Part shown: positions 1 to 64,000 of the stretch, piece after piece
Layout of the letters: every line of letters starts with the position of its first letter
Position numbering within the stretch: the first letter of the stretch is position 1
Source of the DNA: an uncultured Ignavibacteria bacterium
Lineage (GTDB): Bacteria > Zixibacteria > MSB-5A5 > RBG-16-43-9
Length of the DNA stretch: 64,000 bases
Direction: 5' to 3'
Assembly (NCBI GenBank): GCA_964511075.1
Contig: CAZEDM010000008.1
Location: 34,470-98,469, forward strand
The notes under the pieces: model-generated
What the model saw: only the letters and a program-made list of their open reading frames with translations
What the model was told of the DNA's origin: nothing
Databases searched by the model: none
Program-made: the position numbers and the translations under genes

Positions 1-1220
1 GTCCCCTGAATTATCTTTCCGTTCTCGTCCATTCCTGAAATTGAGTATTCTTTTTCAAGTGGCACCCGCCTGTCAATGAAACTCTTGTAGATATTGTCAT
101 CAATGTAAAAATTGATTATTTGTTTCAAGCATCTATTAATGAATTCTATACGCCTTTCTCCTGAAAGAAGAAGACTGAATAATAGCTGTGTCTTATCGTA
201 TATTTTAAAAAACTCTCCTTTCAAATGTTCCGTGCCCCCAGCTCCTAGAGCTTTTACTACTGCTTTATTCAACTTATCCTCATAATCTTTCTCGCCTTCC
301 ATTCCTTGTAACTCGTCAATTATCAATCTGTACTGAATCTTGTCTTTGTCGATAATATTAAAATCTTCTTCAACTACACTTTTCTCTTCATTCCTCATCC
401 ATTCAAGACTGTTGTTTCTCGCTCGATCTAATTGTGTAATCAAATTCTGGTTAAGTCCGTCCATCATCACAGGGTTGCCTTCATATCCATAAATATCATT
501 GATGAATTCTAAAACGGTCCAAGTTCCAAAAATACTTGGCTTAGAAGAAATCAAATCCAATGGCCAACCTTTGCTCTTACACTTTCTATGATTCTCTAGT
601 AGCATTTCCATGCCCTTATTCAATATCAGGTTCAGATTCCCTCTCATTCTTTGGAGATCAAATTTCCCCTTCGATTGACTGTAATTCAGTAAAGTCTCTA
701 AGAAGTTTTTAGCCATCAAACACGATGAGAAAATAAAGGAAGCTGCATCAAGGTTAGGTATTTGCCAGTATCGAGATGATCCCCTTTTCCCCGTAGCCTT
801 TTCGAAGCGACCGTATGGCTCTCCTCTAATAGAAAGAACTGGTGTTACCTCTTCTGATAGCGAATTATCCACGACAAAGTTGATATCATCCAACATGCAG
901 TCAGCCAGACCAAAAATGTTTTCTAAGAACATGTCAATGGACATCTCCTGAATATCCAGACAAGGGATAAAGAAGCTTTCCAATGCCTCACAGGTTGTTA
1001 CCACGAAACGACTTTCTTTCTTGAATGTCTGTAAGGAGAAATCAAAAAATTTTAAATTCTCATTAGGCTCATCCACAAATCCCCTGTTTACAACTAGTTC
1101 GTTAAGGCGTGTATCAGATTTTCTCTCTCCAAACTTATTATCTGTCCTTGTTTCGCCTAGATTAATCAGAGCCTCTTTTATTACAGTGAGTACTTCAGAA
1201 GAACTAATATTGCTTGGCAT
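1..1220 (-). CDS. Hypothetical protein, C-terminally truncated by the window edge. Start codon lies 5 nt after the speE stop, so it is the third gene of the speH-speE operon
   Basis: ATG at 1220 (minus strand). Open frame runs to position 1 without a stop (own translation MPSNISSSEVLTVIKEAL...). No motif I recognise. Operon position behind spermidine synthase. Confidence 0.4.
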   Translation of the reverse strand, partial: MPSNISSSEVLTVIKEALINLGETRTDNKFGERKSDTRLNELVVNRGFVDEPNENLKFFDFSLQTFKKESRFVVTTCEALESFFIPCLDIQEMSIDMFLENIFGLADCMLDDINFVVDNSLSEEVTPVLSIRGEPYGRFEKATGKRGSSRYWQIPNLDAASFIFSSCLMAKNFLETLLNYSQSKGKFDLQRMRGNLNLILNKGMEMLLENHRKCKSKGWPLDLISSKPSIFGTWTVLEFINDIYGYEGNPVMMDGLNQNLITQLDRARNNSLEWMRNEEKSVVEEDFNIIDKDKIQYRLIIDELQGMEGEKDYEDKLNKAVVKALGAGGTEHLKGEFFKIYDKTQLLFSLLLSGERRIEFINRCLKQIINFYIDDNIYKSFIDRRVPLEKEYSISGMDENGKIIQG

Positions 1221-1224
1221 TCTA

Positions 1225-2064
1225 TTAACCCCCATTTAATAAGTTTTTTACATAATTAGGTAGTGAAAAACTACTTTTATGTACCTTTTCGTTATAGTAA
1301 ACTAAGTCCTTTCCCAATTTCTCGTATCTCTGTTTCTGAAAATCCTTAATCGGGTCATATTTCTTTGAACAGAATGCGAAGGAATGAAAACCATTGGAAT
1401 AGGTTGGAATATACCCAACAAACAACTTCACGATTGGGAAGATTTGTTCCAATCTCTTAAAGATAGAACCAGTTGTGTCTGGAGTGTAAAAAGGAGAACC
1501 AATTTGAACCACCATTAATCCATCTGATCTTAAAGCCCTGAAACAGTCTGAATAGAATCTGTTCTCATACAGGTGCTTGGCAATAGTTGAAGGGTCTGTT
1601 GAATCAATTATAATTACATCATAATTGTTTTTTACGTGCCTGATGAATTCCTCTCCAGGTTCAATATTTATATTAACTCGATCACTGCAGAGTTCTGCAC
1701 TCAATTCTGGAAAGTGTAATTTAGACAATTCAATCACTTTCTCATCTATTTCTACTAGATCAATGGATGAAATCTTATGCTTGAAAAGCTCTCTGATTGC
1801 TCCTCCATCTCCTCCACCTACCACCAATATATCCCTGGGACTCTTATGCGAGAACATAGAAACATGGACTATCATTTCATGATAAAACCGTTCGTCTTTT
1901 TCGCTCAGCATTATAATCCCGTCTAATACAAACATCTTGCCAAATTCATATGTATCCAAAATGTCTATCTTTTGGTACTTACTTTTTCCACTGTATAAGA
2001 CGGACTTGACTTTGATATCTAATTTTACATTATCAGTATGTTTATCTTGAAACCACCCCACCAT
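1225..2064 (-). CDS. speE: Spermidine synthase (aminopropyltransferase)
   Basis: Glycine-rich VVGGGDGG motif followed by acidic IRE. Overall spermidine-synthase-like layout (DxxxxD ... IIIDSTDP). 279 aa. Confidence 0.85.
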   Translation of the reverse strand: MVGWFQDKHTDNVKLDIKVKSVLYSGKSKYQKIDILDTYEFGKMFVLDGIIMLSEKDERFYHEMIVHVSMFSHKSPRDILVVGGGDGGAIRELFKHKISSIDLVEIDEKVIELSKLHFPELSAELCSDRVNINIEPGEEFIRHVKNNYDVIIIDSTDPSTIAKHLYENRFYSDCFRALRSDGLMVVQIGSPFYTPDTTGSIFKRLEQIFPIVKLFVGYIPTYSNGFHSFAFCSKKYDPIKDFQKQRYEKLGKDLVYYNEKVHKSSFSLPNYVKNLLNGG

Positions 2065-2184
2065 TATGATTCTTCTCCCTTATGATGACTTTCGGATATG
2101 TATATAATTATTACCTTTTAATTAATTCTCTTGCACTACTAAAACATACCCAAGATGCACGCTATTCCGGTCTAGCAAAGAATA

Positions 2185-2568
2185 TTAATGCGGTTTGTGT
2201 GGTAATGACCCAGCTGGGGCATCGAACAAGCCCCTTCGCATTTCAAAATGAGAACTCCTTTTAGATTTTAGTTTTTCCAACAGCAAGTGATGACCTTCCC
2301 ATGGATCAATTTTTCTTCCACAAACCTCAAAATCTACAGCAGCATATCTGTACTCAGGCCAGGTGTGAATAGCTAAATGAGATTCAGCTATTGTGACTGT
2401 TCCACTGATTCCATGAGGATTAAATACATGAAAAGAATAATTGATAACTCTTGCGCCCATTATTTCTGCCGCTTCCAGCATAATTTTTTGTATATACTCT
2501 TTATCCTTTAAAATTTTTGGGTCACAATCAAAATAATCTACACCCACTAATCTCACTAAAGATTCCAT
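2185..2568 (-). CDS. speH: S-adenosylmethionine decarboxylase proenzyme (pyruvoyl-dependent, small bacterial/archaeal type)
   Basis: AESHLAIHTWPE self-cleavage/pyruvoyl motif. 127 aa. Directly upstream of speE. Confidence 0.8.
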   Translation of the reverse strand: MESLVRLVGVDYFDCDPKILKDKEYIQKIMLEAAEIMGARVINYSFHVFNPHGISGTVTIAESHLAIHTWPEYRYAAVDFEVCGRKIDPWEGHHLLLEKLKSKRSSHFEMRRGLFDAPAGSLPHKPH

Positions 2569-3041
2569 TTATTTTTCCTAATTTTAGAAAATTCTCAATC
2601 TATTAGGTTATAGTGAGGATTATTTTGTTCACACACTTTAGGTTAAGCAAATTATTCCCCACTCATTGCTGCGCCCACATTTTTTATACTAACTTATATT
2701 ACATTCTTTTTTTGTCAAGAGTTTTTTTGGCCTTTCCGAAACTTTTTGAGCTTCGCAACTGGATGTTCATAAAAAATACTCCCTACATTTGACACACCAT
2801 TGTGCCAGAGTATTAGAAGAATTGGAATTTGAAACAAAATTGAAGTAAATTAAGATTATAAAAATAAATACACCTCTGTATTTTAAATGATAACATTCTC
2901 AGTTTCTCCCTTCAGTAAAGAGCCTCCCGTTTCCCCTAAGTTCCTATCACAATTAAAGATAATTTTTTCAAAGTTCCTCATAAGATTGGTATTCCAGTTG
3001 CAGTTCAAAGCTGAAAGAAGAACGAGTTACTCAAGGAGGTT

Positions 3042-4448
3042 ATGATGAAGGTTCTTTTGATTTACCCGGATACAAGCCCAGAGAGTGTGATTCCCCAAAA
3101 ACTTATTAATATTGAGCCTCTGGGATTGGAGTACCTGGCTGGGGCGATTCCGGAACATGAGGTTGAGATCTTGGATATGAAGATAGAAAATCATTGGAAG
3201 AAAAAAATTGAAGATTTTCAACCAGACATAGTAGGTATCACCGGCACGGTTATACATACCTCCCGGATGTTTGAGGTTTTGAAAAAAGTAAAAGAGCGCA
3301 ATCAAAGGACCTTGACTATAGTGGGCGGAGTTGGTGCCACTTTAAAGCCGGATGATTTTAACCAACCTTGTGTGGATGTCATTGTCCTGGGGCACAGGGT
3401 ATCCTCATTTAAGGAAATTGTGCAGAATTATGAGCATAAAAAATCTTTTGAGAAGATCGAGGGAATAGCCTTGCCTGATGGAGATAGGCTGTATCTCACT
3501 CCAGTTAAAAATCAAATAACCAGCCTGGACCATCTCCCTTTGCCCAGAAGGGATTTGACTGAAAAGTATCGTAATAGATATTTCCATTTGGTATGGAAAC
3601 CGACTGCTTTGATAATCACCTCAGCCGGATGCCCTTATCAGTGTAATTTCTGCCCTTGTCCGGTGCTCACCCAGAGAAGATTCTTGAAAAGGCCTCCGGA
3701 GTCAGTCATAGAGGAACTTTTACAGATCAAAGAGGAATATATCTACGCCGGAGATGACAACTTCTTCTTCGATTACCAGCACGCACTGAGAATCTATCAG
3801 CTGATAAAGGAATCCGGAATAAAAAAACAGTATTATATCTTGAGCCGGGTAGATGAGATAAACCGCCATCCAGACATTGTGGAGAAATGGGCTGAGATCG
3901 GCTTGAAAAAGGTTTTCTTGGGATTAGAATCTTTCAAAAACGAGGAGCTTCAATCTCTGAATAAGAGATGCACTGTGGAGAAAAATAACCGGGCTATAGA
4001 TATCTTACACCAGAACGAAGTCGATCCTCTGGGCGCATTTGTGATTCAGCCCTATTACAGGAAGGCGGATTTCGATGCGTTGTTAGATTATATGGATAAG
4101 ATGAAAATCTACTATCACGAGTTCACCATTTTAACCCCCTTTCCCGGAACTGAATTCTATGAGGATATAAAAGACAAAATGATATTCACGGATACCCGTC
4201 TGTTCGACTTAGCCCATAGTGTTCTGCCAACTGAGCTTCCCTCAGAGGAGTTCTATAAGTTATACAGTCGCCTCTATCGTAAAGCATTTTCTCTCATCAG
4301 GGCTTTAAGGATTAAGCCCACGGTCTCTCCTTTTGCCAACTTTGGCTTCTTAAGGCTTCTGCCCGGACTTTTTTCTCTGTTCTATTCCGGAACAAAAGCT
4401 TACAGGTCACTGAATAGACTTAATAATTCTTGTCCTGACAGTTTATGA
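3042..4448 (+). CDS. B12-binding domain-containing radical SAM protein
   Basis: N-terminal cobalamin-binding-like Rossmann segment (KVLLIYPD...). Radical SAM cluster motif CPYQCNFC (CxxxCxxC). 468 aa. Confidence 0.75.
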   Translation: MMKVLLIYPDTSPESVIPQKLINIEPLGLEYLAGAIPEHEVEILDMKIENHWKKKIEDFQPDIVGITGTVIHTSRMFEVLKKVKERNQRTLTIVGGVGATLKPDDFNQPCVDVIVLGHRVSSFKEIVQNYEHKKSFEKIEGIALPDGDRLYLTPVKNQITSLDHLPLPRRDLTEKYRNRYFHLVWKPTALIITSAGCPYQCNFCPCPVLTQRRFLKRPPESVIEELLQIKEEYIYAGDDNFFFDYQHALRIYQLIKESGIKKQYYILSRVDEINRHPDIVEKWAEIGLKKVFLGLESFKNEELQSLNKRCTVEKNNRAIDILHQNEVDPLGAFVIQPYYRKADFDALLDYMDKMKIYYHEFTILTPFPGTEFYEDIKDKMIFTDTRLFDLAHSVLPTELPSEEFYKLYSRLYRKAFSLIRALRIKPTVSPFANFGFLRLLPGLFSLFYSGTKAYRSLNRLNNSCPDSL

Positions 4449-4566
4449 CTAATTCGCTCCTCTTTGATCCTCAACAGCTAAATGGCTTAAAAGATATAGA
4501 CATCAGAACTCAGTGCAAAACCTAATATAGCTTGTCTGTGAGGGGAGTATTTATTAATTCAAGAAT

Positions 4567-4690
4567 ATGCTTGACTTAAGATAAATTCCTGAATGGGCTT
4601 ACCTTTGATTTTATAATATAGTCAGTTGCGAAACTCGTCCAGTGCGGGGTATTTTAAGTTATTGTGGTTTAATAACTTAAGCTTAGGTTA
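4567..4690 (+). repeat. Copy 1 of a ~120-nt conserved non-coding element (begins ATGCTTGAC...). Second copy at 8942-9060
   Basis: About 80% identity over ~80 nt with the second copy by manual alignment, weaker similarity for another ~45 nt. No ORF covers it. Sits in a 750-bp gene-free region. Confidence 0.4.
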
Positions 4691-5193
4691 AGCGTCCTCC
4701 TGTTCTTTTATATAGATACTTTTGAGAAGAAGAATTAGTGCGGTTGTATATAATAAAGCCATATACAGACCCTCTCACTCAATTCAATAATAAACAAAAA
4801 GGGGTGCAGAGGAGGGCACCTGCCATATCCTGAAACCGACTTGAATCCTATAGGACTTCTTACAATAACATTCCTCCTTAAAAATCATTAGGGTCTTCTG
4901 TTAAATGGTCCCTTATCGGGATTTGTCTTGACTTCCTTGGGTCAAGGGTTATTTTGTTATCGAATTAATCTTTAAGACATCGACAGACAGTTAGTCATGG
5001 CTGGAGGCTATACAATTCAATAGATTTAAACAAATTAAGCTGTGTACCCCAGTTTCGAGAAGGTTAGTCTGCAAAGCAACTTAGGGAAGAGGTGCTTGAT
5101 GTGAAATTAAACGGGAAAACATCTATGCTTACTTGAGCTGGCTGAAAATGTTTGCCGGGAAGTAAAAAATAGAAAAGAAGAGGGTATATATTT

Positions 5194-7653
5194 ATGGATA
5201 GAAGTGTTATAACTGCTGAGGAAGCAAAAAAAGCAAGCTTAAAGGAATTATTACAAAAGCTCTCAGCAAACACAAAAGGACTTTCTTCTTCAGAAGCAAG
5301 GGATCGGCTTAAGCTGTACGGTCCTAATGAGATCCCTGAGAAAAAAGTCAATCCCATACTTAAACTATTAAGATACTTCTGGGGTCCTATTCCCTGGATG
5401 ATCGAGGTTGCCGCCATCCTCTCGGTGCTGGTACGCCATTGGCCCGATTTTTTCATCATCCTAGCTTTGCTTTTTGTGAACGCTGTCGTGGGCTTCTGGG
5501 AGGAATTCAAGGCGGGCAACACGATTGCCGCGCTAAAGGCAAAGTTGGCCTTGAAAGCTCGGGTTAAACGGGATGATGCCTGGGGCACAATCCCTGCACG
5601 TGAATTAGTTCCGGGAGATATAATCAGGCTGCGAATCGGTGATATTGTGCCAGCCGACGCCAGATTGCTGGATGGCGATCCGGTTCAGGTGGACCAATCG
5701 GCTCTTACCGGCGAGTCACTGCCGGTGACGCACAAGACGGGTGATGTCGTCTATTCCGGTTCCATAATCAGGCAGGGGGAAATCGATTCGCTTATCTATG
5801 CTATCGGGACAGACACCTATTTCGGCAAAACCGCTCACCTTGTGGAAGAAGCTCACACCGTAAGCCATTTTCAGCGTGCCGTTTTGAAGATCGGAGACTA
5901 TCTTATCGTTGTAGCTCTGATCCTGGTGATCTTGATCCTGTCAGTGGCTCTTTTTCGTGGTGATAATATGCTCACGACCCTTGAATTTGCGTTGATCTTG
6001 ACGGTGGCCGCCATACCCGTAGCCATGCCAACGGTGTTATCGGTCACCATGGCAGTAGGTGCCCGGCTGCTGGCTAAGAGACAGGCAATCGTAAGTCGGT
6101 TAGCCAGTATCGAGGAGATGGCAGGTATAGACGTATTGTGTTCTGATAAGACCGGCACTTTAACTCAAAATAAACTGTCCTTGGGAGATCCTGCGGGGGT
6201 TGTCGGTGTAAGTCGCGATCAGATAATCCTCAGTGCAGCGTTGGCATCACGGGCAGAGGATCAAGACCCTATCGATTTAGCCGTGCTCAGTGGCCTTAAA
6301 GACGACCAGCAGCAGGCCGGATACCAGATCCTTCATTTCATGCCATTTGACCCGGTTCACAAGCGCACGGAGGCCACGGTGAAGGGACCGGGCGGGGAGA
6401 CCTTTAAAGTGACCAAAGGTGCACCGCAGGTGGTCTTGGAGCTGGCGGCCAATGCGGCACAGGTTCGATCTCAGGTCGAGAAAGCGGTAGGAGAATTTGC
6501 AGTACGCGGTTTCCGCTCTCTGGGCGTGGCCCGCACGGACCAGCATAGCCAATGGCAGTTTTTAGGTGTGATTCCATTATACGACCCACCTAGGGAAGAT
6601 TCAAAAACCACCATCAAAACCGCAGGAGAGATGGGTGTAAAAGTCAAGATGGTCACCGGGGATCAGGTGGCCATAGCGAAAGAGACAGCCCGGCAGTTGG
6701 ACCTGGGTACAGATATCCTGGATGCAGCGCTCTTTGCAGATACCAAGCATCACGAGACCGGTCAGCTCGCCAACGCCATCGAGCAGTCTGACGGCTTTGC
6801 TCAGGTCTTCCCCGAGCATAAATATCACATTGTGGATGTGCTTCAGCAACGAGGCCATATCGTTGGTATGACTGGCGATGGTGTCAACGATGCCCCAGCG
6901 CTAAAGGAGGCTGATGCCGGTATTGCAGTTTCCGGAGCAACCGATGCTGCGCGCAGCGCGGCGGATATCGTCCTTTTGACTCCGGGCCTCTCAGTGATAA
7001 TTGATGCCATCAAGGAAAGCCGCAAGATCTTTCAACGAATGGGCAGCTATGCAACCTATCGTATTGCAGAGACCATCCGGGTGTTGTTGTTCATGACCCT
7101 TTCCATCTTAGTTTTTAACTTCTATCCGGTGACCGCTGTGATGATCGTCTTGTTGGCACTGCTTAATGACGGTGCCATCTTGTCCATCGCTTATGATCAT
7201 GTTCGTTATTCCAATAAACCTGAGGTATGGAAAATGACTGAGGTGTTAAGCATAGCCACGGTTCTTGGCATAATGGGAGTATTTGCCTCCTTTGGTTTAT
7301 TTTACCTGGGCGAAAGAGTTTTCCACCTCAACCGAGAAGTCATACAGTCTCTGATGTACCTTAAACTCTCGGTAGCAGGTCACCTGACCATCTTTATCAC
7401 ACGGACCCGAGGATCTTTTTGGTCCTTCCGCCCTGCGCCGATCCTGATAGGAGCAGTCAGCGGAACACAACTGGTAGCGACCTTAATTGCCACCTTCGGT
7501 CTATTTATGGCCCCCATCGGTTGGAAATGGGCACTGTTTGTCTGGGGCTATGCCCTGGCATGGTTTCTGGTGAATGACAGGGTCAAACTGGCAGCATACC
7601 GGATTTTCGATCATCGTCAGCCGGGCTTGCTGACAAAGACGGACAAAAGATGA
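5194..7653 (+). CDS. P-type cation-transporting ATPase, P3A (plasma-membrane H+-ATPase-like) type
   Basis: Phosphorylation motif CSDKTGTLT, hinge motif TGDGVNDAPAL, plus KGAP and MVTGD motifs. N-terminus resembles fungal/plant/archaeal H+-ATPases. 819 aa. Confidence 0.85.
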   Translation: MDRSVITAEEAKKASLKELLQKLSANTKGLSSSEARDRLKLYGPNEIPEKKVNPILKLLRYFWGPIPWMIEVAAILSVLVRHWPDFFIILALLFVNAVVGFWEEFKAGNTIAALKAKLALKARVKRDDAWGTIPARELVPGDIIRLRIGDIVPADARLLDGDPVQVDQSALTGESLPVTHKTGDVVYSGSIIRQGEIDSLIYAIGTDTYFGKTAHLVEEAHTVSHFQRAVLKIGDYLIVVALILVILILSVALFRGDNMLTTLEFALILTVAAIPVAMPTVLSVTMAVGARLLAKRQAIVSRLASIEEMAGIDVLCSDKTGTLTQNKLSLGDPAGVVGVSRDQIILSAALASRAEDQDPIDLAVLSGLKDDQQQAGYQILHFMPFDPVHKRTEATVKGPGGETFKVTKGAPQVVLELAANAAQVRSQVEKAVGEFAVRGFRSLGVARTDQHSQWQFLGVIPLYDPPREDSKTTIKTAGEMGVKVKMVTGDQVAIAKETARQLDLGTDILDAALFADTKHHETGQLANAIEQSDGFAQVFPEHKYHIVDVLQQRGHIVGMTGDGVNDAPALKEADAGIAVSGATDAARSAADIVLLTPGLSVIIDAIKESRKIFQRMGSYATYRIAETIRVLLFMTLSILVFNFYPVTAVMIVLLALLNDGAILSIAYDHVRYSNKPEVWKMTEVLSIATVLGIMGVFASFGLFYLGERVFHLNREVIQSLMYLKLSVAGHLTIFITRTRGSFWSFRPAPILIGAVSGTQLVATLIATFGLFMAPIGWKWALFVWGYALAWFLVNDRVKLAAYRIFDHRQPGLLTKTDKR

Positions 7654-7818
7654 GCCGGCGATTTCAATACTGCTTTGAGCTGTTGTCTTGGGAGATGAAT
7701 TTAGCTGTTCACCTGGAACGGCTATACAGGCCATACCCACAGCAATAAAACCTAATTTTTTAATGCTGGGGCAAAGCTAATACCCAAAGCGACAAAATGA
7801 AGCGTAAAAGGAGTAAAA

Positions 7819-8376
7819 ATGTCGGGAAACTTGAATCGTAAAAACAAAGATAAAACAAGCCGAAGCACAAACATCCCCCAGACTGCCATCAGATCCTTGA
7901 TTGCCGACCTGAGAAGTAATGACGGAATGCTACGCCAGCGATCACGCCAGTCCCTGGTAGCTATTGGGAAACCGGCCGTCGCCTACCTGGTAAAACTGAT
8001 GAGAGACGTAAATGATCAGGTTCGGTGGGAAGCGACGAAAGCGTTGGGTGACATTGGCGATCCGGAAACTGCACCTGCTCTGACAGAGGTTCTGGAGGAC
8101 GAGGAGTTCGATGTCCGCTGGCTGGCAGCTGAGGGCCTGATCGCTCTGGGACGTAAAGGATTAGCCCCATTGCTCAAGGCATTGACGGAACGTCCGCAAT
8201 CGGTCTGGTTGCGAGAGGGGGCACATCACGTTCTTCACAATTTGGCAAAGGCGGGTCCTGATAAAAGGGTGGCATCTTTGCTGCAGGCTCTCGAAAGCGT
8301 CGAGCCCGAAATCGATATCCCCCCGGCAGCACACAAGCTTCTAAGCGCCCTGGGAAAAAAAGAGAGGAAAAACTAA
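7819..8376 (+). CDS. HEAT / PBS-lyase-like repeat protein
   Basis: Repeated LGDIGDPETAPAL...D.VRW.AAEAL-type HEAT-like repeats. Confidence 0.6.
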   Translation: MSGNLNRKNKDKTSRSTNIPQTAIRSLIADLRSNDGMLRQRSRQSLVAIGKPAVAYLVKLMRDVNDQVRWEATKALGDIGDPETAPALTEVLEDEEFDVRWLAAEGLIALGRKGLAPLLKALTERPQSVWLREGAHHVLHNLAKAGPDKRVASLLQALESVEPEIDIPPAAHKLLSALGKKERKN

Positions 8377-8941
8377 TGACTTTAGAGAATACTCTTTTGA
8401 CCTGATCGCCAGCAGCTCCAATTCTCTGCTCTGTTAAAGAAACAATATTCTGAAAGAACAGTAAATACACTTCTGAAATTTAGTAGAACAGAATCTACTA
8501 AGAGAGAGTTCCTAAAAGAAATAAAGATGTAAAAAGCGTAAACAGAAGCTGCACCTGTTGCATTATTTGCCCCCCCCGGTGGGCTAAGCAGGTGAGAGAA
8601 AATAGAAAGAACGCAATATCGAGTAAATGATCCACGAATTAAATATTTAATGGAAAAATCAAAAAGCCTGCTTGGTAGGGGTTTAATATTAAGTTAGAAG
8701 CAAAAAGAATCAAAGATTAATCTGTCCCGTATTTCGCTCCAGTTTAAAGTTAGTATATCAGGCTGGACTGAGGGTTAAGAATCTTGAAGAATCATTGTTG
8801 AACTATTCGGACTGCTGCACTCCGCTCACCAGAAAACAGTCAGTAAAACAGGCGAAAGCAAGGAACCACAGTGACGTAGCGCTATATTTTGGTGATCCGG
8901 TCTCGTTGATCGGAGAAGATGGGCATCTGTCATTTCAAAAA

Positions 8942-9060
8942 AATGCTTGACCTAAGGTAAATTTCTGAATAAGCTTACCTTTGATGTTATGATAAAGCCA
9001 GTTGAGAAACTCGCCCAGTGCCAGCTCATAACCTATTGGATGGTAATGACTTAAGGACAA
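8942..9060 (+). repeat. Copy 2 of the ~120-nt conserved non-coding element
   Basis: Aligns with 4567-4690 in the same orientation. A shorter shared box (TAGCTTGTCT.TG...CAAGAAT) lies upstream of copy 1 (4527-4566) but downstream of copy 2 (9131-9160). Confidence 0.4.
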
Positions 9061-9415
9061 GCTGGGCAGTCCCTTGTCTTTCCTTCAGACAATTCTCAAA
9101 CAACGAATTACATAGAAAGGAGTCGGGTGTAAGATTTACAATAGCTTGTCTTTGCCAATCCAAGAATCAAAATAAAGGAGTATAGGCGGAGGCTACACCC
9201 CGGAAGTAAACTGCTATTCATCTTTTGGATCCATCATATACTCCATAATAGTTCCTTTTGTGAGTACTAAATATTTGGGGGGGGGTAAGGAAGGGTACAT
9301 TCCACTTGTTTAGCTTGACATTTGCTATGGCAGGACTAACTTTAAAAGTGGTACAATAATTGGGGGCAGGCCAAAGTTGGAAGCATTGTGCTTAAACTAA
9401 GAAGAATATCTTAGA

Positions 9416-9548
9416 TTCGCGAAATATAGCTAAAAAGTTACGAATATATCGCAAATATTCGCGATATATTAACAAGTAATAACTTAGTGAATTATGTTGA
9501 GATGATAGGTTTTATATAAATAGATTCGCAAAGACTCGCGAATCCGGA
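9416..9548. promoter_or_regulatory. Cluster of TCGCGA-containing palindromes. Includes two 7-bp inverted repeats with 8-bp spacers (ATATCGC-N8-GCGATAT and GATTCGC-N8-GCGAATC) and a TTCGCGAA palindrome
   Basis: Read directly from sequence. Located 185-315 bp upstream of the 9733 gene in a gene-free region. Confidence 0.3.
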
Positions 9549-9732
9549 TTGAGTTATATATTTAAATAATTTCTACCCCCTCCTAATTCCAAGTAACACA
9601 AAGTGTTAGACTCGAAAAGATATATATTGGATTTTGGCATACTTCTTGTTGTTATAGTTACTTAAGTATGTAGAGAACGAGAAACTTTTACCTGCCGATA
9701 TATGAACTGTTAGAAATCTAACTCGTAAAAAC

Positions 9733-11394
9733 TTGAAAGGAGTGGTTATGCATTCAAACAAAAGACAATTTAAAATTCAGCACTCCTGGCATTGGATGGT
9801 TGGTTTTTTAGCATTTCTCTGGGTTTTACTAAGAAGCGGTACAAACCCCAAGCGGTTAACCTATCCTTGCCAGAGGGCAGCCATGCCCTTTGCTGCAAAT
9901 TGGTTTCTGGCAGTGATTGCATTTTTTGTGGGGAGTATATTTTTACGAAGATTTGTCAAGTTTTCCGGGGTACTGATTCTGATAGGGGGGGTTATCTGGT
10001 TCACAGGTGCCTTGCCCGAACTTACCAGATCCCAGCTAAATTGCCCAGGGACCCTTCCAGTATGGGAAGTTCCTGATCCCGTGTCAACCGTTTTCGTGAT
10101 GGATTCCCTTCCCCCGACAACTGGTTCTCTTGCTGCGGGTGATGCAACTGTTCCCGACGAGTACCTTTCAGATCCTGCTATGGATTCCATACTTGCCATG
10201 ATGGAGACAAAAGACATTTTTCTTCACAAAACCGCATCCCAGCCGTCCGGCATAGTGGGGACTGAGGATATCGTGATCATCAAGGGGAATTTTCAATGGA
10301 CCAGCAGGAACACCACCAGCACCGACCGCATAAAAGGATTGATCTGGCAGATATTAAATCACCCGGATGGGTTTTCCGGCGAGATTCTGATATGCGACAA
10401 TACGCAGGATATTGGCACGGGAATCAACCAGGCGGACAATAATTCCGAGGATACAGCTCAGTCCCTTCCGGATGTGGTGAGTACCTTTTATGCTAAAGGA
10501 TATCCGGTATATTATCTGGACTGGGCCTATCTCTGGAGTGTAGTGGCATCAGAATATTCTACTGGTGATTATGATGACGGGTATGTCTATGATACGCTGA
10601 CAAAGATATCCTACCCCAAGTTTCGATCCCCATCGGAGGATTACTATATTTCTCTGCGCTACGGGATCTGGGATTCGCTTTCGGCTGAGTATGATTCCTC
10701 CCGTCTCTGCATAATTGATTTCCCCGTGTTAAAATCTCACATGATGGCTGGTGCTACAATCGCTGTTAAAAACTGGATAGGAGTGCTTACTACAGCATAT
10801 GCTAATCAGCGCTATGGGAGCTGGGATAATATGCATTACTTTTATTTCTGGGGTGATTATGCCCTAGTCGCACGGCTGATCGCCGTAACCTACCCCAAAC
10901 TCTCAATAGTTGATGCGACCTGGACTTCAACCTATAATGCGAATGATCTTGACTGGCTGGCAAATACGAATATGCTGGTAGCTTCCACCGACCCTGTTGC
11001 GGCTTCCTGGTATGCAGCAAAATTCATACTCACACCTGTTGCTCGTTTTCGTCATTATACCAATCCAGAAACTGGTTATTATAGTACGACTCTGAATAGA
11101 TGGACAGCCTACCTGAGCGATTCAGCAGGAGTATCCTGCACAAAAGATTCTGCTGAAATCTCTGTTTATGACCGGAGAGTTATGGGCCCCTTATACACTT
11201 GCGGTGATACTGACGGAGATGAAGAGTTAAATGTTTCAGACGTGATATATTTAATCAACTACCTGTTCAAGGGAGGTTCTCCTCCTGATCCAGCCCAGAC
11301 TGGTGATGTAAATTGCGATGGTGAAACAACAGTGTCTGATGCGATCTTTTTAATCAATTATCTTTTCAAAGGCGGGGGGGAACCATGTAGCTAA
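9733..11394 (+). CDS. Membrane-anchored protein with a C-terminal duplicated dockerin-like (type I, Ca-binding) module
   Basis: N-terminal hydrophobic helices. C-terminus has GDTDGDEELNVSDVIYLINYLFKGGSPP and GDVNCDGETTVSDAIFLINYLFKGGGEPCS, matching D-x-[DN]-x-D-G-x5-D dockerin repeats. Central domain unassigned. Confidence 0.6.
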   Translation: MKGVVMHSNKRQFKIQHSWHWMVGFLAFLWVLLRSGTNPKRLTYPCQRAAMPFAANWFLAVIAFFVGSIFLRRFVKFSGVLILIGGVIWFTGALPELTRSQLNCPGTLPVWEVPDPVSTVFVMDSLPPTTGSLAAGDATVPDEYLSDPAMDSILAMMETKDIFLHKTASQPSGIVGTEDIVIIKGNFQWTSRNTTSTDRIKGLIWQILNHPDGFSGEILICDNTQDIGTGINQADNNSEDTAQSLPDVVSTFYAKGYPVYYLDWAYLWSVVASEYSTGDYDDGYVYDTLTKISYPKFRSPSEDYYISLRYGIWDSLSAEYDSSRLCIIDFPVLKSHMMAGATIAVKNWIGVLTTAYANQRYGSWDNMHYFYFWGDYALVARLIAVTYPKLSIVDATWTSTYNANDLDWLANTNMLVASTDPVAASWYAAKFILTPVARFRHYTNPETGYYSTTLNRWTAYLSDSAGVSCTKDSAEISVYDRRVMGPLYTCGDTDGDEELNVSDVIYLINYLFKGGSPPDPAQTGDVNCDGETTVSDAIFLINYLFKGGGEPCS

Positions 11395-11446
11395 TGTGAG
11401 AGATCAACAAACTGGGATGAGAGAAGAGATAGCAGAAGTTTCAGGA

Positions 11447-11983
11447 TTATGATTGCTCTTTGTTCCTTTTTAATAGTGCTTGGCAGGTGGAACAGAAGTT
11501 TTTCGTTTTAAAGTCAATTTCCTCAGCATAGCTTGTAGGGTACATCACACAATTCGGGGTCCGGCAGTGTATCAGGCCAAAAGTATGACCCAGCTCGTGC
11601 ACTGCCTCCTTTTCCAGCCGTTCTTTTAGTCTCTGAGGATTTTTGGGCAGTCCATATAGCTCGTCTCTTAAACGGTAAGTGGAAACCACGGCAGTTTTCC
11701 CGTTCAGCTGAGCTTCTCCGAAAACAAAAGTCAAGACGGGGATATACAGATCCACCTGCGTCACAGCCAGGATTTTGCAGTTGCCTTCTGGAGCCTGGGT
11801 TAGAAGCTGGGATAATATCCAGGTGGAGTTATATTGATTGCGGACAGGATCTCTGCCCTGCTCCAAAAGGAAAGAGCTATCCGAAATGGCAACCGGAAGG
11901 ATAAAGATTTCCTTCAATACCAAGGAAATATTATCCAGGAGGTCCTTGTCCGAGAATTGAAGTGGAAGTATGTATAGTCGCAC
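11447..11983 (-). CDS. amzA: Archaemetzincin-family zinc metallopeptidase
   Basis: HELGHTFGLIHC...C...CSTC, i.e. HExxHxxGxxH followed by a Cys4 zinc ribbon, the archaemetzincin signature. 178 aa. Confidence 0.7.
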   Translation of the reverse strand: MRLYILPLQFSDKDLLDNISLVLKEIFILPVAISDSSFLLEQGRDPVRNQYNSTWILSQLLTQAPEGNCKILAVTQVDLYIPVLTFVFGEAQLNGKTAVVSTYRLRDELYGLPKNPQRLKERLEKEAVHELGHTFGLIHCRTPNCVMYPTSYAEEIDFKTKNFCSTCQALLKRNKEQS

Positions 11984-11985
11984 AT

Positions 11986-13338
11986 CTATTTCCGCAAGCC
12001 GTATTTTTCGATCTTATTGTAAAGCGTAGCTCTGTCGATCTTCAGAACCTCAGCTGTCCGAGTTATGTTCCATCCCATCTCCTCCAGCAGGCACTTTATG
12101 TGTATCTTCTCGACTGCCTCCAGGCTCCTGTCCTCCGGAACGTATTTCGGACACGGTAAGATGGGGAGGTCATCCACAGAGATGCAGGATTCCTTAGCTA
12201 CAACTATTGCTCTCTCCACGGCATTTTTTAACTCCCTTACGTTTCCCGGCCAGTCATAGGTTGTGAGCTTATCCAGGGCTTCTTTGGAAAAGCTATTTAC
12301 CGGTTTGTTCAAACTGGTCGCTATCTTTTTTAGAAAGAAATTGCACAGAAGCGGGATGTCGGAACGTCTTTCCCTTAAAGGTGGAATAGAGATGGAGAAT
12401 ACGTTTAGCCTGTAATAGAGATCTTCTCTGAACGCTCCCTGCTTTACCGCCAGCTCCAGGTCCCGGTTGGTAGCGCAGATCAATCGAAAGTCGACCTTGA
12501 TGATCTCGTCTCCCCCTACCCGGGCGAACTGCTTGGTCTCAATTACCCGCAGTAGGTCTGTCTGAGATTTGGGGTCGATATTTCCGACCTCGTCCAGAAA
12601 GATGGTTCCTCCATTGGCCATCTCGAATTTTCCCTTGCGCCGATATAATGCCCCGGTGAAAGCTCCCTTCTCGTGACCGAAGAACTCGCTTTCCGTAAGT
12701 CCCTCGGTTAGGCCTCCGCAATTTACCGTGATGATAGGGAAAAATCTCCTGGAGCTTTTGGAATGAATGGCCCGGGCGATAAGCTCCTTGCCGGTTCCGC
12801 TTTCACCTTTAATCATCACACTTGTGTCGGTATTAGCTACAGTGTCAATCATATCAAAGACCTTCAGCATAGCAGAGCTCTCCCCGATGATCTGATCCAC
12901 CTCATAGAGCTCCTGGATCTGTTCTTTAAGCTGGATGTTCTCCGTAAGCAGGCGTTTTTGTTTTATAACGTTGTTTACCAGATGAGAGAGGTAATCAGGA
13001 TCTATTGGCTTGGTGATATAGTCGTATGCTCCTTCCTTGAGAGATTTTACAGCGGTATCAACCGTGGCAAAGGCCGTGATCATGATGATAGTTGCGTTGG
13101 CGTCGATATCTTTGATCCTCTGCTGTAGTTCAATTCCGTCCATACCAGGGAGTTTTATGTCCAGGAATACGATATCCCAGAGACCCGGCTTTATCTTCTT
13201 CAGAGCCTCGGTGGCATCTGCGGCAGAGTCTGCCAGGTAACCGTCTTCCTTAAACCACTCAGTTAAAGAATCCCTCACACTGAATTCATCATCCACAATC
13301 AAAATGCTTACCGAATCTTTATCCTTTTTGAGATTCAT
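11986..13338 (-). CDS. Sigma-54-dependent two-component response regulator (NtrC/Fis family)
   Basis: Receiver domain (ILIVDDE...D). AAA+ sigma-54 interaction motifs GESGTGKE, GAFTGA-like (GAFTGA) and ESEFFGHEKGAFTGA. C-terminal helix-turn-helix. Confidence 0.85.
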   Translation of the reverse strand: MNLKKDKDSVSILIVDDEFSVRDSLTEWFKEDGYLADSAADATEALKKIKPGLWDIVFLDIKLPGMDGIELQQRIKDIDANATIIMITAFATVDTAVKSLKEGAYDYITKPIDPDYLSHLVNNVIKQKRLLTENIQLKEQIQELYEVDQIIGESSAMLKVFDMIDTVANTDTSVMIKGESGTGKELIARAIHSKSSRRFFPIITVNCGGLTEGLTESEFFGHEKGAFTGALYRRKGKFEMANGGTIFLDEVGNIDPKSQTDLLRVIETKQFARVGGDEIIKVDFRLICATNRDLELAVKQGAFREDLYYRLNVFSISIPPLRERRSDIPLLCNFFLKKIATSLNKPVNSFSKEALDKLTTYDWPGNVRELKNAVERAIVVAKESCISVDDLPILPCPKYVPEDRSLEAVEKIHIKCLLEEMGWNITRTAEVLKIDRATLYNKIEKYGLRK

Positions 13339-13375
13339 TGCTTACCTCCAATCATACATCATTCTGTGATTTTAC

Positions 13376-14932
13376 TTAAATTTTAAAGTAGGATCCTCTT
13401 GGCTTCTTTCCTCCACAATGTGCCGGAAGCTGTATGGAGAAAGTGGAACCTTCGCCCACTACTGAATGGGCGTCGATTTTTCCGTTGTGCCTTTCAAGAA
13501 TTCCATAACATACAGACAAACCCAACCCCAGTCCCTTGCCCTCTTTCTTGGTGGTATAGAAGGGCTCAAAGATGTGTGGCAAGTCTGCAGGGGAGATACC
13601 CGGACCCGTATCCTTAAAGTCGATCCTTACATTTTTCCTCTCGGTATCGCAGGAAGTTCTCACAGTTATGCTGCCTCCTTTAGTCATAGCGCCTACCGCA
13701 TTGTCCAGTATAGCCAGGAAGGCTTGCTGGATCTGTTCCCTGTCGCAGATCACTTCTATTTTTCCTTTCTGGTAAGCTTTGATCAGTTCTATCTTATGTA
13801 GTTTCAAATGATGCTCCATTAATTGACTACAGCGGTCCAGGATCTGGTGCAAATCTACTGGAGCAAATTCTCCTATCTGTTTTTTGGAGAAAAGCAGAAG
13901 GTCCTTCACTATATTTCCACATCTATGTGTCTCATCCGCTATCAAAGACATCTTCGTCTGGATGTATGAGAGCTGTTCTGAGGGCAGGTTCAGGGAGGAG
14001 AGTCTCTTCTGGATAAGTCTGGCATAGGTTAGTACTCCTTCCAGAGGATTGTTTAGTTCATGCGCTACGCTGGCGGAGAGTTTTCCCAGGGAAGCCATCT
14101 TCTCGACCTGAATCAAGTGCGACTGCATGCGGTCCAGTTCCTCACGTGCTTTCTTCAGCTCACTGGTCATGCGGTTGAAAGAATTGGACAGTTCCCCGAT
14201 CTCATCTTTCCGCTGAAGGGGAATAGTGTAATCCAGGTTCCCCTGCGCAATCGCCCTTGTCCCCTCGGTTAATTTATGGACCGGGGCGCGAATAAGTGTG
14301 AAAACCAGGAATCCGGTTACGGAAAGAACGCTGAGCACCAGAATCACAGATGCCAATATCGTCTGTCGGCGACTGTGGGAGATATCGGCGTCCACATCAT
14401 TCAAAGACATCTGTACATCCAATACCCCCAGAATGAATTTTTTATCCGGAGACAAATGACAGCCAGAGCCGTAACAGGCGGTTTCGTTTTCAATGGGGTT
14501 GATCAACGCCAAGACCCTATGTCCGTCAGGAGACTTTATGATCCGATGGCGTTGTTCCCTGGCAAGAGCTTTAAGTGGTTCGGGAAAGCGGTGGCATACC
14601 TGGCAGGCCTCAGATTTAATATTGACTTTGTTCATTCTTTCTTCCGGACGGGTGGAGAAGATAATCTCGCCCTTTTTGTTATAAATCCTGATGACCTCAA
14701 AACCTGGCATCTGGCTGAAGTTTTTAAAGATCAGATGGATATCCTCTTTACGATTTATAAGCATACTGTAATGAGTGGATTCCTTTATCAGATCAGTGGT
14801 TCTAAGTGCAGCTAATTGCACCTGATCCAGCAGGTCGTTGGCCTCGCTTTTGACGTTTATGTAGGTAAAAGCAGCCAGCCCCAGGAACATAACCAGAAAC
14901 AGGGCGATGAAAAACTTTAATCCTAAAGGCAT
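13376..14932 (-). CDS. Sensor histidine kinase (HAMP-HisKA-HATPase) with haem c motifs in the periplasmic sensor domain
   Basis: Two transmembrane segments flank a ~170-aa periplasmic domain containing CQVCH (CxxCH) and CYGSGCH (CX4CH). H-box SVAHELNNPL. G-boxes at the C-terminus. Confidence 0.8.
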   Translation of the reverse strand: MPLGLKFFIALFLVMFLGLAAFTYINVKSEANDLLDQVQLAALRTTDLIKESTHYSMLINRKEDIHLIFKNFSQMPGFEVIRIYNKKGEIIFSTRPEERMNKVNIKSEACQVCHRFPEPLKALAREQRHRIIKSPDGHRVLALINPIENETACYGSGCHLSPDKKFILGVLDVQMSLNDVDADISHSRRQTILASVILVLSVLSVTGFLVFTLIRAPVHKLTEGTRAIAQGNLDYTIPLQRKDEIGELSNSFNRMTSELKKAREELDRMQSHLIQVEKMASLGKLSASVAHELNNPLEGVLTYARLIQKRLSSLNLPSEQLSYIQTKMSLIADETHRCGNIVKDLLLFSKKQIGEFAPVDLHQILDRCSQLMEHHLKLHKIELIKAYQKGKIEVICDREQIQQAFLAILDNAVGAMTKGGSITVRTSCDTERKNVRIDFKDTGPGISPADLPHIFEPFYTTKKEGKGLGLGLSVCYGILERHNGKIDAHSVVGEGSTFSIQLPAHCGGKKPRGSYFKI

Positions 14933-15385
14933 ACTCCTCTCTTTGCTACCATACTCTTAGTCCGAATAACCTTTTTCCACTGAGGATAATATATATCTCT
15001 CCTGGCGGAATGAAAAGGGATTTTTATCTTCCAAATCAGAGAATGAGATTGAAACAGAGCAACCGTTAGGTGGATTATGATTGAGTTACCTTATAATAAA
15101 TCCCCCTCAAAGAGGTATGGCAAGAAAATTTTTTCAGCAGGAGGCATTTCTTCATCCCGGCATCTGTTGAGCCAGGGAATCTATCCAGGCTTAAGTCCTC
15201 TTCTGTCTCTGGCTTCCGGAAAACAGTGCGTAGGCTACCCTTTATTGGATAACTCTTAATCAGGAGGTGCTCCCCATCTATTATTTCGTTTTTGCCCTAT
15301 TTAAAAAGCTTGCTTAATTCTTTTAAAAAATAGATATTAAGCCAAGAATAAGTGACTATCCGCTTATTTTTAAAATATCAAATTT

Positions 15386-16897
15386 ATGTCAAAACTCCTT
15401 TTGATTTTCCTCCTTATATTTCTTTTTAGCATACCTCTCTTTGCCCAATCCGTTGACACTGCCTGGGTGAGAAGATATACCGGTTTAATAAATGGAGACG
15501 ATAGAGCAACTGATTTAGTCCTGGATAGTGTGGGGAACATCTACCTGACCGGATACTGTGAGCAAAATGTGAGTGGAAATATCAATACCGGTTTTGTTAC
15601 TATAAAGTACTATCCGGATGGGAATACTGCCTGGATAAGAAGCTATGCCGGGGAGGATAACTCAGACGATTATGCTGAGGCTTTAGCCCTCGATGATTAC
15701 GGCAATGTGTACGTGACTGGTGCGGGCGATGTAAATTCAGATGCCGGATCCTACAGTGGCTACCTCACAATAAAATATTTACCTAACGGAGATACTGCCT
15801 GGGTGAGATACTTCAGGGAAGAGGTAACGGAAAAAAACCTGGGTGCTTATGCTATAGCTGTGGATAATTGCGGAAACGTCTACGTGACAGGAACAGGTGC
15901 CACTATAGGATACGACACCGACGGAGACTGCCTATGGATTGACTCTTCCGACTTTGTTGGCCAGGACATAGCCATAGATGATTCCGCTTACGTCTATGTT
16001 GCCGGTTACAGTAAAGGGGATGGAACATATTATGATTATGTCACGGTGAAATATTCTCCTGAGGGGGATACTGTCTGGACGAGAAGATATAATGGGCCGG
16101 GAAATGGCGATGACCGAGCCTGTGCAGTAGCTGTTGACGATTCAGGTAAAGTGTACGTGACCGGTTCAAGCTTAAGTCTGGGAACATCCTATGATTATGC
16201 CACCGTCAAATATCACTCCAACGGGGATATCTGCTGGGTTAGGAGGTATAATGGGCCGGCTGATGAGTGGGAACAAGCATCTGCCTTGGCGGTAGACGAC
16301 TCAGGCAACGTATATGTAACCGGGTTCAGTCAGGGGACAGGGACATCTCACGATTATGCTACAATTAAATACCACTCCAGTGGAGATACAGCCTGGCTGA
16401 GAAGATATAATGGGGCTGCAAACTCCTCTGACCGGGCCTGGGATATTGCTATTGATGATCTGGGTAATTCCTATGTGACAGGCTATAGTTCAGACACGGA
16501 AAGCTCAGACGATTATGCTACCGTTAAATACAGTCCTAAAGGAGAACGACTCTGGGTAGAGAGATACAACGGGCCGGCTAATTCCTTTGATCGCCCCTCT
16601 GCTATAGCTGTGGATAAGCTCAAAAATGTATATGTGGCTGGTTGGAGTAATGGAGGCGAGACCTCTAAGGATTATACCACTATAAAGTATATTCAGTTTT
16701 TGCGGGGAGATACTGACAGTAACGGGTATCTATCCTTCTCGGATATAGTCTATCTGATAAATTATCTTTTCAAATTCGGCTCCCTTCCGTATCCCTATCA
16801 GTCAGGAGACACAAATTGTGACGGTAAGGTCAGCCTTTCTGATGCGGTGTATCTGAAGGCATATCTTTTAAAAATGGGGGCACCGCCCTGTAGATGA
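15386..16897 (+). CDS. Secreted SBBP beta-propeller repeat protein with C-terminal dockerin-like module
   Basis: Signal peptide. About 8 repeats of the pattern Y.T.KY...G...W.RRYNG....D.A.A.AVD.SGNVYVTG. C-terminus GDTDSNGYLSFSDIVYLINYLFKFG / GDTNCDGKVSLSDAVYLKAYLLKMGAPPCR. Confidence 0.7.
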   Translation: MSKLLLIFLLIFLFSIPLFAQSVDTAWVRRYTGLINGDDRATDLVLDSVGNIYLTGYCEQNVSGNINTGFVTIKYYPDGNTAWIRSYAGEDNSDDYAEALALDDYGNVYVTGAGDVNSDAGSYSGYLTIKYLPNGDTAWVRYFREEVTEKNLGAYAIAVDNCGNVYVTGTGATIGYDTDGDCLWIDSSDFVGQDIAIDDSAYVYVAGYSKGDGTYYDYVTVKYSPEGDTVWTRRYNGPGNGDDRACAVAVDDSGKVYVTGSSLSLGTSYDYATVKYHSNGDICWVRRYNGPADEWEQASALAVDDSGNVYVTGFSQGTGTSHDYATIKYHSSGDTAWLRRYNGAANSSDRAWDIAIDDLGNSYVTGYSSDTESSDDYATVKYSPKGERLWVERYNGPANSFDRPSAIAVDKLKNVYVAGWSNGGETSKDYTTIKYIQFLRGDTDSNGYLSFSDIVYLINYLFKFGSLPYPYQSGDTNCDGKVSLSDAVYLKAYLLKMGAPPCR

Positions 16898-17124
16898 GAA
16901 ACTTAGATTAATCTACTCTTTTGTCTCTGGGCTTCAGAGAAAAATCCTTAAAATAGTGCTTGACAGGCTTAATAACACTCTTAAATTGAATTTATAGGAA
17001 GAGATAGGAAAGCAATATCATCACAATTGAGAAAATGGGAAATTTTACGGAGTTTCCTCATCCCTGCTATAAACAATTTAATTTCTAAACAGATCACATT
17101 TACCTCTGAAGAAAGGAGGAAAAA

Positions 17125-18666
17125 ATGGATTCAAAAAATTTATCTTTTGGAAGAGGTATGGGCTTGCTCTCCATTTTATTTGCGCTCGTAGGTTTTATCT
17201 ATGCCCCGCTTATAATCGCAGATGAGGATCCAAAAGATGCTGAAAGATCTTCTCAGGAGGAGCAAACTCTTATAGCTCCCGCTGACACCGTTATCTGTGG
17301 TGATGTAAATGGAGTTGGAGTTCCACCCTACGGGAACCTGACCCTGGCAGACGCCGTTTATCTGTGGAGCTTTCTTTTCAGAGACGGGCCCTCCCCAGTG
17401 CCGGACACATGCGTGGGCGATGCAAATGGTGATGGTACTGTTAGTGTTACTGACTGGATGGTTCCAATCAAATATCTGTACAAGGATACAGATCCTCCTG
17501 TAGATTACTGCTGTGATTCTGCCACACAGAGACAGCTTCCAGCCATTCAGGCACCTGGGAATACGGCAGTGTATGCAGATACTTTATATAATTTCATGAG
17601 GGTAGAGAATACCGTTGCCAGACCAGGCGCCCAGGGACACGTGATCAACGTCTATGGTTCGTGGAATGCAGAGCTGGGAGCATACGGTATGGTGTTGCTT
17701 TTCGATACCAGCAAGATCGATATAGTTGAGGTTTCCCCTACGGGGACAGCAGGCGAAGAGGGTATGCTTATTTCCAATTATCTGGGAAATTACTCACCTT
17801 TGAAAGCTGCTCTCCATCTGGATAATTACATCCCTGCTGACTCGGGCATCTTATTCAAAATCGTGGTTAATGTAAAAGAGACTGCTCCTCTGGGCGAGAC
17901 AGACCTGATTTTAGTTAACCAGCCTGGAACACCGCCTTGGATGTGTGATTATGCTTTGTCTGACGGGATTAATGATATATTTCCAGAATTGATGTCTGGA
18001 ACATTGAGCATAGAGGTGATCTGCGGTGACATTAATGGAGATGGTCTGGTGTCGGCCTCAGATGTGGTATATCTGCTCAATTATCTCTTCAAGGGAGGTT
18101 CTCCGCCGCTCTGCGCACCTGGACCTTATCTTGCCTGTGGAGACGTTAATTCCGATGGCCAGGTATCGATGAGTGATGTTGTCTATCTGATCAGCTATCT
18201 TTTCAAAGGGGGACCTCAGCCAGATTGCTCCTCTCCCATTGGCACTCTTATTCATCACTCTGATTGCAAAGGATTCGCCCTGAGAAGCTCTGTGGACAGT
18301 ATTTCACCAGATCAGGGCTGTATGGAATATTATTATGATGGGGAGGGTATTCTTGAGCTCAGACATATCAATGCAGGATTTAACTGCTGTCCAGATGATA
18401 TAATAGCGGATATCAGGTTGGAGGGCAATGTCATCTACATAGAGGAAAGAGAGTCTCTGAGTAACCCGTGTCATTGCCTTTGTCTTTTTGATTTAGACCT
18501 CCGGGTCATTAACCTGGAGCCCGGAGAGTATGTGATAAGTGTAATAGAACCTTATGTAGCTGAGGATGAGGCGAAATTAGAATTTCCGGTTAGTCTTTCT
18601 TTTTCACCTGTAGAGGGGGTATACTGTGTTGGAAGAAGCAATTACCCCTGGGGCGTCTGGGAATAA
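17125..18666 (+). CDS. Secreted dockerin-cohesin-dockerin protein (mini-scaffoldin-like) with C-terminal Cys-rich domain
   Basis: Signal peptide. N-terminal dockerin-like pair (CGDVNGVG... / GDANGDGTVSVTD...). Central segment ...TVARPGAQGHVINVYGSW...LLFDTSKIDIVEVSPTGT...SGILFKIVVNVKETAPLGETDL matches the cohesin profile. Second dockerin pair (GDINGDGLVSASDVVYLLNYLFKGGSPP / GDVNSDGQVSMSDVVYLISYLFKGGPQP). Confidence 0.55.
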   Translation: MDSKNLSFGRGMGLLSILFALVGFIYAPLIIADEDPKDAERSSQEEQTLIAPADTVICGDVNGVGVPPYGNLTLADAVYLWSFLFRDGPSPVPDTCVGDANGDGTVSVTDWMVPIKYLYKDTDPPVDYCCDSATQRQLPAIQAPGNTAVYADTLYNFMRVENTVARPGAQGHVINVYGSWNAELGAYGMVLLFDTSKIDIVEVSPTGTAGEEGMLISNYLGNYSPLKAALHLDNYIPADSGILFKIVVNVKETAPLGETDLILVNQPGTPPWMCDYALSDGINDIFPELMSGTLSIEVICGDINGDGLVSASDVVYLLNYLFKGGSPPLCAPGPYLACGDVNSDGQVSMSDVVYLISYLFKGGPQPDCSSPIGTLIHHSDCKGFALRSSVDSISPDQGCMEYYYDGEGILELRHINAGFNCCPDDIIADIRLEGNVIYIEERESLSNPCHCLCLFDLDLRVINLEPGEYVISVIEPYVAEDEAKLEFPVSLSFSPVEGVYCVGRSNYPWGVWE

Positions 18667-18712
18667 CTGGATAGGACTACGATGGCAGAAAAAGACATTA
18701 TATAATTAATTT

Positions 18713-19156
18713 TCAGCTTTTGGTTGCCTGACTCGTTTTCAGCACATCCTGAATTCTTTGATCGATATCTTTTTTGGTGAAAGGTTTCTTCATATAAGCC
18801 TTTGCTCCAGTCTTAAGCATCTCTTCAACTTCCTGTGTCCCTACATGGCCGGTAACTCCAATTATCTTAGCGCTTTGATCTAACTCGAGCAATTCCTTGG
18901 TTAACTCTATACCATTCATCTCCGGCATGGAGATATCCGCGAATACGATATCGAACTTTTCCTTTTGATAGATCTCCAGTGCTTTTTTAGCTTCAAAGGT
19001 AACGGAGACGCTGTGGCCATCAAACTCCATCAGCTTTCCCAGGACCTCAGCCACTACTTCCTCATCATCTACCACTAATATTTTTAAAGGCTTTTCTTTC
19101 ATCGCCCCCACCTGAAAGAGTAGAGATGCATCGCAACGCGTCTCCACAAATTTCAT
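18713..19156 (-). CDS. Single-domain response regulator (CheY-like receiver)
   Basis: ILVVDDE...D...K receiver motifs. 147 aa. Confidence 0.8.
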   Translation of the reverse strand: MKFVETRCDASLLFQVGAMKEKPLKILVVDDEEVVAEVLGKLMEFDGHSVSVTFEAKKALEIYQKEKFDIVFADISMPEMNGIELTKELLELDQSAKIIGVTGHVGTQEVEEMLKTGAKAYMKKPFTKKDIDQRIQDVLKTSQATKS

Positions 19157-21852
19157 TTGCTAAGACTATTATTGTTTATCTGAGAACTCCTTATAAGTCT
19201 GGATATTGTCGAACACAGAAGTTCATTTTTAAAGGGTTTGACCAGAACCTCATCTGCCCCAGCCTCTCTGGCTTTATTCTCTTTTTCTTTCAATATATGT
19301 CCTGTTATCGCTATTACCTTCGTATCCTTATTCTCGTCCTTGATCGTCTTTATCAGCTCTATCCCATCCATATCCGGCATGGCTATGTCTGATAATACTA
19401 AATCAAACCTGTCTTTCCTTATATGTTCTAATCCTTCTTTAGCTTTCAGAAAAGCTCTTACCTTATGTCCTCTGGACTCCAGGAACTTCTTCAGACCAAA
19501 GGATATGGCTTTCTCATCATCCACCAGTAATATCTTCAATTTCCCCTCGCTCTCCCCGGAGGATTCCATCTCAGTATGCCGAATAGATCCGCAGGGTAGA
19601 TTTTTGGAGACCGGAATTGATAGGGTGAACCTGGTCCCTTTACCTACCTCTGATGCTACCTCAATCTTCCCTTTATATCCGTCTATTATCCCATAGGAGA
19701 GGAAAAGGCCCAGGCCGGTTCCGGGGATATCGCCTTTGCCCAGAGCTCCCTTGGTGGTAACGAAAGGCTCAAAGATTTTCCCTTTTATCTTTTCTGGGAT
19801 GCCGCAACCCGTGTCCTGGAAGATGATTTGAATATTCTCTCCAACTGGCTCAGCCTGTATGATTAATTTACCTCCTTTTTCTCTCATCGCATCCCGGGCA
19901 TTGGTAACCATATTTAAGAAGACCTCAGACAGCTGACCCGCATCACAGCATATCTTGGGCAAGGGCTTGAAATTCTCCACTATATGGATATTAAGCTTCT
20001 CCAGCTCTCGTCGGGTGATGGCTAAAACGCTTTTCAAGGGTTCGGTTACATCTATTAGCTCCTTCTTTGCTTCCTGGTTGCGTGAGAAAGCCAGAAGGTT
20101 TCGGGTTATGCTGGAGGCACGATAAGAGTTATCCGCGATAACCTTAAAACATTTCTTAATCTGCTCGAGCTCATCAGTAATTAATCCTAATTCTGCATTA
20201 GCCAGCATGCCGGCTAAGATATTATTGAACTCATGTGCAATGCCATAAGCTAAGGTTCCCACCGCGGCTAATTTCTCGGTCCGGATTAATTGCTGCTGGA
20301 GCTGTTTTCTTTCAGTTATGTCTCGAATAATACCAAAAGTAGCAGTTAGTACCCCATCCTTGTCAAACCAGGGTGCGGCAGTTAAAAGAAGATAGCGTCT
20401 TTCTCCTTTGGCAGTGATGATCTCTATCTCATAAGAGCCTTTTTCTCCTGTATGACGTCTTTTTGTCTGTTCTCGTATAAATTCAAACTGTTCTGAAGAA
20501 GTGAAATCTTTAAAATTTCTTCCGACTAGTCCCCCTTCTGGAACTCCGAAGATTTTCTCGGCGGAGGGGTTAGCAAAGATGAAATTCTCCTCCAGGTCGG
20601 CAGTAGCAATGCCCTCACCCTGATTTTCAATCAGGAGCCGGTATTTTTTCTCGCTTTCCCGTAGAGCTTCCTCAGCTCTCCTGAGATTGGAGATATCAAT
20701 AAAGCTCTCTATCAGATAACCTTTGCCTTTACGGGTTATGGGAACCACACTTTTCAGTATAGGTATTTCATCCTTGTTGATATTGAGCAATACCCGTTCC
20801 GAGCTGTCCACTTCCTGCCAGAGGTCGGTTATGGGGCACTTTCCCACCTCCGCAGGACAGACGAAGTTGTGACAGATACGACCGACGAGTTCCTCTTTGG
20901 ATTCACCAATCATCTCCACAGCATAGGAATTTGCATCAACGATCGTATGTGTTTCCGGATCTATGGCTATGATACCGGCATGGATTGAATCCAATAAGAT
21001 CTTTAGATATTCTTCATTTTCCCTTAATTCCTCTTCTGCTTTCCTTCGCTCTGAGATATCTGTGAAGAAGCCAACACTACATTCTTTGCCGTTCATGCTA
21101 ACTTTTGCGGAGCTGACATCCACATATATTATATTTCCATCTTTTCTTAAACAGGGTAGATTCTCACATAAGGTCTTCTCTCCTCTTGCCTGGGCTTCAA
21201 ATTCAGAGATAACATACTCCAACTTTTCCCTGGGGTGAATGTCAGCCACGCTCATTCGTTTTAATTCATCTTCAGTGTACCCTAAAATTCTACATATTGC
21301 CGGATTGGCATACTTAAACTCTTTGGTCTGGATGTCAGCCACAAGTATCCCCTCAGCTGTCCCCTCAAATAACGCCCGGTATCTCTGCTCAGATTCTCTT
21401 AATGTCTCCTCTGCTTTCTTTCGCTCGGTGATGTCCCAAAAAATGCCCAATACGCCAATAGTGTTCCCCTTTTCATCTTTGATAGGCGTTTTGACGGTAT
21501 GAACAAATACTGCCTGACCCTCCTGAAGATATTCCTCTTCTAAATCCTCTGTCTTACCGGTTTGCATAATCCTTTTGTCGTCTGCTCTGTATTTCTCAGC
21601 CAATCCCTTGGGAAAAAAATCATAATCTGTCTTACCGGTAATCTCATTGGGCAGTATTTTTAAATCCCGAGCGTAGTTCTCATTGCAGGATACATAAATT
21701 AAATTCTTATCTTTGAAAAATATCTTCTGCGGAAGATTTTCAAGTAATGTTCTATACTTGCTCTCGCTTGTTCGTAGCGCCTCCTCTACCTTTTTGCGCT
21801 CTGTGATGTCCGTTTCCCCCCCTGCGAGATTTTCCCTGTTCTTCTTGCTCAT
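19153..21852 (-). CDS. Hybrid sensor histidine kinase with multiple PAS domains and a C-terminal receiver
   Basis: At least four PAS-like repeats (TERK..EE.LR.SE..YR.L.E), HisKA H-box AHEFNNIL, HATPase G-boxes, C-terminal ILLVDDE receiver. Overlaps the downstream receiver gene by 4 nt. Confidence 0.85.
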   Translation of the reverse strand: MSKKNRENLAGGETDITERKKVEEALRTSESKYRTLLENLPQKIFFKDKNLIYVSCNENYARDLKILPNEITGKTDYDFFPKGLAEKYRADDKRIMQTGKTEDLEEEYLQEGQAVFVHTVKTPIKDEKGNTIGVLGIFWDITERKKAEETLRESEQRYRALFEGTAEGILVADIQTKEFKYANPAICRILGYTEDELKRMSVADIHPREKLEYVISEFEAQARGEKTLCENLPCLRKDGNIIYVDVSSAKVSMNGKECSVGFFTDISERRKAEEELRENEEYLKILLDSIHAGIIAIDPETHTIVDANSYAVEMIGESKEELVGRICHNFVCPAEVGKCPITDLWQEVDSSERVLLNINKDEIPILKSVVPITRKGKGYLIESFIDISNLRRAEEALRESEKKYRLLIENQGEGIATADLEENFIFANPSAEKIFGVPEGGLVGRNFKDFTSSEQFEFIREQTKRRHTGEKGSYEIEIITAKGERRYLLLTAAPWFDKDGVLTATFGIIRDITERKQLQQQLIRTEKLAAVGTLAYGIAHEFNNILAGMLANAELGLITDELEQIKKCFKVIADNSYRASSITRNLLAFSRNQEAKKELIDVTEPLKSVLAITRRELEKLNIHIVENFKPLPKICCDAGQLSEVFLNMVTNARDAMREKGGKLIIQAEPVGENIQIIFQDTGCGIPEKIKGKIFEPFVTTKGALGKGDIPGTGLGLFLSYGIIDGYKGKIEVASEVGKGTRFTLSIPVSKNLPCGSIRHTEMESSGESEGKLKILLVDDEKAISFGLKKFLESRGHKVRAFLKAKEGLEHIRKDRFDLVLSDIAMPDMDGIELIKTIKDENKDTKVIAITGHILKEKENKAREAGADEVLVKPFKNELLCSTISRLIRSSQINNNSLSK

Positions 21853-22347
21853 CAGGCTATGCTCCCCTTATCTTTCTCTCTTTAGCGTTCCTAATTTTTT
21901 TCTAATCTCTCAAATTCGAGCCATTTAAGATAATTCTCAAATATCATCTGACAGATAGAAGAGTTTTTTCCTCTGTAGAAGAAAATATGCGAAAAGAGGC
22001 TCCAACATATATCTCTTCTCAGTTTATTATACCTCAGGCTATACCCTTATCAGGTTTTTCGAAAGGGTATAACCACTATACCTGAAAAGACTTAATAGGA
22101 TCTACTGTGTAAGACTTCGATTGATAAGATTGACAAATTGCCCCCCGTTTTTTAAGATAAATAAGATCACGGCATTCTTCTTTATTTATCGGAATTATGA
22201 AGAATAAGATTAGCTAACTCCGTTTGTGAAAAGAACATCCGGAATGAACTGCAGAGAGCATTTTGAAAAAGCAGGAACGGCTTTCAAACCCGTGCCTACA
22301 GATTTCAACCTAACCCTGACCCACTCCTAAGGGGAGAGGGGATGACA

Positions 22348-23595
22348 TTACAATCCGTATTTCTCTATAATCTCTTTCTTCTTCTTTCCCAGGATATCGT
22401 ATTTCCCGCCAATCCTGGTAAAGGCTTCGATGGCTCTATCTAAGTGCTCTTTCTCGTGGTCGGCGGAGAGCTGGACCCTGATTCTTGCCTCACCTCTGGG
22501 AACAACCGGGAAGAAGAATCCAATCACATAGATGCCCTCATAATATAAGTCCTTAGCGAAATCAGATGCCAGCTTTGCATTGTAAAGCATTATGGGAACA
22601 ATTGGATGAGTACCCTCCTTGATGTCAAAGCCAGCCTCGGTCATCTTTTTTCTGAAATAGAGGGTATTGTTCTCCAACTTATCCCTTCTCTCGGTGGTTT
22701 TGGAGATGAGGTCTAAGACCTTGCTGGCAGCAGAGACGATCACCGGAGGGACTGTATTGGAGAAAAGATAAGGTCTGGCTCTCTGACGCAGTAAATCCAC
22801 TATTTCCTTTCTACCGCTGACACCGCCGCCTGAAGCACCTCCCAAGGCTTTGCCCAGGGTGGTGGTGATTATGTCAATTCTACCTACTACCCCGCAATGC
22901 TCGTGTGTCCCCCTGCCGGTCTTTCCCATAAAGCCGGTGGAATGAGAATCGTCCACCAAGACCATAGCGTCATATTTATCCGCCAGCTCGCAGATCTGAT
23001 CCAGTTTAGCGATATCCCCATCCATAGAGAAAACACCATCAGTTATAATCATCCTGAAACGGTTATCCTGGGTATCTTTTAGCTTTTCCTCCAGGTGCTC
23101 CATATTGGAGTGCTTATAAATATATTGTTGTGCCTTGCAAAGCCTCATCCCGTCCACAATTGAGGCGTGGACCAATTTATCTGCAATCATAGCATCTTCT
23201 CTGTCCAGGAGCACATCAAAAACCCCGGCATTGGCATCCATACAGGAGGGGAAAAGGATGGTATCCTCTGTGCCCAAGAACTCGCTTAATTTTCTTTCCA
23301 GCTCACGGTGAACATCCTGGGTTCCGCAGATAAACCTGACTGAGGACATACCATAACCCCTGTCATCCAAGCCCTGATGTGCTGCCCTGATCACATCCGG
23401 ATGGCTGGAAAGTCCCAGATAGTTATTGGCACAGAAATTAATTACCTCTTTTTCCGGAGCTCCTTCCGGAAACTCCACCTTGATATCCGCCCCCTGAGGA
23501 GAATGAATATACCTTTCCTCTTTGCTCAGACCCGCTTCTTTAATCCCCTTTAGCTCGTTTTGATAGAAATCTTTTGACTTACTACTATATGCCAT
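22348..23595 (-). CDS. PLP-dependent alpha-oxoamine synthase (glycine C-acetyltransferase / 8-amino-7-oxononanoate synthase / serine palmitoyltransferase family)
   Basis: Family layout with PLP-lysine motif TLGKALGG and DDSHSTGF. 415 aa. Confidence 0.8.
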
Positions 23596-23727
23596 AAAAC
23601 CTCCTGCAGAATTCTTGATAAAATCATCTTTTAAAAAGCTTATCGGAGTACAAATCTTTAGAGTTGCCAGAATTATTTTGTGGGGATTAGAGGCAAAGCT
23701 AAAGCTTTACACTCCATACTTTCCTCT

Positions 23728-23979
23728 TTATATCTTCACAAACTCCTTGAGTAGAATAACGATTTTATTTACCGTATCAAAAGTTTCCGGCGTTGCCTTG
23801 GCATCCGGTATCTGGATTTTGTATTTTTTCTCCAGAAAAGTTTTCAAAGAAACCATAGAGAAAGAATCCACTATGCCGGAGGAGATCAAAGGGGTGTCCT
23901 CCTTGACCTCCATATCGCTATCCTCTTCCAGAAACTCTTTTTTTACATAATCGATGATGATTTTTTTTGCATCTTCCAT
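23728..23979 (-). CDS. Acyl carrier protein-like
   Basis: 83 aa, acidic, phosphopantetheine attachment motif GIVDSFSMV (DS*F). Confidence 0.65.
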   Translation of the reverse strand: MEDAKKIIIDYVKKEFLEEDSDMEVKEDTPLISSGIVDSFSMVSLKTFLEKKYKIQIPDAKATPETFDTVNKIVILLKEFVKI

Positions 23980-24002
23980 CTGTTACTCCTTTCTGCCTGT
24001 GT

Positions 24003-24120
24003 ATTATCGTAGTGCGATCCTGCTTGTCCCGCAGTAAGCGGGATTAGGGTCGCTTCAGGCGAGGCTGAAAGTCTTCGCCAGGATCCTGTGGACAAGACCT
24101 TGACGGCCTCGCACTACAGG
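24003..24120 (-). other. Highly structured 118-nt intercistronic element between the ligase and ACP genes
   Basis: 9-bp terminal inverted repeat GTAGTGCGA...TCGCACTAC encloses internal hairpins (CCCGCagtaaGCGGG; GGCGAGgctgaaagtcTTCGCC). 60% GC in a lower-GC context. Seen in sequence only. Confidence 0.3.
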
Positions 24121-25878
24121 TCAATCGTTTTCCAAGGTTGATAAATCCCCAACCGGCTCGCCTCTTTCCTGTGCCCGAAGCAGGCGCCGCATGATCTTTC
24201 CGCTTCTGGTTTTGGGCAGAGATTCAACAAACTCTATCTCCTGGGGCATTGCCAAAGGGGACAGTCTCTTACGGATGAAGTTCATAATATCCAATTCCAG
24301 GTCATCCGATTTTTCAAAGCCCGGTTTTAAAGCTACAAAGGCCTTGACCACCTCCATATTTATTGGATCTGGTTTCCCAATAGCGGCTGATTCTGCTACT
24401 GCCTGATGCTCTAAAAGGGCAGATTCCACCTCAAAGGGGCTGACCAGGTGTCCGGCAGTATTAATGACATCATCATCCCTTCCCACAAACCAGAAATACC
24501 CATCCTTGTCGATGCTGGACCTGTCTCCAGTCAGATACCAGCCGTTTTTAAATTTACTCTCATAGGTAAGGGGGTTATTCCAGTAAGCCCTGAACATAGA
24601 GGGCCAGCCCGGTTTAAGGGCAATCAAACCCACAGAGCCAATTTTATTGATAGGATTGTAGCTGGAGTCAAGCACAGTTGCCACAATTCCGGGAAAAGGT
24701 TTGCCCATGGAGCCGGGACGAACCTCCATCCCAGGGTAATTCGAGATGACAATAGCACCGGTCTCGGTCTGCCAGTAAGTATCATGGAAAGGAAGTCCGT
24801 AAACCTTCTTGGACCATATGACTGCTTCCGCATTCAATGGTTCCCCTACGCTGCATAGATGTCTTAAAGAGGACAGGTCAAACCTCTTCACAATCTCCTC
24901 TCCTCCCTTCATCAGAAGCCTTATGGCGGTAGGAGCGGAATACCAAACTGTTATCTTATGCCTCTGGATTAAACCATACCATTTCTCCGGCTGGAACCCG
25001 CTATCCAGGACCACCTGGGTGATACCCAGGCTCCACGGTCCAATAATTCCATAGGAGGTGCCGGTAACCCAGCCCGGGTCTGCAGTACACCAGTAGATAT
25101 CATCAGCTCCTAAATCCAGGCACCATTTCGTAGTTAAAGATTGCGCCAGTATAGAGTAGTGGACATGCAGAGCTCCTTTGGGTTTTCCAGTCGTGCCTGA
25201 GGTATAATGCAGAACCGAGGGTGTCTCAAAAGTGGTGGGGAAGATGTCAAACTCCTCCACCCTGTGAGCTTTTCTGACTGAATATGCTATCTCCTTTTCC
25301 TGAGGTTTGAAATTTTCATCATCCGTGGCAATGATGATCTTCTTGAGCTCAGGCAGCTGGTTTTTTATCCTCCTTATCCTTTTAATAAGTTTTGGAATGG
25401 TAACTATTGCAGAGGCTTTGCCATCTTCCAGACGGGTTAAAAGGGAATCCTCCCCAAAGGCTGAGAATAGTGGTGCTACTATTCCGCCCATCTTCAAGGT
25501 TCCCAGAAAAGAGAAATATAGGTCCGGCACCCGGTCCATAAAAACGAAGACCCTTTCTCCTTCTCTGATTCCTAAATCCCTTAGAAGCCGGGCGTAATTA
25601 TTAGAGTAGACCCTCAGATCATCAAAGGTGAATCTCTGTACCTCTCTGGTATACCCCTCCCAGATCATGGCAGGCTTTTTTCCATTTCCCTGCTGGCAGA
25701 TTCTGTCTGAACAGTAATAACCGATATTAAAGGGTAAGTCCTCTTTATAGCCTAATTCCTTCAGGGCAAATGGCCACTCAAAGTTTTTATATCTTTGATC
25801 ATAAGAACCTATGTTGCTCATTAGAATGACTCCTTCTTTCCTGAATAGTGTGCTTAAAAAACGTGGAAAAGATAACAT
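24121..25878 (-). CDS. AMP-dependent synthetase/ligase (acyl-CoA or acyl-ACP synthetase)
   Basis: AMP-binding motif YTSGTTGKPKG, plus GEP...TGD and SGKIMRR motifs. 585 aa. Confidence 0.8.
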   Translation of the reverse strand: MLSFPRFLSTLFRKEGVILMSNIGSYDQRYKNFEWPFALKELGYKEDLPFNIGYYCSDRICQQGNGKKPAMIWEGYTREVQRFTFDDLRVYSNNYARLLRDLGIREGERVFVFMDRVPDLYFSFLGTLKMGGIVAPLFSAFGEDSLLTRLEDGKASAIVTIPKLIKRIRRIKNQLPELKKIIIATDDENFKPQEKEIAYSVRKAHRVEEFDIFPTTFETPSVLHYTSGTTGKPKGALHVHYSILAQSLTTKWCLDLGADDIYWCTADPGWVTGTSYGIIGPWSLGITQVVLDSGFQPEKWYGLIQRHKITVWYSAPTAIRLLMKGGEEIVKRFDLSSLRHLCSVGEPLNAEAVIWSKKVYGLPFHDTYWQTETGAIVISNYPGMEVRPGSMGKPFPGIVATVLDSSYNPINKIGSVGLIALKPGWPSMFRAYWNNPLTYESKFKNGWYLTGDRSSIDKDGYFWFVGRDDDVINTAGHLVSPFEVESALLEHQAVAESAAIGKPDPINMEVVKAFVALKPGFEKSDDLELDIMNFIRKRLSPLAMPQEIEFVESLPKTRSGKIMRRLLRAQERGEPVGDLSTLEND

Positions 25879-25992
25879 CTTAAGAGGATTTTAGCAAGTC
25901 AAAAAACGGGTAGAATGCGGTTATCTTAGATTATCTACCATTCACTATGAACCATAAACCAAAAAAATCCCCCAGGGGAAGAAAAGCTTTTC

Positions 25993-26050
25993 TGAGGATG
26001 TACGAGATTGAACTACCACCCGCCTGCTCAAAAGGCAGATACTCGTATTG
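25993..26050 (-). pseudogene. Degenerate tRNA-Lys-like remnant (anticodon arm and 3' part only)
   Basis: TCTGCC-TTTTGAG-CAGGC matches the anticodon arm of the intact tRNA-Lys at 47934-48005. No D-arm or 5' acceptor. Part of the direct repeat 25690-26050. Confidence 0.35.
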
Positions 26051-26365
26051 TTAGACTATGCTTTTGCAGATTACAGGTTAAGACACAAAAAACTTGAATT
26101 TCAAAAAAAGGAGCTCCTTTTTTCTCCTATTAGGTTCACTTCGGCGTAGAAGACTTTACAGCCCCTCGTCCTATAGATCTTTTTCTAAGATAAACTTTTA
26201 GTGTCGTTTACCAAAAGATTATTTCATCCTCATTTATTCTGGGTGGCTCGATTCAAATCATGCCTCTTTTGAGAAATAAAGATAAAGTTGTGCTGCTCTT
26301 TGGATAGGATCAAACAGGGAGGTGCCCGGTTCCTCTTTACTTTCTCTGCTTCTCGTAAAGTAAAT

Positions 26366-27202
26366 TCACCAACCCTGTTTACTTGTCACCATCAGTTCAT
26401 TTGCCAACCTGAAGCATACTTTGTCAGGCAAGACTTGACGGAGATATTTTATGTTAACTCCCCCATCCGGAAGGGTATGGCCTATTTGGTTAACCTCTAC
26501 ACCTCTATGCCTGAGGAAGAAATTCAGATGTTGAGCCTCTTCCAGCAAGTATCTTCTGGCACTGACTCCAGTGAAGAACTTCTCAAGTTCAGTGCGGCTT
26601 TCTGTCCGCTCTATTGTTGCTAACCAGCCCTTCCCATATGGGTCCTCTTGTACCAGCTCCGGATGTTGAGCCAGTCCGGAATTTATTTGAACCAGATGTC
26701 CAGAGAGAGGGGTAGCTAAGAAAACCATTCCGGCAGAAGAGAGTATCTTTCCAAATACCTGATCCTGGGTAAGATCATTCTCCAGCTCGGAGAATTGCAA
26801 CTTAGCGGGTAGCGGAAGGACATATGCCAAAAGTTCGTCAACTCCTATTCTCCATTTCCGCCCTTCCAACGGTTGAGCCCATAGGTGAGAGGGGTGTAAA
26901 TAGACTCCTTCTCTCATCTCAACGGGCGTGAAGGTGAAAAATAGGAGGGGAGGATTTTTCCCACTTCCAGGGACGGGGCATTCTTCAGATTCTCTTAGAG
27001 ACTGAGATCTGTGCTGTTCGGCTTTTGATCGTATCTTTCTCGAACCGACATGAGAGCGCATGGCTTTGTCTAACTCACAGTGTTCACAGTCATAGTTAAT
27101 CGGACATAATTTATAGGAGATCACTCCTGCGGTCATCCAGATACAACGACCGTCCTGGTGGACAGGCTGGGCATCTTGTTTTTTTGATATATTCTTTTTC
27201 AT
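26366..27202 (-). CDS. Glycine-cleavage H-protein-like (lipoyl-domain fold) protein with N-terminal Cys4 extension; lipoyl-lysine position not conserved
   Basis: C-terminus PLSGHLVQINSGLAQHPELVQEDPYGKGWLATIE aligns with GcvH PVSGEVVEVNEAL..PELVN.DPYGEGWL. N-terminus carries C-x13-C-x5-C-x2-C. Last gene of the cytochrome/FeS/NrfD operon. Confidence 0.5.
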   Translation of the reverse strand: MKKNISKKQDAQPVHQDGRCIWMTAGVISYKLCPINYDCEHCELDKAMRSHVGSRKIRSKAEQHRSQSLRESEECPVPGSGKNPPLLFFTFTPVEMREGVYLHPSHLWAQPLEGRKWRIGVDELLAYVLPLPAKLQFSELENDLTQDQVFGKILSSAGMVFLATPLSGHLVQINSGLAQHPELVQEDPYGKGWLATIERTESRTELEKFFTGVSARRYLLEEAQHLNFFLRHRGVEVNQIGHTLPDGGVNIKYLRQVLPDKVCFRLANELMVTSKQGW

Positions 27203-27215
27203 AAAGATCGTTTTA

Positions 27216-28463
27216 TCAAAAGTTTTCCTCTGTACCTATCTCGCTATATTGTGGATATTCTCGGTGAACAGGCATACGGTTCACTATCCACCTGTAGGTT
27301 AAAATCTCAATGGTGATTATAGCCAGAACGATCAGTAATTCCTTCCAGTATATGAATACACGGTGCGGAAGTTTCCAGTTAAGGGCAATTAAGGAGACAT
27401 TGAAGCGGTTGACCGCCACTCCCAGTATGGTGAGAATGGCTGTAAACTGGGTCAGGACTACATTTCTCTTCTTCACCGCCAAGGCGAAAAGGAAACAAGG
27501 CAGAAGCACAAAGATAAAAATCTCCACCAGAAACCAGTGACCCCAAGAGGTATTCAGGAGGTTCCAGTGGTTACTGTGAGCCACGCCGATCCACTTCAGG
27601 CAGAAGTAGGCTAAGAGAACAAATGAAGCTGCTTTGCCTAAACCCAGGGTGAGGTTATCATAATTGGCGGCCTGGAGTGGATTTATCTGACTTTTGAGCG
27701 TTTTTTTGGATACCATAGCTACCACGATGATCATGGATAGTCCGGCGAAGATACTTGAAACGAAGAAAAACAGGGGGAGGAATTGTGAATACCAAAGCGG
27801 GTGAAGTTTTCCGGGGACTAAAAGAAACAGGGCGCCCAGAGCAGATTGGTGCAAGGTCGAGAGGATCACGCCGAAAATGGTGGCTCCCACGGTTATCTTC
27901 AAAGCCCACCTGCGAAATCTGTTTGCCCCAAGCCATTCGAAGATAGCAGGGCAGAACTCAACCAGCTGGGTTGAAAGATAGAGTGCCACATGCCAACCCA
28001 CCAGAAATAGAACTGAGCTTGTTCCATAGGAAACAACCATAGGATAGGGAAGCCTCCAGGGACGTCCTAAATCGAAGAGCAGAAATACTACGGCGAAGAA
28101 ATAACCCAGAAATCCGGTAAGTATAGCTGGTCGTACCAGGGGATGATAATCTTCAAGCCCGAAGATATAAACGGCTGCTGCCATGATGAAGCCGGTAGAG
28201 GCTAAGGGAACGCCGGTAAAAAGTCCCCAGTTAAGAAAAAGACTCCAGGGCTGGTCCTGTGAGGCATGGGTCACAGCCGCCAGGCCCTGGGTGAAGCGCA
28301 TGACCATAAAGGGTAGCCCTGCCAAAATAATTATTCCAGCAACAATATTGAAAGGCTTTAAAAGGTTTCTCAGGTAGTCTTTAACTGAAAGCCCCAGAAA
28401 AATCCTCTCCCTGATCCAGTTCTGGAAAACACTGGTTTTCTCAGCGTATTCGTACTCGGTCAT
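27216..28463 (-). CDS. NrfD/PsrC-family integral membrane quinone-interacting subunit
   Basis: About 10 transmembrane helices; NrfD-like motifs. Start overlaps the upstream FeS gene by 4 nt. Confidence 0.8.
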   Translation of the reverse strand: MTEYEYAEKTSVFQNWIRERIFLGLSVKDYLRNLLKPFNIVAGIIILAGLPFMVMRFTQGLAAVTHASQDQPWSLFLNWGLFTGVPLASTGFIMAAAVYIFGLEDYHPLVRPAILTGFLGYFFAVVFLLFDLGRPWRLPYPMVVSYGTSSVLFLVGWHVALYLSTQLVEFCPAIFEWLGANRFRRWALKITVGATIFGVILSTLHQSALGALFLLVPGKLHPLWYSQFLPLFFFVSSIFAGLSMIIVVAMVSKKTLKSQINPLQAANYDNLTLGLGKAASFVLLAYFCLKWIGVAHSNHWNLLNTSWGHWFLVEIFIFVLLPCFLFALAVKKRNVVLTQFTAILTILGVAVNRFNVSLIALNWKLPHRVFIYWKELLIVLAIITIEILTYRWIVNRMPVHREYPQYSEIGTEENF

Positions 28464-29389
28464 GCCTGCTCCTCCTTCCTCTCAGGGGTCCACTCCCCCT
28501 CCTTGAGCATTTGTTCCCGGTGTTTGGTGAACATGTAAAACCCGCCCAACAGGACAGGCCAGATTACCAATACAGCAGGGACCATGGTGAGAAATCCTCT
28601 GGTTAACTCTGGATAGGGCCTGGTGCCCACATCCATGGGAAACCCCAGCTTCTCAAAGGGAATTTCGGATATATATAGCCAGCTGGTTCCCCCAACTTCA
28701 CGCTCACCATAGATATGGTCAATGTATTTTTCGGGTTTGCTCCTTATCTTCTCTCTGGCTAATTTGATCAGCTCGCTCCTCCTGCCGAAGGTCAGAGCCT
28801 GAGTCGGGCAGATCTTCACACAGGCTGGACTTTCACCCTTTTTGATTATCCTCTCATAGCATAAGGTGCATTTTCTAATCCGAGGGGTGAATGGTTTATT
28901 GTATTCATAGGTTGGAATATAAAAGGGACAGGCGGTCATGCAGTAACGGCAGCCTATGCAGATATCCTTATTGTAAACCACCGCTCCCTCCGGAGTTTTC
29001 TTCAAGGCTGCTACTAAGCAGGCGGAGGCGCAAGCTGGTTCGTCACAGTGATTGCACTGTTTCTTAACATAGAAGGGCTTCTCCTCATCCCTCGGATTCG
29101 AATAGCGGTTGACCACGGTATAGCTTTCCTGGTCAGTTCTTCTCTTTTCCTCAAACACCGATTTGTCGTCAAATGTTTTTATAGGTTTATTGGGAAGTTT
29201 ATTCTGGTCCTTGCAAGCCCATTCACACTTTCGGCATCCGGTGCATAGAGGTATGTCGTGAAGCACGCCAAAGCGATCCGGGTAACCAGGAAGATTTTCC
29301 TGAGCCATGGCTTTTTTGTAACTTCCAATTAGGCTCGTGGATCCTATCGTTCCCAGAGTTTTCAGGAAACCCCTTCGATTGAGTGACAT
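28460..29389 (-). CDS. Tat-exported 4x[4Fe-4S] ferredoxin-like subunit (NrfC/PsrB/HmcB-like) with C-terminal transmembrane helix
   Basis: Twin-arginine signal NRRGFLKTLG. Four Cys clusters (CTGCRKCEWAC, CNHCDEPACASAC, CIGCRYCMTACP, CTLC...CVKICP). Confidence 0.85.
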   Translation of the reverse strand: MSLNRRGFLKTLGTIGSTSLIGSYKKAMAQENLPGYPDRFGVLHDIPLCTGCRKCEWACKDQNKLPNKPIKTFDDKSVFEEKRRTDQESYTVVNRYSNPRDEEKPFYVKKQCNHCDEPACASACLVAALKKTPEGAVVYNKDICIGCRYCMTACPFYIPTYEYNKPFTPRIRKCTLCYERIIKKGESPACVKICPTQALTFGRRSELIKLAREKIRSKPEKYIDHIYGEREVGGTSWLYISEIPFEKLGFPMDVGTRPYPELTRGFLTMVPAVLVIWPVLLGGFYMFTKHREQMLKEGEWTPERKEEQA

Positions 29390-29391
29390 GG

Positions 29392-30543
29392 TTATAATCT
29401 CCTTTCTTTGAGGGTTCCGGGGCTACTTTCAGGGTAGGCTCGGCCGTCATCGTGGCAATTTCCACAGGAGGGTTTATCCTCGAACCTTCTTTCCACATGG
29501 CACTCTGCGCAGTCCAGCTCCTGGTGGATTTCGTCCAGGACCAATCCGGTTACAGTATGATCAAAGTTCTCGGTGTTCCAATTGCTATGGCAGGAAACGC
29601 ACGCCGGTTTAAGTTTGGTTAACTTGCGCCCGGCGGGATGACAGGAGCGGCAGCTGAGAGCCTGGTGAAATCTATTCAATGGCCATCCGGTTCGAGCATG
29701 GTCAAAACCTTTCCTCTCACTCTGAGCATGACAGATGGAGCAGGTTTTCATGGTGTGACAGGTGATGCAAGGTTTGTGGTGCTCTTTGGAGGTTTTCATT
29801 GCCGGTTCAGGTTCTTCCCCTACCTCATGACAGCGAGTGCAGCTCTGCTCACTATGACAATTCACGCATTTAAGCTCAAACAGCTCCACATGATCTTTGT
29901 GATGGAAGGTTACCACCGGGCCATTGGCGTAGTTTGTATGATAGACTTTTTTGTCCGGCACGGTTATAGTTGGATGCTTTGTCCCGATAATATCGGTGGT
30001 GTCGATCTTTTGCATAGACATCTCTCCAGGTGTTTTTTTTGCATGACAGATATCGCAGGCAGTGCTGTGGCTCCATTCCCTGTGACAGTTCATACATTGA
30101 CGATGATAAGCTCCCTTGAGCCCGGGCTGACGCAGATCCTCCGGATTTAAAGGGCCACCGTGGCACTCCCTGCAGGGAGGTATGTGACCGGGAGGAGCAT
30201 AGTGGTGGCAGACTGCACATCCTTGACCCATCTCCGCCATTTCAGCATGCAGCTTATGGGCGAATATCACCGGCTTAAACAAATCCTCAAGCTGATTTAA
30301 GATAACCACCTCTGGCCCTTCTTCAGGAGTATGGGGACTCATTTTCTCGGGAAAGCGAGGACAGGACCGGAGACAAGGGTCATTTTTAGTAGGAGTAAAA
30401 CAGATATGGCAGTCACTGCAGGTTGCGTCTGCCGGGAACTCATGAGCAGGTTCGTTTTTCTCTCCCATACTGCTTGTAGAAACCAGGAGAATAAAAATAC
30501 CCGTAGCCAAGATGCTACTCATAACCATTTTGCTGAACACCAC
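29392..30543 (-). CDS. Periplasmic multihaem cytochrome c with 13 CxxCH motifs
   Basis: Signal peptide. 13 CxxCH motifs counted in 383 aa. First gene of a tightly coupled three-gene module. Confidence 0.85.
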   Translation of the reverse strand: MVFSKMVMSSILATGIFILLVSTSSMGEKNEPAHEFPADATCSDCHICFTPTKNDPCLRSCPRFPEKMSPHTPEEGPEVVILNQLEDLFKPVIFAHKLHAEMAEMGQGCAVCHHYAPPGHIPPCRECHGGPLNPEDLRQPGLKGAYHRQCMNCHREWSHSTACDICHAKKTPGEMSMQKIDTTDIIGTKHPTITVPDKKVYHTNYANGPVVTFHHKDHVELFELKCVNCHSEQSCTRCHEVGEEPEPAMKTSKEHHKPCITCHTMKTCSICHAQSERKGFDHARTGWPLNRFHQALSCRSCHPAGRKLTKLKPACVSCHSNWNTENFDHTVTGLVLDEIHQELDCAECHVERRFEDKPSCGNCHDDGRAYPESSPGTLKERRL

Positions 30544-30574
30544 ATCTCCTTTTTAGTTTTTATTTTACGTGTAT

Positions 30575-31246
30575 TTATTTTATATTAAAAAACTCTCTGG
30601 CTACCTTATTCCATTGTTGTATGGTTAATTCATCCCCTAAATCAGGTTTGATCTCGCCTCCCTCCTGTAACACTGGAAATTCAGCCGGGACTAATACTGA
30701 TATTAAATGCTCTTTGGCAGCCTGATTCCAACGTTTAAGCAGTTCACCAGAAAGAAGATTTCTCAGTTCTCGAGAGAGATTAATCGGTTCAATTTTTAAA
30801 ATCCAGTTCTTTTCCGGGTCCTCACGATTCAGAAGGATTGGCTCCTCAGCCAGTTTTTTATTGACCTCCACAACCCTTCCACTAATAGGGGAGGCCTGAA
30901 CCAATTCCCTATTGTCTCTTTTTATCTTCCAGGCGCTGCTTCCCTGGTATATTCTGTCCCCACGCTTAGGCAGTTCTATCTCTTTAACCGATCCGAAAAC
31001 CGAAGAGGTGAACTTATCCATGCCAATATTCACCAGGTTAGGCTGGATCACCTCTGCCCAGGTATGGTTTGGATGTGTGAACACTCCCCTGATCATCCTG
31101 GAAGCTTCAGTCATAAATTGTCTCACCGGGCGGTAGACAGGGGTATTTAACAATCTCCAGAAAAGAATGATTATAAACATGAAGGCGATAGCTATCAGGT
31201 ACTCATTAGCTTTGGTAGCAAGTAAGAATTCTTGAAGAGTTTGCAT
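30575..31246 (-). CDS. Membrane-anchored GcvH-like (lipoyl-domain fold) protein, paralog A
   Basis: N-terminal transmembrane helix. HTWAEV...IGMDKFTSSVFGSV...PISGRVVEVNKKL...NWILKIE aligns with GcvH (HEWV...VGITD.AQ...PVSG.VV.VN..L...GWL.K). No Lys at the lipoylation position. Confidence 0.5.
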   Translation of the reverse strand: MQTLQEFLLATKANEYLIAIAFMFIIILFWRLLNTPVYRPVRQFMTEASRMIRGVFTHPNHTWAEVIQPNLVNIGMDKFTSSVFGSVKEIELPKRGDRIYQGSSAWKIKRDNRELVQASPISGRVVEVNKKLAEEPILLNREDPEKNWILKIEPINLSRELRNLLSGELLKRWNQAAKEHLISVLVPAEFPVLQEGGEIKPDLGDELTIQQWNKVAREFFNIK

Positions 31247-31312
31247 ATAAAGCTCCTTTGATGAGGTATCTTCTTAAAAAAACCTGTTTACCTTTATCCT
31301 TATATCTATGGC

Positions 31313-31972
31313 TTAATCCGTTGAGTCAAAAAACTCCCGGTTGACCTTCTCCCACTGTTCGGAGGTTAATTCGTTCCCCAGGTCAGATTTAATTTCCCCG
31401 CCCTCCTGCAGGACAGGAAATTCTGCCGTGGTCAAAGTAGCTACGAGCTGATCCTTAACCGCCTGATTCCAGCGCTTCAGGATGGTTCCGTGTAGCAGGT
31501 TCTGGAGCTCTCCTTTCATTCTATCCGGTCTGATTTTTAATATCCAATTCCTTTCAGTATCCTTCTGGGTTAAAAGCTTAGGATTATCCGCCAGCTCCTG
31601 GTTTAAAGCCACCACCGTGCCGCTAATGGGTGAAGTCTGAGTCAACTCTCGGTTTCCCCTTCTTAATAACCAGGCTTTTTCTCCCTGATGAATCCGGCTT
31701 CCCACAGGAGGAAGAGATAACGCCTCGACTGAGCCGAAAACTGATGTGGTGAAATCGTCCACTCCCACTGTAATTAAACTGGGATCGAGAACCCTGACCC
31801 AAGCATGACCTGGGTGCACGAAAATTCCCTCTAAGGCGGAGGGGAGCTTCAACTTGGTGGTCAAGGGGGTTTTCTCTTCTGCTGGGGCAACGGCCTTTCT
31901 TTGACGCCAGATACCAATTCCTATGGCTAAAGCCACGAAAAGTAAAATAAGGATTACCGACATTTCAATCAC
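31313..31972 (-). CDS. Membrane-anchored GcvH-like protein, paralog B (tandem duplicate of 30575-31246)
   Basis: About 45% identical to paralog A by eye. HAWVRV...VGVDDFTTSVFGSV...PISGTVVALNQEL...NWILKIR. Confidence 0.5.
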   Translation of the reverse strand: MIEMSVILILLFVALAIGIGIWRQRKAVAPAEEKTPLTTKLKLPSALEGIFVHPGHAWVRVLDPSLITVGVDDFTTSVFGSVEALSLPPVGSRIHQGEKAWLLRRGNRELTQTSPISGTVVALNQELADNPKLLTQKDTERNWILKIRPDRMKGELQNLLHGTILKRWNQAVKDQLVATLTTAEFPVLQEGGEIKSDLGNELTSEQWEKVNREFFDSTD

Positions 31973-31998
31973 CTCGCTTTTTCCTAATAGTTAACCTC

Positions 31999-32094
31999 TC
32001 ATCGTGTTTCGGTAACTTCAATCTTTTTTCTTCCACGCAACAAACCTATCCCCATTGCTAACACAGTGAAAAGCAAACCTAATAATATTGACAT
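31999..32094 (-). CDS. 31-aa single-transmembrane micro-ORF resembling the membrane anchors of the GcvH-like paralogs (possible remnant of a third copy)
   Basis: Own translation MSILLGLLFTVLAMGIGLLRGRKKIEVTETR; compare MSVILILLFVALAIGIGIWRQRK of the 31313 gene. Not in the supplied ORF track (below its length cut-off). Confidence 0.25.
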   Translation of the reverse strand: MSILLGLLFTVLAMGIGLLRGRKKIEVTETR

Positions 32095-32687
32095 TTTTGC
32101 TCACCTGACCTTTCTATTAGAAAGGAACACTTGTCTGTACTCATTGTAAATAAGGGCAAATAGAGTGCCGCAAAACCTACCATCTAAGATGGTATCTGCT
32201 AAGTCCCAGAATCATATGAGATTATCGTACAATGTATATAAGGAAAGTTAGAATTATTCAAAATTTTTAGCGCAAGCACGTTGAAAATTTCTACAGAGTA
32301 TTTGAGGTTGAATGTTGGATTATTAGTAATTACAGTGCTGTCAATATCTTAGTAATTGTAGAGAAATTCAACATCAAGTGGCGTTTATTTCCACATTTTT
32401 CTTTTATTTAACTATAGTATCAAAAAATTACTCATCCTTAGTCAGAGATCAAGGCATTAAAAAAATTGTTGCTGAGGTCAAACACGGTTTTCTTACAAAT
32501 TGATAAATTAGATCTATGTGATATTAATTGATTCTCTAAGTGGAAGAAAAGAAAAGAATTACGAGGAGGAGAATTTCGAATTGACTTCTCAATTTTCATT
32601 ATTTTTTTTCTTATTTTTTTAAAAAAAAGCTTGACATTATGATATCCGTCATATAAAATAAGATGAATGAGATATGGTTAATCAATT

Positions 32688-32705
32688 TTGTGAAAAAAAT
32701 CACAA
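32688..32705. promoter_or_regulatory. Candidate Rex operator TTGTGAAAAAAATCACAA
   Basis: TGTGA-N6-TCACA matches the Rex operator consensus (TTGTGAA-N4-TTCACAA) with one half-site mismatch. 82 bp upstream of the 32787 start. A possible -35/-10 pair (TTGACA ... TATAAA/ATAAAA, spacing ambiguous at 15-16 nt) lies at 32630-32660. Confidence 0.5.
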
Positions 32706-32786
32706 TCTCATATAAGGAGGTGGTAATCAACAAAATCAGATTTCTGTAGAGAACAAAATACGCCTGAACCCTAAGGAGGAAAGAAT

Positions 32787-35438
32787 ATGAGTAATAGAAA
32801 AAGGATTTTGATTGTTACCTGCTTTTTGATTTTTATGGGCTTTCAATTATCTTCAGCCGCATCTCCCGTGGCTAAAATAAGGCTTTTGGCTTATTCAGAA
32901 AGAGACCTTGCCCTTGATACCACTTTGACAAGAACTTCGACCGGGTTGCCTAATGTAGGTGTTGGGAGTATGGTTTATTTTACTGCTAATCCTGAGGAGC
33001 CCGGTGCTTATACTTATACCTGGACTCTTAGCACCCCTCTTGGTTCCTCCACCACCCTGAGCGATGATGCTATACAGAATCCTACTATGGTTCCGGATTT
33101 GGAGGGAACTTATATAGTTACTCTGGTGATAGCAGATACCTCTGGAACAAGCGATCCTGATACGATGTATATCAGTGCCGGAACCTGGGTGGGCACAGGG
33201 CAAATAGGCGGGATGACCCCGCATTGGCCCCAGTGTGGCTTCTTCTGCCATAATGATAAGATCGCCGAATGGGAGGAAACCGGACACGCTGTTATCTTTC
33301 AGCAAGGTTTAGACGGGATAGCCAGTAGCCACTATGGTTCAAGTTGTATCAGCTGTCACACGGTTGGATATGATACAGACCCGGCCGCAGATAATTTCGG
33401 CTTTGATGATGTGGCAACATTATTAGGCTGGACCTTCCCGGATACTCTATTTCCTGGTCAGTTTGATTCCCTGGTAATCAATTATCCGGATTTAGCTAAC
33501 TTGGGAAATATCCAGTGTGAGAACTGTCATGGTCCGGGTAGCAGGCACGGCGGAGAGGACAGATGGAACAGGATTGCGGTTAGCTATGGATCCGGGGTCT
33601 GTGCCTATTGTCATGACTCAGGCACTCATCATATAAAACCTTATCAGTGGGATTATTCCAGGCATCCATTTGCAGTAGGGGAACATGATCACATGAACCG
33701 AACTTCCTGCTCCAGATGTCATACTGCTCAGGGTTATATAGACGAGACCATAAACGGAGGTTCCTCCGGTGCACCTTATAAGTACGCGGAGGGTGTAACC
33801 TGTAGCGCCTGCCATGACCCTCACAGCGATGCCAATGAGTATCAGCTCAGGAGAGCAGAGGTTTACGGTGTTTGTTACGACTGTCATACGCTAAGAGTCA
33901 GCAGTCACGGGATCCATCATTCGCACCAATCCGATATGTTAGAAGGAAACAGCGGATACGAGTACCCAGGAGAGCTGTATCCGGTTGGGAGTCATACTTA
34001 CACAACCGAGAAATGCGTGGGATGTCATATGGCAACATCTCCTGCGGATAGCCTGGTCACCAAGGTGGGCGAGCATACCTTTGCGGTCTTCTCAGACAAC
34101 GGGACTCCGGACGACTCTACTGATGACATCCTGAATGATGAGGGGTGCAAGGGATGTCATGGCAGTGTAAGCCTGGTTTTCCTCAGGAAAAGTCAGGAGA
34201 AATTTGTGAATCTACTTGATTCGCTGGCAGCTTTACTTCCCAAGGATGGAAGTGGTGAGGTCATTAGCCATACGGAAGATGATCTTCTGACCCTGACTGA
34301 AATAGGAGGAGCTTACAACTACTATTTTGTGCTGGATGACGGAAGTTATGGCACACACAACCCCAGATATGCGGAAAAACTCTTATGGGATTCCATTAAG
34401 AGGTTAGTAGCTCAGATGCATGCCGGGGACATAGTGGAGATATCGGATGTGCCTAATGATCAGGGCAAACAGGTGAGGATCCTCTGGAATATGTTTGCCG
34501 GCGAGGACGATGTCGATCATCCGGTCACTCAATATGGGATCTGGCGAAGAGATGAGTCCTCTACCGCAAAAGCTTTGACTGGGAAGGTGAATACCTTCAA
34601 GGAGTTGCTCTCCTACTATCCTAACATAGAAGCCGGAGCTACCTTCTCGGTGGCAGGGACGATCTGGACTTTCTTGGGCTCAATCCCGGCCTCCCATCAT
34701 GAGCGTTATGGTTATGTAGCTCCTACTCTTTTTGACTCCACCATTGTTTCCGGAATGCAGTGGTCAGTTTTCTACGTATCCGGTCATACGGCTGACCCTG
34801 GCATCTTCTACGAGTCCTACCCGGATAGCGGATATTCAGTGGACAACCTGGTTCCCGCTCCTCCCACCGGCCTGGCAGCTATTATTCAGGGGCGGAATGT
34901 CCAGTTGAGCTGGGATGACTCTTCGGATCCTGATTTTGACTACTTTGCCGTCTATAGAAGCACTACCCCGGGATTTACCCCCTCTCCGGCTAACCGTATA
35001 GGCTATAGTTCCAATCCCGAGTATGTGGACTCCAATTTAGTTAATGGAACTCATTATTATAAATTAACCGCCACCGATTTCTCTGGAAACGAAGGAGGTC
35101 CATCGCTTGAGCTTCCGATTAACATCACCTCAGTCAGGGAGGAAGAGGGAGCTGTGCCCAAGGTGTTTGCCCTGTTCCAGAACTATCCCAATCCCTTCAA
35201 CCCGTATACTCAGATCAAATTCTCCGTGGCTAATAGAACTAAGGTGGGACTCTCGGTTTACAATATCCTGGGACAGAGGGTGAAAACTCTACTGGATGAA
35301 GAGATGGAAGCAGGGAATTATGTGGCTACTTGGGACGGAAAGGATGAGAAAGGATATGATGTCTCCAGCGGAATCTATTTCTACAAACTGAATACCAAGG
35401 AGTTCACCCAGACCAAAAAGATGCTTCTGGTCAGATAG
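32787..35438 (+). CDS. Secreted multihaem cytochrome c (8 CxxCH + 1 CX3CH) with fibronectin-III domain and T9SS-type C-terminal sorting domain
   Basis: Signal peptide. Haem motifs include CGFFCH. FN3-like PAPPTGL...LSWDDSSD...YRS. C-terminus FALFQNYPNPFNP.T.I.F......VGLSVYNILGQRV..L.........WDGKDEKG..VSSGIYFYKL......TKKMLLV is the Por/T9SS CTD pattern. Confidence 0.85.
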   Translation: MSNRKRILIVTCFLIFMGFQLSSAASPVAKIRLLAYSERDLALDTTLTRTSTGLPNVGVGSMVYFTANPEEPGAYTYTWTLSTPLGSSTTLSDDAIQNPTMVPDLEGTYIVTLVIADTSGTSDPDTMYISAGTWVGTGQIGGMTPHWPQCGFFCHNDKIAEWEETGHAVIFQQGLDGIASSHYGSSCISCHTVGYDTDPAADNFGFDDVATLLGWTFPDTLFPGQFDSLVINYPDLANLGNIQCENCHGPGSRHGGEDRWNRIAVSYGSGVCAYCHDSGTHHIKPYQWDYSRHPFAVGEHDHMNRTSCSRCHTAQGYIDETINGGSSGAPYKYAEGVTCSACHDPHSDANEYQLRRAEVYGVCYDCHTLRVSSHGIHHSHQSDMLEGNSGYEYPGELYPVGSHTYTTEKCVGCHMATSPADSLVTKVGEHTFAVFSDNGTPDDSTDDILNDEGCKGCHGSVSLVFLRKSQEKFVNLLDSLAALLPKDGSGEVISHTEDDLLTLTEIGGAYNYYFVLDDGSYGTHNPRYAEKLLWDSIKRLVAQMHAGDIVEISDVPNDQGKQVRILWNMFAGEDDVDHPVTQYGIWRRDESSTAKALTGKVNTFKELLSYYPNIEAGATFSVAGTIWTFLGSIPASHHERYGYVAPTLFDSTIVSGMQWSVFYVSGHTADPGIFYESYPDSGYSVDNLVPAPPTGLAAIIQGRNVQLSWDDSSDPDFDYFAVYRSTTPGFTPSPANRIGYSSNPEYVDSNLVNGTHYYKLTATDFSGNEGGPSLELPINITSVREEEGAVPKVFALFQNYPNPFNPYTQIKFSVANRTKVGLSVYNILGQRVKTLLDEEMEAGNYVATWDGKDEKGYDVSSGIYFYKLNTKEFTQTKKMLLVR

Positions 35439-35460
35439 AAAAAGTGGTTTAGCTATCAAG

Positions 35461-35497
35461 AAAACCGACCCTGGCCTTCACATGGGTCGGTTTTCTT
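35461..35497 (+). terminator. Rho-independent terminator after the T9SS cytochrome gene
   Basis: AAAACCGACCC-loop-GGGTCGGTTTTCTTAT. Confidence 0.5.
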
Positions 35498-35849
35498 ATA
35501 GCTTAGAGATCGTGATTAAAAGAGTGAAGAATCTGCAAAGGAGTCCTTCATAAGAAGAAAATCCAGGTATTTCAGCAAAGGGAAGTATTTATCCTTCTCA
35601 TATTTTCAGGAGATGTTGACGAGTTGACATACGTGGGGAATAATTTTTGTTTTTCCAGTAAACAGTTCCAAGATGCTTTTGCATTGGAGACTTCGGGATC
35701 TGAATGAATTTGAGGAATCAATTTGTTACAATCTTTGAAAATATAAGGAGAGTTTTTTCTTGACATCTTTGGTCTTGTTTACCATTCTATTGTAGGTTTT
35801 TAGATTAAGCATTTTTGAAAAGAGTGATTTCTGAAAAAGGGAAAGCCGA

Positions 35850-37163
35850 GTGAAGAAAAAGATATTTTTCCTGGGAACAGCAACCCTGATTATCTTAGGA
35901 TTATTCGGATGCACTAAAAATAAATTTAAACCTACCAGTTCACAGCCTATAGATATCCCCTACTATAATTCAGCTAATGATTCCTGTTTTGTCTGCCATA
36001 ACGACCCATCTTTAAAAAAGACCATCGGAGCAGAGACGGTCCCGCTTTATGTTGACCGTGAGAGATTCGCCCGCTCCATTCACCGGGCTAATCGATGTCT
36101 GGATTGCCATACGGACATAGTTTTCTATAAAGGGCATTCCGAGGCGGTGAAGACCTATGGGGGCTGGGCAAATTTCAGCGCCGAGGATACCAGCCAGACC
36201 AGAAATTATCACACCAGCGCCTCCATCTCCTGTGGTAACTGTCATACAGATCAATCAGGTTTCTTCTCAAGTCAGCATTATCTGATCGAGGATATTAAGC
36301 AGTCTCGCCAGGAGACTCACGATGGTATGGAGATAGGCAAGGATTATGATGAGGCCAAGTGTGGTAAATGCCATCTTACCTGTGCCACCTGTCATTTTAA
36401 AGGTGAGAGAGTTCAACAGAATTTTGGAGAGATAACTGATTATTGGAGTCAATTATTAACAGGCAATCAGGTTCCAGGAGCAGATGAGATGACCGACTGG
36501 TCGATCGACTGGACCACCAACATTGAATCGCACGATTTTGCTAAAGCTGAGGATCTAGAAGGTTCGAATGATTTGTGCCGGGTATGTCACACAGGTTATT
36601 ATACCCAGTACGGGGTCCGTGGATTCCCGAACTCAGATACGCTGGTTCACGATATGATAACCAGCCAGGGGGTGGTGAAATATCCTCAATATGAGGAGTG
36701 GAGCTTTCTAAAAGGTGATATTAGTGTAATGACAGGGGTTTCTTATTTAGATTCGATATATGCACGAATGGGAAATTCAGACCATTACTCTCGGAAATGC
36801 ATCGACTGTCATGATAAAATTCATTCCTTAACGCCCATCACTTGCTTGAAGTGTCATGCTGATAAGGTAATTCCGAAGGGCAGAGAGCATTCTGATGTGG
36901 GTTGTGAGGCTTGTCACGATGCTACGATGAAGCCGTTCAGAGTAAACTATTCAGTATTCCCCCGGGCTGACACCGTGAGAGCAGCAGCAATTAAAGATAA
37001 TAAAGTCATAGATTGGCGCTCCCATATGATTGTTGATCCGAGGAATACGTTAGGAGTTCCTGATTTCTGTATCTATAAATGCCATAATCCGGTGGGGCAA
37101 GGTACGGTTGGTGCTCCCAAGAACTTTGAGATAATGGAAATTCATGATCAAGATGATAAATGA
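35850..37163 (+). CDS. Multihaem cytochrome c lipoprotein (9 CxxCH + 1 CX3CH)
   Basis: GTG start. Lipobox LFGC. Motifs CFVCH, CLDCH, CGNCH, CGKCH, CATCH, CRVCH, CIDCH, CLKCH, CEACH, CIYKCH. Confidence 0.85.
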   Translation: MKKKIFFLGTATLIILGLFGCTKNKFKPTSSQPIDIPYYNSANDSCFVCHNDPSLKKTIGAETVPLYVDRERFARSIHRANRCLDCHTDIVFYKGHSEAVKTYGGWANFSAEDTSQTRNYHTSASISCGNCHTDQSGFFSSQHYLIEDIKQSRQETHDGMEIGKDYDEAKCGKCHLTCATCHFKGERVQQNFGEITDYWSQLLTGNQVPGADEMTDWSIDWTTNIESHDFAKAEDLEGSNDLCRVCHTGYYTQYGVRGFPNSDTLVHDMITSQGVVKYPQYEEWSFLKGDISVMTGVSYLDSIYARMGNSDHYSRKCIDCHDKIHSLTPITCLKCHADKVIPKGREHSDVGCEACHDATMKPFRVNYSVFPRADTVRAAAIKDNKVIDWRSHMIVDPRNTLGVPDFCIYKCHNPVGQGTVGAPKNFEIMEIHDQDDK

Positions 37164-37169
37164 GGAGAG

Positions 37170-38394
37170 AATGAAGCGAAAGGTCATTTTAGTTCTAAGT
37201 TTATTGAGCCTCTTTATTTTCAAGAATGGTCAGGCTGTTGAGCTTAAAGCCAACATCTCCACCTGCTTTAACTCCTATCAGACTCAGGACCTTTATACTG
37301 AGGAGAAGACCTCTTACCTCAGAGCTTATCAGAGTTTCAGGTTTGATTTAACAGAATTGGGAACAAAAGACCTGTCCTTTCACACTTATTTTCGCTCCAC
37401 TACAGATCTTCTCCATGAGAATTCCACTGATCCCTCCACAAAAATTTATAACGCCTATCTCAACTGGAAAAATATCAAGAAGGTATTAGATTTAAGATTA
37501 GGCAGGCAGTTTCTGTATGCGGGAGTGGGGAATGCGACTATGGACGGTTTGAGATTGGATCTCAAACCCAAGCAAAAGCTTCAGCTGACCGCATATGCGG
37601 GGTTTCAACTTCCCCGGTATAAATGGACCAAAATAGATACCTGGGAGAAAAGCCATATTTTCGGCGGCGAGATATCAACCACATATCTGAAAAATACCAG
37701 ATTGGCTGTAAGCTATGTTCAGAAAGAAAGAGAGAAGGCTTTGGAGGAGCATTTGATCGGGATCAATGCCGCTCACCTTTATAAAAAACTTGATTTCTAC
37801 AGCCAGTTTTATTATAACCTGGTTTACAAGAAAGTTCAGAACTTAACCTTGAGAGGAGCCTGCTCAAGGCTTTGGGATAAACTCTACCTCTCACTGGAAT
37901 ATCAATTCCGCAGACCCAGCATATACTCCAACTCTATCTTCAGCGTTTTCAAACAGGAGAGTTATTCCATTTTCAGGTTCTCAGGCTCCTATCAGCTATT
38001 GAGAGATCTCAGATTCTCTTCGGAGTATGATCTGACCCTCTACGAGTCGGATAACTCCGCTCGCACAAGACTGGGGATAGAATATGCCTTTATAGGTCTG
38101 GGAGTTAATTTCAGAAGAGGATACGGCGGGGAGAACAATGGGGTTTATGGGAAACTGGTGTATTCCCTTAAGAGGAATTTAATCTTGTCAGCCTGTGCTG
38201 ATTACGGCAAGTACAAGCTGGATGAGGAACAGGAAAGCACAGACGAGTCGTTCATACTTTCCTCGAGACTGGAATGGGAGCCCTTGAGAAACTTCAGGTT
38301 TGCACTGGAGCTTCAGGATTTAAGGAATAAAGTCAAAAGCTACGACTTCAGATTCCAGGGAAGGGCAAGCTATAGATTCGGGCTTTCATTTTAA
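37170..38394 (+). CDS. Putative outer-membrane beta-barrel protein (porin-like component of a porin-cytochrome conduit)
   Basis: Signal peptide (MKRKVILVLSLLSLFIFKNGQA). Alternating amphipathic beta-strand pattern. C-terminal ...YRFGLSF ends in Phe. GAGGAG ribosome-binding site 4 nt before the ATG at 37170 (the longest ORF would start at 37144). Confidence 0.55.
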
Positions 38395-38440
38395 GATTCG
38401 GGGAAGGGATTTGTAGAACAGGACATAAAAAGGAAATGGG

Positions 38441-39493
38441 ATGAGATTTTCAGGCAGAGTTTTCATAGGAACACTTCTGACCATGGTGTTCAGCTGGATA
38501 ATGTTCTCAGCGCTTTTCGCCAGCTTGGAGATACCCAAAAGCGACATCATATTTTCGCATAAGAAACACTCAGACCAGCCCTGCACCAACTGCCACCCTC
38601 AGATAGAGGAGAGTGATAAAGCCGGCGATAAAAACCTTCCCTCTATGGATATCTGCACCGAATGCCATGATGGCGAGATGTTGCCGGGCGAATGTTCGGT
38701 CTGCCATAGAGATAAGGAGAACCCCCAGGCACTGGTCAACCCCCAGAGGGATTTTATCTTCTCTCACCAGAAACATCTGCAGAGGAAAACAGAGTGTTCT
38801 TTCTGTCATGGTGACGTGAGCAATAAGGATAAGCTGGATTCCGGGAATATGCCGGATATGGGGAAATGCTACCAATGTCATGAGGGGTTCAAAGCACCAA
38901 ATAACTGCGAGCTCTGTCATACGGAGATGAATTTGAGAAAATATCACCCGGATGACTGGCAACACGCCCACCAATTTCAGGCGGAAATTAAAAAGGAGAA
39001 GTGCATCCAGTGTCACCAGAAGGAGGACCTCTGTCAGAAATGTCATCAGGGAGATAACCTGCTTCAAACCACTCATCCGCTGAACTATTATTATACTCAC
39101 GGACTGGATGCCAAATCCAAAGAAAAGGATTGTCTGTCCTGTCATCTCACCAAGGAGTTCTGCGATAACTGTCATTCCCAAGAAGGTGGAAAACCTTTGA
39201 ACCATTCTATCCCGGGCTGGGGTTTTTCTGGAAAACATGGAGAGTTTGCCAGAAAAGATATGGAATCATGCGCTTCCTGTCACGATACGGCTGACCCTAT
39301 CTGCACCTGGTGTCACCAGGATAAGAATCCCGGCAGAGGGAATGACCATAATATCCACCCTGCGGGTTTTGCCTCCAGTTTGGATAAAGGACCCTGGCAT
39401 GAGGACGAGGGGTATTTCTGCTACGAGTGTCATACTAAAGGACTTAAAGCAGGAGAAGGGTTCTGCGGATATTGCCATGGAGACGGAGATTAA
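38441..39493 (+). CDS. Multihaem cytochrome c with 14 CxxCH motifs
   Basis: N-terminal signal/anchor. 14 CxxCH in 350 aa, many preceded by distal-His FSH.KH segments (c3/c7-like repeats). Confidence 0.85.
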   Translation: MRFSGRVFIGTLLTMVFSWIMFSALFASLEIPKSDIIFSHKKHSDQPCTNCHPQIEESDKAGDKNLPSMDICTECHDGEMLPGECSVCHRDKENPQALVNPQRDFIFSHQKHLQRKTECSFCHGDVSNKDKLDSGNMPDMGKCYQCHEGFKAPNNCELCHTEMNLRKYHPDDWQHAHQFQAEIKKEKCIQCHQKEDLCQKCHQGDNLLQTTHPLNYYYTHGLDAKSKEKDCLSCHLTKEFCDNCHSQEGGKPLNHSIPGWGFSGKHGEFARKDMESCASCHDTADPICTWCHQDKNPGRGNDHNIHPAGFASSLDKGPWHEDEGYFCYECHTKGLKAGEGFCGYCHGDGD

Positions 39494-39601
39494 CCCAGAA
39501 GTTTTTTCACTTGACATAATCTCTTATTTTAGATATAATCAGAACTAAAATTGTCTTTTTTGTGAAGAAAATAACAAGTATCACAAAAGAGAGATTGATT
39601 G

Positions 39602-40054
39602 ATGGCTGAAGAAGGCGAAAAGAAAATCTCCAGGCGGTCTTTTCTGGACCGTCTTATAGTCGGCTCTATGTTCGTATCTGCCTTAGCAGTGCTTGGCTCA
39701 GTTTTGACCTATATTTACCCGCCGAAGAAAGAGGGTGGGGCAGAAAGAGCAGAGAGGGTTGAGGTTGCCTCTTTAGCTGATCTACCTGTTGGCAAAGCCA
39801 AGCCGGTGGTATATCAGAACAAAAATGTCATGGTGATGCACGTGCAGGCTGGGCTTTTTGCCGTGAGTATGAAATGCACTCACCTGGGGTGTATGGTGGA
39901 ATGGGAGGAAGGTCCTCAGACCTTGAAATGTCCCTGCCATGCCGCCTTTTTCGACTATCAGGGAAAGGTGATCTCTGGCCCTGCACCCAAGCCCCTCCCC
40001 GCCTATAAGGTAGAGGTGGCAAATGATATCATATACGTTACCGGATTAGCCTAA
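39602..40054 (+). CDS. petA: Rieske [2Fe-2S] subunit of a cytochrome bc-type complex
   Basis: Tat-like SRRSFLDRL plus transmembrane helix. Rieske boxes CTHLGC and CPCH. Confidence 0.85.
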   Translation: MAEEGEKKISRRSFLDRLIVGSMFVSALAVLGSVLTYIYPPKKEGGAERAERVEVASLADLPVGKAKPVVYQNKNVMVMHVQAGLFAVSMKCTHLGCMVEWEEGPQTLKCPCHAAFFDYQGKVISGPAPKPLPAYKVEVANDIIYVTGLA

Positions 40055-40056
40055 GG

Positions 40057-40800
40057 ATGGATGAGAAGGGAAAAAAGATAGGTCCGAAACTCAAACGCTG
40101 GACTGAGGAGAGATTCAACCTCAGGCAGTTGGTGGGTGTTCTTTTAAATATATTCCCGGTGATCTATGGGGAATTAGATCAGAGATTAGACGTAAAAGAG
40201 GGGTTGCAAAAACTACTCAAGAAGCCGGTACCCAAGGGGTTAAGCTTTCTGCATTGTTTCGGGGGAATGACCTTTCTTCTGTTTGTGATTCAGGTCTTTA
40301 CCGGTATACTTTTAGCCATATATTATAAACCTTCAGCTGCAGATGCCTACACCAGCGTCAAATACATCACCGATACAGTGCCCCTGGGCTGGCTGATAAG
40401 GCAGATCCATGCCTGGGGTGCGAATCTGATGGTAATCACCATGTTCGTACATATGCTGAGGGTGTATTTTCATGGTGCCTTTAAAAATCCCAGGGAGCTG
40501 AACTGGATGGTGGGGACGGTTTTGTTTATACTCACCTTAGCTTTTGGATTTACCGGCTATCTTCTTCCCTGGGATCAGAGGTCCTACTGGGGTACAACCA
40601 TAGGGACTGAGGTAGCAGGCGGTGTTCCCTTTATCGGTAAATATCTTCTGATTATCCTGAGAGGCAGCCTCAACGTGACCGGTGATACTTTAACCCGGTT
40701 TTATTCTGTGCATGTCCTTATACTTCCCTGGGTGACAGCTCTTTTTCTGGCGCTTCATTTCGCCATGGTGAAAAGGCAGGGGGTTGCCAAACCTCTGTAA
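40057..40800 (+). CDS. petB: Cytochrome b6-like subunit (N-terminal half of split cytochrome b)
   Basis: Four-helix cytochrome b N-terminal pattern with conserved His pairs (RQIHAWGANLMV...FVHMLRVYFHGAF; GYLLPWDQ.S.W). Confidence 0.8.
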   Translation: MDEKGKKIGPKLKRWTEERFNLRQLVGVLLNIFPVIYGELDQRLDVKEGLQKLLKKPVPKGLSFLHCFGGMTFLLFVIQVFTGILLAIYYKPSAADAYTSVKYITDTVPLGWLIRQIHAWGANLMVITMFVHMLRVYFHGAFKNPRELNWMVGTVLFILTLAFGFTGYLLPWDQRSYWGTTIGTEVAGGVPFIGKYLLIILRGSLNVTGDTLTRFYSVHVLILPWVTALFLALHFAMVKRQGVAKPL

Positions 40801-40837
40801 AAATAGTGAGAAGTTAAAGGGAATACGAAGGGATAAG

Positions 40838-41326
40838 ATGGAAGCAGAGAAAGAGAAGAAAAACAATGAGGGGATGGAAGAGGGAAAGCCTTTTTATCCT
40901 AATCATTTCCTGAAGGAAGTTATCGTAGCTTTCCTTCTTTTTGGGGTTCTCCTAAGCTTAGCTGTTTTTTTCCCCTTTCCTTTTCATGAGAAAGCTAATC
41001 CCTTTCAAACCCCTGAGGGGATCAAGCCGGAATGGTATTTTCTGGCTGGGTATCAGATGTTGAAATATGTGCCTAAGGTGGTGGGGATTGTGGGGATAGG
41101 AATTGTGATGGTTATTCTTTTTATAGTTCCCTTCCTTGAAAGAAGTCCAGAACGTCATCCTTCGAAAAGGAGATTTGCCCGAGCGATTGGTGTGGTGGTG
41201 ATAATTTTCGCTGTCCTCTTTTCACTCTTGGGCTATCTATCTGAATCGACTCAGACTGTTTTGGGAAAGAAATATCATTTCGATCTAAAAGGGGTTCCCT
41301 ATAAAGTTGAGGAGCCAAAAAAATAG
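40838..41326 (+). CDS. petD: Subunit IV-like protein (C-terminal half of split cytochrome b)
   Basis: PEWYFLAGYQMLKYVPK matches the cytochrome b C-terminal/subunit IV PEWY motif. Three transmembrane helices. Start placed at the ATG after the petB stop. Confidence 0.7.
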   Translation: MEAEKEKKNNEGMEEGKPFYPNHFLKEVIVAFLLFGVLLSLAVFFPFPFHEKANPFQTPEGIKPEWYFLAGYQMLKYVPKVVGIVGIGIVMVILFIVPFLERSPERHPSKRRFARAIGVVVIIFAVLFSLLGYLSESTQTVLGKKYHFDLKGVPYKVEEPKK

Positions 41327-42583
41327 ATGAGAAGGGACATTTTTAGAAAAATCAGCCTGCTGGTAATAACCGTTTTTTTCTTCTATAGGCCTGTCCTTCC
41401 CCAGGACATTGAATCGTATTCCTGTATGGTCTGTCACGGTGAAAAGAAGGTGGAATATCTGAAGAGCATCCATTGGGAGAAGGAGATGTGGTGCGCTGAT
41501 TGTCATGGTGGAGACCCTTCCAGCCTGGATCCAGAGGTTTCCATGTCAGCTAGGGCCGGGTTCAAGGGAAGGTTTACCAAAAAAGAGGTGGTTTACCTGT
41601 GCGGAAATTGTCACGCGGACAAAAAAAGGATGAGACAATACGGGATATCCACTGATCAGTTAGATTATTACCGTACGAGTGAGCATGGAATAGCTCTTCT
41701 TAAAAAGAACGATCCGAGTGTGGCTGGATGCGTGGACTGCCATGGTAGCCACAGCATTACCTCCGTGAAAGACCCGGAGAACAAGGTTTTCCCCACTAAT
41801 CTTCCCCAGACTTGCGCCATGTGCCATTCGGACAAAAAACTCATGGAGAAATATGGTCTGCCTTACAATACCTTAGAGGAATATGTCTCAAGCGTTCACG
41901 GTAAGGCGCTTTTGGAGAAAAACGACAGGTCAGCTCCTACCTGTGCAGGTTGTCACAGTAGCCATGGTGCAGCTCCTCCTGGTGTTACAGAGATAGAGAA
42001 TGTGTGCGGGAAATGCCATATCAATTCAGAGACGAATTTCGCCAAGAGCCCACATCTGGAGGCTATGAGGAAGATGAATCTGTCACAGTGCGCCTCCTGC
42101 CACCAGCATCACTCTATTAAATATCCAGATATATCCATGTTCGATCAGGTATGTTCAAATTGCCACGAGCCCGGATCAGGCGCCTATAAGAGAGGACAGC
42201 AGATAAAAGCTCTGATCCTGGAGGCACAGGACCAGATACAGAAGGCAAAGGAGTTAATCCAGAAGGGCAAATCCAGGGGACTGGATGTCTCTCAGTTCGA
42301 GCCTGAATTGGAACAAGCCAATACCGCCATGTTGCAGGTTCTGCCAGTAACTCACAGTCTGGTCCTCTCTAAGGTCGAGGAGATAACCAGCAGCGCCAGA
42401 ACCTTAGCCGGAGAGATATCCGCTTCCGTTCACAACTATCTGGAATCATTACGCCTGAGAAAGGTGGGGTTAGGGATTGTCTGGCTTTTTATCTTTTTCG
42501 TGGTGGTGATATTGTATATAAAGGTGAAGAGGGCAGATAGTGAATTCGAATTAGCTCAGCAAAAAAATAAAGGAAAAGACTGA
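41327..42583 (+). CDS. Membrane-anchored 9-haem cytochrome c, the likely c-type subunit of the bc complex
   Basis: Nine CxxCH. C-terminal transmembrane helix LGIVWLFIFFVVVILYI. Start abuts the petD stop. Confidence 0.8.
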   Translation: MRRDIFRKISLLVITVFFFYRPVLPQDIESYSCMVCHGEKKVEYLKSIHWEKEMWCADCHGGDPSSLDPEVSMSARAGFKGRFTKKEVVYLCGNCHADKKRMRQYGISTDQLDYYRTSEHGIALLKKNDPSVAGCVDCHGSHSITSVKDPENKVFPTNLPQTCAMCHSDKKLMEKYGLPYNTLEEYVSSVHGKALLEKNDRSAPTCAGCHSSHGAAPPGVTEIENVCGKCHINSETNFAKSPHLEAMRKMNLSQCASCHQHHSIKYPDISMFDQVCSNCHEPGSGAYKRGQQIKALILEAQDQIQKAKELIQKGKSRGLDVSQFEPELEQANTAMLQVLPVTHSLVLSKVEEITSSARTLAGEISASVHNYLESLRLRKVGLGIVWLFIFFVVVILYIKVKRADSEFELAQQKNKGKD

Positions 42584-42608
42584 GTTCTCAACAGAGGTGT
42601 CCATTTAG

Positions 42609-42647
42609 TAAAACCGATGCCTTTTCACCGAGGTGTCGGTTTTATTC
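42609..42647 (+). terminator. Possible rho-independent terminator (stem with two G.U pairs, then a T-run)
   Basis: AAACCGATGCC-loop-GGTGTCGGTTTTATT. Confidence 0.35.
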
Positions 42648-42670
42648 CGTTAGTTTAGAAGGGTGCGGAG

Positions 42671-44677
42671 ATGAGACTGGATTTTTTCAAGCAGGAAAAA
42701 TTTAAGAAGAGAATGATCAGGGCGGGCAAAGTTCTTCTGGCTCTTTTAGTCTTTGGGGTTATTTTAACCTTCATAGGCGTGGAATACAGCGCCAAGCCGG
42801 AGTTCTGCATCACCTGTCATTATATGCAGCCCTATTATGACGGCTGGAAAACCTCCACCCATAACATGGTCTCCTGCGTGGACTGTCACTACCCACCGGG
42901 AATAGAAAGCGAGCTGAGAGGTAAGTTCGAGGCCTTAGTCTCAGTGGCTAAATATGTTACCGGCACCTACGGAAAAAGCAGACCCTGGGTGGAGATAAGT
43001 GACCAGAGCTGCCTGAGGTCTGACTGTCATGAGAAAAGACTGCTTCAGGGCAAGGTGAGCTTTGGGAATATCCTTTTCGACCATACTCCACATCTGTTTG
43101 AAATGAAAAGGGGGATGAAGCTGCGCTGTACCAGCTGTCACTCTCAGATAGTCCAGAGAGTCCATATGACAGTCACCAATAACACCTGTTTCCTCTGTCA
43201 TTTTAAGGAAGTTGAAGGAGAGATGCCCCTGGGCGGATGTCCCTCCTGTCATGGTGCTCCAACCTCGATAGTGGAATATCAGGGGATAAAATTTGATCAT
43301 AAAGAGGCGGTGAAGCTCGGAATAGACTGCATGAAATGTCATTTTGATGTGGTGCAGGGACAGGGGAACGTCTCCAAAGAGAGATGTTTTAACTGCCATA
43401 CTGAGCCTGACCGTCTGGAGAAATACCAGGACGTTTTGCTGATGCATATGTATCATGTGACCAACCATAAGGTAGACTGTTTGAGATGTCACGAGGAGAT
43501 CAAGCATCAGATGATCTCTATGGCGAAGTCCATAGAGGTGGATTGCAACTCCTGTCATCCAGCTCATCATGTGGCTCAGAAGGAGCTTTTCATAGGGACA
43601 GGCGGAAAAGGAGCAGAGCAGATTCCTGACCCCATGTTCCTTGTGCGGGTGAGCTGTACAGGCTGTCATATCTCTCACCAGGGAGATGAACTTAAAGGAA
43701 AGACTGCCTTTGCCTCACCGGCTGCCTGTATCTCATGCCACGGGTCGAATTACGGGCAGATCCTGGAGGAGTGGAAGATGGTAATGAGCAAATCGCTTTC
43801 CCAGATATCTCCGATTTTAAGCCAGGCGGAATCCGAACTGAAGACAACTGCAACCAAGGGGGAGGCTTTTCTAAAAGGCAAGGCACTGATAAGCGAAGCC
43901 AAATCCAATATAGATCTGGTGAGGGAGGGTAAGGGGGTACACAACATAAAATACTCCATCCATCTTTTGGAAGTTGCTCATCAGAAGCTCAAACAGGGAT
44001 TGAAGGCACTCGGTTCTAAATATCAGGTCCCCGCATTGGCCTTGCCTTCGCTAACTCCCAAGACCGAGTGCTATACCTGTCATTTAGGGGTAGAGACCAA
44101 GACCGTTTCAGCCTTCGGGTTGACCTTTCCCCATCAGGCACATTTAGTTAAAGCCAATATACCCTGCGGAAGCTGTCATTCCAATGAAAGAGTACATGGA
44201 GAGCTGATTCTGAAGAAGGAGAGTTGTACCAGCTGTCATCACATCAAAAGAGGAGACTGCCAGGGCTGTCATCCGGTTCAGGAGGAATTTCGCCAGGGAT
44301 TTGAGGTTTTGGATTATGACTCAATCCCCGCCCCTATGGCGGATTTAAGTTGCAAGGACTGTCATTCCGAGATTGAATTTCAGCAGACATCAAGGGTAGT
44401 CAGAGATGCCTGTGTCAACTGTCATGATAAAGATTATATCCAGATTCTGGAGGAACAGCAGCAGGAGATAAAAGAGCGTATACAGGAAGCAAGGGATTTT
44501 GTGTCCCGCTTTGAGGGAAAAGGGAAGCTCAGCTCTGAGCAGCAGGAGAAAATAGATTATATTCAGGAAAGAATAGACCTGATGGAAAAGGACAAAAGCC
44601 TTGGCGGCCATAATTATAACTTAAACCAGAGAATGCTTGAGGATATCAAAGGGGTGATGGAGGAGTTAGGAGGTTAG
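42671..44677 (+). CDS. NapC/NirT/NrfH-like membrane quinol dehydrogenase fused to a large multihaem domain (17 CxxCH + 1 CX4CH) with C-terminal coiled coil
   Basis: N-terminal transmembrane helix then CITCH...CVDCH...CLRSDCH...CTSCH (NapC-like tetrahaem layout), followed by 14 further CxxCH. 668 aa. Confidence 0.8.
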   Translation: MRLDFFKQEKFKKRMIRAGKVLLALLVFGVILTFIGVEYSAKPEFCITCHYMQPYYDGWKTSTHNMVSCVDCHYPPGIESELRGKFEALVSVAKYVTGTYGKSRPWVEISDQSCLRSDCHEKRLLQGKVSFGNILFDHTPHLFEMKRGMKLRCTSCHSQIVQRVHMTVTNNTCFLCHFKEVEGEMPLGGCPSCHGAPTSIVEYQGIKFDHKEAVKLGIDCMKCHFDVVQGQGNVSKERCFNCHTEPDRLEKYQDVLLMHMYHVTNHKVDCLRCHEEIKHQMISMAKSIEVDCNSCHPAHHVAQKELFIGTGGKGAEQIPDPMFLVRVSCTGCHISHQGDELKGKTAFASPAACISCHGSNYGQILEEWKMVMSKSLSQISPILSQAESELKTTATKGEAFLKGKALISEAKSNIDLVREGKGVHNIKYSIHLLEVAHQKLKQGLKALGSKYQVPALALPSLTPKTECYTCHLGVETKTVSAFGLTFPHQAHLVKANIPCGSCHSNERVHGELILKKESCTSCHHIKRGDCQGCHPVQEEFRQGFEVLDYDSIPAPMADLSCKDCHSEIEFQQTSRVVRDACVNCHDKDYIQILEEQQQEIKERIQEARDFVSRFEGKGKLSSEQQEKIDYIQERIDLMEKDKSLGGHNYNLNQRMLEDIKGVMEELGG

Positions 44678-44904
44678 AATTTATTTACCTTTTGTCAGCA
44701 TAAGATTAGGAAGATTTACATGTTGCGTTGAATAGTGATGTTGATAGTCAAAAAAAATGAACCCTTGCGATACAGGTCAGATTGAGATCCCATTCTATTC
44801 AGGAAGTAACGAGATATTGGAGGGCGATGGTAGTTTTACTCATCTTAAGTGGATTTTTACGTATACTCTAAGTTGGATAAGAAAACAGAGGAGAGAAAAG
44901 AAAA

Positions 44905-45270
44905 ATGAAGTTAAAATATGTTGTAGGCCTAGGGGTGATCTTGGTATTCATAATTTTTGGTGCCTTATCTTTCAGGAAGAACCTTACCCCTTATGTGGGG
45001 TTCAAGGAAGCCAAGAGCTTAAACACCTCTGTGCAGATAATAGGTGTGGTGATACCGGAGGAGACCAGTTATGACCTTGAAAATCATAAGCTCTACTTCA
45101 GCTTGAAAGACCCTCAAGGCGAAAAGATGCGAGTTATTTATCCGGGGGTTAAACCGGCTAATTTCGAGCAGGCTACTAATATCGTGGCTATTGGCAGATA
45201 TCAGGAAGGGGAATTTTTAGCTGATCAGGTTCTGGTCAAATGCCCCTCCAAATATCAGGGAGAAGATTAA
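44905..45270 (+). CDS. ccmE: Cytochrome c maturation haem chaperone CcmE, Cys-variant (CxxxY instead of HxxxY)
   Basis: N-terminal anchor. OB-fold core (VQIIGVV...YFSLKD..GEKMRVIYPGVKPANFEQATNIVAIGRY). C-terminal KCPSKY. Confidence 0.75.
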   Translation: MKLKYVVGLGVILVFIIFGALSFRKNLTPYVGFKEAKSLNTSVQIIGVVIPEETSYDLENHKLYFSLKDPQGEKMRVIYPGVKPANFEQATNIVAIGRYQEGEFLADQVLVKCPSKYQGED

Positions 45271-47451
45271 ATGGTTTTAGGAGACTTATTTTTATGGCTG
45301 TGTTTTGTAGGGGCAGTTTTTTCTGCCCTTCTTTTTCTTTTGAGCGCCAAAGGGGATAGGAGGATATTCTCCTGGGGTAAAAAAGCTTATTACCTGACTT
45401 TCCTTTTTTCCTCCTTTGCCACTTTTCTCCTTTTTTATCTTTTTTTAACTCATGATTTTCAAACCTCCTATGTATTCAGTTACAGCTCAACCGATCTGCC
45501 ATTCTTTTACCTTATTTCCTCTTTCTGGGCGGGGCAGGAGGGGACCTTCCTCTTATGGCTTTTCATCGGACTTCTTTTGGGCCTTTTCCTGATTAACAGA
45601 AAGGGAGACGAGCTGCAAAGTCATCTTTTGTTTTTCTTCCTTACAGCTCAGATATTCCTGCTGGTTTTGCTTTTAAAGAAAAGCCCTTTTGAGCTTTTGC
45701 CAGAAACGCCCCTGGAGGGCCGGGGCCTTAACCCCCTTTTGAAAGACCCCTGGATGGTATCACACCCTCCTTTGATCTTCATCGGCTATGCCGCGCTGGC
45801 TATTCCCTTTGCCTATGCCTTGGCAGCCTTGATCAAGGATAAATATGATAGCTGGATAAAATTCTCCCTGCCCTGGGTTGGATTTTCAGCGCTGAGCTTG
45901 GGTGCTGGGATTTTCGTGGGAGGATTCTGGGCTTATAAGGTCTTAGGATGGGGAGGGTACTGGGGGTGGGACCCGGTGGAGAATGCCTCGTTGATTCCCT
46001 GGCTCACCACCATAGCTTTATTTCATGGAATTATTCTGGAGAGAAATAAAAAAAGTCTAAAAAAGACCAATCTTTTCCTTGCCCTGATCTCATTTCTCTT
46101 GGTTATCTATGGCACCTTTCTTACCCGCAGTGGGATCTTAGCTGATTTCTCTGTTCATTCCTTTGCTGATCTGGGGATTAATCAGTATCTTATTTTCTTT
46201 ATGCTTTTGTTTACTGCCTTCTCCTTGGGTCTTTTGGCTTTTCGCTCTTCAAAGCTAAAGGGTGCGGAAACTGGCAAATCCATTCTATCTCAGGACTTCG
46301 TCATCCTTCTGGGAATGATCTTTATATCCTTATCCGCGGTCTTGATCCTGGTTGGAACCTCCGCTCCTATCATAACCGGGATCTTGGGCCAAGCCTCAAA
46401 TGTCTCTGCGCCCTATTATGTCCGAACACATCTACCCCTTGCCATTGTTTTGGGATTACTCTTAAGCCTTACGCCATTTTTATCCTGGAAGGAGATAAAA
46501 GTCAAAGTGTTAGCAAGGAATATAGCTCTTCCCCTGGGGATTGCCGTGATCTTCTCACTCATAGCCTGGATATCGGGAGTAAGAAAATTATCCTATTTTC
46601 TCTTCCTCTTTTTTTCAAGCTTCCTTGTGATTTCGAATTTAATGATTTTTTACAAAAGGTTAAAAGGAAATCTCCTCAACACCTCAGGTTATTTAACCCA
46701 TATAGGGGTAGGCTTAATGTTCATAGGTATCCTCACCTCTTCCGCATATTCCGAATCTGAGAAACTGAACCTACCAGAAGATGAGCCCAAGGCAGCATTC
46801 GGTTATCAGCTTACATTTAGGGGCGAGGAGAATCCATCTCCCAAAGAGGGGAATTCTCTTTTAGTAGAAGTGAAAAAGGGAACAGATGACTTCATTGCCA
46901 AACCCAGGCTTTACTGGAGCGAATATAGTCAGGCGATGATGAGAAAACCAGCCATCAAAAGAAAGCTGACCGAAGATATCTATTTTGCGCCGCTGGAATA
47001 CAGCCAAAGGGAGCTTATCTTCTCTGAGCCCTTTAGCTTATCCAAGGGAGAGGAAAAGGAGATCGAGGGGTATAAGATTAAATTCCTAAGTTTTGATATG
47101 ACGCCACACCAGCAGGGTGGAGAGTTCAGGGTCGGGGCTGTGCTGGAGGTCAAGCACCAGGGCCAGAAATCAACTGCCACGCCAGCCATTGTTTTCAAAG
47201 AACAGAATCAGATGGCCCAGATAGAAGCTCAATTGCCAGACGACAAGCTGATCTTTTTGGAAAAGGTGATGGCTGATCAGAAGATGGTAGTTCTCAGTAT
47301 CGCCCTGAGGAAAAAAGAGAGTGGAGAGATTCTGGTATTGGAGGTCAGCAGAAAGCCTTTAATTAACCTTCTATGGCTGGGCATGATCGTGGTTATGGCA
47401 GGACTTTTTTTAACTACCTGGAGGGAGAAGCAAAGAAGCCCAAAACCATAG
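45271..47451 (+). CDS. ccmF: Cytochrome c-type biogenesis protein CcmF (System I haem lyase component)
   Basis: WWD domain WGGYWGWDPVENASLIPW. Polytopic membrane protein. 726 aa. Confidence 0.85.
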   Translation: MVLGDLFLWLCFVGAVFSALLFLLSAKGDRRIFSWGKKAYYLTFLFSSFATFLLFYLFLTHDFQTSYVFSYSSTDLPFFYLISSFWAGQEGTFLLWLFIGLLLGLFLINRKGDELQSHLLFFFLTAQIFLLVLLLKKSPFELLPETPLEGRGLNPLLKDPWMVSHPPLIFIGYAALAIPFAYALAALIKDKYDSWIKFSLPWVGFSALSLGAGIFVGGFWAYKVLGWGGYWGWDPVENASLIPWLTTIALFHGIILERNKKSLKKTNLFLALISFLLVIYGTFLTRSGILADFSVHSFADLGINQYLIFFMLLFTAFSLGLLAFRSSKLKGAETGKSILSQDFVILLGMIFISLSAVLILVGTSAPIITGILGQASNVSAPYYVRTHLPLAIVLGLLLSLTPFLSWKEIKVKVLARNIALPLGIAVIFSLIAWISGVRKLSYFLFLFFSSFLVISNLMIFYKRLKGNLLNTSGYLTHIGVGLMFIGILTSSAYSESEKLNLPEDEPKAAFGYQLTFRGEENPSPKEGNSLLVEVKKGTDDFIAKPRLYWSEYSQAMMRKPAIKRKLTEDIYFAPLEYSQRELIFSEPFSLSKGEEKEIEGYKIKFLSFDMTPHQQGGEFRVGAVLEVKHQGQKSTATPAIVFKEQNQMAQIEAQLPDDKLIFLEKVMADQKMVVLSIALRKKESGEILVLEVSRKPLINLLWLGMIVVMAGLFLTTWREKQRSPKP

Positions 47452-47627
47452 TCCATATATGAGAAAAGACCAGGTTAGATAAAAATCTCCGGATTTTTTA
47501 AGTTGTATCTGACTCTCCGGAATTAGTTCCTGCATAAAAATATATCAATTTGCGTCATCTGGACTGTTTCAGCTGGTTCACGTTCACGATGTAAAGTCGA
47601 AGCCGATTTTTTTAATTTCCCTACTGG

Positions 47628-47815
47628 CAGATTCTGTCTAGGCAGTCACAACCGATATTTAAAGGGGAGCCTTGCAGGTAGCCTAATTCCTCCAGGACAA
47701 ATGGCTACTCAAAGTTTTTATATCTTTCCTCATAGGAAATATGTTGCTCATTGGAATAACTCCTTGTTTCCTGAATTAGGTGCTTTAAAAACGGGGAAGA
47801 GGTAATATACTAAGA
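47628..47815 (-). pseudogene. Degenerate 5' fragment of an AMP-ligase gene, paralogous to the start of 24121-25878
   Basis: About 80% nucleotide identity to 25700-25880. In-frame TAG where the intact gene has TGG (E-W-P becomes E-stop-P), and TAA upstream of the internal Met. No continuing ORF. Confidence 0.5.
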
Positions 47816-47896
47816 AAGTTTATACAAGCCCAAAAAACGGCAGAATATGGTTTTTAGATTATCTACCATCCGCTATGAACCAGAGACCATTAGTCA

Positions 47897-47932
47897 AAAA
47901 AATCCTCTCACAAAGAGTGAGAGGATTTTTTT
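47897..47932. terminator. Bidirectional rho-independent terminator (A7-stem-T7) immediately 3' of tRNA-Lys
   Basis: AAAAAAATCCTCTCACaaagaGTGAGAGGATTTTTTT. Confidence 0.55.
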
Positions 47933-47933
47933 C

Positions 47934-48005
47934 TGAGGGTGGATGGGATCGAACCATCGGCCACCTGCTTAAAAGGCAGATGCTCTACCACTGAGCTACA
48001 CCCCC
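47934..48005 (-). tRNA. tRNA-Lys (anticodon TTT)
   Basis: Manually folded. Acceptor GGGGGTG/CACCCTC, D-arm GCTC-AGTGGTA-GAGC, anticodon arm TCTGC-CTTTTAA-GCAGG (positions 34-36 = TTT), T-arm GATGG-TTCGATC-CCATC, discriminator A. No encoded CCA. Confidence 0.85.
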
Positions 48006-48152
48006 AAATTTCCTTTAAAAGAGCTATACGCTGAAAATTGTCGAATCAAAGAGTTTTAGCTCTCCAAGACAACTAAAATATAGTTTGAAACTCTTTTGTC
48101 AAGTGGAAAGGTAACAGAGCAAAGGCGAGGAGACCTCGCCCCTACGGAAGAC

Positions 48153-49223
48153 CTATCTTTTCAAACCGCAGAGCATATGATATTTCCCTATTTGCTCCAG
48201 ACTTATCAGCCCTTTGAGAATTCCACCCTGCATCACCGGAAGAACAGAGATTTTTTCGGAACTCATCTTTTTAAAAACTTCAGAGAGAGGGGTGTCTTCC
48301 GAGGTGCTCAGAAAATCCTGAGGCATTATCTCCCTAACCCTGGTATCCTTGGAATGATTATGTAAGGCGGAAAAGATTTTTTCCCGTGACAGAATTCCCA
48401 GGACCTTATTCCCCTCTATAATGGGGAAGTCCTGCTGAAGCCCATGGCAGATTTTTTCCAGTACCATGCCCAAGGTCACGTCTGGAGTGATAGCCTCCAC
48501 GTCCGTAAGCATTGCCGCCTTAACCGGCACATCCGTTATCACCACTTTCAACTCAGTAGCCTTCTTCTCCCCTTCAGCGCCTAAATATATAAAGATGGCG
48601 ATAAGAGCTAACCAGGGATTGAAGAACAAGCCGAAGAAGAAAAGGAAAATGGCAAAGATCTCCCCGATTCCCACAGCGATCCTGGTGGCTTTTAAAAGGT
48701 CCATCCTCAGCCCTAAGAATCCTCTCAAGACCCTTCCTCCATCCATAGGGAAGGCAGGGAGCAGATTGAAAAGGGCTAAGATGAGATTTATAAAAAAGAG
48801 GTTAAGGAGTAGATTGCCTTGGAATATTGAGATCTTCAAATTTCTTATTCCAGGCGTAAAGAAGACAAATGCCAGATAGAAGATCAGAGCCAGGAGGATG
48901 CTGGTTACAGGACCAGCCAAGGCAACAAAGATCTCCTCATCTGGCTTTTGAGGAAGCTCCTCCATCTCAGAGACCCCGCCTATGGGAAGGAGAACGATAT
49001 CCTTTACCTTGACCCCGTATTTTCGCGCTAACAGACTATGGGACAGCTCATGGATAACCACGCACAGAAATATCAGTATCACACTCAGAATCCCGAAAAC
49101 TCCGGAACGAGCACCTTCCAGCCTGCTTCCATAAAAGCCGATGAAGATTAAAAGTAAAAAGAAGGTTATGTGAACCCTTATAGGGATTCCAAAAACCTTT
49201 CCGATTTGAAATGACCATTTCAT
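48153..49223 (-). CDS. Site-2 protease family (M50) zinc metalloprotease with C-terminal CBS pair
   Basis: HELSHSL (HExxH) in a transmembrane region; further transmembrane helices; two CBS-like segments at the C-terminus. Confidence 0.75.
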   Translation of the reverse strand: MKWSFQIGKVFGIPIRVHITFFLLLIFIGFYGSRLEGARSGVFGILSVILIFLCVVIHELSHSLLARKYGVKVKDIVLLPIGGVSEMEELPQKPDEEIFVALAGPVTSILLALIFYLAFVFFTPGIRNLKISIFQGNLLLNLFFINLILALFNLLPAFPMDGGRVLRGFLGLRMDLLKATRIAVGIGEIFAIFLFFFGLFFNPWLALIAIFIYLGAEGEKKATELKVVITDVPVKAAMLTDVEAITPDVTLGMVLEKICHGLQQDFPIIEGNKVLGILSREKIFSALHNHSKDTRVREIMPQDFLSTSEDTPLSEVFKKMSSEKISVLPVMQGGILKGLISLEQIGKYHMLCGLKR

Positions 49224-49493
49224 AAAACTCCTCCATTTTTTGAATCAAAAAAGCCGATTTAACTCATCCTAATTAGAATAAATTAATCTCTATTGTCAAG
49301 GTTTATCATTTTTTAATCCTGTTGCTGGACGGTAAAGCAGGTAGTCATCAGTGTCAAATAAACTGGAGGCCTGTTCCCTCTGTTTTTTTGGAGGATATAT
49401 TTTCGGATATTTAGCTTGATTTATTGTCTTTTAAAAGTTTAAATAGGACTAACATAGTATTAAAAAAGTAAACTTCAAAACCAGGAGGTTAAA

Positions 49494-50072
49494 ATGGTGT
49501 ATGTAGCTATGAATTATGACGCCCTTTTAGAGATGGAAGGTTTCAGCGATACCTTGCTGAAGAACCATTTCACTTTATATCAGGGGTATGTGAACAATAC
49601 CAATAAGGTTCACGAGATGTTAGTCGAGCTACACAAAACGGGAAAGACCTCTGGTCCGGATTATGCGGAGCTGAAAAGGAGATTCGGCTGGGAGTTCAAT
49701 GGTATGCGTCTGCACGAGCTATATTTTGAGAACTTAGGTGGCAACGGGAAGCTAAATCAATCCGGGAAATTGGCAAAGAGAATGGCTGAGGATTTCGGAA
49801 GCTACGAGCACTGGGAATCGGATTTCAAAGCCACAGCTATAATGAGGGGAATAGGCTGGGTGATTCTGTATCAGGATAATCTCACCGGAAGACTTTTCAA
49901 CCAGTGGATTAACGAGCATGATGTTGGCCATATGGCTGGATGCACCCCGATTTTAGTCTTGGACGTTTTCGAGCACGCCTATATGACGGATTACGGGCTG
50001 AAGAAAGCTGATTATATTACGGCCTTTTTCAAGAATATAAAATGGGAAAAAGCTGAGTCCCGGCTGAAATAG
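49494..50072 (+). CDS. Fe/Mn superoxide dismutase-family protein
   Basis: C-terminal DVFEHAYMTDY (D/H metal ligands) and W.FNGMRLHELYF. N-terminal His-box partly divergent. 192 aa. Confidence 0.55.
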   Translation: MVYVAMNYDALLEMEGFSDTLLKNHFTLYQGYVNNTNKVHEMLVELHKTGKTSGPDYAELKRRFGWEFNGMRLHELYFENLGGNGKLNQSGKLAKRMAEDFGSYEHWESDFKATAIMRGIGWVILYQDNLTGRLFNQWINEHDVGHMAGCTPILVLDVFEHAYMTDYGLKKADYITAFFKNIKWEKAESRLK

Positions 50073-50089
50073 AGTTTGGAGTTTGTTCG

Positions 50090-50300
50090 TTTGTTAGGTT
50101 GGTGTAGGGGCGGGTTTCAAACCCGCCCCTACAGTTTTATAGCGAAGGTCAAAAGACCTTCATTTCATTTTTATCAATGGAACTCTGAAGAGTTCCACTA
50201 ACTTTTAGCTCCTCCGTCAAGGAGGGAGCAATTTTGTAAGGGAGTCCCTTGTGGACTCCCGAAAAGAGGGAGGGGACAAGCTCCTCCCCTACATTTCTAA
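50090..50300. repeat. Array of about six different GC-rich perfect hairpins in a convergent intergenic region
   Basis: GTAGGGGCGGGTTtcaAACCCGCCCCTAC; GAAGGTCaaaaGACCTTC; GGAACTCTgaAGAGTTCC; CTCCTCCgtcaaGGAGGGAG; GGGAGTCCcttgtGGACTCCC; GGGAGGGGacaagctCCTCCCCT (imperfect). Confidence 0.35.
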
Positions 50301-50301
50301 C

Positions 50302-51732
50302 TCATTTTATAGCTACCTTTTTCGACACCTGAGCCATATTTATTATAGGCAGTGCTGGCGCATCTTTTCCGAAAAGGGAATTTATAAGACCTTGAGGTGC
50401 TGAGCGATAGTTTAGAATGGCAATGACATTTAATGATTTAGATTCAGGAGTCAGAAAAGCATACCTTTCTATCACATTTCCCTTGGGCGGTATTCTATGG
50501 TCAGAGATTACATAAGTTCCCTTGGCTACATTCAAAGTCGGATTTCCTTTAGAATCGCCCAAGACCGTATTGAAGATCCTGGTTTCTTTATCCAGATCTC
50601 CTTTTTCATCTACTGTCCCGGAAGTGAAGACCGTATTCCCCTTATCATCCAAAACCCTAATCTCCAGCCAGAGCTCTCTTACTTCAGTCAAACCAGTAGG
50701 GAGATAATGTCCGCATCCTGTGTTGGTAACCATAATTTTGATTGTGCCAATACCATTAGCAGCGAATGTATCGGGTGCAAGGATTTCCAAGGATGCAGCA
50801 TTATTCAATCTCTCCTTGGCCAAGGTAAAATGAAGAGTATCTCCCAGGAGAAGAGGGATAACTCCATTTGCTCCCACATTGTAGTGGGTGTAGAAATGTT
50901 CTCTTTCCGGACCCATAAGGCAGGGCTTTCCGGGATTGTCCGGCCTTTCTGTTGCTCCGGTGGCAGGGATCCCTGGTCTTTGCCTCATATGGCAATCCTG
51001 ACAATGCACCGTAGTGTTAGGGTCCAGGGTATTATAGGGGCCTCCTCTCCATTCAGAATAGGTTTTCTCAATAGGCAGATCGTTTCGGGCATGGGTGACG
51101 TCATGACACATCCCGCAAAATTCGGAGGTGGTGTGAAGCTCGGAATACCCGGTTTTATGGAAGGGGGATTCCGAATCCTTATAAGGTCCCCATTTTGTTC
51201 CTGGATTATCCTCACCCTCTCCAGGCTCCAAAATAAAAGGGGCATTGCCTATTCCGGCGGAAGCTTTTACCGAATGGCAGAAATCACAGAAAACGCCTTT
51301 TGAACCTAACTCGCTTACCCTGGAATAATCGCCTTCGGTTGTGGGTAGCTCACCAGTCAAATGAGCTACCGGAGCATGACAGCGCACACAGGTCAGAGCC
51401 TCATCTTTTTCCATTTCATTTTCTGCTTGATTTAAGAACAGTTTGGAGACCTTTTGAAAGACCGGGTCCTTTAAAGCAAATGCATGCATACCTCCTTTCC
51501 ACTGCTGGTAAAGCTCATTATGACACCCAGAACATACCACAGGGTCTATGAACTGGTTTTGCTGGAAGTCTCCGGGTAAGGAGATCTTTCCATCCAGATC
51601 CATATTAGCTGGTCTTCTGGCAGTGGATTTGGGCCAGGTGGGCGAGTAATCATTGGTATCTGCAAAAACCATAATAGATAAGACAGCAAGTATCGATATG
51701 AACATAAGACCGAGTATAACTTTCTTTCTCAT
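50302..51732 (-). CDS. Secreted pentahaem c-type cytochrome with C-terminal beta-rich domain
   Basis: Signal peptide. Motifs CSGCH, CVRCH, CDFCH, CGMCH, CQDCH. 476 aa. Confidence 0.75.
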   Translation of the reverse strand: MRKKVILGLMFISILAVLSIMVFADTNDYSPTWPKSTARRPANMDLDGKISLPGDFQQNQFIDPVVCSGCHNELYQQWKGGMHAFALKDPVFQKVSKLFLNQAENEMEKDEALTCVRCHAPVAHLTGELPTTEGDYSRVSELGSKGVFCDFCHSVKASAGIGNAPFILEPGEGEDNPGTKWGPYKDSESPFHKTGYSELHTTSEFCGMCHDVTHARNDLPIEKTYSEWRGGPYNTLDPNTTVHCQDCHMRQRPGIPATGATERPDNPGKPCLMGPEREHFYTHYNVGANGVIPLLLGDTLHFTLAKERLNNAASLEILAPDTFAANGIGTIKIMVTNTGCGHYLPTGLTEVRELWLEIRVLDDKGNTVFTSGTVDEKGDLDKETRIFNTVLGDSKGNPTLNVAKGTYVISDHRIPPKGNVIERYAFLTPESKSLNVIAILNYRSAPQGLINSLFGKDAPALPIINMAQVSKKVAIK

Positions 51733-51850
51733 ACTTCCTCCTTATCAAAGCCGCAAGATTTTTCTTGATTTCCATTCAAAATAAGTTAAAATATAAAAAC
51801 TGCAAGAAAAATCCGCCTTTAAAAGCGGATCTTTACAAAGGAGGTAATTA

Positions 51851-52645
51851 GTGAATATAGTTGTCTGTATAAAACAGGTCCCGGACACGGAGACCAAAAT
51901 AGAATTAAATTTTGATTCAAGCGGGATTGAAACTGAGGGGGTCAAATGGGTGATGAACCCCTATGATGAGTACGCGGTGGAGGAGGGGTTGAAAATCAAG
52001 GAGAAATACGGTGGTAAGGTAACTATTGTGTGCCTGGGTCCAGAAAGGTCAGTTGAAGCCATAAGGACTGCCCTGGCTATGGGGGCGGACGATGCAGTCC
52101 TGTTAAACGATCCAGCCTTTGAAGGATCGGATAGTTATGTCACTTCCCTGATTCTGTCCAAGGCTTTGAGCCAGATGGAATATGATCTTGTCCTCACCGG
52201 GAAGCAGGCAGTCGATTTAGACTGCTCTCAAGTCTACGCAGGATTAGCCGAGTTTTTGAATCTGCCCTATGTCTCTGTGATAGTTGGGTTAGAGCTTTTT
52301 CCTGACCAGAAGAAAGCCATAACCAAAAGGGAGACCGAGGGTGGAGAAAAAGAATTGATTGAGCTAAACCTTCCGGCGATCCTTGCCTGTCAGAAAGACC
52401 TGAATGTTCCCAGGTATGCCTCGCTTCCCGGGATTATGAAGGCTAAGAAAAAGGAGATAAAGAAGCTCGGCCTGGCTGACCTGTGTTTGAATCCGGAGCA
52501 CGTAGGGAAGGCTGGCTCCAGATTGAAAACCGGAAAATACTTTTTACCGCCACAGAGAAAGGCAGGGGTAAAAATAGAGGGTGAGATTCCAGAAGCTACT
52601 GCCAAGCTGGTTAAACTATTGAGGGAAGAAGCCAAGATAATCTAA
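51851..52645 (+). CDS. etfB: Electron transfer flavoprotein beta subunit
   Basis: GTG start. MNIVVCIKQVPDTE... N-terminus and overall FixA/EtfB layout. Confidence 0.85.
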   Translation: MNIVVCIKQVPDTETKIELNFDSSGIETEGVKWVMNPYDEYAVEEGLKIKEKYGGKVTIVCLGPERSVEAIRTALAMGADDAVLLNDPAFEGSDSYVTSLILSKALSQMEYDLVLTGKQAVDLDCSQVYAGLAEFLNLPYVSVIVGLELFPDQKKAITKRETEGGEKELIELNLPAILACQKDLNVPRYASLPGIMKAKKKEIKKLGLADLCLNPEHVGKAGSRLKTGKYFLPPQRKAGVKIEGEIPEATAKLVKLLREEAKII

Positions 52646-52656
52646 AGGAGAGAAAG

Positions 52657-53655
52657 ATGCCAGGAATTTGGATTATAGCTGAACATAAAGAAGGTAAATT
52701 CAAAAAGATAACTTTTGAGCTTCTAAGTTTAGGGAAGAAACTTAAGGAGAAAAATGGAGAGGAGCTCTGTGCTCTTCTTTTGGGCACAGATATCGAGAAC
52801 TTAGCTGACCAGTTAGGACCTTATGGGGCAGATAAGGTTTTTCTTTTAGAGGATGAGGTTTTAAGAAATTACACCAACGAGAGTTACGCAAAAGCGATTA
52901 CCGATTTATCCAAAGCCCAGAATCCTTCTATCCTTTTGGGAGGTGCAACCGCCCAGGGAAAGGATTTGCTTCCCCGGGTTGCTGCCGGCCTGGGAACCGG
53001 TTTGGCATCTGACTGTGTAAATGTAGACATAGAAGGAAACGGATTGTTAAAGATAACCCGGCCGATCTATGCTGGTAAGGTTTTGATAGAGGTAACCATA
53101 CCCGATTCCAAACCTCAGATGGCTTCACTCAGGCCCAACGTGTTGGAGGTTCTGCCAAAAGATGATTCAAAGAAAGCGGAGATTATAAAATCCAGGCCCG
53201 AGTTGAAAAAGGAGGATTTAAAATCGGCTCTCAAGGAGATATTAAAAGGGGAGGCCAAAAAAATCGATATCACCGAAGCGAATATAATCGTCTCCGGTGG
53301 CAGGGGGATGAAAGACAAGGAGCATTTCAAAATCTTGGAGGAATTAGCAGATGCCTTTGGTGAGGGAACAGCAGTTGGCGCCTCCAGGGCGGCAGTCGAT
53401 TCGGGTTTTGCAGCGCATGATATACAGGTAGGACAAACCGGAAAGGTGGTAAACCCCACTCTGTATATCGCCTGCGGAATTTCCGGCTCCATTCAGCATT
53501 TAGCCGGAATGGCAACTTCAAAATATATCGTGGCAATAAACAAAGACCCGGAGGCACCTATCTTCCAGAAAGCAGATTACGGGATAGTGGGGGACCTGTT
53601 CGAGGTTGTCCCGCTTTTAACCCAGGAAGTTAAAAAGCTCAAAGCCGAAGGGTGA
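52657..53655 (+). CDS. etfA: Electron transfer flavoprotein alpha subunit
   Basis: FAD-binding C-terminal block (IACGISGSIQHLAGM, VAINKDPEAPIF). Confidence 0.85.
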   Translation: MPGIWIIAEHKEGKFKKITFELLSLGKKLKEKNGEELCALLLGTDIENLADQLGPYGADKVFLLEDEVLRNYTNESYAKAITDLSKAQNPSILLGGATAQGKDLLPRVAAGLGTGLASDCVNVDIEGNGLLKITRPIYAGKVLIEVTIPDSKPQMASLRPNVLEVLPKDDSKKAEIIKSRPELKKEDLKSALKEILKGEAKKIDITEANIIVSGGRGMKDKEHFKILEELADAFGEGTAVGASRAAVDSGFAAHDIQVGQTGKVVNPTLYIACGISGSIQHLAGMATSKYIVAINKDPEAPIFQKADYGIVGDLFEVVPLLTQEVKKLKAEG

Positions 53656-53656
53656 T

Positions 53657-55663
53657 ATGGAGATAACCAGAGAGATATTCTGGAACGTTCAGGGAGTGAG
53701 GCTCATCGTTTATCTTTTAGCCTTGATCCCTGTTTTTCTTTTGATCTATGGATTGTGGAAAAAAATAAAGCTCTGGAAAATCGGGAGAGAAGAGAATCGG
53801 TATGGTCAGCTCTGGAAAAGGATAGGTTCAAAACTCTATTATGCAGCACTGCAGGTCAGGAATTTAGAAAAGATATTTCCAGGTATAATGCATCTTTTTA
53901 TCTTCTGGGGATTCGTAATTCTATTCGTCGGCACGGTAATAATCTTCCTGCAGGAGGATATCACTTTACCGATTTTCAGTTTTACTTTCCTTCACGGTAA
54001 TTTCTATCTCTGGTATTCACTTATATTGGATCTATTCGGGTTTTTAGCTATAGTTGGGGTTCTTTTAGCTTTATGCAGAAGGTTTTTTGTGCGTCCAGAT
54101 AGCCTGGATAACAGATCCGAGGATTTCCTTTCTTTATACTGGCTCCTCTTGGTTCTGATCACCGGATTCTCCAACGAAGGTTTGAGGATTGCTGCGACCA
54201 ACCCCGGGTTCGAAAAATGGTCTTTTGCCGGGTGGCAGATAGCTTCATTAGTGAAGTCTTTAAATTTTAACGCCGGCTCAATCCAAATCCTGCACCGAAT
54301 AAGCTGGTGGACTCATCTGTTTCTTGCTTTCGGATTTATTGGATATATTGCCTACTCCAAGCTCCTGCATATAATTTCCTCCCCCCTGAATATCTTCTTC
54401 CGCTCCTTTGAGCCGATTGGATTAATCAAGCCCATCCCGGATTTAGAAAATCAGGAGACCTTTGGAGTTTCCAAATTAGAGGAGTTCACCTGGAAAGACC
54501 TTCTGGATACGGATGCCTGCACTAAATGCGGAAGGTGTCAGGACAACTGTCCTGCATCTCTTTCCTCCAAGCCGCTTTCTCCCAAGAAAGTTATCTTGGA
54601 TTTAAAAACTCACCTCCAGGAGAAAGGTAATTTACTACTACAGAGAAAAGAGCCAAATCCAGATAAAAACCTCGTAGGCGAGGTTATCCTGGAAGACGAG
54701 CTCTGGGCATGCACCACCTGTGGTGCCTGTATGAGAGCCTGCCCGGTTTTAATCGAGCATATACCCAAGATCGTGGAGATGAGAAGGAATCTGGTTCTGA
54801 TGCAGAGCAGATTTCCCCAGGAGGTTTCCTTGTTTTTCAAGAATCTGGAAAACAACTACAACCCCTGGACCATAGGCTTTGCCACCCGTGCGGATTGGGC
54901 TAAGGATTTGAAGGTGAAACTACTTTCCCAGGATAAGGATATAGAATACCTGTATTTTGTGGGGTGTGCAGGCTCTTTTGACGACAGGGTGAAAAAGGTC
55001 TCCAGGGCAGTAGTCAACATACTGAACCAGGCAGGGATAAATTTCGGCATCCTGGGAACTGAGGAATATTGCTGCGGTGATTCTGCACGCAGGATAGGGA
55101 ATGAGTATTTAGCCCAGATTTTGGTCCAGCAGAATATAGAGATTTTTCAAAAATATAATATCAGGAAGGTAATAGTCTCCTGTCCACACGGTTATAATAC
55201 TTTAAAGAACGAATATCCATTATTCGGATATAAATTAGAGGTGACTCACCATTCCGAGCTTATCCTTGATCTGATTAGAGAAGGAAAGCTGAATTTAAAT
55301 AAGAAATTCGACTATAAAGTTACCTATCATGATTCCTGCTATCTGGGAAGATATAACCTGATGTACGAGCCTCCCAGACAGGTTCTGAAATCACTCTTCC
55401 CCAACCTTAAGGAGATGGAGCTTGTCAGGGACAGGGGTCTCTGCTGTGGTGCCGGGGGCGGGAGGATGTGGATGGAGGAAAAATTAGGCACAAGGATCAA
55501 CCAGATGAGACTGAAACAGGCTCAAGAAACCGGTGCCCAAATAGTTGCTACTGCCTGTCCCTATTGTCTTACTATGCTGGAGGATGGTATAAAGGAGCTG
55601 GAGATAAAGGATATGCAGGCTCAGGATCTGGCTGAGCTGGTGGAGCAGTCCCTCCAAAGATAA
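53657..55663 (+). CDS. Membrane-bound FeS oxidoreductase with two CCG (cysteine-rich, HdrD/GlpC-like) domains; candidate ETF:quinone oxidoreductase
   Basis: N-terminal ~6 transmembrane helices. Two 4Fe-4S motifs (CTKCGRCQDNCP, CTTCGACMRACP). Two CCG-type motifs (CCGDSAR..., CCGAGGG...). Start abuts the etfA stop. Confidence 0.75.
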   Translation: MEITREIFWNVQGVRLIVYLLALIPVFLLIYGLWKKIKLWKIGREENRYGQLWKRIGSKLYYAALQVRNLEKIFPGIMHLFIFWGFVILFVGTVIIFLQEDITLPIFSFTFLHGNFYLWYSLILDLFGFLAIVGVLLALCRRFFVRPDSLDNRSEDFLSLYWLLLVLITGFSNEGLRIAATNPGFEKWSFAGWQIASLVKSLNFNAGSIQILHRISWWTHLFLAFGFIGYIAYSKLLHIISSPLNIFFRSFEPIGLIKPIPDLENQETFGVSKLEEFTWKDLLDTDACTKCGRCQDNCPASLSSKPLSPKKVILDLKTHLQEKGNLLLQRKEPNPDKNLVGEVILEDELWACTTCGACMRACPVLIEHIPKIVEMRRNLVLMQSRFPQEVSLFFKNLENNYNPWTIGFATRADWAKDLKVKLLSQDKDIEYLYFVGCAGSFDDRVKKVSRAVVNILNQAGINFGILGTEEYCCGDSARRIGNEYLAQILVQQNIEIFQKYNIRKVIVSCPHGYNTLKNEYPLFGYKLEVTHHSELILDLIREGKLNLNKKFDYKVTYHDSCYLGRYNLMYEPPRQVLKSLFPNLKEMELVRDRGLCCGAGGGRMWMEEKLGTRINQMRLKQAQETGAQIVATACPYCLTMLEDGIKELEIKDMQAQDLAELVEQSLQR

Positions 55664-55664
55664 G

Positions 55665-56429
55665 ATGATTCTAAAAGATAACCAATTTTACGATCTTCTA
55701 TCCTCAGATTTCGACCTAATGGTTTCCTGGGAGAAAAGGTTGAAAAATGAGGCTCCGTTCTTTAAAAAGTTATTTAAAGAGTACAGGGTTAAAAAAATCC
55801 TGGATCTTGCCTGCGGAACAGGTCATCATTCGATATTTTTTGCCAAATCCGGTTATGAGGTTACAGGAGTGGATAAAAGCAGGGAGATGATTCGAATAGC
55901 CAGGAAAAACTCTGAAAAAGTTTTGGGAGTTAAGTTCTTAAGGGCGGATTTCTTGGATGTTTACCCCAGAATAAAACAAAGATTTGATGCGGTGATCTGT
56001 CTGGGGAACTCGCTTCCTCATCTGTTGAGCAAAAAAGCTTTGAGAAAAACCCTCAACGATATCTACAGACTTCTAAATCCTAATGGGATTTTTATCTTTC
56101 AGAACAGGAACTACGACAAAATACTGCAAAAGAGAATAAGATTTATGCCTCCGAATATCACAGATGGAAATGGAGAAAAAATTGTGTTCTTCAGGGTTCT
56201 TGATTTTCTTAAGTCCAAGATAATCTTCAACTTAATTACTTTCAAGCATAGACAGGGCAAGTGGAGCGTTCAAACAAAAACGACCTTATTACGTCCAATT
56301 AAAAGAAAAGAAATTGCAGGACTTCTGAGAGAGGTGGGTTTTAAAGGGCTGAGGATCTTTGGAGATTATAAATTTTCGCATTTCAGAAGATTTACCTCAG
56401 AAGACCTTATAGTTTTTGCCAGAAAATAA
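55665..56429 (+). CDS. Class I SAM-dependent methyltransferase
   Basis: ILDLACGTGHHS (motif I) and acidic motif II/III blocks. Confidence 0.65.
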   Translation: MILKDNQFYDLLSSDFDLMVSWEKRLKNEAPFFKKLFKEYRVKKILDLACGTGHHSIFFAKSGYEVTGVDKSREMIRIARKNSEKVLGVKFLRADFLDVYPRIKQRFDAVICLGNSLPHLLSKKALRKTLNDIYRLLNPNGIFIFQNRNYDKILQKRIRFMPPNITDGNGEKIVFFRVLDFLKSKIIFNLITFKHRQGKWSVQTKTTLLRPIKRKEIAGLLREVGFKGLRIFGDYKFSHFRRFTSEDLIVFARK

Positions 56430-56450
56430 TCCGTATCAAGGGAGAAAGAA

Positions 56451-56672
56451 ATGACAGATGAAAATAAGATAACCAAAGAGATGTCGTTTGGAGAGGTCTT
56501 GAGAAAATATCCTCAGACTGTCAAGACCTTCTTCGGTTTCGGGATGCACTGTTTTGGCTGTGCCATAGCGGAGAATGAGACCATCGAGCAGGGGGCGTTA
56601 GCTCATGGAGTCTCGCCAGATGAGCTGGTGGAAGAGCTAAATAAAATTATCGTAGAGAAAGCAAAAGAGTAG
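56451..56672 (+). CDS. DUF1858-like small redox protein (hybrid-cluster-protein-associated redox disulfide domain)
   Basis: 73 aa. HCFGCA motif plus conserved framing (TI.E...KYP.T...F..GM.C.GC......T..E.....G....E..EELN). Confidence 0.5.
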   Translation: MTDENKITKEMSFGEVLRKYPQTVKTFFGFGMHCFGCAIAENETIEQGALAHGVSPDELVEELNKIIVEKAKE

Positions 56673-56674
56673 GG

Positions 56675-57589
56675 ATGAACAATAATCAGAAGTTAGTCGA
56701 GGATATCCTTAAGCTTAAAGATGAGCGAAAGGCTATAATTTTGGCTCACAACTACCAATCACCTGGGGTGCAGGATATCGCAGATTTCGTAGGCGATTCC
56801 CTGGGTTTGAGCCAGGAAGCGGCAAAAACAGAGGCTGAGGTTATTTCATTCTGCGGGGTTCACTTTATGGCAGAGACTGTGGCAATTCTTTGTCCTGACA
56901 AGACCGTTCTGATGCCGGATTTGAATGCCGGCTGTCCTATGGCAAATATGATAACCCTAAGACAGCTTCGGGAGCAGAAGAAAAAACATCCTCAGGCTGT
57001 TGTGGTCACCTATATAAATTCCAAAGCCGAGATAAAGGCAGAAAGCGATTACTGCTGTACCTCCTCCAATGCGGTTAAGGTCGTTAATGCAATACCGGAG
57101 GATAAGGAGATATTATTTGTCCCGGATAAATATTTAGGCAGTTACGTAGCCTCCCAGACCAAAAGAAATCTTATCCTGTGGGAGGGTTTCTGCCCGACCC
57201 ACAGGAGAATTTTAGCAGAGGATATACTTAAGAAGAAAGCCTTATATCCCAAGGCAGAGGTTCTGGTTCACCCCGAATGTATCCCTGAGGTAATCGCTAT
57301 GGCAGACAAGGTCCTGTCCACTACCGGGATCTGTAAATATGTCAAGGAATCCAAATCCGAAGAATTTATTATCGGAACTGAGATAGGGATTTTGCACCGG
57401 TTAAAGAAAGAAAGTCCTGAAAAGAAGTTCTATCCCGCCTCAGAGCTGGCTGACTGCCCCAATATGAAGCTCAATAGCTTAGAAAAGCTTTTGTGGTCTC
57501 TGGAGGATTTAGTATACAAAATAGAAGTCCCCAAGGAGATCGCCCGCAGGGCTAAAAGGTCGATTGATCGGATGTTAGAAATAGGTTAG
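56675..57589 (+). CDS. nadA: Quinolinate synthase A
   Basis: AHNYQ, VHFMAE and CPMA blocks with three-Cys cluster ligands. 304 aa. Confidence 0.85.
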   Translation: MNNNQKLVEDILKLKDERKAIILAHNYQSPGVQDIADFVGDSLGLSQEAAKTEAEVISFCGVHFMAETVAILCPDKTVLMPDLNAGCPMANMITLRQLREQKKKHPQAVVVTYINSKAEIKAESDYCCTSSNAVKVVNAIPEDKEILFVPDKYLGSYVASQTKRNLILWEGFCPTHRRILAEDILKKKALYPKAEVLVHPECIPEVIAMADKVLSTTGICKYVKESKSEEFIIGTEIGILHRLKKESPEKKFYPASELADCPNMKLNSLEKLLWSLEDLVYKIEVPKEIARRAKRSIDRMLEIG

Positions 57590-57640
57590 AGGAGTAGGGA
57601 CGACCCGACGGATCGCCCCTACCTTAATTACAATCCCATT

Positions 57641-58474
57641 ATGCCAGAACTGCCTGAAGTTGAGACGATCGTCAGGGGATTAAGAAAGAGCGTATTAGAC
57701 AAAAAGATAAAGGCAATAAAGGTAATCCCTTCCAGGGTTCTGCAGAACTCTCCTGCTTATCTCAAGCGAAATCTAAGCGGGCATAAAATTACAGGGGTAA
57801 ACAGAAGGGGGAAGAATATAATTATACACCTGTCTGGCGGAAATCTAATCCTCATTCATCTGGGGATGACCGGGAATCTGTTTTATCTAAAAAGATCAAT
57901 CCCCCTTGATAAACATAATTATCTGGAATTAAAATTTTCAGACAATACCATCCTGAGATTCAGAGATGTCAGAAAATTCGGCAAGTTCAAACTGACAAAG
58001 TCCTCTCCTCAAAAAAAGCTGGAGGATTTGAGGAGGCTTGGTCCTGAACCACTGGAGATTTCAAAAGATGCTTTTATTCAGCTCTTGCAAAAAAGAAAAG
58101 GCAAAATCAAGCCCACCCTCTTGAACCAGAAAGTGATTGCCGGAATCGGGAACATCTATGCGGATGAGGCTCTGTTTGAAGCTAAGATTCATCCAGAGGA
58201 AAAAACCTGTGATTTAAGTGCGGATAGATTAATAAAGCTGCACCGGGCGGTTAAGAGAATATTAAAAAAGGCCATAGAAGCCGGGGGCTCCTCAGTGGAC
58301 AACTATTTAGACCTTGAAGGGGAGAAGGGTTTTTTTCAATTACATCATAAAGTCTACGGAAAAGAGGACAGACCCTGTCCCAGATGCAAAACCAGGATCA
58401 AAAGAATAGTATTAAACCAGCGCTCCAGCCATTTTTGCCCAAAATGTCAGAAAAGTAGGGGTTCAAAAATTTGA
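57641..58474 (+). CDS. mutM: Formamidopyrimidine-DNA glycosylase
   Basis: N-terminal MPELPEVE. H2TH region. C-terminal zinc finger CPRC...CPKC. Confidence 0.85.
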   Translation: MPELPEVETIVRGLRKSVLDKKIKAIKVIPSRVLQNSPAYLKRNLSGHKITGVNRRGKNIIIHLSGGNLILIHLGMTGNLFYLKRSIPLDKHNYLELKFSDNTILRFRDVRKFGKFKLTKSSPQKKLEDLRRLGPEPLEISKDAFIQLLQKRKGKIKPTLLNQKVIAGIGNIYADEALFEAKIHPEEKTCDLSADRLIKLHRAVKRILKKAIEAGGSSVDNYLDLEGEKGFFQLHHKVYGKEDRPCPRCKTRIKRIVLNQRSSHFCPKCQKSRGSKI

Positions 58475-58582
58475 AGCCTTACAAATATTACATATTCAAC
58501 TATACAGGATAAGCAGGGAAGAAGCTTTTTGAGGAAAGCGACTGCGTCTTGATAGTGGGTTTTAGAATTTTTATCCAGATAT

Positions 58583-58615
58583 AAAAAAGGACAGCCACAA
58601 GGGCTGTCCTTGCAA
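58583..58615. terminator. Bidirectional terminator between convergent mutM and the dual-receiver gene
   Basis: AAAAAAGGACAGCCacaagGGCTGTCCTTG. Confidence 0.5.
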
Positions 58616-58662
58616 TTTCTGAAGGTCCGAAAACCTCCGCTACATAATCCTTCAAACTCTTT

Positions 58663-59430
58663 TTAGATCTCTTCTTTTTCCAGAAGGAGATTCCTCATCA
58701 GCTCGTCGATCTTCTCTATCCTGAAAGGCTTGGCTAAGTAACCGTCCGCGCCTTCGATTAAGGCTTTGTCCTCTGGATAGGCGTTTGAATAGGCGGTTAT
58801 CATTATCACCGGCGTCTTCAAATCGTTCTCCTTGATCTTCCTCATCAAGGTGATCCCATCCATATTGGGCATCTTTATGTCGGTGATCACCAGGTCGAAA
58901 TTGTCCTCCTGCAAAATCTGCCAGGCCTTTTCGCCGTCCTCCGCTGGTATGGGATGATAGTCTAAAGAGAAAAGGGTATCGATGAGCATATTTCTCAGGA
59001 CCTCATCATCGTCCACCACCAATATCCTTTTGAGGGAACTGTCATCTTTGGGCTCGGGTTTTTTATGCCCTAAAAGGCTTTCCATAGCCTCCTCTATCTT
59101 CCCGATCCTGAATGGCTTGGCTAAGAAACCATCTGCCCCTTTCTGCAAAGCCTGCTCCATGGTATAATTGAAATTATATCCGGTTATGAGAAGGACCGGA
59201 AGATTGGAATCCTTAGCTTTGATTGACTCCAGAAGGGAAAAGCCGTTCATCTTGGGCATCTTTATGTCGGTGATCACCAGGTCCATCTTCTGCTGATCCA
59301 GTAGGTTCAGAGCCTCCTCTCCATCCTTGGCACCAAAGGCGTTATAACCCAGAGCAGATAAGGTATCTATCATGAGCTGACGGGTCTTCTCGTCGTCATC
59401 CACGATCAATACTTTGGTACCCTGATTCAT
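58663..59430 (-). CDS. Response regulator with two tandem receiver domains and no output domain
   Basis: Two copies of the (V/I)LIVDDDE...D...K receiver pattern. 255 aa. Confidence 0.75.
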   Translation of the reverse strand: MNQGTKVLIVDDDEKTRQLMIDTLSALGYNAFGAKDGEEALNLLDQQKMDLVITDIKMPKMNGFSLLESIKAKDSNLPVLLITGYNFNYTMEQALQKGADGFLAKPFRIGKIEEAMESLLGHKKPEPKDDSSLKRILVVDDDEVLRNMLIDTLFSLDYHPIPAEDGEKAWQILQEDNFDLVITDIKMPNMDGITLMRKIKENDLKTPVIMITAYSNAYPEDKALIEGADGYLAKPFRIEKIDELMRNLLLEKEEI

Positions 59431-59528
59431 ATAGACCTCGACTTTAAGGTTTAGAACTTAGGTCTCCTTTAATTTTTATCGTAATTTTTGGGAATTACTT
59501 TAAGGAGAATAAAAGAAAAAAGAGGTAT

Positions 59529-60884
59529 TCAGGAGCGAATCAGATTCAAAATCTCCGATTTTCTTTGTTCCAAAAGCTCCCTGGTATTAGCCTCCAAATT
59601 CAGGCGGAGCAAGGGCTCGGTATTGGAAGGTCTGAGGTTAAACCACCAGTCAGGGAATTCCACCGTGAGCCCATCCAAATGGTCTATTTTGGCATCCTTA
59701 TAATGTGACTGGATCATTTTTAGCTTCTGGGGGATATCTTCCACCCTGGAGTTTATCTCCCCTGTCCTGAAATAGGGGTCGATTGAACCTACCAGCTGAG
59801 ACAGTGGCTTGTTTTCCTCTGAGAGAAGCTCCAGGCAGACCAGAAGCGCTATCAAACCTGAATCAGCATAGTAGTTCTTTCGAAAATAGAAATGACCGGA
59901 ATGTTCACCTCCAAAGACGGCATTATATTTTTTCATCAGGGGTTTTATCAGAGCATGCCCCACGGGCGTGCGGATACCCTTTCCTCCGTTCTGCCTGATT
60001 ATCTCGGGAACAATCCTGGAACAGGGTACATTATATAATATGGTTGCCCCCTTCTCCTTCTTTAACAGGTTCTTGGCCACAAGTGCTGTGATTATATCTC
60101 CACCTAAGGGAGAAGCTTTCTCATCCACCAGGAACATACGGTCTGCATCTCCATCAAAAGCCACACCCAAATCTGCTTTCTCTTCTAAAATTCTATCTTT
60201 TAAAGATGCGATGTTCTCGGGTATTATGGGATTAGGCAGATGATGAGGAAAAGTGCCATCCAGCTCAAAGAACATAGGGATAATCTCGCAGGGAAGATGA
60301 GAAAAAAGTTCTGGAAGAACTTTGCCCGCAATTCCGTTCCCGGCATCGATGACTATCTTAAAGGGCTTGATCTTCATATCTTTGAGGAAGGACAGAAGGT
60401 GCTGGATATAATCTTTTTGAATGTCTTTCTTTTGAATAACCCCTTTTCTCTTAGAAACCAAAAAATCCTTTTTTAAAATCAGGTCCCTGATCTGCTCTAT
60501 TCCCTCTTTGCCGCTCAAAGGAACTGCCTCCTTTCTGCACATCTTCATCCCGTTATACTCGGGTGGATTATGGGAAGCAGTGATCATAATGCCGGAATCG
60601 TATCCGAATTTACCAACCGCAAAATATAAAGCGTCAGAGGTACATAAGCCCATATCTATCACATCCGCGCCTGTTTCGGTTATCCCGCGGGCAAGATTTC
60701 CAAACAAAGCCTCTGAGGAGAGACGCATATCCCGGCCTATAGCTACATCCTTGGGTTTTAGATATTGCACAAAAGCCCTCCCCACAAGATAGGCAATCTC
60801 ATCATTTAGTTCTGTGGGGTATATCCCCCTGATATCATAAGCCTTGAATATTACAGGATTTACTTTCATCTCTCCTTCTCCCAT
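59529..60884 (-). CDS. Phosphoglucomutase/phosphomannomutase (alpha-D-phosphohexomutase superfamily)
   Basis: Active-site TASHNPPEYNG, metal loop DGDADR, sugar-binding GGEHSGH. Confidence 0.8.
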   Translation of the reverse strand: MGEGEMKVNPVIFKAYDIRGIYPTELNDEIAYLVGRAFVQYLKPKDVAIGRDMRLSSEALFGNLARGITETGADVIDMGLCTSDALYFAVGKFGYDSGIMITASHNPPEYNGMKMCRKEAVPLSGKEGIEQIRDLILKKDFLVSKRKGVIQKKDIQKDYIQHLLSFLKDMKIKPFKIVIDAGNGIAGKVLPELFSHLPCEIIPMFFELDGTFPHHLPNPIIPENIASLKDRILEEKADLGVAFDGDADRMFLVDEKASPLGGDIITALVAKNLLKKEKGATILYNVPCSRIVPEIIRQNGGKGIRTPVGHALIKPLMKKYNAVFGGEHSGHFYFRKNYYADSGLIALLVCLELLSEENKPLSQLVGSIDPYFRTGEINSRVEDIPQKLKMIQSHYKDAKIDHLDGLTVEFPDWWFNLRPSNTEPLLRLNLEANTRELLEQRKSEILNLIRS

Positions 60885-61035
60885 TTTATCCTACAACTCT
60901 TGTATTAACTATAAGACTAAAAGGTATTTTTGTCAAATCTTTCTTTAAGATTCTGACTCCTTAAATAAACCTCCTTTGGGATAAGCCCTGGTCGTTGATT
61001 TTCTGCTTGACAGGGGTTCAATTATATGATAAAAT

Positions 61036-61053
61036 ATGTGAAAGGATTCACAA
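61036..61053. promoter_or_regulatory. Rex operator ATGTGAAAGGATTCACAA overlapping the rex promoter (autoregulation site)
   Basis: TGTGA-N6-TCACA with full TTCACAA half-site. Preceded by TTGACA (61007-61012) and TATGATAAAAT (-10-like). 5 bp upstream of the rex ATG. Confidence 0.55.
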
Positions 61054-61057
61054 GAAA

Positions 61058-61684
61058 ATGCGCCGGATCTCAGAGTCTACAATACACAGGTTATCACTTT
61101 ATTACAGAACCCTGGCAGATCTCCGCAGGGAGCATCTTACCACTGTTTCCTCCAGAGAGCTTGCCAGAAGAAATAAATTTACCCCTGCCCAGGTAAGAAA
61201 AGACCTCTCCTTTTTTGGAAGTTTCGGCACCAGAGGCTTGGGTTATCCTGTGGAAGAGCTTAGAGATAAGATCGCATCTATCCTGGGCTTAAGCAAGACC
61301 TGGAACGTAGCTTTAGTAGGGGTAGGGAATGTGGGTTCGGCATTGGTCTCCTATAAGGAGTTCCAGAGACAGGGTTTTGTCATAAAAAAGATTTTCGATA
61401 ACGATCAGCGTAAAATAGGTAAGAATCACAAGGGGATCTTGGTCTTGGACGTGAGAGACCTGGCCAGAGAATTGAGAGAGGGTAGAATCGAGATGGCGAT
61501 CATCGCTGTTCCCGCCTCAGGGGCTCAAAAGGTAGTGGATGAGATAATAAATGCAGGAGTACGCACCATTCTGAATTTCGCCCCCACTCATCTTAAGGTA
61601 CCGGAAAATGTGGTCCTGCGCTCGGTTAATATGGCGATGGAGCTGGAGCACCTCTCTTTTGCCTTAACTAACCAGAAGTCTTAA
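61058..61684 (+). CDS. rex: Redox-sensing transcriptional repressor Rex
   Basis: N-terminal winged helix (RLSLYYR.L), Rossmann NAD(H) domain GVGNVGSAL. Start placed at the internal ATG 61058 because the operator/promoter lie inside the longest ORF (60995). Confidence 0.8.
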   Translation: MRRISESTIHRLSLYYRTLADLRREHLTTVSSRELARRNKFTPAQVRKDLSFFGSFGTRGLGYPVEELRDKIASILGLSKTWNVALVGVGNVGSALVSYKEFQRQGFVIKKIFDNDQRKIGKNHKGILVLDVRDLARELREGRIEMAIIAVPASGAQKVVDEIINAGVRTILNFAPTHLKVPENVVLRSVNMAMELEHLSFALTNQKS

Positions 61685-61689
61685 GAAGG

Positions 61690-62934
61690 CTACAGCTCTC
61701 TTATTCTTTTCACCAGAAGCCCCCCTAATCCGCCGAAGGCAATGAAAACCCCGCTTAGAAAAATTATCATCTTAATATGCAAAAGACCGCCTAAAACTCC
61801 AATCAACGCCAAGGAAATTGGTCTCAGGCCCCCGCTTATGGTTCCCAAGGTGCCAAAGACCCTGCCTTGCTTCTCATGGGGGATCTTAGTCTGGAAAACA
61901 GCCGGAACCAGTATGTTGGCGAAAGAGACCCCAAATCCACAACCGCCTAAAAGGAAGATAGAAGTCCAGAAAGATTCTGAGATGCCGAACAGGGCTAAAA
62001 AAACTCCAGCTACGATTATTCCCGTGGTTATAAAACCTCCCTTGCTTCTCACCCCTCCGATCATTCCCAGAAAAAGTGAACCCAATACCATTCCCACGGA
62101 TATGCTTGAGCCCAGAACTCCGAACCCCTCCGCACCCCTGTTCAATATATTTTTAACCACAAGGGGTATCAATACACCTACCGGAGCCACAAAGAAGTTG
62201 AGAAGAGAAAATAGGATCACCAGTCCCAATATTCCAGATTCGGTCCGGATAAAATTAAGTCCCTCCAGAAGATCATGGGTAAATTTTTTTCTTTCAGTTT
62301 GAATAGGGACCTGCTCCGTTTTTATTCTCACAAAGAATATGGCAACAACGGAGAGAAAAAAGCTTAGAGCATCCAAAAACATCACTGTTCCCGCTCCAAT
62401 AAGAGCAACCAGAATTCCACCTAAGGCAGGTCCCAGAACTCCACTTAGATTGTTACTCATCTGGGACAGGGAATTAGCCCGAACCAGCTTGCCTTTGTCC
62501 ACGATGCGAGGTATAAAGGAGTTTAGAGCCGGGTTGAAAAATATTGTCATAGATGAAAGCAGGGCCGCGATTATAAATATATGCCAGACCTGTAGATGAT
62601 TTAGGAAGTAAAGTATGCCGGGGATACAGATTATTATCCCTCTGCCGAGATCCATTAAGATTAGAAGCTTTCTCTTATCTACCCTGTCCACAAAGGTTCC
62701 GGCAAAAGGACCCAGGATAATAGTTGGGAGTGAGGAGCAGATGGCAACGGATGCCATGGCAGCAGTGGAGCCGGTCTTCTCCAGAACCCACCACATCAAA
62801 GCTATTATATAGAGATAATCGCCAAATAGGGAGATGCTCTGACCTATCCAGATCAGGAAGAAATTCTTATTTCTGAATATTGACACGGAGTTTTCATTTA
62901 GTGTCTCCGATATTTTACCTGCCAGGTTTTCCAT
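61690..62934 (-). CDS. MFS transporter
   Basis: 12 predicted transmembrane helices; 414 aa; MFS-like loop motifs. Confidence 0.75.
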   Translation of the reverse strand: MENLAGKISETLNENSVSIFRNKNFFLIWIGQSISLFGDYLYIIALMWWVLEKTGSTAAMASVAICSSLPTIILGPFAGTFVDRVDKRKLLILMDLGRGIIICIPGILYFLNHLQVWHIFIIAALLSSMTIFFNPALNSFIPRIVDKGKLVRANSLSQMSNNLSGVLGPALGGILVALIGAGTVMFLDALSFFLSVVAIFFVRIKTEQVPIQTERKKFTHDLLEGLNFIRTESGILGLVILFSLLNFFVAPVGVLIPLVVKNILNRGAEGFGVLGSSISVGMVLGSLFLGMIGGVRSKGGFITTGIIVAGVFLALFGISESFWTSIFLLGGCGFGVSFANILVPAVFQTKIPHEKQGRVFGTLGTISGGLRPISLALIGVLGGLLHIKMIIFLSGVFIAFGGLGGLLVKRIREL

Positions 62935-62941
62935 TTACAGC

Positions 62942-64000
62942 TCAGCCCCTTAGAATATTTTTGCCGGTTTCAGGATCGAAGAATAAGGCTCTATCCAAGT
63001 TGAAAGATAATCCCAAGAGACTTCCCAGGGAAAGATCTTCCCTGTATTTTTCCTTAACAGCTATTTTTTTATTCCCGATCTTAAGATAGAGAAAAATCTC
63101 ACCACCTGTGGGCTCTATCTGTTCCAGCTCCAGTTTAATCTCTGCGTCTTTCTGGGATATGGAGATCTCCTCCGGCCTTATCCCCAAGCAGAGCTCCTTT
63201 CCCGGATATTCATTTAAACCTTTCCGATGTCTCTCTGGCAGCAGTAGCTTATGATTTCCTTCAAGCATAAATTCAAAGGACGAATTTAATTTGCCCCTGA
63301 GAAGATTTATAGAGGGAGTTCCTATGAAAGAGGCCACAAATGTATTCGAGGGATGATTATACAGCTCGAAAGGAGTTCCGACCTGCTGAACTTCGCCATC
63401 CTTAAGGACCAGTATCCGCTGTCCCAAGGTCATAGCCTCCAACTGATCGTGGGTCACATAAAGGATAGAGGCCTCGAGGTTTCTATGCAGTTTTAAAAGC
63501 TCCCCTCGCATCTGAACCCTGAGCATGGCATCTAGGTTAGACAATGGCTCGTCAAAAAGGAAAATCCTTGGATTTCTTACTATTGCCCGACCCAAAGCCA
63601 CCCTCTGCCTTTCTCCACCGGAAAGTGCCTTAGGTTTTCTTTGAAGAAATGTTTTTATACCCAGGATATCAGCGGTCTCCGTGATCCTCTTTTTAATCTC
63701 CTCTTTTTGATATCCTCTTAACTTTAAGGGGAAAGCAAGGTTATCTGAGACCGAAAGATGGGGGTAAAGAGCATAATTCTGAAAGACCATAGCCACATCT
63801 CTCTGCTTGGGAGGTAAATCATTTACCTTGACACCATCCAAATATATCCCCCCGGAGGAAGCCTCCTCCAGTCCTGCAATCATCCGTAGGATAGTGCTTT
63901 TTCCGCATCCAGAAGGACCAACCAGAACGAAGAACTCACCCTCTTCCACCTCAAAGCTGATATCTTTTAAAACCTGGTTATTGTCGAAAAATTTACTTAC
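62942..64000 (-). CDS. ABC transporter ATP-binding protein (MalK/UgpC-like), N-terminus beyond window edge
   Basis: Walker A GPSGCGKST, signature LSGGERQRV, Walker B FLFDEPLS, transport-associated OB-fold C-terminal domain. The frame stays open upstream of the track start (…VSKFFDNNQVLKDISFEVEEGE…) to position 64000. Confidence 0.8.
   Translation of the reverse strand, partial: VSKFFDNNQVLKDISFEVEEGEFFVLVGPSGCGKSTILRMIAGLEEASSGGIYLDGVKVNDLPPKQRDVAMVFQNYALYPHLSVSDNLAFPLKLRGYQKEEIKKRITETADILGIKTFLQRKPKALSGGERQRVALGRAIVRNPRIFLFDEPLSNLDAMLRVQMRGELLKLHRNLEASILYVTHDQLEAMTLGQRILVLKDGEVQQVGTPFELYNHPSNTFVASFIGTPSINLLRGKLNSSFEFMLEGNHKLLLPERHRKGLNEYPGKELCLGIRPEEISISQKDAEIKLELEQIEPTGGEIFLYLKIGNKKIAVKEKYREDLSLGSLLGLSFNLDRALFFDPETGKNILRG

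Follow-up and report, generated by a model that had tools for sequence, protein, structure and literature searches.

Two copies of one intergenic segment, H1 (4549-4711) and H2 (8925-9086, both on the plus strand), bracket a 4.2-kb block with the genes of a proton-pumping P-type ATPase and a HEAT-repeat protein in the 64,000-nt stretch of DNA analysed here (the window). We consider this repeat pair, with moderate confidence, to be the scar of a duplicative insertion of the ATPase/HEAT block and not a representative of an RNA family or a mobile-repeat family. The signature of such a scar, i.e. direct repeats around DNA that is located elsewhere in relatives, is present in the H1/H2 pair. An uninterrupted single-copy site was found in none of the relatives, all of which lack synteny at this locus; this feature was seen, in the relative L106, for a parallel 370-nt repeat pair of the window.

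The repeat search of the window aligned 4549-4645 with 8925-9021 without gaps over 97 nt at 82% identity and with a start-to-start spacing of 4376 nt. The best blastn segment (4558-4645 versus 8934-9021) comprises 88 nt with 85% identity and an E-value of 2.3e-16, and the duplicated element of ~120 nt with ~80% identity that had been proposed in a sequence-only reading is hence confirmed. Patchy weaker similarity reaches ~4711 and ~9086 in a gapped global alignment, and these tails resemble each other at a weakly significant level (local score 21, compared with 13.1 +/- 2.2 for shuffled sequences; p ~0.01). Both copies have the same orientation, and the longest identical run left between them is 13 nt. 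The window contains exactly two occurrences of the pattern CAGTTGNGAAACTCGNCCAGTGC, where 0 are expected, and a profile built from the pair (nhmmer --max) retrieved only H1 and H2. No further copies are present in an extra 8.8 kb of the same genome, which makes a total of two in 72.8 kb; the element was also not found in ~1.6 Mb of related loci, in exact-pattern scans of genome, metagenome and viral collections, or by BLAST in plasmid and phage records. The sequence-only reading had named the lack of more copies and of conservation in relatives as the outcome that would speak against its candidates, and within the reach of the data this is what we observed. A dispersed repeat family could still have members beyond the 72.8 kb searched, in a genome that probably comprises several Mb. 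The Logan contig L108, which is 100% identical over positions 1-12064 of the window, shows the same repeat arrangement.

The copies are located in gene-free gaps of 745 nt (4449-5193) and 1371 nt (8377-9747), whose small ORFs have no Pfam match, and neither pseudogene remnants nor protein similarity were detected in the spacers. The length of these ORF-free gaps is as previously claimed; their supposed rarity is not, since eight more gaps of the window span 411-814 nt. As had been claimed, the element is non-coding and precedes two plus-strand genes that are unrelated to each other, those for the ATPase and the DUF362/dockerin protein; the start codons are 482 nt (4711 to 5194) and 661 nt (9086 to 9748) away from the segment ends. 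Two 14-nt companion boxes accompany the copies on the plus strand, namely ATAGCTTGTCTGTG (4527-4540), 9 nt left of H1, and ATAGCTTGTCTTTG (9141-9154), 55 nt right of H2. They agree at 13/14 positions, and, as had been noticed before, the first box precedes copy 1 whereas the second follows copy 2; at 0 mismatches, they are the only two sites of the window. Their match is probably real, though marginally supported (shuffle p ~0.0025 for the two flanks in a post hoc test; blastn E 0.19).

The block between the copies (4712-8924, plus strand) consists of 423 nt of non-coding DNA, the ATPase/HEAT cassette and another 542 nt of non-coding DNA, and it is located between a radical-SAM gene on the left and the DUF362/dockerin gene on the right. 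The presence of this ~1 kb of non-coding DNA in the block stands against the scar. The cassette, which was delimited by DNA homology to relatives (5135-8382, plus strand), harbors the genes of a plasma-membrane-type H+-transporting P-type ATPase (5194-7653, plus strand) and of the HEAT-repeat protein (7819-8376, plus strand). Its DNA is 79-81.5% identical to that of relatives, and in seven related loci the homology is confined to the two genes (at most 5135-8406). The neighbouring genes on both sides differ in each relative examined, and three different neighbourhoods could be distinguished. Orthologues of the flanking radical-SAM and DUF362 genes are devoid of both the cassette and the element; the nearest relatives of these flanks have ~80% (radical SAM) and 75% (DUF362) identity at the protein level and lack synteny. 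No copy of the element follows the radical-SAM orthologues (L001-L006) or precedes the orthologues of DUF362/dockerin (L100-L104) and of the ATPase (L081-L087). No recombinase domain was detected in the ORFs around or within the block. Proteins of many sources, one of them labelled Anaerolineae, share 76-88% identity with the ATPase. The G+C contents of the ATPase and HEAT genes (0.51 and 0.53) are the highest of 46 genes (0.453 +/- 0.034), but composition is no proof of a foreign origin, because their G+C content at third codon positions is normal (0.55 vs 0.50 +/- 0.06 in the window). That the two copies are direct repeats around a gene block that has moved had been overlooked in the earlier description.

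The window contains a second, proven case of an insertion with duplicated flanks. Direct repeats of 370 nt (25676-26044 and 47607-47985, both plus strand), which were identified by the repeat search and by comparison with a relative and are ~80% identical, enclose a multihaem-cytochrome block of 21.6 kb (26045-47606). The uninterrupted site is found in L106 (86-92% DNA identity), which is colinear on both sides, lacks the cytochrome block and has the 370 nt once; the block is also missing in L107. The left copy contains the intact 5' end and the upstream region of an acetyl-CoA-synthetase-like gene together with a decayed 3' fragment of tRNA-Lys. The right copy contains a pseudogenised 5' fragment of the same gene, with stops and a frameshift, and the 3' part of the intact tRNA-Lys (47933-48006, minus strand), which is identical to its counterpart in L106. 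Each copy has kept the half that is needed and lost the other. The insertion in tRNA-Lys and the partial tRNA copy left behind are reminiscent of tRNA-associated islands, but no integrase was found for the 21.6-kb block and its duplication runs 320 nt past the tRNA into the neighbouring gene; the H1/H2 pair, for its part, involves no tRNA.

The conserved part of the H1/H2 element corresponds to a complete sigma-70-type promoter and ~40 nt of the predicted transcript, of which the duplicated stretch as a whole would include the initial 40-100 nt, and the homology of the copies begins at the A/T-rich part directly upstream of the -35 box. In H2 (plus strand), an A-rich upstream stretch is followed by the -35 box TTGACC (8947-8952), a 17-nt spacer and the -10 box TAAGCT (8970-8975), and the predicted transcription start lies at ~8982-8984 on the plus strand. 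A second, extended -10 box TGtTATGAT (8985-8993) comes next; the conserved stretch reaches 9021 and the diverged tail ~9086. In H1 (plus strand), the A/T-rich stretch (4549-4570), the -35 box TTGACT (4571-4576) and a 17-nt spacer precede a degenerate -10 box TGGGCT (4594-4599), which departs from that of H2 by an exchange of AA for GG and has thereby lost the critical A. A second, perfect -10 box TATAAT (4612-4617) is paired with a weak -35 box only; the conserved stretch extends up to 4645 and the diverged tail up to ~4711. The identity of the copies is 73% in the A/T-rich upstream part, 83% in the -35 box, 88% in the spacer, 67% in the -10 box, 87% in the next 46 nt and 59% in the tail.

According to its consensus match, the promoter TTGACC-17-TAAGCT of copy 2 belongs to the canonical type of this genome. 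The motif TTGAC-N16-18-TAnnnT was found 11 times in 10.3 kb of intergenic DNA, compared with 1.4 +/- 1.2 occurrences in shuffles (maximum 5, n=300), which corresponds to an 8-fold enrichment. Most of these sites precede a gene or tRNA of the same strand by 50-420 nt, and two of them are kept in relatives. The element is probably transcribed, because a promoter is present in it. Other canonical promoters are located between each copy and its downstream gene, at 4928 for copy 1 and at 9315 for copy 2. The site at 4928 is a promoter-like TTGACT-16-TATTTT within a hairpin, and a terminator-like hairpin (4926-4947) lies between copy 1 and the ATPase gene.

In the scenario that we propose, one intergenic stretch of ~160 nt would have been duplicated when the 4.2-kb block entered the spacer between the radical-SAM and DUF362/dockerin genes, bringing along the H+-ATPase/HEAT pair and ~1 kb of non-coding DNA. 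Most likely, a circular DNA entered through a single crossover (Campbell-type) at a homologous stretch that it carried, which left the insert between direct repeats, but any other duplicative insertion would yield the same outcome. Subsequent drift would have reduced the identity of the copies to 82-87% close to the promoter and to ~59% in the tail. The right copy, next to its original downstream DNA, would have kept the canonical promoter and presumably starts a transcript at ~8983, either a long leader of DUF362/dockerin or a short non-coding RNA. The left copy appears to have lost its -10 box, but a perfect TATAAT follows after 12 nt, and some read-in transcription toward the ATPase operon may start there; this operon has its own promoter-like site at 4928 as well.

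The arrangement agrees with Campbell-type integration and long target duplications in several respects: direct repeats surround a block that is found elsewhere in relatives, the repeat is ordinary local sequence, and a mobility gene inside the block is not needed. The cytochrome block adds an empty site in a relative and a reciprocal decay of the redundant halves. The H1/H2 pair differs from a clear Campbell-type case in that the event itself is deduced, that the repeats are only 82% identical and that the companion boxes are not predicted. Two further observations speak against the scar, namely, the uneven divergence of the copies (87% vs 59%), which is better explained by selection on a functional promoter or RNA than by pure neutral decay, and the 14-nt boxes outside the copies, which a simple single-crossover model does not foresee. 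All in all, we regard the H1/H2 element as an ordinary case of a known phenomenon.

The best of the alternatives, albeit an unlikely one, is that H1 and H2 are paralogous small-RNA genes, each with a promoter and a transcript of ~85-105 nt that ends in a pyrimidine/U-rich tract, and that the ATPase block merely lies between them. The 5' part CAGUUG.GAAACUCG.CCAGUGC would then be the seed for base-pairing with targets. The homology indeed spans ~-60 to ~+105, counted from the predicted start, with a T-rich tract at its end in each copy (CCTGTTCTTTTAT and CTTGTCTTTCCTT), conservation after the promoter is highest over the initial 40 nt of the predicted transcript (87%), and a hairpin-containing 3' half can form in both copies. 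The copies' promoters are moreover not needed for the downstream genes, because the closer canonical promoters (4928, 9315) can serve them, and paralogous RNA genes would be compatible with the duplication scenario. A promoter of its own is present in copy 2, by consensus match, but copy 1 offers only the TATAAT with a weak -35 box, the critical A being absent from its first -10 box. The folding z-scores of the predicted transcripts (-0.46 to -1.85) are not significant, the 3' stems occupy non-homologous positions in the two copies, and neither a convincing intrinsic terminator nor strong G+C-rich stems were found, the terminator scan flagging none common to both copies. Homologues were not found in the relatives and public collections searched. 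The consensus fold of the two sequences has -8.2 kcal/mol and 30 pairs, only one of which (1/30) is changed on both sides. Rfam, whose use had been suggested by the sequence-only reading, gave tRNA-Lys as the only match of the whole window at the gathering threshold, and relaxed scans of 4400-5250 and 8370-9760 gave chance-level matches far below gathering scores (E 0.47-4.3). The earlier proposal of an RNA family or riboswitch-like leader is thus at odds with the missing Rfam match, with mostly insignificant folds, with the absence of the element beside orthologues of the flanking genes and with the canonical promoters (4928 and 9315) that separate each copy from its gene. OmrA and OmrB of enterobacteria are neighbouring paralogous small-RNA genes. 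They resemble the H1/H2 pair in that two nearby copies have a common promoter and 5' region and a diverged remainder, but the latter have 4.2 kb of protein-coding cargo between them, and no convincing terminator, conserved structure or conservation in relatives was found.

We consider it improbable that the element belongs to a dispersed MITE-like family with imperfect terminal inverted repeats, two copies of which have captured or flank the ATPase cassette in a composite-like manner and would supply portable homology and promoters. Each copy does contain an imperfect inverted repeat of 12-13 nt with ~100 nt between its arms, i.e. GCTTGACTTAAG (4569-4580) and CTTAGGTTAAGC (4682-4693) in H1, which span 4569-4693 without strand assignment and pair at 10/12 positions, and 8945-8957 and 9050-9062 in H2, which pair at 10/13. 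Mobility of the enclosed cargo is demonstrable, the unit as a whole has the 14-nt direct boxes on its two sides, and known MITEs such as Correia elements carry promoters. However, by our calculation, chance alone would produce ~0.5 inverted repeats of 10/12 in 160 nt. The repeat could be the closing stem of an RNA or plain chance. Its arms are not termini, because the homology of the copies continues ~20 nt past both of them, and no target-site duplication abuts the inverted-repeat ends in either copy. Only two copies, 4.4 kb apart, exist in 72.8 kb, none were found in related loci, in exact-pattern scans of genome, metagenome and viral collections or by BLAST in plasmid and phage records, and 82% identity is low for an active family. 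The MITE-like repeat of the earlier description is therefore disfavoured by copy number, by an internal inverted repeat no better than chance and by the lack of a target-site duplication. These same differences separate the pair from the promoter-bearing Correia MITEs of Neisseria, which it resembles in its size of ~120-160 nt, its intergenic location, the internal inverted repeat and the promoter-like hexamers.

It is even less probable that the 14-nt boxes represent the core of a site-specific attachment site and that 4541-9140 (4.6 kb) is an islet devoid of an integrase whose circular form, with the copies arranged in tandem around the site as arm-type or promoter repeats, was inserted at the box. 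The order box, 8 nt, H1, H2, 55 nt, box is exactly that expected from a box crossover between a one-box chromosome and a circle, and the 13/14 match (p ~0.003) agrees with it. The box core is nevertheless similar to the common -35 context GCTTG[AT]C of this genome, and the shuffles overstate the significance because of this resemblance; the blastn E-value is 0.19. Integrase-borne islands have a recombinase gene and an identical attachment core; neither an integrase nor a recombinase was found in or beside the segment, the boxes match at 13/14 positions only, and the proven parallel case in the window does without such a site. It is very unlikely that the copies are a common cis-regulatory leader (riboswitch or attenuator) through which a single signal controls both the ATPase operon and the DUF362/dockerin gene, even though both copies lie upstream of plus-strand genes, the region 4560-4700 of copy 1 folds better than shuffles (z -2.86) and its closing stem is partly retained in copy 2: the fold of copy 2 is not significant (z -0.41), the closing stem would not be transcribed from the element's own promoter because its 5' arm is the -35 box, the copies are separated from the start codons by 480-660 nt that include other promoters and, in the case of copy 1, a terminator-like hairpin, the element is missing upstream of orthologous ATPase and DUF362 genes, and Rfam has no match.

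The duplication scar that we favor invites a wider and rather speculative reading, which we do not expect to hold: the Zixibacteria lineage may gain, and perhaps exchange, blocks devoid of mobility genes by a route with unusually long target duplications, and the ~160-nt element with its 14-nt boxes could both target the insertion and switch the cargo on. The window would then contain two such blocks, one with the proton pump and its HEAT partner (160-nt duplication) and one that is the respiratory island of 21.6 kb with the multihaem cytochromes (370-nt duplication). If this is true, the promoter-bearing element and the boxes would represent a portable homology-and-promoter module.

Putative mobile promoters have been defined as homologous promoter regions upstream of non-homologous genes in one genome, with at least 50 nt of similarity at >=80% identity within the 150 nt adjacent to the start codon (Matus-Garcia, Nijveen and van Passel 2012; PMC3488235). 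Unlike these, the H1/H2 copies are located 480-800 nt upstream of the start codons and not within ~150 nt, with other promoters in between, and they form a two-member family whose members are adjacent to each other. The similarity is nonetheless of the defined kind, with 88 nt at 85% identity and a promoter in the shared segment, and the neighbouring genes are non-homologous on both sides (ATPase versus DUF362/dockerin downstream, radical SAM versus HEAT upstream).

The two copies of the ~160-nt element (copy 1, 4549-4711; copy 2, 8925-9086) are recovered by the repeat search of the window as a two-copy direct repeat. Its segments 4549-4645 and 8925-9021 (97 nt) are 82% identical without gaps and have a start-to-start distance of 4376 nt. 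The top blastn segment of the spacer-against-spacer comparison (4558-4645 vs 8934-9021) comprises 88 nt at 85% identity (E 2.3e-16), and in a gapped alignment patchy similarity reaches about 4711 and 9086, with a weakly significant similarity of the tails (p about 0.01). The 23-mer CAGTTG.GAAACTCG.CCAGTGC occurs twice exactly in the window, with 0 occurrences expected. An unfiltered profile search of the window did not find a third copy. The Logan contig L108 from the same organism is 100% identical over window positions 1-12064 with an unchanged arrangement, and the 8.8 kb of new sequence that it adds contain no extra copy; the 72.8 kb of the source genome searched harbor two copies only. The sequence-only reading had proposed a duplicated non-coding element, and the extent, significance and identical layout of the pair in L108 bear this out.

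Copy 1 follows a radical-SAM/B12-binding gene (3042-4448), to the left of which speE and speH are located on the minus strand. The genes for a plasma-membrane-type H+ P-type ATPase (5194-7653) and a HEAT-repeat protein of 185 aa (7819-8376) lie between the copies, and copy 2 is followed by the DUF362/dockerin gene (9748-11394) and, on the minus strand, by an M54 peptidase and a sigma-54 two-component system. The radical-SAM gene exhibits ~80% protein identity to genes of Zixibacteria MAGs, and the DUF362/dockerin and acetyl-CoA-synthetase-like genes likewise point to Zixibacteria. Both spacers that hold the copies are ORF-free in any meaningful sense, as originally described, but gaps of some length are not rare in the window, which has eight others of 411-814 nt. 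A tblastn search with all window proteins and the cassette neighbors from the ATPase locus L081 revealed no pseudogene remnants in the spacers, and their small ORFs have no Pfam match. A conserved small ORF common to the copies was rejected, since the frames are interrupted in one or the other copy; a 41-aa ORF overlapping copy 2 yielded, among 1.84 billion representative proteins, two borderline matches to long unrelated proteins only.

What the sequence-only reading overlooked is the mobile cassette enclosed by the copies. Close homologues of the ATPase protein number in the thousands, with identities of 76-88% for the best 120 listed, the HEAT gene (~185-206 aa) follows the ATPase gene in every related locus examined (L081-L087), and the two genes look like a conserved functional pair. 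DNA homology of the window to these loci (79-81.5%) covers the cassette only, namely, 5135-8382 in comparison with L081-L084 and a stretch within 5211-8406 in comparison with L085-L087. The other neighbors differ in each case: one lineage has genes for an aldehyde dehydrogenase and for a 212-aa protein before the cassette and GIY-YIG genes and CstA after it, and in another phosphoglucomutase and pyruvate kinase precede it and Usp, LDH and PFK follow. No repeats flank the cassette in these relatives. ATPase and HEAT are the two genes with the highest G+C content among the 46 window genes, but their third-position G+C is normal, and composition was therefore rejected as proof of a foreign origin. 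We conclude that the copies are direct repeats around the 4.2-kb block 4712-8924, the core of which moved during the history of these genomes. Downstream of the cassette in L081 (13558-14426), two small genes for GIY-YIG nucleases are interspersed in alternation with pairs of near-identical stretches that look like tRNA gene ends.

The interpretation of the copies as traces of an insertion follows the same logic as a proven parallel case in the window. The segments 25676-26044 and 47607-47985 share four collinear repeat families (77-89% identity) with a spacing of 21.93 kb, and this direct repeat of ~370 nt is ~80% identical overall, which is the same level as that of the copy 1/copy 2 pair. 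The enclosed block of 21.6 kb (26045-47606) harbors genes for multihaem cytochromes, NrfD, an Fe-S protein, cytochrome b and CcmE/F, and no integrase was seen in it. The right repeat contains the 3' 53 nt of an intact tRNA-Lys and a fragment that translates to the first ~67 residues of an acetyl-CoA-synthetase-like protein with stop codons and a frameshift. In the left repeat the tRNA fragment has decayed, and the 5' end of the acetyl-CoA-synthetase-like gene (24121-25878, minus strand) is intact. The related locus L106 (94% identical in protein and 86-92% in DNA) is colinear with window positions 22923-26044 and 47607-53206 and represents the empty site, with the 370 nt present once (5318-5687) and the cytochrome block missing; a second relative (L107) also lacks the block. 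When the two repeats and L106 are aligned, the tRNA part is identical to L106 in the right repeat and decayed in the left one, whereas the 5' part of the gene tracks L106 in the left repeat and is decayed in the right one. For the cytochrome block in tRNA-Lys, an insertion that duplicated a long target and was followed by reciprocal decay is documented.

The promoter content of the element was assessed against the background of the window; this genome uses ordinary sigma-70-type promoters. The motif TTGAC-N16-18-TAnnnT has 13 sites in the window, 11 of them in the intergenic 16%, where dinucleotide shuffles predict 1.4 +/- 1.2 (maximum 5 in 300). Most of the 11 are located 50-420 nt upstream of a same-strand gene or tRNA, and two, before tRNA-Lys and before the M50 peptidase gene, are kept in the relatives L106 and L107. 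Copy 2 carries one of the 11, with an A-rich upstream part, GC-TTGACC (8947-8952), a 17-nt spacer and TAAGCT (8970-8975), and transcription is predicted to begin near 8983. The same -35 box and spacer recur in copy 1, where the critical A is missing from the -10 box TGGGCT (4594-4599), and this first promoter is therefore probably dead. Each copy has a second -10 box 12 nt downstream (copy 1, perfect TATAAT at 4612; copy 2, extended TGtTATGAT at 8985), with a weak -35 box (CTGAAT). The homology starts at the A/T-rich upstream part of the promoter (73% identity) and peaks across the promoter (-35 box 83%, spacer 88%, -10 box 67%) and the first ~40 predicted transcribed nucleotides (87% over the 46 nt past the -10 box); the tail is 59% identical. 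The ATPase operon has a separate promoter-like site at 4928 (TTGACT-16-TATTTT). Two other promoter types were rejected: the Bacteroidetes type (TTTG ... TAnnTTTG), since TAccTTTG is present in both copies without a rightly spaced -33 partner and the combined motif is not enriched, and, by inspection of both strands, a sigma-54 promoter, whose spacing does not fit.

We regard it as narrowly probable that copy 1 and copy 2 are the duplication scar of the ATPase/HEAT block insertion. Originally, the element would have been a single, promoter-bearing stretch of ~160 nt in the spacer that separated the radical-SAM gene from the DUF362/dockerin gene, until the insertion of the block duplicated it. 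In the Campbell model circular DNA is integrated by a single crossover, and integration of a circle with a homologous stretch would be the simplest known mechanism. The right copy, continuous with the original downstream DNA, would have kept the canonical promoter, and the left copy would have lost its first -10 box but may add transcription towards the ATPase operon because of its perfect second one. Our confidence is not higher because the relatives yielded no empty site for this pair, the companion boxes are not predicted by the model, the genome searched amounts to 72.8 kb, and the divergence is uneven (87% vs 59%), as if the part next to the promoter had been under selection.

A pair of small-RNA genes is the main reading under which the element would have an independent function. 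This reading agrees with the duplication, and the homology covers what could plausibly be a unit from promoter to T-tract, but neither structure nor terminator nor conservation is convincing, and we consider it rather unlikely. Folding against shuffles gave z -2.86 for copy 1 (4560-4700) and z -0.41 for copy 2, and the predicted transcripts range between -0.46 and -1.85. The two-sequence consensus fold has 30 pairs, one with a compensatory change, and the 5' arm of its closing stem (GCTTGAC.TAAG with CTTA.G..AAGC) is the -35 box, so that this arm would be absent from any RNA initiated at the promoter of the element. An intrinsic terminator common to both copies was not detected. The element was found neither downstream of the radical-SAM orthologues (L001-L006) nor around the ATPase orthologues (L081-L087) or upstream of the DUF362/dockerin orthologues (L100-L104). 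Rfam at gathering threshold and a tRNA/tmRNA search recovered from the whole window only the tRNA-Lys (at 47933), and relaxed Rfam searches of both spacers gave nothing meaningful. The Rfam scan, one of the recommended checks, gave no backing to the RNA family or riboswitch initially considered. A dispersed MITE-like family, the third original candidate, depends entirely on copies outside the 72.8 kb searched and is improbable. The inverted repeat of the element is internal to the homology, a match of such quality is expected ~0.5 times by chance, and its ends show no target duplication. Exact-pattern scans with three conserved stretches of the element gave 0 matches in the genome collection, 0 and then 12 in the metagenome collection (all chance, without flank similarity) and 0, 0 and 1 in the viral collection (a chance match in a giant-virus contig); blastn against plasmids and phages found none. 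An nhmmer profile of the pair retrieved from the related loci (~1.6 Mb) weak chance matches only. The best of them (L086 4326-4347, E 0.09), a 22-nt stretch (CCAGGTGCGAAATTCGTCCAGT), precedes an ABC-transporter gene by ~35 nt, and its likeness to the conserved transcribed core of the element is probably due to chance. The element is outside all Rfam families and fails those MITE-defining features that were tested, a caution that not every pair of similar intergenic stretches is an RNA family.

The permuted companion box noticed in the sequence-only reading does exist: ATAGCTTGTCTGTG at 4527-4540, left of copy 1, and ATAGCTTGTCTTTG at 9141-9154, right of copy 2, are the sole such sites when the window is searched with 0 mismatches. 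It is probably real but marginal, because the blastn E value is only 0.19, the shuffle test (p about 0.0025) is post hoc and the core GCTTGTC resembles GCTTG[AT]C, a -35 context common among the promoters of this genome. If the boxes were the crossover site of an attachment-site system and the copies the terminal direct repeats of a 4.6-kb islet, the geometry would fit exactly, but without any recombinase we consider this quite improbable. A shared riboswitch-like leader is barely credible, given the same folding results and the absence of the element at orthologous positions. The element behaves as an insertion duplication scar and most likely is one.

This probable scar adds a further case to a known type of rearrangement product, has an ordinary interpretation and is of modest value for understanding gene-block acquisition in an uncultivated lineage. 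In similarity the pair agrees with putative mobile promoters, for which >=80% identity over no fewer than 50 nt upstream of non-homologous genes is required, but in position it does not, since these lie within ~150 nt of the start codon (PMC3488235). As a piece of small genome archaeology, the pair indicates where and roughly how the H+-ATPase/HEAT pair entered a Zixibacteria genome, and a native promoter duplicated during insertion is one route to transcription of newly acquired genes. Together with the 21.6-kb cytochrome case it suggests that integrase-free block insertion with long target duplication recurs in the lineage, which bears on the spread of respiratory and ion-transport traits among uncultured bacteria.

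Several further features were noticed in the window. The ~190 nt before the radical-SAM gene (2850-3041) are retained at ~75% DNA identity by four relatives from the Zixibacteria (L001, L002, L004, L006), unlike the DNA downstream of the gene, which is not conserved in them; this stretch has no Rfam match at gathering threshold and may serve as a conserved leader or in regulation. A 55-nt non-coding stretch (9321-9375; …TACAATAATTGGGGGCAGG.CAAA) is 84% identical to intergenic L081 5877-5931 (E 8e-10), where the neighboring genes differ, overlaps the promoter-like site TTGACA-16-TAACTT at 9315 and may be a small RNA or regulatory site. Palindromes of the TTCGCGAA type, e.g. AATATATCGCGAATATTTGCGATATATT and AGATTCGCAAAGACTCGCGAATCC, cluster at 9412-9470 and 9522-9545, 200-330 nt upstream of the DUF362/dockerin gene, and look like putative operator sites of a dimeric regulator. 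Terminator-like hairpins followed by T-runs on the minus strand of the two long spacers (4803-4820, 9177-9201), each to the right of its repeat copy, suggest the ends of unannotated minus-strand transcripts. In-frame repeats are present within secreted proteins (15455-16641; 11236-11384 and 16739-18221), with eight beta-propeller-like units of ~159-168 nt in one gene and dockerin-type repeats common to three genes, including that of the DUF362 protein. Finally, a canonical plus-strand promoter at 22130 (TTGACA-17/18-TAAGAT) has no plus-strand gene downstream and is followed after ~140 nt by a hairpin with a T-run (22273-22305) that resembles the G+C-rich hairpin 50106-50138, which makes 22130-22305, between two minus-strand genes, a candidate small-RNA gene.

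Follow-up and report, generated by a model that had tools for sequence, protein, structure and literature searches.

Genes at the locus

Three genes lie side by side on the minus strand of the window (the whole 64-kb stretch of DNA that was analysed): a 518-aa sensor histidine kinase recognized from its ORF and Pfam domains (13376..14932), an NtrC-type response regulator of 450 aa (11986..13338) and an archaemetzincin-family Zn metalloprotease (11447..11983). The kinase opens with a hydrophobic segment at ~aa 5-25 (TM1), continues through a periplasmic sensor domain predicted to be sCache-like and to hold two haems (aa 26-190; 14363..14857, minus strand) and, after a second hydrophobic segment at aa 191-213 (TM2), ends in HAMP (214-260), HisKA (282-352, including H291) and HATPase_c (397-504) domains. 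The sensor domain is therefore enclosed by two membrane helices, with HAMP directly after the second. An identical kinase protein is found on Logan contig SRR14802573_6131. When the full kinase was compared with Pfam and NCBIfam, the sensor region had no match.

Two haem-attachment motifs fall between the membrane segments, in the periplasmic loop where the first-pass annotation had placed them. Motif 1, CQVCH (C110, C113 and H114; 14591..14605, minus strand), starts at aa 110, and motif 2, CYGSGCH (C153, C158 and H159; 14456..14476, minus strand), starts 43 residues downstream at aa 153. The window also encodes the means of maturing c-type haem, namely a CcmE of the Cys type with a CPSKY motif (44905-45270, plus strand; PF03100, 63 bits) and CcmF (45271-47451, plus strand), as had been noted before. 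It holds seven multihaem cytochromes. The one with 18 motifs (42671-44677) includes the CX4CH motif CLRSDCH at aa 114, in agreement with the earlier remark that a bona fide cytochrome of this window uses this spacing, and another with five motifs (50302-51732) matches PF13435 (cytochrome c554 and c-prime).

The regulator combines a receiver domain (REC, PF00072) that has the acidic pocket and D59, an AAA+ sigma-54 interaction domain (PF00158, Sigma54_activat, 225.7 bits) with GAFTGA at aa 225, and a C-terminal HTH of the Fis type (HTH_8, PF02954). All the traits of an NtrC-type enhancer-binding protein are present, which bears out its earlier description as the cognate sigma-54 activator of the kinase; an rpoN gene was not found within the 64-kb window. 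The metalloprotease was identified from NF033823 (166.8 bits, cut-off 145) and also matches PF07998.

To place the three genes in a wider context, we used orthologous loci from a single-protein genome scan, which comprised 23 Zixibacteria-type loci and one Calditrichota relative (L026, 48% identical). The regulator follows the kinase in 17 Zixibacteria loci, that is, wherever the stretch extends past the kinase gene, and kinase, regulator and archaemetzincin are syntenic in the 16 that cover all three genes. The archaemetzincin also occurs in the distant relatives L028, L029, L031 and L032.

Conservation of the haem motifs

Both haem motifs are retained in 22/22 complete Zixibacteria orthologues. 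Loss of the cysteines from orthologues had been named in the first-pass annotation as an observation that would speak against haem binding, and the opposite was found. Across the wider family, 141 of 149 representatives (pairwise <50% identical) carry the pair, a CXXCH followed 41-50 residues downstream by a CX2-4CH. The spacing of motif 2 varies (CX4CH in 134 representatives, CX3CH in 4 and CX2CH in 3) and its C...CH ends are kept. Because of this conservation, the motifs are far beyond what chance would produce. Among aligned family members, H159 is conserved in 134/136 and M57, which lies on the N-terminal helix and is predicted to be the distal haem ligand (codon at 14762..14764, minus strand), is Met in 135/136. 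The sole close relative with an altered motif, CQVCR, comes from a pseudogene (P0001) with frameshifts and a mostly deleted regulator; its H-to-R change was accordingly dropped as an argument against haem binding.

Another residue weighed up was H161, which lies two positions beyond motif 2 and might have served haem 1 as sixth ligand. The position is His in 119/136 family members and Ser in the present kinase, and among Zixibacteria orthologues it is H, D, N, S, R or P. The candidate was dropped for this clade, and with the position so variable no sixth ligand of haem 1 can be named.

The first-pass annotation had regarded periplasmic c-haem sensors as rare, a view that does not fit the size of this kinase family, which alone comprises 1213 clusters at 50% identity (E ≤ 1e-3). 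A look-up of clusters for 10 representatives returned generic names only, such as 'NtrC family sensor kinase' and 'ATP-binding protein'. The kinase is thus part of a large, recognized and biochemically uncharacterized family. To our knowledge, biochemical study of haem-c sensor domains has been limited to mono-haem chemoreceptor domains.

Homology to haem-c sensors of known structure

Used as a single query against PDB sequences, the sensor domain gave nothing meaningful; only the family profile reached 3b42 (GSU0935, E 2e-7) and 3b47 (GSU0582, E 1e-4). In the alignment to 3b42, C153...C158-H159 falls on C-Q-S-C-H with two extra residues in the kinase, H159 aligns with His144 of GSU0935, and M57 falls on Met60 (chain residue 26). 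These are the proximal (His144) and distal (Met60) haem ligands of GSU0935 (residue numbers from PMC8396549). The correspondence of both residues to the ligands of the GSU0935/GSU0582 domains argues, at the level of alignment, for the periplasmic c-haem sensor that had been proposed. Because it is the CX4CH motif that aligns with the Geobacter haem site, CQVCH is predicted to be an extra, second haem site.

Against PF21563 the kinase itself scores 18.9 bits, below the cut-off of 27, and a relative (P0008) scores 28.1; all 34 sampled family members match at E ≤ 1, with a best value of 1.9e-9. For PF11845 (DUF3365/Tll0287), by comparison, the kinase has no significant match, and the 8/34 family members that do match have E values no better than 0.071. 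That sCache_heme family also differs from the kinase in being mono-haem. The sensor domain is predicted to adopt a single Cache domain of Cache/PAS-like fold, and AlphaFold confidence is low (pLDDT 56-68) at precisely the two haem loops, motif 1 lying on a low-confidence connector after strand 2.

The resemblance to GSU0935 and GSU0582 (PDB 3B42 and 3B47; PF21563; now sCache_heme) extends to a domain between two membrane helices with HAMP after it, the Cache/PAS-like fold, a Cys...CysHis after an 'NPIxNE' strand and a distal Met on the N-terminal helix, the last two of which align with the kinase family. Those proteins attach a single haem through CXXCH and pass their signal to a chemotaxis (MCP) module, whereas in the kinase that site is CX4CH, another CXXCH precedes it by ~43 residues and the output is a histidine kinase. 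Adeh_2011 and Adeh_3383, chemoreceptor sensors of Anaeromyxobacter dehalogenans, are GSU0935/GSU0582 homologues with an extra haem motif (PMC3831638); we liken them to the kinase by description only, and their output is that of a chemoreceptor. With its second CX2-4CH motif within the sensor domain, the kinase shares the distinguishing trait of a two-motif subgroup which, again by description, contains GSU0599, GSU0591, Adeh_2011 and Adeh_3383. The sequence of the sensor domain and those of its relatives make it almost certain that two haems are covalently attached to it.

A conserved promoter upstream of a respiratory operon

A loose sigma-54 consensus has 41 matches in the window versus 48 expected. 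Since chance alone would give as many, a promoter was called only if orthologues agreed on it. Such agreement was found for a predicted -24/-12 promoter (CGGCACTCTATTTGCC; 32155..32170, minus strand) that reads cGGCAC-N5-TTGCc, with GG at -24 and GC at -12. A homologous box is present in 9/10 orthologous loci, compared with a background of 7.8% per 500 bp, and also in the distant loci L030 and L031; the distant loci L027 and L028 showed no clear promoter. As a control, a sigma-54 box was found in only 1/20 regions upstream of the kinase. The box at 15159-15174, 227 bp upstream of the kinase gene, was for that reason rejected as a sign of autoregulation.

The predicted promoter precedes a predicted target operon on the minus strand (26366..32094) that was delineated from Pfam matches, haem motifs and the orthologous cluster. 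From its 5' end it encodes a small membrane peptide (31999-32094, a small ORF), two GcvH-like proteins (31313-31972 and 30575-31246), a cytochrome c with 13 CXXCH motifs (29392-30543), an NrfC-like 4Fe-4S protein (28460-29389), NrfD (27216-28463) and a third GcvH-like protein (26366-27202). The link to the kinase comes from gene order elsewhere: the GcvH-like/multihaem cytochrome/NrfC/NrfD cluster stands directly upstream of the kinase in 10 orthologous loci, and related arrangements occur in the distant members L027-L031, among them L030, which carries a DVU_0533 (HmcD)-like domain. In the present window the operon is not adjacent, lying ~11 kb from the kinase gene with its promoter ~17 kb away. 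Its multihaem cytochrome c, NrfC-like 4Fe-4S protein and NrfD membrane subunit recall the periplasm-facing NrfCD redox complexes of the Hmc, Qrc and Nhc type, from which it differs by the three membrane-anchored or Cys-rich GcvH-like proteins and the small membrane peptide. We found no described complex of this composition.

Two palindromes of the form GTWGAA-N3-TTCWAC, predicted to bind the activator, are located 110-200 bp upstream of the -24/-12 box (32280..32372, no strand assigned). The copy at 32280-32294 is exact and that at 32358-32372 has one mismatch. Allowing ≤1 mismatch, they are the sole matches within the 64-kb window, and over 375 kb, made up of the window and the first 26 loci, matches are confined to the target-promoter position. 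Related copies are present in a relative, L030, whose sensor is 40% identical. From this co-occurrence, we infer that the regulator binds the upstream palindromes. Taken with the gene linkage, it is most likely that the kinase system switches on the respiratory cytochrome operon 17 kb away, and not the adjoining surface-protein genes.

Proposed signalling mechanism and alternatives

These observations can be joined into one explanation, in which a two-haem sCache kinase responds through a redox or small-ligand switch and acts by way of the regulator and the palindromes on the sigma-54 operon. We put the probability of this explanation as a whole at roughly 0.6. The two c-type haems of the periplasmic Cache domain would be matured by the organism's Ccm system. 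Haem 2, on CYGSGCH, would be the counterpart of the single haem of GSU0935 and GSU0582, with H159 as proximal and M57 as sixth ligand, the latter on a long N-terminal helix that would continue from TM1. Haem 1, on CQVCH with H114 as proximal ligand, would be a supplementary site on the connector that follows strand 2, where it probably takes in or relays electrons or else serves as a further sensing site. Met-on/Met-off coordination would switch either when the periplasmic cytochrome pool alters the oxidation state of the haem or when a small ligand binds. The helix would move as a result, and this movement, passed on through the TM segment and HAMP, would determine how active the kinase is. 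Once phosphorylated, the regulator would gather on the two palindromes and activate sigma-54 RNA polymerase at 32155-32170, driving the operon. The archaemetzincin is the conserved third gene of the cassette.

A more far-reaching proposal, which we regard as speculative and probably not correct in full, is that kinase, regulator and archaemetzincin make up a conserved signalling cassette of Zixibacteria, Ignavibacteria and other uncultured lineages, that the cassette controls an undescribed GcvH-like/multihaem/NrfCD respiratory module, and that the protease is a genuine signalling component. Here haem 1 would wire haem 2 to the periplasmic cytochrome pool and so give the kinase a direct reading of how reduced the electron-transfer chain is.

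The alternative that survives best retains the two-haem architecture and its output and differs in the signal, which would be a diatomic ligand, chiefly NO, displacing the distal ligand, rather than redox potential. We consider this possible, if rather unlikely. Both GSU0582 and GSU0935 bind NO whether oxidized or reduced, and CO in the reduced state (PMC8396549). Related mono-haem, receptor-fused sCache_heme domains behave as sensors of NO and not of O2, and the work on them points away from redox sensing (PMC12889525). In the kinase, the loss of H161 could leave haem 1 five-coordinate and accessible to ligands, and the PF13435 cytochrome is encoded in the same window. Against a dedicated NO signal, the kinase has as its conserved genomic partner an NrfCD/multihaem module of general type, which in L029 takes the form of a molybdopterin oxidoreductase with NrfCD rather than of NO-detoxifying genes. 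The closest genetic precedent, BccR, moreover responds to falling redox potential (bioRxiv 10.1101/2021.04.15.440034).

That precedent also gives a parallel for the explanation that we favour. In Geobacter sulfurreducens, induction of the cbcBA cytochrome operon at low potential requires the sigma-54 regulator BccR (GSU0598; same source). GSU0599, its neighbour by locus tag, is a two-component protein that carries a pair of CX2-4CH motifs (PMC8396549). Likened by description and from the literature only, each of the two systems joins a sensor that has a pair of haem-c motifs to a sigma-54 response regulator, and each has a membrane cytochrome operon nearby that depends on sigma-54, here by prediction. 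They differ in the target, which is CbcBA (a dihaem b and a 7-haem c cytochrome) in Geobacter and the NrfC/NrfD module with its 13-haem cytochrome and GcvH-like proteins here, and in the archaemetzincin gene, which is part of the cassette here.

Haem-c sensor domains are one of the few known bacterial means of reading conditions beyond the cytoplasmic membrane by a redox cofactor. The present locus is unusual in pairing a very large family of kinases, predicted to bind two haems, with a concrete regulon prediction of a sigma-54 promoter, two palindromes and a respiratory operon. That prediction offers a direct route to how the state of electron transfer controls respiratory complexes in metal- and sulfur-cycling sediment bacteria, and the locus would also help to explain the potential-dependent BccR/CbcBA switch of Geobacter.

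It is very unlikely that the regulator instead drives sigma-54 promoters of the neighbouring dockerin/surface-protein genes (9733-11394, 15386-16897 and 17125-18666), as the first-pass annotation had suggested as a possibility from their proximity and from a weak sigma-54-like box upstream of the first. The box is indeed present (TGGCATACTTCTTGTT; 9635..9650, plus strand; TGGCAT-N5-TTGT). It precedes the TTG at 9733 by 83 bp and the likelier ATG at 9748 by ~98 bp, and three TCGCGA palindromes (9417-9541) lie a further 90-220 bp upstream. The box has no GC at -12; since TTGT also stands there in one orthologous target promoter (L003), the departure is not enough by itself to exclude it. Since such boxes occur at chance level in the window and the -12 GC is missing, we nonetheless do not count the box as evidence and judge it to be outside this system. 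The TCGCGA palindromes are unlike those of the target promoter, no GTWGAA-N3-TTCWAC palindrome is found near the dockerin genes in the 64-kb window, and no high-scoring sigma-54 box precedes 15386 or 17125 on the correct strand. Across ~20 orthologous loci the dockerin genes are not conserved near the kinase. Of the first-pass annotation, the pairing of a periplasmic c-haem sensor kinase with a sigma-54 activator is supported; the rarity of such sensors, the surface-gene targets and the box as evidence for them are not.

Least probable of all is that the Cys pairs carry no haem and act as redox-active disulfides or bind metal in a thiol- or metal-based periplasmic sensor, a reading with which the low AlphaFold confidence in both loops would agree and against which stand the conserved His after the second Cys of both motifs, the alignment of motif 2 with a crystallographically proven haem-c site, the conserved distal Met and a CX2-4CH spacing range typical of haem-c sites, including those in cytochromes of the same window.

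Sensor kinase, adjacent regulator and conservation of the putative haem motifs

The kinase gene (13376-14932, minus strand; 518 aa) is co-directional with the response regulator gene (11986-13338, minus strand; 450 aa). Pfam identified HAMP (aa 214-260), HisKA (282-352) and HATPase_c (397-504) domains in the kinase but no match in its first 210 residues, where hydrophobic segments at aa 5-25 and 191-213 enclose ~165 polar residues, as is classical for a predicted periplasmic sensor domain. CQVCH and CYGSGCH, noted in the first-pass annotation, do lie in this loop, starting at residues 110 and 153. The regulator was likewise correctly recognized as an NtrC-type sigma-54 activator: its sigma-54 interaction domain scores 225.7 bits and includes GAFTGA at aa 225, and it also has a REC domain, an AAA lid and a Fis-type HTH. 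It very probably receives its signal from the adjacent kinase.

Using residues 1-215 of the kinase as a HMMER query against 1.84 billion cluster representatives, we obtained 1213 hits at E<=1e-3, of which 586 reached E<=1e-10. Among the best 149 representatives, 141 carry CXXCH followed 41-50 residues on by C-X2-4-CH (a distance of 43 residues in 101), with the second motif spaced as CX4CH in 134, CX3CH in 4 and CX2CH in 3; six of the eight exceptions are fragments, each shorter than 190 residues, that are cut short or carry frameshifts around the motifs. In an alignment of 136 sequences, C153 is present in 134, C158 in 136 and H159 in 134, and position 57 is Met in 135. A genome scan yielded 23 orthologous loci, labeled Zixibacteria in most records and with other bin labels in some, whose sensor domains share 73-87% identity with the query; both motifs are retained in every one of the 22 that are complete. 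By the names of its close relatives, the organism falls in Candidatus Zixiibacteriota. The cysteines are thus conserved in orthologues, the point on which the first-pass annotation had made the haem interpretation depend. A single close relative, P0001, has CQVCR; we rejected it as evidence against haem binding because its locus is a pseudogene (frameshifted kinase without TM1, most of the regulator lost).

Given a conserved motif pair whose sole close exception is a pseudogene, the constraint falls on Cys...Cys-His with tolerated CX2-4 spacing. At the sequence level, this is the signature of haem c attachment and not of a disulfide or zinc site, and we put the probability that the sensor domain binds haem c at about 0.9.

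On metagenomic contig L001, the orthologous pair is a pseudogene (10001-11790): the kinase is frameshifted and lacks TM1, and no more than the C-terminal ~106 aa of the regulator is left. It adjoins an intact paralogous two-haem kinase (7746-9335) and sigma-54 regulator (6348-7745), beyond which lie a REC-GcvH fusion and Hdr/Nuo-like genes.

Relationship to known haem sensors

Work on Geobacter in 2006-2008 described periplasmic c-haem sensors. A profile built from 34 family sensor domains and searched against PDB sequences matched 3b42 (GSU0935; E = 2e-7) and 3b47 (GSU0582; E = 1e-4). The single Geobacter CXXCH aligns with the second motif ('PFPNEQRCQ--SCH' versus family 'NPIxNEpsCsnaaCH'), so that H159 corresponds to the proximal His144 and CQVCH represents an additional site. 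The family's invariant Met ('ysMl'; M57 in the query) aligns with 3b42 chain residue 26, which is Met60 by the offset of 34 fixed from His144. In GSU0935, His144 and Met60 are the haem ligands, with Met60 bound on reduction and off upon oxidation or NO/CO binding (PMC8396549). Pfam PF21563 (Mcp40H-20_sensor) matched 34/34 sampled members (best E = 1.9e-9), while the query kinase scored 18.9 bits, below the cut-off of 27.

An AlphaFold2 model of the sensor (43 sequences; pLDDT 82.5, pTM 0.77) predicts a long N-terminal helix, a second helix and two strands, followed by a low-confidence connector with CQVCH on a short helix; after two further strands and a low-confidence CYGSGCH loop, the model ends with strand five and a C-terminal helix. 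Two residues after the second motif, 119/136 family members have a His, replaced by Ser in the query and variable in Zixibacteria orthologues. Profile positions 58-97 (query aa ~84-123), around the added CXXCH, weakly resemble residues 280-318 of 1fs7 (E = 0.0035), a part of the cytochrome c nitrite reductase NrfA that binds haem; this would fit a cytochrome fragment having been recruited into a Cache scaffold.

Reviews list GSU0591 and GSU0599 with two CX2-4CH motifs (PMC8396549), a feature that GSU0599, compared by description only, shares with our kinase. GSU0599 and GSU0598 are consecutive locus tags, and GSU0598 is BccR, a sigma-54 regulator required for induction of the cbcBA cytochrome operon at falling redox potential (10.1101/2021.04.15.440034). 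Mono-haem relatives were reclassed as sCache_heme in a 2026 preprint, and their receptor-fused members are reported to behave as NO sensors (PMC12889525). Based on these precedents and relatives, the locus belongs to a recognized two-haem subgroup that is biochemically unstudied. As the signal, we slightly favor redox state over NO or another ligand.

The kind of system is already known. New here are the assignment of one homologous (second) and one added (first) motif, the size of the two-haem family, archaemetzincin as a conserved partner and a predicted regulon with promoter and palindromes. The locus offers an unusually complete, testable sensor-to-promoter prediction in an uncultured phylum.

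Gene neighborhood and predicted target operon

Kinase, regulator and a third cassette gene, encoding an archaemetzincin-family Zn protease (11447-11983, minus strand), are syntenic in 16 loci: all orthologous loci reaching far enough except L021, which has the pair and no archaemetzincin match. The protease is conserved in L004-L024 (not L021) and, among distant family members, in L028, L029, L031 and L032. A six-gene cluster sits immediately upstream of the kinase, and on its strand, in 10 loci. It is orthologous to 26366-31972 (minus strand) of the window and encodes two GcvH-like proteins, a 13-CXXCH cytochrome, an NrfC-like 4Fe-4S protein, NrfD and, last, another GcvH-like protein. Related genes recur in distant loci: in L027 and L028, genes for cytochrome c, Fer4 and NrfD come ahead of kinase and sigma-54 regulator, with archaemetzincin after these in L028; L029 (Ignavibacteriae) has kinase, archaemetzincin and regulator, in that order, beside GcvH-like, NrfD, Fer4 and molybdopterin oxidoreductase genes; L030 has two GcvH-like copies, Fer4, NrfD, a cytochrome c3-like gene and another GcvH-like gene, then the kinase; L031 and L032 have kinase, sigma-54 regulator and archaemetzincin, with a GcvH-like gene upstream in L031.

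Upstream of the first cluster gene lies cGGCAC-N5-TTGCc (32155-32170). In 9/10 orthologous loci, the matching 500 bp contain a box in which GG and GC are intact, against a background of 7.8% per 500 bp measured on all fetched sequence (naive binomial tail 1e-9, which overstates independence as the loci are related). The variable positions differ among loci while GG and GC are constant; in the remaining locus, L003, the homologous site reads TGGTAT-N5-TTGTA. Such a box was rare in the negative control, the 400 bp preceding the kinase gene, where only 1/20 loci had one. Two GTWGAA-N3-TTCWAC palindromes, one exact (32280-32294) and one with a single mismatch (32358-32372), lie 110-200 bp upstream of the box. 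No other match with <=1 mismatch exists in the 64-kb window, and in the 375 kb made up of the window and the first 26 loci, matches of this quality are confined to this position. In L030, whose sensor is only 40% identical, GTCGAAAAACTCGAC, GTCGAAAATCTCGAC and GTTGAATTTCTCTAC stand ahead of TGGCCC-N5-TTGCT; GTTGAATTTCTCTAC is identical to the window's distal palindrome (32358-32372) read on the operon strand. The predicted arrangement is a textbook enhancer-dependent sigma-54 promoter layout that travels with the kinase-regulator pair, and from this co-occurrence we infer that the regulator binds the palindromes. Operon 26366-32094 is the likely regulated target.

Within this operon, two GcvH-like (PF01597) proteins have an N-terminal membrane helix and one an N-terminal Cys-rich segment, and 31999-32094 (minus strand) encodes a conserved 31-aa membrane peptide (MSILLGLLFTVLAMGIGLLRGRKK...) resembling the N-terminus of the first GcvH-like protein. 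We found no described complex combining three GcvH-like proteins, a 13-haem cytochrome, NrfC and NrfD. Relative to the 10 abutting loci, ~11 kb is inserted between cluster and kinase (14933-26365), encoding two dockerin proteins, a REC protein, a multi-PAS hybrid kinase, an aminotransferase and an AMP-binding enzyme.

The first-pass annotation had its observation of the haem motifs confirmed, and its interpretation held in part: the surface-protein genes it proposed as possible targets (DUF362-dockerin, SBBP-dockerin and dockerin/cohesin) flank the pair but are not conserved neighbors in orthologous loci, where the conserved cluster is a different one. Its sigma-54-like box at 9635-9650 (TGGCATACTTCTTGTT) also fell away, as the -12 GC lacks its C and the gene that it precedes is not a conserved neighbor; the loose consensus has 41 matches in the window versus 48 expected. 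Three of the window's four TCGCGA sites center palindromes at 9417-9541 (TTCGCGAA, TCGCAAATATTCGCGA, TCGCAAAGACTCGCGA), upstream of the DUF362-dockerin gene; they differ from those of the conserved target promoter and are probably a binding site of another regulator. Type I dockerin modules occur on three secreted plus-strand proteins (9733-11394, 15386-16897, 17125-18666), joined to DUF362, an SBBP beta-propeller and a cohesin-like segment in one each, a hint that a Zixibacterium may build a surface assembly resembling a cellulosome.

Haem supply and cytochromes

Seven multihaem cytochromes are encoded in the window, and the CX4CH spacing reported in a bona fide one is indeed present (CLRSDCH at aa 114 of 42671-44677). 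So are the reported genes for CcmE (44905-45270, plus strand) and, directly downstream, CcmF (45271-47451). The CcmE C-terminus (...VKCPSKYQ) has Cys at the canonical haem-binding His position (HxxxY); such a Cys-type CcmE is that of the variant Ccm system known from Desulfovibrio and archaea. A 9-haem cytochrome with PKD-like domains and a type IX secretion C-terminal sorting domain (32787-35438, plus strand), and a cluster adjoining ccmEF that encodes a Rieske protein, split cytochrome b and 9-haem and 18-haem cytochromes (39599-44677, plus strand), are candidates for extracellular electron transfer.

Follow-up and report, generated by a model that had tools for sequence, protein, structure and literature searches.

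We found that the three genes studied here, encoding an Acs-like AMP-forming ligase, a stand-alone carrier protein and a Kbl-type alpha-oxoamine synthase, form a real, very widely conserved and hitherto undescribed module, probably for C2 acyl transfer via a private carrier and not for a lipid pathway. The genes lie side by side on the minus strand of a 64,000-nucleotide stretch of DNA (the window), with a GC-rich palindromic element between the ligase and carrier genes. Comparison of homologous loci indicates that the ligase–carrier–synthase order is a functional unit conserved across phyla. For the explanation as a whole, in which the carrier shuttles a C2 (possibly C3) acyl thioester between the Acs-like ligase and the Kbl-like enzyme and the element is an inserted dispersed repeat, we consider the chances for and against to be evenly balanced.

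All three ORFs were present on the minus strand in the order claimed by the sequence-only reading, and its coordinates needed one correction, the start of the ligase. The mechanical ligase ORF (24121–25878) carries the Pfam domains AMP-binding and AMP-binding_C. Translation probably begins at Met20 (25821), based on an AGGAG ribosome-binding site at that position and on homologues of 566–567 aa, which gives a ligase gene at 24121–25821 (566 aa). The ligase–ACP spacer measures about 141–146 nt and contains the element, of 109 nt at 24009–24117, to which no strand was assigned. The carrier gene follows at 23728–23979 (83 aa), and the gene of the synthase (415 aa, Aminotran_1_2), referred to as ‘KblA’ of the ACP-linked clade, is located at 22348–23595. 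The AT-rich spacer between these two genes (23596–23727, minus strand), which includes an AGGAGG ribosome-binding site, is unusually long, at 132 nt compared with a cross-phylum median of 12 nt. On the other side of the operon, the ligase leader and promoter region (25822–25990, minus strand) has a duplicate at 47740–47889 and is preceded by a terminator-like hairpin at 25968–25982. In alignments, the stretch 25994–26046 (minus strand) corresponds to the 3′ part of tRNA-Lys in degenerate form, and it marks one end of an insertion of approximately 21.6 kb that parts the operon from its ancestral neighbour. An intact tRNA-Lys is located at 47933–48006, and the ten largest ORFs of the insertion are respiratory or cytochrome genes. 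No remnant of a second Kbl was detected in the 495-nt gap downstream of the operon, and neither Tdh nor AcpS was found anywhere in the 64-kb window.

The carrier family was identified in at least 569 species-representative genomes, with 64–87% identity, from many phyla, including Zixibacteria, Ignavibacteria, WOR-3, Aminicenantes/Acidobacteriota, Chlorobi/Bacteroidota, Fibrobacterota, Calditrichota, Chrysiogenales and others. The ACP gene was followed by a Kbl-like gene in all 80 species loci analysed. Upstream of the ACP gene, the ligase gene was located at a median distance of 53 nt, and this distance was 300 nt or less in 65 of the 71 loci with a measurable spacer. Of 50 loci flanked by 5 kb or more on either side, 44 encoded the ligase; it was non-adjacent in about 10% of loci, chiefly in Aminicenantes. 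This cross-phylum synteny supports the earlier proposal that the gene order represents a functional unit. Four neighbours recurred in the 80 loci, namely, Tdh, AcpS (holo-ACP synthase), a second Kbl and a glycine-oxidase-like flavoprotein. Tdh or a Tdh-like dehydrogenase was encoded upstream in 18 loci, some of them without a second Kbl, while AcpS (93.7 bits against TIGR00516, cutoff 59.8) was encoded directly upstream and co-directionally in 28. The position of AcpS may be taken as an indirect sign of 4′-phosphopantetheinylation of the carrier; alternatively, AcpS could be the housekeeping synthase, brought to this site by the accidents of operon history. No precedent for an Acs–ACP–Kbl cluster or for an ACP-dependent Kbl was found in the literature.

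The synthase exceeded the cutoffs of both Kbl equivalog models, TIGR01822 (622.2 bits, cutoff 493) and NF005394 (613.2 bits, cutoff 460), and remained below those of the BioF and CqsA models. For the solved Kbls (3tqx, 7v58 and 1fc4), its scores lay near 500 bits, compared with 253 bits for SPT; it is 55–60% identical to solved Kbls and, when aligned with them, retains the PLP-binding Lys and all catalytic motifs. The ACP-linked Kbls, which often adjoin a canonical tail-less Kbl, form one clade. Their mutual identity is 75%, and it drops to 57% when they are compared with second copies and to 55% with four solved Kbls. A conserved C-terminal tail, ILHK(T/S)KQEII(D/E)xYG, is present in this clade and absent from both the second copies and the solved Kbls; in the synthase of the window it comprises 13 aa (residues about 402–415, encoded at 22351–22392). 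The clade also carries 11 class-specific substitutions in the core. In 100% of the ACP-linked Kbls (versus 0%), Val replaces the Asn that precedes the PLP-stacking His, and this Val together with Met for the Phe of SCFDAN characterizes at least 97% of the clade versus none of 24 canonical or second-copy Kbls; the Asn and the Phe are both invariant in canonical Kbls.

The ligase passed the curated equivalog model for acetate–CoA ligase (NF003313, 779.4 bits, cutoff 729) and, in comparison with the Acs structure 9g79 (572 aa), reached 587 bits. The motifs GWVTG, SVGEP, DTYWQTETG and PKTRSGKIMRR are kept, and the acetate pocket, including the equivalent of Trp414, is kept in all 63 module-linked ligase homologues. 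As judged from its sequence, the ligase is of the short-chain Acs type and not a long-chain acyl-ACP synthetase. For the CoA/thioester step, we compared the three conserved arginines of S. enterica Acs at positions 191, 526 and 584, with their roles taken from PMC10455477. Arg526/528, one of these three highly conserved residues, is needed for the CoA-dependent thioester step, and saturation with CoA was not attainable for the R528A variant (PMC10455477). In the ligase this set is incomplete: GHLVSP stands in place of G(H/E)R(L/V)G, and the position of Arg526 is occupied by Leu in 63 of 63 module-linked ligases. Position 191 corresponds to Lys in a poorly aligned region, Arg584 is retained, and the Lys609 motif is intact. 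The Arg equivalent to Acs 526 (A8 motif) is conserved in carrier-loading adenylation domains too, and its loss is therefore not a specific pointer to a carrier acceptor.

In the carrier, the motif GIVDSFSMVSLK is invariant among 20 homologues, and Ser39 within its DSF motif is the presumed candidate site of phosphopantetheine attachment. In the AF2 model (pLDDT 86), this invariant Ser is located just ahead of helix 42–53, corresponding to the N-terminus of helix II. The best 50 PDB matches listed for the predicted structure were all carrier proteins (TM 0.6–0.85); the leading matches, with TM 0.7–0.85, included PigG, DltC, PltL and the partner of an amino acid:carrier-protein ligase, and the partner of a glycine:carrier-protein ligase was among the closest structural relatives. 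The carrier scored 18.3 bits against Pfam PF00550 (PP-binding), under the gathering score of 20.8, and 56.5 bits against the model for the ornithine-lipid ACP of OlsHI (NF052616), under the cutoff of 130. An identity as the OlsHI carrier was rejected on the latter score, and no GH3-like OlsH was found among the neighbours. The name of this NCBIfam model was traced to the OlsH/OlsI paper.

The element is closed by a 9-bp stem, in which GTAGTGCGA (24009–24017) pairs with TCGCACTAC (24109–24117), both given for the plus strand, and its GC content is 0.56, compared with roughly 0.35–0.45 in the adjoining non-coding DNA. The ligase–ACP spacer (146 nt) had a folding energy of −52.3 kcal/mol on the strand of the mRNA (z = −4.1, equalled by none of 200 shuffled sequences) and of −59.9 on the other strand, and the 109-nt unit alone gave z values of −4.4 and −5.6 for the two strands. 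The fold energies, GC content and inverted repeat indicate that these sequence features are real and beyond chance; the GC-rich element with its closing inverted repeat, as described in the sequence-only reading, was thus confirmed, and it folds stably. A core of the form GTAGNGCGAGGC...GCCTCGC-N-GCGACCC...GGGTCGCNCTAC is common to the element and at least 29 unrelated metagenomic contigs. Since many of the 120 matches to a 17-base pattern in the metagenome scan arose by chance, matches with extended similarity or a full unit were used. The resulting family comprises 30 canonical units in 29 contigs, none of which encodes the module, and the unit adopts a three-way Y shape of two 7-bp hairpins with fixed TTTCA/TGAAA loops. 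Its sequence is nearly identical in low-GC and high-GC contigs. The copies occur in both orientations and in unrelated, mostly gene-boundary contexts (by a crude ORF-context test, as stop-to-stop ORFs in high-GC contigs yield false ‘embedded’ calls), and the unit is prone to nested insertions. Two copies or element-related segments per contig were observed in at least three contigs (L183, L105 and L147), while the 64-kb window contained one degenerate copy of the repeat, as assessed by a 20-mer search with three mismatches, a repeat search and blastn-short. Full-text searching of the literature with the repeat sequence retrieved nothing. These observations indicate that, at the sequence level, the element belongs to a family of dispersed palindromic repeats of approximately 51 nt with a Y shape and represents a copy expanded in both hairpin loops. 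It is a lineage-specific repeat insertion outside the conserved design of the module, and its role is at most that of a REP-like hairpin inside the transcript.

Regarding the function of the module, the Acs-like ligase would activate acetate, the dedicated carrier would hold the short acyl thioester (C2, possibly C3), and the Kbl-like PLP enzyme would interconvert glycine plus the acetyl-thioester and 2-amino-3-oxobutanoate with the carrier as thioester partner. Such a module would carry out the Acs and Kbl reactions in an ACP-dependent manner and would be linked to threonine/glycine metabolism. We infer that the carrier, and not CoA, is the thiol for both enzymes and that the acyl group on it is acetyl. 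The flux could run from threonine to glycine and acetyl-ACP and then to acetate, or from acetate and glycine to 2-amino-3-oxobutanoate and then to threonine or aminoacetone. We lean weakly, by analogy, towards charging of the carrier by the ligase, since to our knowledge the adenylase charges the carrier in all known pairs of an adenylase and a stand-alone carrier. A private carrier would hold the acetyl pool derived from threonine/glycine apart from acetyl-CoA; possible purposes may be the recovery of ATP through the ligase in reverse or a dedicated supply of 2-amino-3-oxobutanoate or aminoacetone. The broader claim, that an ACP-dependent C2 branch exists in at least 569 species and that its private carrier links an Acs-like ligase lacking Arg526 to a tailed Kbl, is put forward tentatively, at somewhat less than an even chance.

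Two other readings of the enzymes were weighed against this carrier shuttle. In the first, which we regard as unlikely but well short of negligible, the locus serves ordinary CoA metabolism: the ligase is a plain acetyl-CoA synthetase, the synthase is a plain Kbl, and the carrier is a passenger gene, either unrelated or with a merely regulatory or structural role, with the adjacency reflecting co-regulated acetyl-unit metabolism. Both enzymes exceed the curated cutoffs of equivalog models for CoA-dependent enzymes, the catalytic motifs, acetate pocket, Arg584 and Lys609 motif are intact, and public annotation, as seen for the ACP, gives matching names. Further points against the carrier shuttle are the 141- and 132-nt spacers in the window, which leave room for separate promoters, the non-adjacent ligase in about 10% of loci, and the absence of Tdh and AcpS from the window. 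The CoA reading leaves unexplained why an 83-aa carrier with 64–100% identity is encoded 12 nt upstream of one Kbl clade in many phyla, why this clade has a private tail and near-active-site substitutions and often adjoins a canonical tail-less Kbl, why Arg526 is universally lost from the module ligases, and why AcpS is directly upstream in 28 loci. The second, favoured by the sequence-only reading, is a starter pathway leading to a sphingoid base or an aminolipid, in which a fatty acid on a dedicated ACP is condensed with serine or another amino acid. In Caulobacter, a sphingolipid cluster reportedly encodes Spt, ACP and acyl-ACP synthetase in a like order, which agrees with the dedicated ACP beside the synthase here; in earlier annotations, SPTs from Bacteroidetes were mislabelled as Kbl; and the class-specific substitutions near the active site allow for altered specificity. 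Against this, the synthase fell below the cutoffs of all three SPT models (335.6 versus 640, 281.5 versus 500 and 232.1 versus 670 bits), passes as Kbl with 55–60% identity to solved members, and has no long-chain partner, as the Trp that limits Acs to acetate/propionate and the remaining acetate pocket are present in 63 of 63 ligase homologues. Moreover, neither ceramide reductase nor ceramide synthase was among the recurrent neighbour clusters of the 80 loci (approximately 7 kb on each side), where Tdh, AcpS, the second Kbl and the flavoprotein are found instead. Of the two signs that had been named jointly against the lipid proposal, a firm Kbl placement and a carrier without a conserved Ser, the placement was found and the Ser is present. 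Taken together, a long-chain starter pathway appears very improbable.

For the element, the corresponding alternative is a selected intra-operon RNA specific to this operon, such as a processing, stability or attenuation signal, as suggested in the sequence-only reading. The stable fold agrees with this, as does the occurrence of related sequence in the same spacer of three Zixibacteria lineages, represented by the window, L001/2/10 and L003/4. In addition, unrelated hairpins fill the ligase–ACP spacer in several other phyla, suggesting that a hairpin at this site could be useful. Conservation argues in the opposite direction: the element is absent from the close relatives L005 and L008/9, the spacer in most other phyla measures 14–60 nt, the copy in L003/4 lies inverted with respect to the genes, and the repeat unit occurs in at least 29 contigs without the module. 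Both strands fold equally well, only one position of the stem covaries, no T-run follows the element on the mRNA strand, and Rfam gave no match to the element in the 64-kb window at the gathering score, nor anything relevant in seven contigs with canonical copies at E values up to 1. We therefore consider a selected, operon-specific RNA improbable, and prefer the insertion of a dispersed repeat. A narrower candidate, a locus-specific RNA whose core motif was confined to this spacer within approximately 160 kb of Zixibacteria loci, was ruled out by the metagenome scan.

Kbl and Acs feature in textbooks as CoA enzymes, and public pipelines would be expected to label the three genes ‘glycine C-acetyltransferase’, ‘acetate-CoA ligase’ and ‘acyl carrier protein’, while the synteny and clade-specific changes point to a carrier-dependent version across much of the uncultured anaerobic FCB/Acidobacteriota. 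If this is true, reconstructions of threonine, glycine and acetate flow are incomplete for these sediment and subsurface lineages, and a new short-chain, carrier-dependent pair would be added to the enzymology of alpha-oxoamine synthases and ANL enzymes. Apart from the module, the Y-shaped repeat of 51 nt is itself an undescribed dispersed element common to low-GC and high-GC genomes.

Compared with the Tdh–Kbl pathway of threonine degradation (E. coli kbl-tdh; TIGR01822), the synthase passes the same model with the PLP-Lys and catalytic motifs intact, and Tdh recurs near related ACP-linked loci; it differs in its clade, which is set apart by a 13-aa tail and by 11 substitutions private to it and is always located behind a carrier gene and usually also an Acs-like ligase gene. 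The ligase shares the acetate pocket, Arg584 and PKTRSGKIMRR with AMP-forming acetyl-CoA synthetases (B. subtilis-type AcsA 9g79 and S. enterica Acs), but the module-linked clade has Leu for Arg526 and its gene is linked to that of a carrier protein. The nearest sequence and fold relatives of the carrier are found in the stand-alone adenylase/carrier pairs (DltA–DltC, PigI–PigG, PltF–PltL and the amino acid:carrier-protein ligases), and here, too, the carrier adjoins a stand-alone adenylating enzyme. Those pairs load amino acids, whereas here the pocket of the adenylase is of the acetate type and an alpha-oxoamine synthase is encoded downstream. With the Caulobacter-type sphingolipid starter cluster, the module has in common the logic and order of adenylating enzyme, dedicated carrier and alpha-oxoamine synthase; in contrast, the synthase here is of the Kbl type, the ligase is a short-chain Acs with an acetate pocket, and Tdh and AcpS take the place of ceramide enzymes among the neighbours. 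Finally, the element resembles REP/MITE-like dispersed palindromic repeats in being a short, very stable, imperfect palindrome found in scattered contexts, in either orientation and sometimes twice per contig, but its family differs in the Y shape, the fixed TTTCA/TGAAA loops, the range of low-GC and high-GC hosts, and the presence of just one degenerate copy in this 64-kb window.

The gene triad of the module is real: three co-directional ORFs occupy positions 22348–25878 on the minus strand of the window. The first, of 585 aa, encodes an AMP-ligase that has AMP-binding and AMP-binding_C domains; the conserved start, Met20 (25821), has an AGGAG site in front of it, and homologues are 566–567 aa long. 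The second encodes the 83-aa carrier protein (ACP; 23728–23979), and the third (22348–23595) a 415-aa synthase with the class I/II aminotransferase fold. The folded element that the sequence-only reading placed between the ligase and ACP genes also exists. Within the 141-nt ligase–ACP spacer, a 109-nt unit at 24009–24117, closed by GTAGTGCGA paired with TCGCACTAC, is GC-rich relative to its flanks and, on either strand, folds far better than shuffled sequences (z from about −4 to −5.6).

This element had been read as suggesting mRNA processing or stability control inside the operon. Among close relatives, the spacer differs greatly in length and content: L008/9 have 61 nt without the element, L005 has 154 nt of unrelated sequence, L003/4 have 197 nt and L001/2/10 have 255–265 nt, and in L006/7 the spacer extends to 776 nt and contains an entire DUF559 gene. 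The core of the element is common to the window, L001/2/10 and L003/4, but in L003/4 it lies in the opposite orientation with respect to the genes. When metagenomes were scanned with this shared core and the hits filtered on extended similarity, 30 canonical repeat units were obtained in 29 contigs, none of which encodes the module. The repeat, of approximately 51 nt, reads GTAGNGCGAGGC-TTTCA-GCCTCGC-N3-5-GCGACCC-TGAAA-GGGTCGCNCTAC and takes a Y shape, in which a GTAGN...NCTAC stem encloses two hairpins whose loops are TTTCA and TGAAA; the closing stem and two hairpins of 7–8 bp fold with −33.3 kcal/mol (z = −6.4), identically on both strands. Examples among the metagenomic loci L090–L209 are L155:9944–9994, L183:1453–1503 and 6902–6954, and L113:1600–1650. 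Clear compensatory change was detected at one closing-stem pair only, the remaining positions being invariant in sequence, which is partly imposed by the search pattern. The repeat, at times present twice per contig, is nearly the same in low-GC contigs as in high-GC ones, which implies that it either spread across distant taxa or is under strong sequence-specific selection. Neither the window element nor the repeat matched any Rfam family, and a full-text literature search for the repeat sequence found no paper.

Compared with the canonical repeat, the window copy carries a 34-nt insert in the loop of the first hairpin, and its second loop is exchanged for 27 nt; no T-run follows the element on the mRNA strand. 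The element is thus a stray copy, with expanded loops, of a dispersed palindromic repeat that was inserted in a lineage-specific manner; if it acts on the transcript at all, it would do so incidentally, in the manner of REP sequences. In several phyla (L011, L012, L029, L036, L038, L040 and other loci), the ligase–ACP spacer is a site where unrelated hairpin-rich sequences have repeatedly landed or expanded, in contrast to the ACP–Kbl junction, which is steady at approximately 7–25 nt in the species loci. The DUF559 (Vsr-like endonuclease) gene in the spacer of one Zixibacteria lineage (L006/L007:7309–7680; flanks 7225–8000) is flanked by hairpin repeats of the CCCTCTCCC...GGGAGAGGG type, and similar hairpins were observed in the L003 spacer and, in the window, just 3' of the Kbl stop codon (approximately 22300–22345).

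Approximately 430 bp are duplicated in the window as direct repeats (25676–26046 and 47591–48006) with 77–89% identity. The duplicated segment comprises the 3' part of tRNA-Lys with its terminator hairpin, the leader of the ligase gene and approximately the first 140 nt of that gene; the distal ligase fragment contains a stop codon. Between the copies lie approximately 21.6 kb (26047–47590) that encode multihaem cytochromes, an NrfD/4Fe-4S complex, cytochrome b, three GcvH-like proteins and CcmE/F; no integrase was found among the ten largest ORFs of this block. Since tRNA-Lys is immediately upstream of the ligase gene in the relative L005, the block looks like a respiratory gene island inserted at the tRNA. 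The three GcvH-like paralogues (26366–27202, 30575–31246 and 31313–31972, all on the minus strand) carry long N-terminal extensions in addition to a glycine-cleavage-H-like domain and flank the NrfD, 4Fe-4S and multihaem cytochrome genes, an unusual association for lipoyl-carrier domains of this type. Elsewhere in the window, we observed a 97-nt direct repeat (4549–4645 and 8925–9021; 82% identity, approximately 4.4 kb apart) and periodic repeats of 159–171 nt inside a large ORF region (15455–16641). A separate 50-nt repeat encodes SDV(V/I)YLINYLFKGG, a motif that looks dockerin-like; the repeat intervals are 11236–11384, 16739–16788, 17449–17498 and 18058–18221, and two copies of the 50-nt unit (18058–18107 and 18172–18221) lie within the ORF 17125–18666.

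The ligase scored above the cutoff of the acetate–CoA ligase equivalog NF003313 (779 vs 729), and the closest solved structure was the 572-aa Acs 9g79 (587 bits). In alignments, it retains the GWVTG, SVGEP and xWQTETG Trp positions of Salmonella enterica Acs, which are reported to form the acetate pocket (Gulick 2003; Ingram-Smith 2006), as well as the PKTRSGKIMRR motif. At the position of Acs Arg526, all 63 module-linked ligases examined carry Leu. Arg526/528 is among three highly conserved arginines that Acs needs to form the thioester in its CoA-dependent step; CoA could not saturate the R528A variant, and R528K and R528Q lower kcat 130- to 326-fold (PMC10455477).

The synthase was identified as a glycine C-acetyltransferase (Kbl) by curated NCBIfam models (TIGR01822, 622 bits vs a cutoff of 493; NF005394, 613 vs 460), and fell below the cutoffs of the BioF, ALAS and CqsA models and of all three SPT models. 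Against solved structures, it scored approximately 500 bits with the Kbls 3tqx, 7v58 and 1fc4, 253 with SPT and approximately 100 with CqsA. In a tree with the second, tail-less Kbl copies of some loci and four solved Kbls, the ACP-linked Kbls formed a single clade, with 75% identity among themselves, 57% to the second copies and 55% to the solved Kbls. This clade has a conserved 13-residue tail, ILHK(T/S)KQEII(D/E)xYG, which is absent from the second copies and the four solved Kbls, and 11 private core positions, including replacement of the Asn preceding the PLP-stacking His by Val and of the Phe of SCFDAN by Met.

For the carrier, the Pfam PP-binding match was sub-threshold (18.3 vs 20.8 bits) and the best NCBIfam match, the OlsHI ornithine-lipid ACP, was far under its cutoff (56.5 vs 130). 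For an AlphaFold model (pLDDT 86, with 20 homologues as input), all of the top PDB fold matches listed were carrier proteins, the nearest being PigG, DltC, PltL and the partner of a glycine:carrier-protein ligase. The motif GIVDSFSMVSLK is invariant in the 20 homologues, and Ser39 sits at the start of helix II.

Named homologues of the carrier family are mostly from Zixibacteria. When one genome per species was scanned, at least 569 encoded the carrier, and the best 80 of these span Zixibacteria, Ignavibacteria, WOR-3, Aminicenantes and other Acidobacteriota, Chrysiogenales, Calditrichota, Bacteroidota, Chlorobiaceae, Fibrobacterota, Latescibacterota, Gemmatimonadota, Riflebacteria and Eisenbacteria. 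In these 80 loci, the carrier gene is essentially always followed by a Kbl-like gene (median gap, 12 nt) and, in most cases, preceded by the ligase gene (median gap, 53 nt). Clustering of neighbouring ORFs gave the recurrent partners: in 28 loci, a holo-ACP synthase (TIGR00516, 93.7 bits vs 59.8) encoded directly before the ligase; in 18, Tdh or a Tdh-like Zn-dehydrogenase upstream, some of these loci having no second Kbl (the L006 copy exceeds the NF003808 cutoff, 411 vs 380); and in approximately one-third, a second Kbl downstream. In its fullest form, the module thus reads tdh-acpS-ligase-acp-kblA(-kblB). A few WOR-3 loci also encode a glycine-oxidase-like flavoprotein near the module.

The sphingoid-base or aminolipid starter pathway proposed from sequence alone conflicts with the family scores, with the acetate-type pocket and with the neighbouring genes; the triad is not a lipid starter pathway. 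The simplest account of all the module evidence, in which carrier use, acyl identity and direction are inferred, is an ACP-dependent shuttle that would pass acetyl (or propionyl) groups between the Acs-like ligase and the Kbl-like synthase. One enzyme, or both, would use the carrier protein as thiol partner, and the shuttle would be tied to threonine and glycine. A plain Acs and a plain Kbl accompanied by a passenger ACP is the conservative alternative, and is possible because both enzymes score above their equivalog cutoffs, but it leaves unexplained both the tight linkage across phyla and the clade-specific changes in the enzymes. The triad is an undescribed variant of Acs/Kbl chemistry, conserved very widely, and probably uses a private carrier protein.

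Follow-up and report, generated by a model that had tools for sequence, protein, structure and literature searches.

Our analyses of a 64 kb stretch of DNA from an uncultured Ignavibacteria bacterium (hereafter the window) suggest, on balance, that this chromosome was rearranged internally long ago and that a direct repeat bracketing an approximately 21.5 kb cytochrome cluster is the resulting scar; duplication and reciprocal loss would have left two native blocks swapped. The repeat occupies positions 25676-26068 (left copy) and 47607-48006 (right copy), in the same orientation and with every feature of both copies on the minus strand. Each copy begins at the 5' end of a tRNA-Lys, takes in a terminator and a spacer, and ends near codon 49 of an acetate-CoA ligase gene; that is, the whole tRNA (positions 1-74) is repeated together with about 325 bp past it into the neighbouring gene. 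Pairwise alignment gives 292/386 identical positions (76%), and the longest exact word common to both copies, judged by eye, is about 21 nt. An earlier note on this DNA had described repeats of about 360 bp and 80% identity at 25690-26050 and 47628-47990; their existence and orientation hold, but the real extent is longer (about 400 bp) and the identity lower. By segment, left and right agree at 13/26 sites in tRNA positions 1-26, 37/48 in positions 27-74, 18/30 in the terminator, 101/130 (about 78%) in the spacer and 125/153 (about 82%) in the 5' part of the ligase, against a background of 34-44% in the flanks immediately beyond the repeat ends under the same forced alignment.

The decay of the two copies is complementary, as the earlier note had proposed and as tRNA searches, alignment and translations bear out: each duplicated function is kept in one copy only, the ligase on the left next to a dead tRNA and the tRNA on the right next to a ligase stub. 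The left ligase (24121..25821, minus strand) is indeed intact, with an open reading frame of 566 aa and a Pfam AMP-binding match; it starts at ATG 25821 and not at 25878 as first read, and its first 146 nt (25676-25821) form the left end of the repeat. Its homologues carry the source annotation acetate--CoA ligase. The stub (47607..47751, minus strand, start ATG 47751) retains about 49 codons, about 82% identical to 25676-25821, and the 1-nt deletion and three in-frame stops seen in its translations agree with its previous description as a pseudogene. The only tRNA recognised by ARAGORN and Rfam in the whole window is the functional tRNA-Lys(UUU) of the right repeat (47933..48006, minus strand; Rfam tRNA, 73.8 bits), which is 100% identical to the tRNA-Lys of two relatives, L091 and L092, and is followed by the terminator already ascribed to it, a hairpin at 47893..47932 (minus strand) read directly from the sequence as AATCCTCTCACTCTTTGTGAGAGGATTTTTTT. 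This hairpin aligns with that of the left copy and was not reported by a consensus terminator scan.

The left tRNA (25992..26068, minus strand), previously taken for an anticodon arm and 3' half only, is by alignment and a purine/pyrimidine pattern test a dead full-length copy. It gave no match in ARAGORN, nor to the Rfam tRNA model even at E<=10, and is identical to the intact gene at 47/72 positions, the differences including 22 transitions and 2 transversions. Its 5' half is present, altered by 13 transitions and 0 transversions, and the purine/pyrimidine pattern of that half (19 nt) occurs twice in 64 kb, both times at the repeat copies, where 0.24 occurrences are expected. A promoter-like site of the intact tRNA (TTGACA-16-TATTTT; 48075..48102, minus strand) falls in a block that L091 and L092 conserve and that is missing upstream of the left copy; as the repeat does not reach this site, the left tRNA copy has probably lacked it from the outset. 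The left terminator and spacer (25822..25991, minus strand; hairpin 25968-25982) are 84% identical to the corresponding region of L091, and this region provides the promoter and RBS that the ligase now uses. The right copy of the spacer (47752..47892, minus strand; about 78% identical to 25822-25961) no longer serves any gene, and the right terminator and spacer together carry 24 changes unique to that copy.

Tyrosine-integrase elements that target tRNA genes are bounded by attL and attR sites derived from a tRNA 3' segment, as in the islands at tRNA-Lys in Pseudomonas, and the earlier note saw in the present repeat a classic att-site signature enclosing an acquired electron-transfer island. 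The locus resembles such islands in having a variable block by a tRNA, an intact tRNA at one end with a degenerate tRNA-derived repeat at the other, and an unoccupied site in relatives; the spacer after the tRNA-Lys is also variable in a further relative, L001. It departs from them in that the entire tRNA plus about 325 bp is repeated at 76% identity, in place of a partial tRNA 3' end, and no short near-exact 3' core is present. No integrase, transposase or recombinase was detected by Pfam in any ORF of at least 80 aa across the 64 kb, which agrees with the absence noted previously, and the short ORFs listed in an 814-bp internal gap are unlike an integrase remnant. Nor was there any match in plasmid or phage similarity. 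The composition of the interior is native: blocks A, B2, C and D have GC3 values of 0.49-0.55 (B1 has 0.43), the codon usage of the cluster correlates at 0.90-0.92 with that of B2, the right flank and the far right region, and the tetranucleotide correlation is 0.90-0.94, so that the contrast between interior and flanks that an acquired island might have displayed is not seen in any of these measures. Together with this flank-like composition, the contiguity of the cargo with chromosomal regulators in eight relatives and the sister relationship of the two copies (both described below) speak against acquisition, and we consider it very improbable that an integrase element carrying the cytochrome genes entered the tRNA-Lys 3' end and later lost its integrase.

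The relatives used for comparison are short metagenome contigs, of which L082, L091 and L156 possibly derive from different genomes. In the closest, L091, the superoxide dismutase (SOD), M50, tRNA-Lys and ligase genes are adjacent, the ligase being 94% identical to that of the window; this is the empty site that had been predicted, and tRNA-Lys likewise adjoins the ligase in L092 and L002. The right flank of the window, with an M50/CBS peptidase (48153..49223, minus strand) and an Fe/Mn SOD (49494..50072, plus strand) identified by Pfam, has the same two genes that precede the tRNA-Lys in L091 and L001. Between tRNA-Lys and ligase, the window holds 21.5 kb, L001 holds 7.3 kb, and L091, L092 and L002 hold no insert; the L001 insert differs from that of the window and contains no integrase, and such a separate insertion into the same spacer indicates that the site is insertion-prone.

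On the other side of the cluster, the NrfD module (26366..31972, minus strand; by Pfam two GcvH-like proteins, a cytochrome c3/c7, a 4Fe-4S protein, NrfD and a third GcvH-like protein) would be expected from its relatives to meet a set of regulatory genes. In eight contigs (L082, L093, L095, L097, L098, L100, L103 and L105) it directly abuts a histidine kinase, a sigma-54 regulator and an M54 peptidase on the same strand, with gaps of about 120-220 bp, whereas in the window the kinase/regulator pair lies 11.3 kb away, past the ligase block. The pair belongs to block A (11447..15080, minus strand; Pfam and synteny), which comprises a HAMP histidine kinase, a sigma-54 response regulator and an M54 peptidase (genes at 11447-14932) and the kinase upstream region. 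Similarity to L082 and L093 ends at the same base, 26364, and restarts at 15080 or 14943; the ligase block delimited by these breakpoints (15081..26363) is replaced by 49 bp in L082. By Pfam it contains two SBBP/dockerin proteins (B1, 15285-18653), a response regulator, a PAS hybrid kinase, an aminotransferase, an 83-aa ORF, the ligase and the dead tRNA, and B1 alone is kept in L156-L158, among other neighbours. The order and orientation of the cluster relative to the kinase pair are those of the relatives, with only the ligase block intervening. Given the contiguity of NrfD module and kinase in relatives, the inserted piece, seen from the kinase side, is the 11.3 kb ligase block. It is of note that a small conserved promoter-leader element occurs at synteny breaks of the relatives.

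In this lineage the ancestral gene order has two adjacencies, namely tRNA-Lys directly upstream of the ligase (L091, L092 and L002) and the NrfD/cytochrome cluster directly upstream of the kinase/sigma-54 pair (the eight contigs). Both are broken in the window, and in a matching way, the minus-strand order being M50, tRNA-Lys, ligase stub, cytochrome cluster, dead tRNA, ligase block and kinase/regulator. The simplest route to a block swap would begin with a duplication covering the tRNA 5' end into the ligase, either as a tandem duplication of the ligase block and the cluster or by insertion of a second ligase block between the cluster and the kinase. Redundant parts would then have been deleted, trimming the M50-side ligase copy to about 49 codons, and the leftover redundancy would have decayed, including the second tRNA, whose promoter was probably not copied along with it and which can no longer be recognised; as a net outcome, native blocks of 11.3 kb and 21.5 kb would have exchanged order.

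Our confidence in this history is moderate, because one swap presupposes that cluster and ligase block already lay side by side, an order seen in no relative. No relative examined has ccmF beside the ligase block; what follows ccmF is an unrelated set of genes in L082 (methyltransferase, pilins and secretin) and another tRNA in L155, and in L156-L158 the SBBP/dockerin pair stands beside different genes. Since these contigs are short and have rearrangements of their own, the unseen adjacency weakens the swap without overturning it. The segment 26069-26363 also counts against it, being unlike the kinase-upstream intergenic region that a plain tandem duplication predicts, and no remnants of other lost copies survive. 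This segment is the junction filler from the NrfD-module stop codon to the dead tRNA and contains a 20-nt palindromic hairpin (26104-26123), visible as a self inverted match; a second filler (47452..47606), from the ccmF stop to the ligase stub, includes a ccmF terminator-like hairpin. As these two fillers and a third at 15081-15284 have no homologue in any fetched relative, the breakpoints are not reconstructable.

With L092 as outgroup, the left and right copies are sisters relative to L091, supported by 8 shared derived sites versus 2 and 3 for the other groupings, and the eight sites are spread across the entire repeat without donor or recipient blocks. Sister copies along the full length point to duplication within the lineage of the window and not to a foreign attP. 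The absence of a block pattern fits internal duplication, and equally a donor no different from the recipient lineage, a situation that would arise if a circle carrying the cluster and a tRNA-Lys-ligase-5' stretch from the same or a very close lineage had inserted by one crossover at the resident locus. Campbell-type insertion of this kind, known from suicide plasmids and episomes that carry a chromosomal fragment, duplicates the homologous segment in full and in direct orientation around the insert, leaving the ligase complete in one copy and truncated in the other, as seen here, and needs no integrase, consistent with the absence of one; the empty site in relatives, the different 7.3 kb integrase-free insert in the same spacer of L001 and the mosaic NrfD module, in which the 4Fe-4S protein is 61% identical to L082 and 85% to L093, would also agree with it. 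The mosaic indicates that recombination between lineages does occur here, which weighs against the internal swap. On the other hand, the circle must already have joined the cluster to the tRNA-ligase stretch, an adjacency as unobserved as the one needed for the block swap, and the kinase pair must have stood beside the ligase block beforehand, which is contradicted by the eight relatives in which it abuts the NrfD module. The usual order and orientation of the cluster relative to the kinase pair would then be due to chance. There is no sign of a vector-like or circular element, the insert is a neighbouring native cluster of indistinguishable composition, and the copies are sisters throughout, with none of the donor/recipient mosaic that a diverged donor would leave. 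We regard an insertion of this type as possible but unlikely.

The event is old, as had been suggested: changes unique to the ligase-stub copy amount to 37/314 (12%), and four-fold-site divergence between the window and L091 is 0.20-0.25, or about 0.12-0.15 per lineage. Most likely, judging from these distances, it took place in the window's own lineage soon after the split from the L091 lineage and has been inherited since.

The metagenomic source raises the concern, already voiced in the earlier note, of a mis-assembly across a repeat, in this case one common to two co-occurring strains, and one Logan contig, _1706, ends within the tRNA (47994) and slightly beyond the ligase (24074). Nevertheless, the Logan assembly of run SRR14802573, made separately, has contigs that match the window at 100% over 24074-47994 and 3376-16771 (16771-24074 is uncovered). 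These contigs extend through the left copy and across both the ccmF/ligase-stub and the kinase/ligase-block junctions; _6131 spans the junction of blocks A and B, and _1706 contains the exact ligase protein. The copies, at 76% identity and with a longest exact word of about 21 nt, share too little for an assembler to cross, and the one join that is left, between tRNA and M50, has the ancestral arrangement (L091 and L001). Such exact independent matches make mis-assembly very unlikely, to the point of being scarcely credible.

The gene content given previously for the interior stands for the NrfD module, the T9SS cytochrome, Rieske/cytochrome b and CcmE/CcmF, all matched in Pfam; the putative porin (37144-38394) has no Pfam match. 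The cytochrome cluster proper (32787..44677, plus strand) encodes by Pfam a T9SS-tailed multihaem cytochrome, further multihaem cytochromes, Rieske/cytochrome b/b-C proteins and a NapC/NirT-like multihaem protein, as well as a 416-aa protein without Pfam match; it is partly common to L093, where it is inverted, and to L082, where only remnants occur. Beyond it lies a ccmE-ccmF pair (44905..47451, plus strand; Pfam), apart from ccmABCD. The ccmE-ccmF genes of the window, L082 and L155 form a group of 84-100% identity found in three different contexts, and the canonical ccmABCDEF of relatives is 72-78% identical; the detached genes are probably a second dedicated haem-lyase pair. The L001 insert, the three contexts of ccmEF, the NrfD mosaic and the promoter-leader element at synteny breaks hint that the ends of respiratory modules and the tRNA-Lys/ligase spacer might be recurrent breakpoints, at which the Zixibacteria-like lineage would reshuffle entire electron-transfer modules, or exchange them between close relatives, by integrase-free, homology-driven insertion. 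This reading, which we hold to be rather improbable, could cover the NrfD module, the porin-cytochrome genes, the bc-type complex and the detached ccmEF, with the 400-bp repeat as the footprint of one event. The locus is similar to flexible islands or plasticity zones by tRNA genes in that inserts in the tRNA-Lys/ligase spacer vary and ccmEF occurs in three contexts, but what it holds is a conserved respiratory cluster with another fixed position in relatives and not strain-specific foreign DNA.

Tandem duplication followed by random loss is established for the mitochondrial genomes of animals, in which the copies that were lost can be traced by pseudo-tRNAs and gene stubs. The block swap favoured here is comparable in that native blocks are reordered, a dead tRNA and a gene stub lie at the new boundaries and mobility genes are absent; it differs in concerning a bacterial chromosome and blocks of 11 and 21 kb, in that the ancestral adjacency is unobserved and in that one filler deviates from the prediction. 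It would represent a dated bacterial case of gene-order change whose scars are a dead tRNA and a truncated gene. For island prediction, the locus calls for caution, as the combination of an intact tRNA with a degenerate repeat of it and an empty site in relatives mimics a mobile island; because this signature more likely reflects a reordering of native blocks, the present evidence gives no ground for counting the cytochrome cluster as horizontally acquired. From a functional point of view, the rearrangement parts the NrfD/cytochrome cluster from the kinase/sigma-54 regulator pair that adjoins it in relatives and leaves it between two terminators, and its regulation could thereby be altered.

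When the two direct-repeat copies were globally aligned on the minus strand, where all relevant features lie, they were found in the same orientation at 25676-26068 (left) and 47607-48006 (right), with 292 of 386 positions identical (76%): 13/26 over tRNA positions 1-26, 37/48 over tRNA positions 27-74, 18/30 in the terminator, 101/130 in the spacer, and 125/153 in the 5' part of the ligase gene. Outside both repeat ends, the same forced alignment gave 34-44% identity, which was taken as background; homology masked by transitions past the tRNA 5' end was rejected, with 13 transitions there against 23 transversions. Along the minus strand, an M50/CBS peptidase gene (48153-49223) and a tRNA promoter-like site (48075-48102) are followed by the right copy, comprising the intact tRNA-Lys, a terminator hairpin, the spacer, and a ligase stub (47607-47751) of 49 codons with a 1-nt deletion and three in-frame stops. 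Then come a 155-bp filler (47452-47606), ccmF, ccmE, the cytochrome cluster, and the NrfD module (47451 down to 26366), a 295-bp filler with a palindromic hairpin (26069-26363), and the left copy, with its own tRNA (25992-26068), terminator hairpin (25968-25982), and spacer leading to the intact acetate-CoA ligase gene (24121-25821). The ligase start given in the earlier note is superseded: the true start is the ATG at 25821, giving 566 aa, and the identical protein is recorded only with that start. The two fillers and a third at 15081-15284 have no homologues in 159 loci or in the window, no metagenome contig matched the lineage-specific spacer core in an exact-pattern scan, and a literature search returned nothing specific to this locus.

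The sole tRNA found in the window by ARAGORN and Rfam is the tRNA-Lys(UUU) at 47933-48006, and the left copy gave no tRNA match even at E<=10. Although the earlier note took the left copy for a partial tRNA, a whole one is present, in which all 13 differences from the intact gene over the first 26 positions are transitions, with 0 transversions; the purine/pyrimidine pattern of tRNA positions 2-20 occurs twice in 64 kb on both strands, these being the two copies, against 0.24 expected. The left tRNA is dead, with 25 of 72 sites changed (22 transitions and 2 transversions), mostly from G/C to A/T. Since the repeat does not include the tRNA promoter, this copy probably lacked one from the beginning. 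Its divergence is about three times that of the neutral ligase stub (35% versus 12%). Hypermutation was set aside as the cause of the all-transition decay; we infer that the transitions probably record a GC-rich gene relaxing under AT-biased mutation, which does not fully explain the excess.

Logan contigs, assembled separately from run SRR14802573, provided an independent check of the assembly. Contig _1706 (23,921 bp) is 100% identical to window 24074-47994, and the fetched part of contig _6131 is 100% identical to window 3376-16771, so that the two cross the whole left copy, the junction between ccmF and the ligase stub, most of the right copy, and the junction between the kinase genes and the ligase-bearing block; independent Logan support does not extend to 16771-24074. 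The remaining join, between the tRNA and the M50 gene, is the ancestral one. The longest exact word common to both copies, judged by eye, is about 21 nt, and the copies are therefore too different for an assembler to have crossed between them. Together, these observations leave a mis-assembly across the repeat, which the earlier note had offered as its alternative, so unlikely as to be nearly negligible.

The window ligase was used as a query to retrieve related loci and closer proteins. In L091, the locus with the closest ligase (94%), the order is ETF, cytochrome, SOD, M50/CBS, tRNA-Lys, ligase, an 83-aa ORF, and aminotransferase, so that both window flanks are present with nothing between tRNA and ligase. 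The tRNA-Lys also lies immediately upstream of the ligase in L092 (87%) and in the complete 2.72 Mb chromosome L002 (OY970208.1; about 83-84%). L091 and L156 belong to ENA record ERZ27315314, and L082 and L092 to ERZ27296335. L001 (84%) has the same flanks with a different 7.3 kb insert at the tRNA-Lys/ligase spacer. This insert (2627-9967) encodes a 1675-aa Ser/Thr kinase-TPR-GAF-sigma-54 activator, a truncated sigma-54 activator, and an HTH protein, and it has no integrase and no flanking repeats. The empty site predicted in the earlier note thus exists, and these arrangements indicate that the tRNA-Lys/ligase spacer is prone to insertion.

Informative sites outside the tRNA, counted with L092 as the outgroup, group the left and right copies at 8 sites, the left copy with L091 at 2, and the right copy with L091 at 3. 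The eight sites uniting the two copies occur over the full length of the repeat, with no donor/recipient block pattern, and the sister grouping of the copies indicates that the duplication arose in the window's lineage after its split from L091. Over about 314 sites, 37 changes are unique to the right copy, 15 to the left copy, and 9 to L091; set against a four-fold-site divergence between window and L091 of 0.20-0.25 (about 0.12-0.15 per lineage), these rates make the event nearly as old as that split.

A different picture of what was inserted emerges from the kinase side. With CcmF and NrfD as queries to locate the interior in other loci, the NrfD module was found to be followed, at gaps of about 120-220 bp, by three same-strand genes encoding a HAMP histidine kinase, a sigma-54 response regulator, and an M54 peptidase in eight relatives (L082, L093, L095, L097, L098, L100, L103, and L105). 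The same three genes lie at 11447-14932 in the window. Nucleotide similarity to L082 and L093 ends at 26364, immediately after the stop codon of the final gene in the NrfD module, and resumes at 15080 (L082) or 14943 (L093). Judged from these alignments, the inserted piece on this side is the 11.3 kb block 15081-26363, which carries two SBBP/dockerin genes, a response regulator, a PAS kinase, the aminotransferase, the ligase, and the dead tRNA. In L093, the T9SS cytochrome gene and the three genes after it also adjoin the NrfD module, in inverted orientation compared with the window, and in L082 two cytochrome genes survive as remnants and precede ccmEF, an order shared with the window. On this comparative evidence the interior is native. 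The similarity shared by the window, L082, and L155 ends together near the ccmF stop; a recombination site at that point was rejected, as it is the end of conserved coding sequence.

Several further features of these genes were observed. The NrfD module is a mosaic: in L082 (2945-4633) the kinase is the closest to that of the window (95% aa) and the 4Fe-4S protein (61%) and cytochrome c3 (about 35%) are distant, whereas L093 (7806-10001) shows the reverse (kinase 79%, 4Fe-4S 85%, cytochrome c3 76%), which suggests allelic replacement within the operon. This NrfD/4Fe-4S/cytochrome c3 operon contains three GcvH-like (PF01597) paralogues (26366-27202, 30575-31246, and 31313-31972), an unusual set of partners for a quinone module of the NrfD type; eight or more related contigs conserve the arrangement. 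A 416-aa protein encoded between multihaem cytochrome genes (37144-38394) is 75% identical in L093 and has no Pfam match. The ccmE-ccmF pair (44905-47451) is detached from ccmABCD and belongs to a group of 84-100% identity found in three different contexts (copies at L082 7825-10383 and L155 1023-3584). The canonical ccmABCDEF of relatives (L081, L087, and L089), located after Dxr, RseP, a cytochrome, and signal peptidase and before tRNA-Arg and tRNA-Glu, is 72-78% identical to the window pair, which probably serves as a second haem lyase dedicated to the adjoining multihaem cytochromes. The secreted proteins encoded at 15386-18666 and 9733-11394 have SBBP beta-propeller and dockerin domains and contain internal repeats (families D1, D2, and D5), and the SBBP/dockerin pair (15285-18653) is kept as a unit among other neighbours in L156-L158. 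A conserved promoter-like element (TTGAC...TATAAT) followed by the leader CCAGTTGCGAAACTCGTCCAGT occurs at 4549-4645 and 8925-9021, and also in L082 (6834-6848) and L156 (154-168 and 354-368). It recurs upstream of unrelated genes and, in relatives, where synteny with the window breaks; it was looked for at the window junctions and is not there. It matched no Rfam family; it could represent either a small RNA gene or a common regulatory leader.

Outwardly the locus resembles a tRNA-targeted island, yet it lacks the defining features of one. As the earlier note had reported, there is no integrase, and Pfam searches of every window ORF of at least 80 aa found no integrase, transposase, or recombinase. 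The acquired electron-transfer island that it proposed is not borne out by composition, the interior resembling its flanks, nor by the eight relatives in which the NrfD module adjoins the kinase genes. GC3 is 0.49-0.55 in blocks A (kinase, regulator, and peptidase), B2, C, and D and 0.43 in B1, the SBBP/dockerin pair; codon usage in the cytochrome cluster correlates at 0.90-0.92 with that of B2, of the right flank, and of the far right region, values among the highest obtained, tetranucleotide correlations are 0.90-0.94, and the interior has no megablast match in plasmid or phage collections. Integrase-mediated insertion into the tRNA thus fails on repeat structure, integrase, composition, and cargo, and is highly improbable.

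The ancestral adjacencies of tRNA-Lys with the ligase and of the NrfD cluster with the kinase pair are both disrupted, and in corresponding fashion. With respect to the kinase pair, the cluster lies in the order and orientation usual for it, as does the ligase block with respect to tRNA-Lys and M50. The simplest account, and the one towards which we lean, is that two native blocks swapped order through duplication and reciprocal loss. A duplication covering at least the stretch from the tRNA 5' end to the ligase would have been followed by deletion of the redundant ligase block, leaving the 49-codon stub, and the redundant promoterless tRNA would then have decayed. Against this swap, it needs the cluster to have adjoined the ligase block, an adjacency seen in no relative (L082, L155, and L156 have other neighbours, and the window has no homologue of the genes that follow ccmF in L082); the junction fillers are without homologues, and the 295-bp filler is unlike what a plain tandem duplication predicts. 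Inversion-only scenarios, worked through by hand, were rejected, as they can yield neither the observed orientations nor a direct duplication. A Campbell-type homologous insertion of a circle carrying the cluster and a tRNA-ligase stretch would fit the local anatomy, but it needs the same unobserved adjacency and would also require the kinase pair to have adjoined the ligase block earlier, against the evidence of eight relatives, and we consider it rather unlikely. Multi-step histories make up the remainder. The model of duplication and random loss is familiar from gene-order change in mitochondrial genomes, in which the lost copies persist as dead tRNAs and gene stubs, and the present locus behaves alike. 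Its surroundings serve as a plasticity zone in relatives, and the locus is, on balance, best read as a rearrangement scar.
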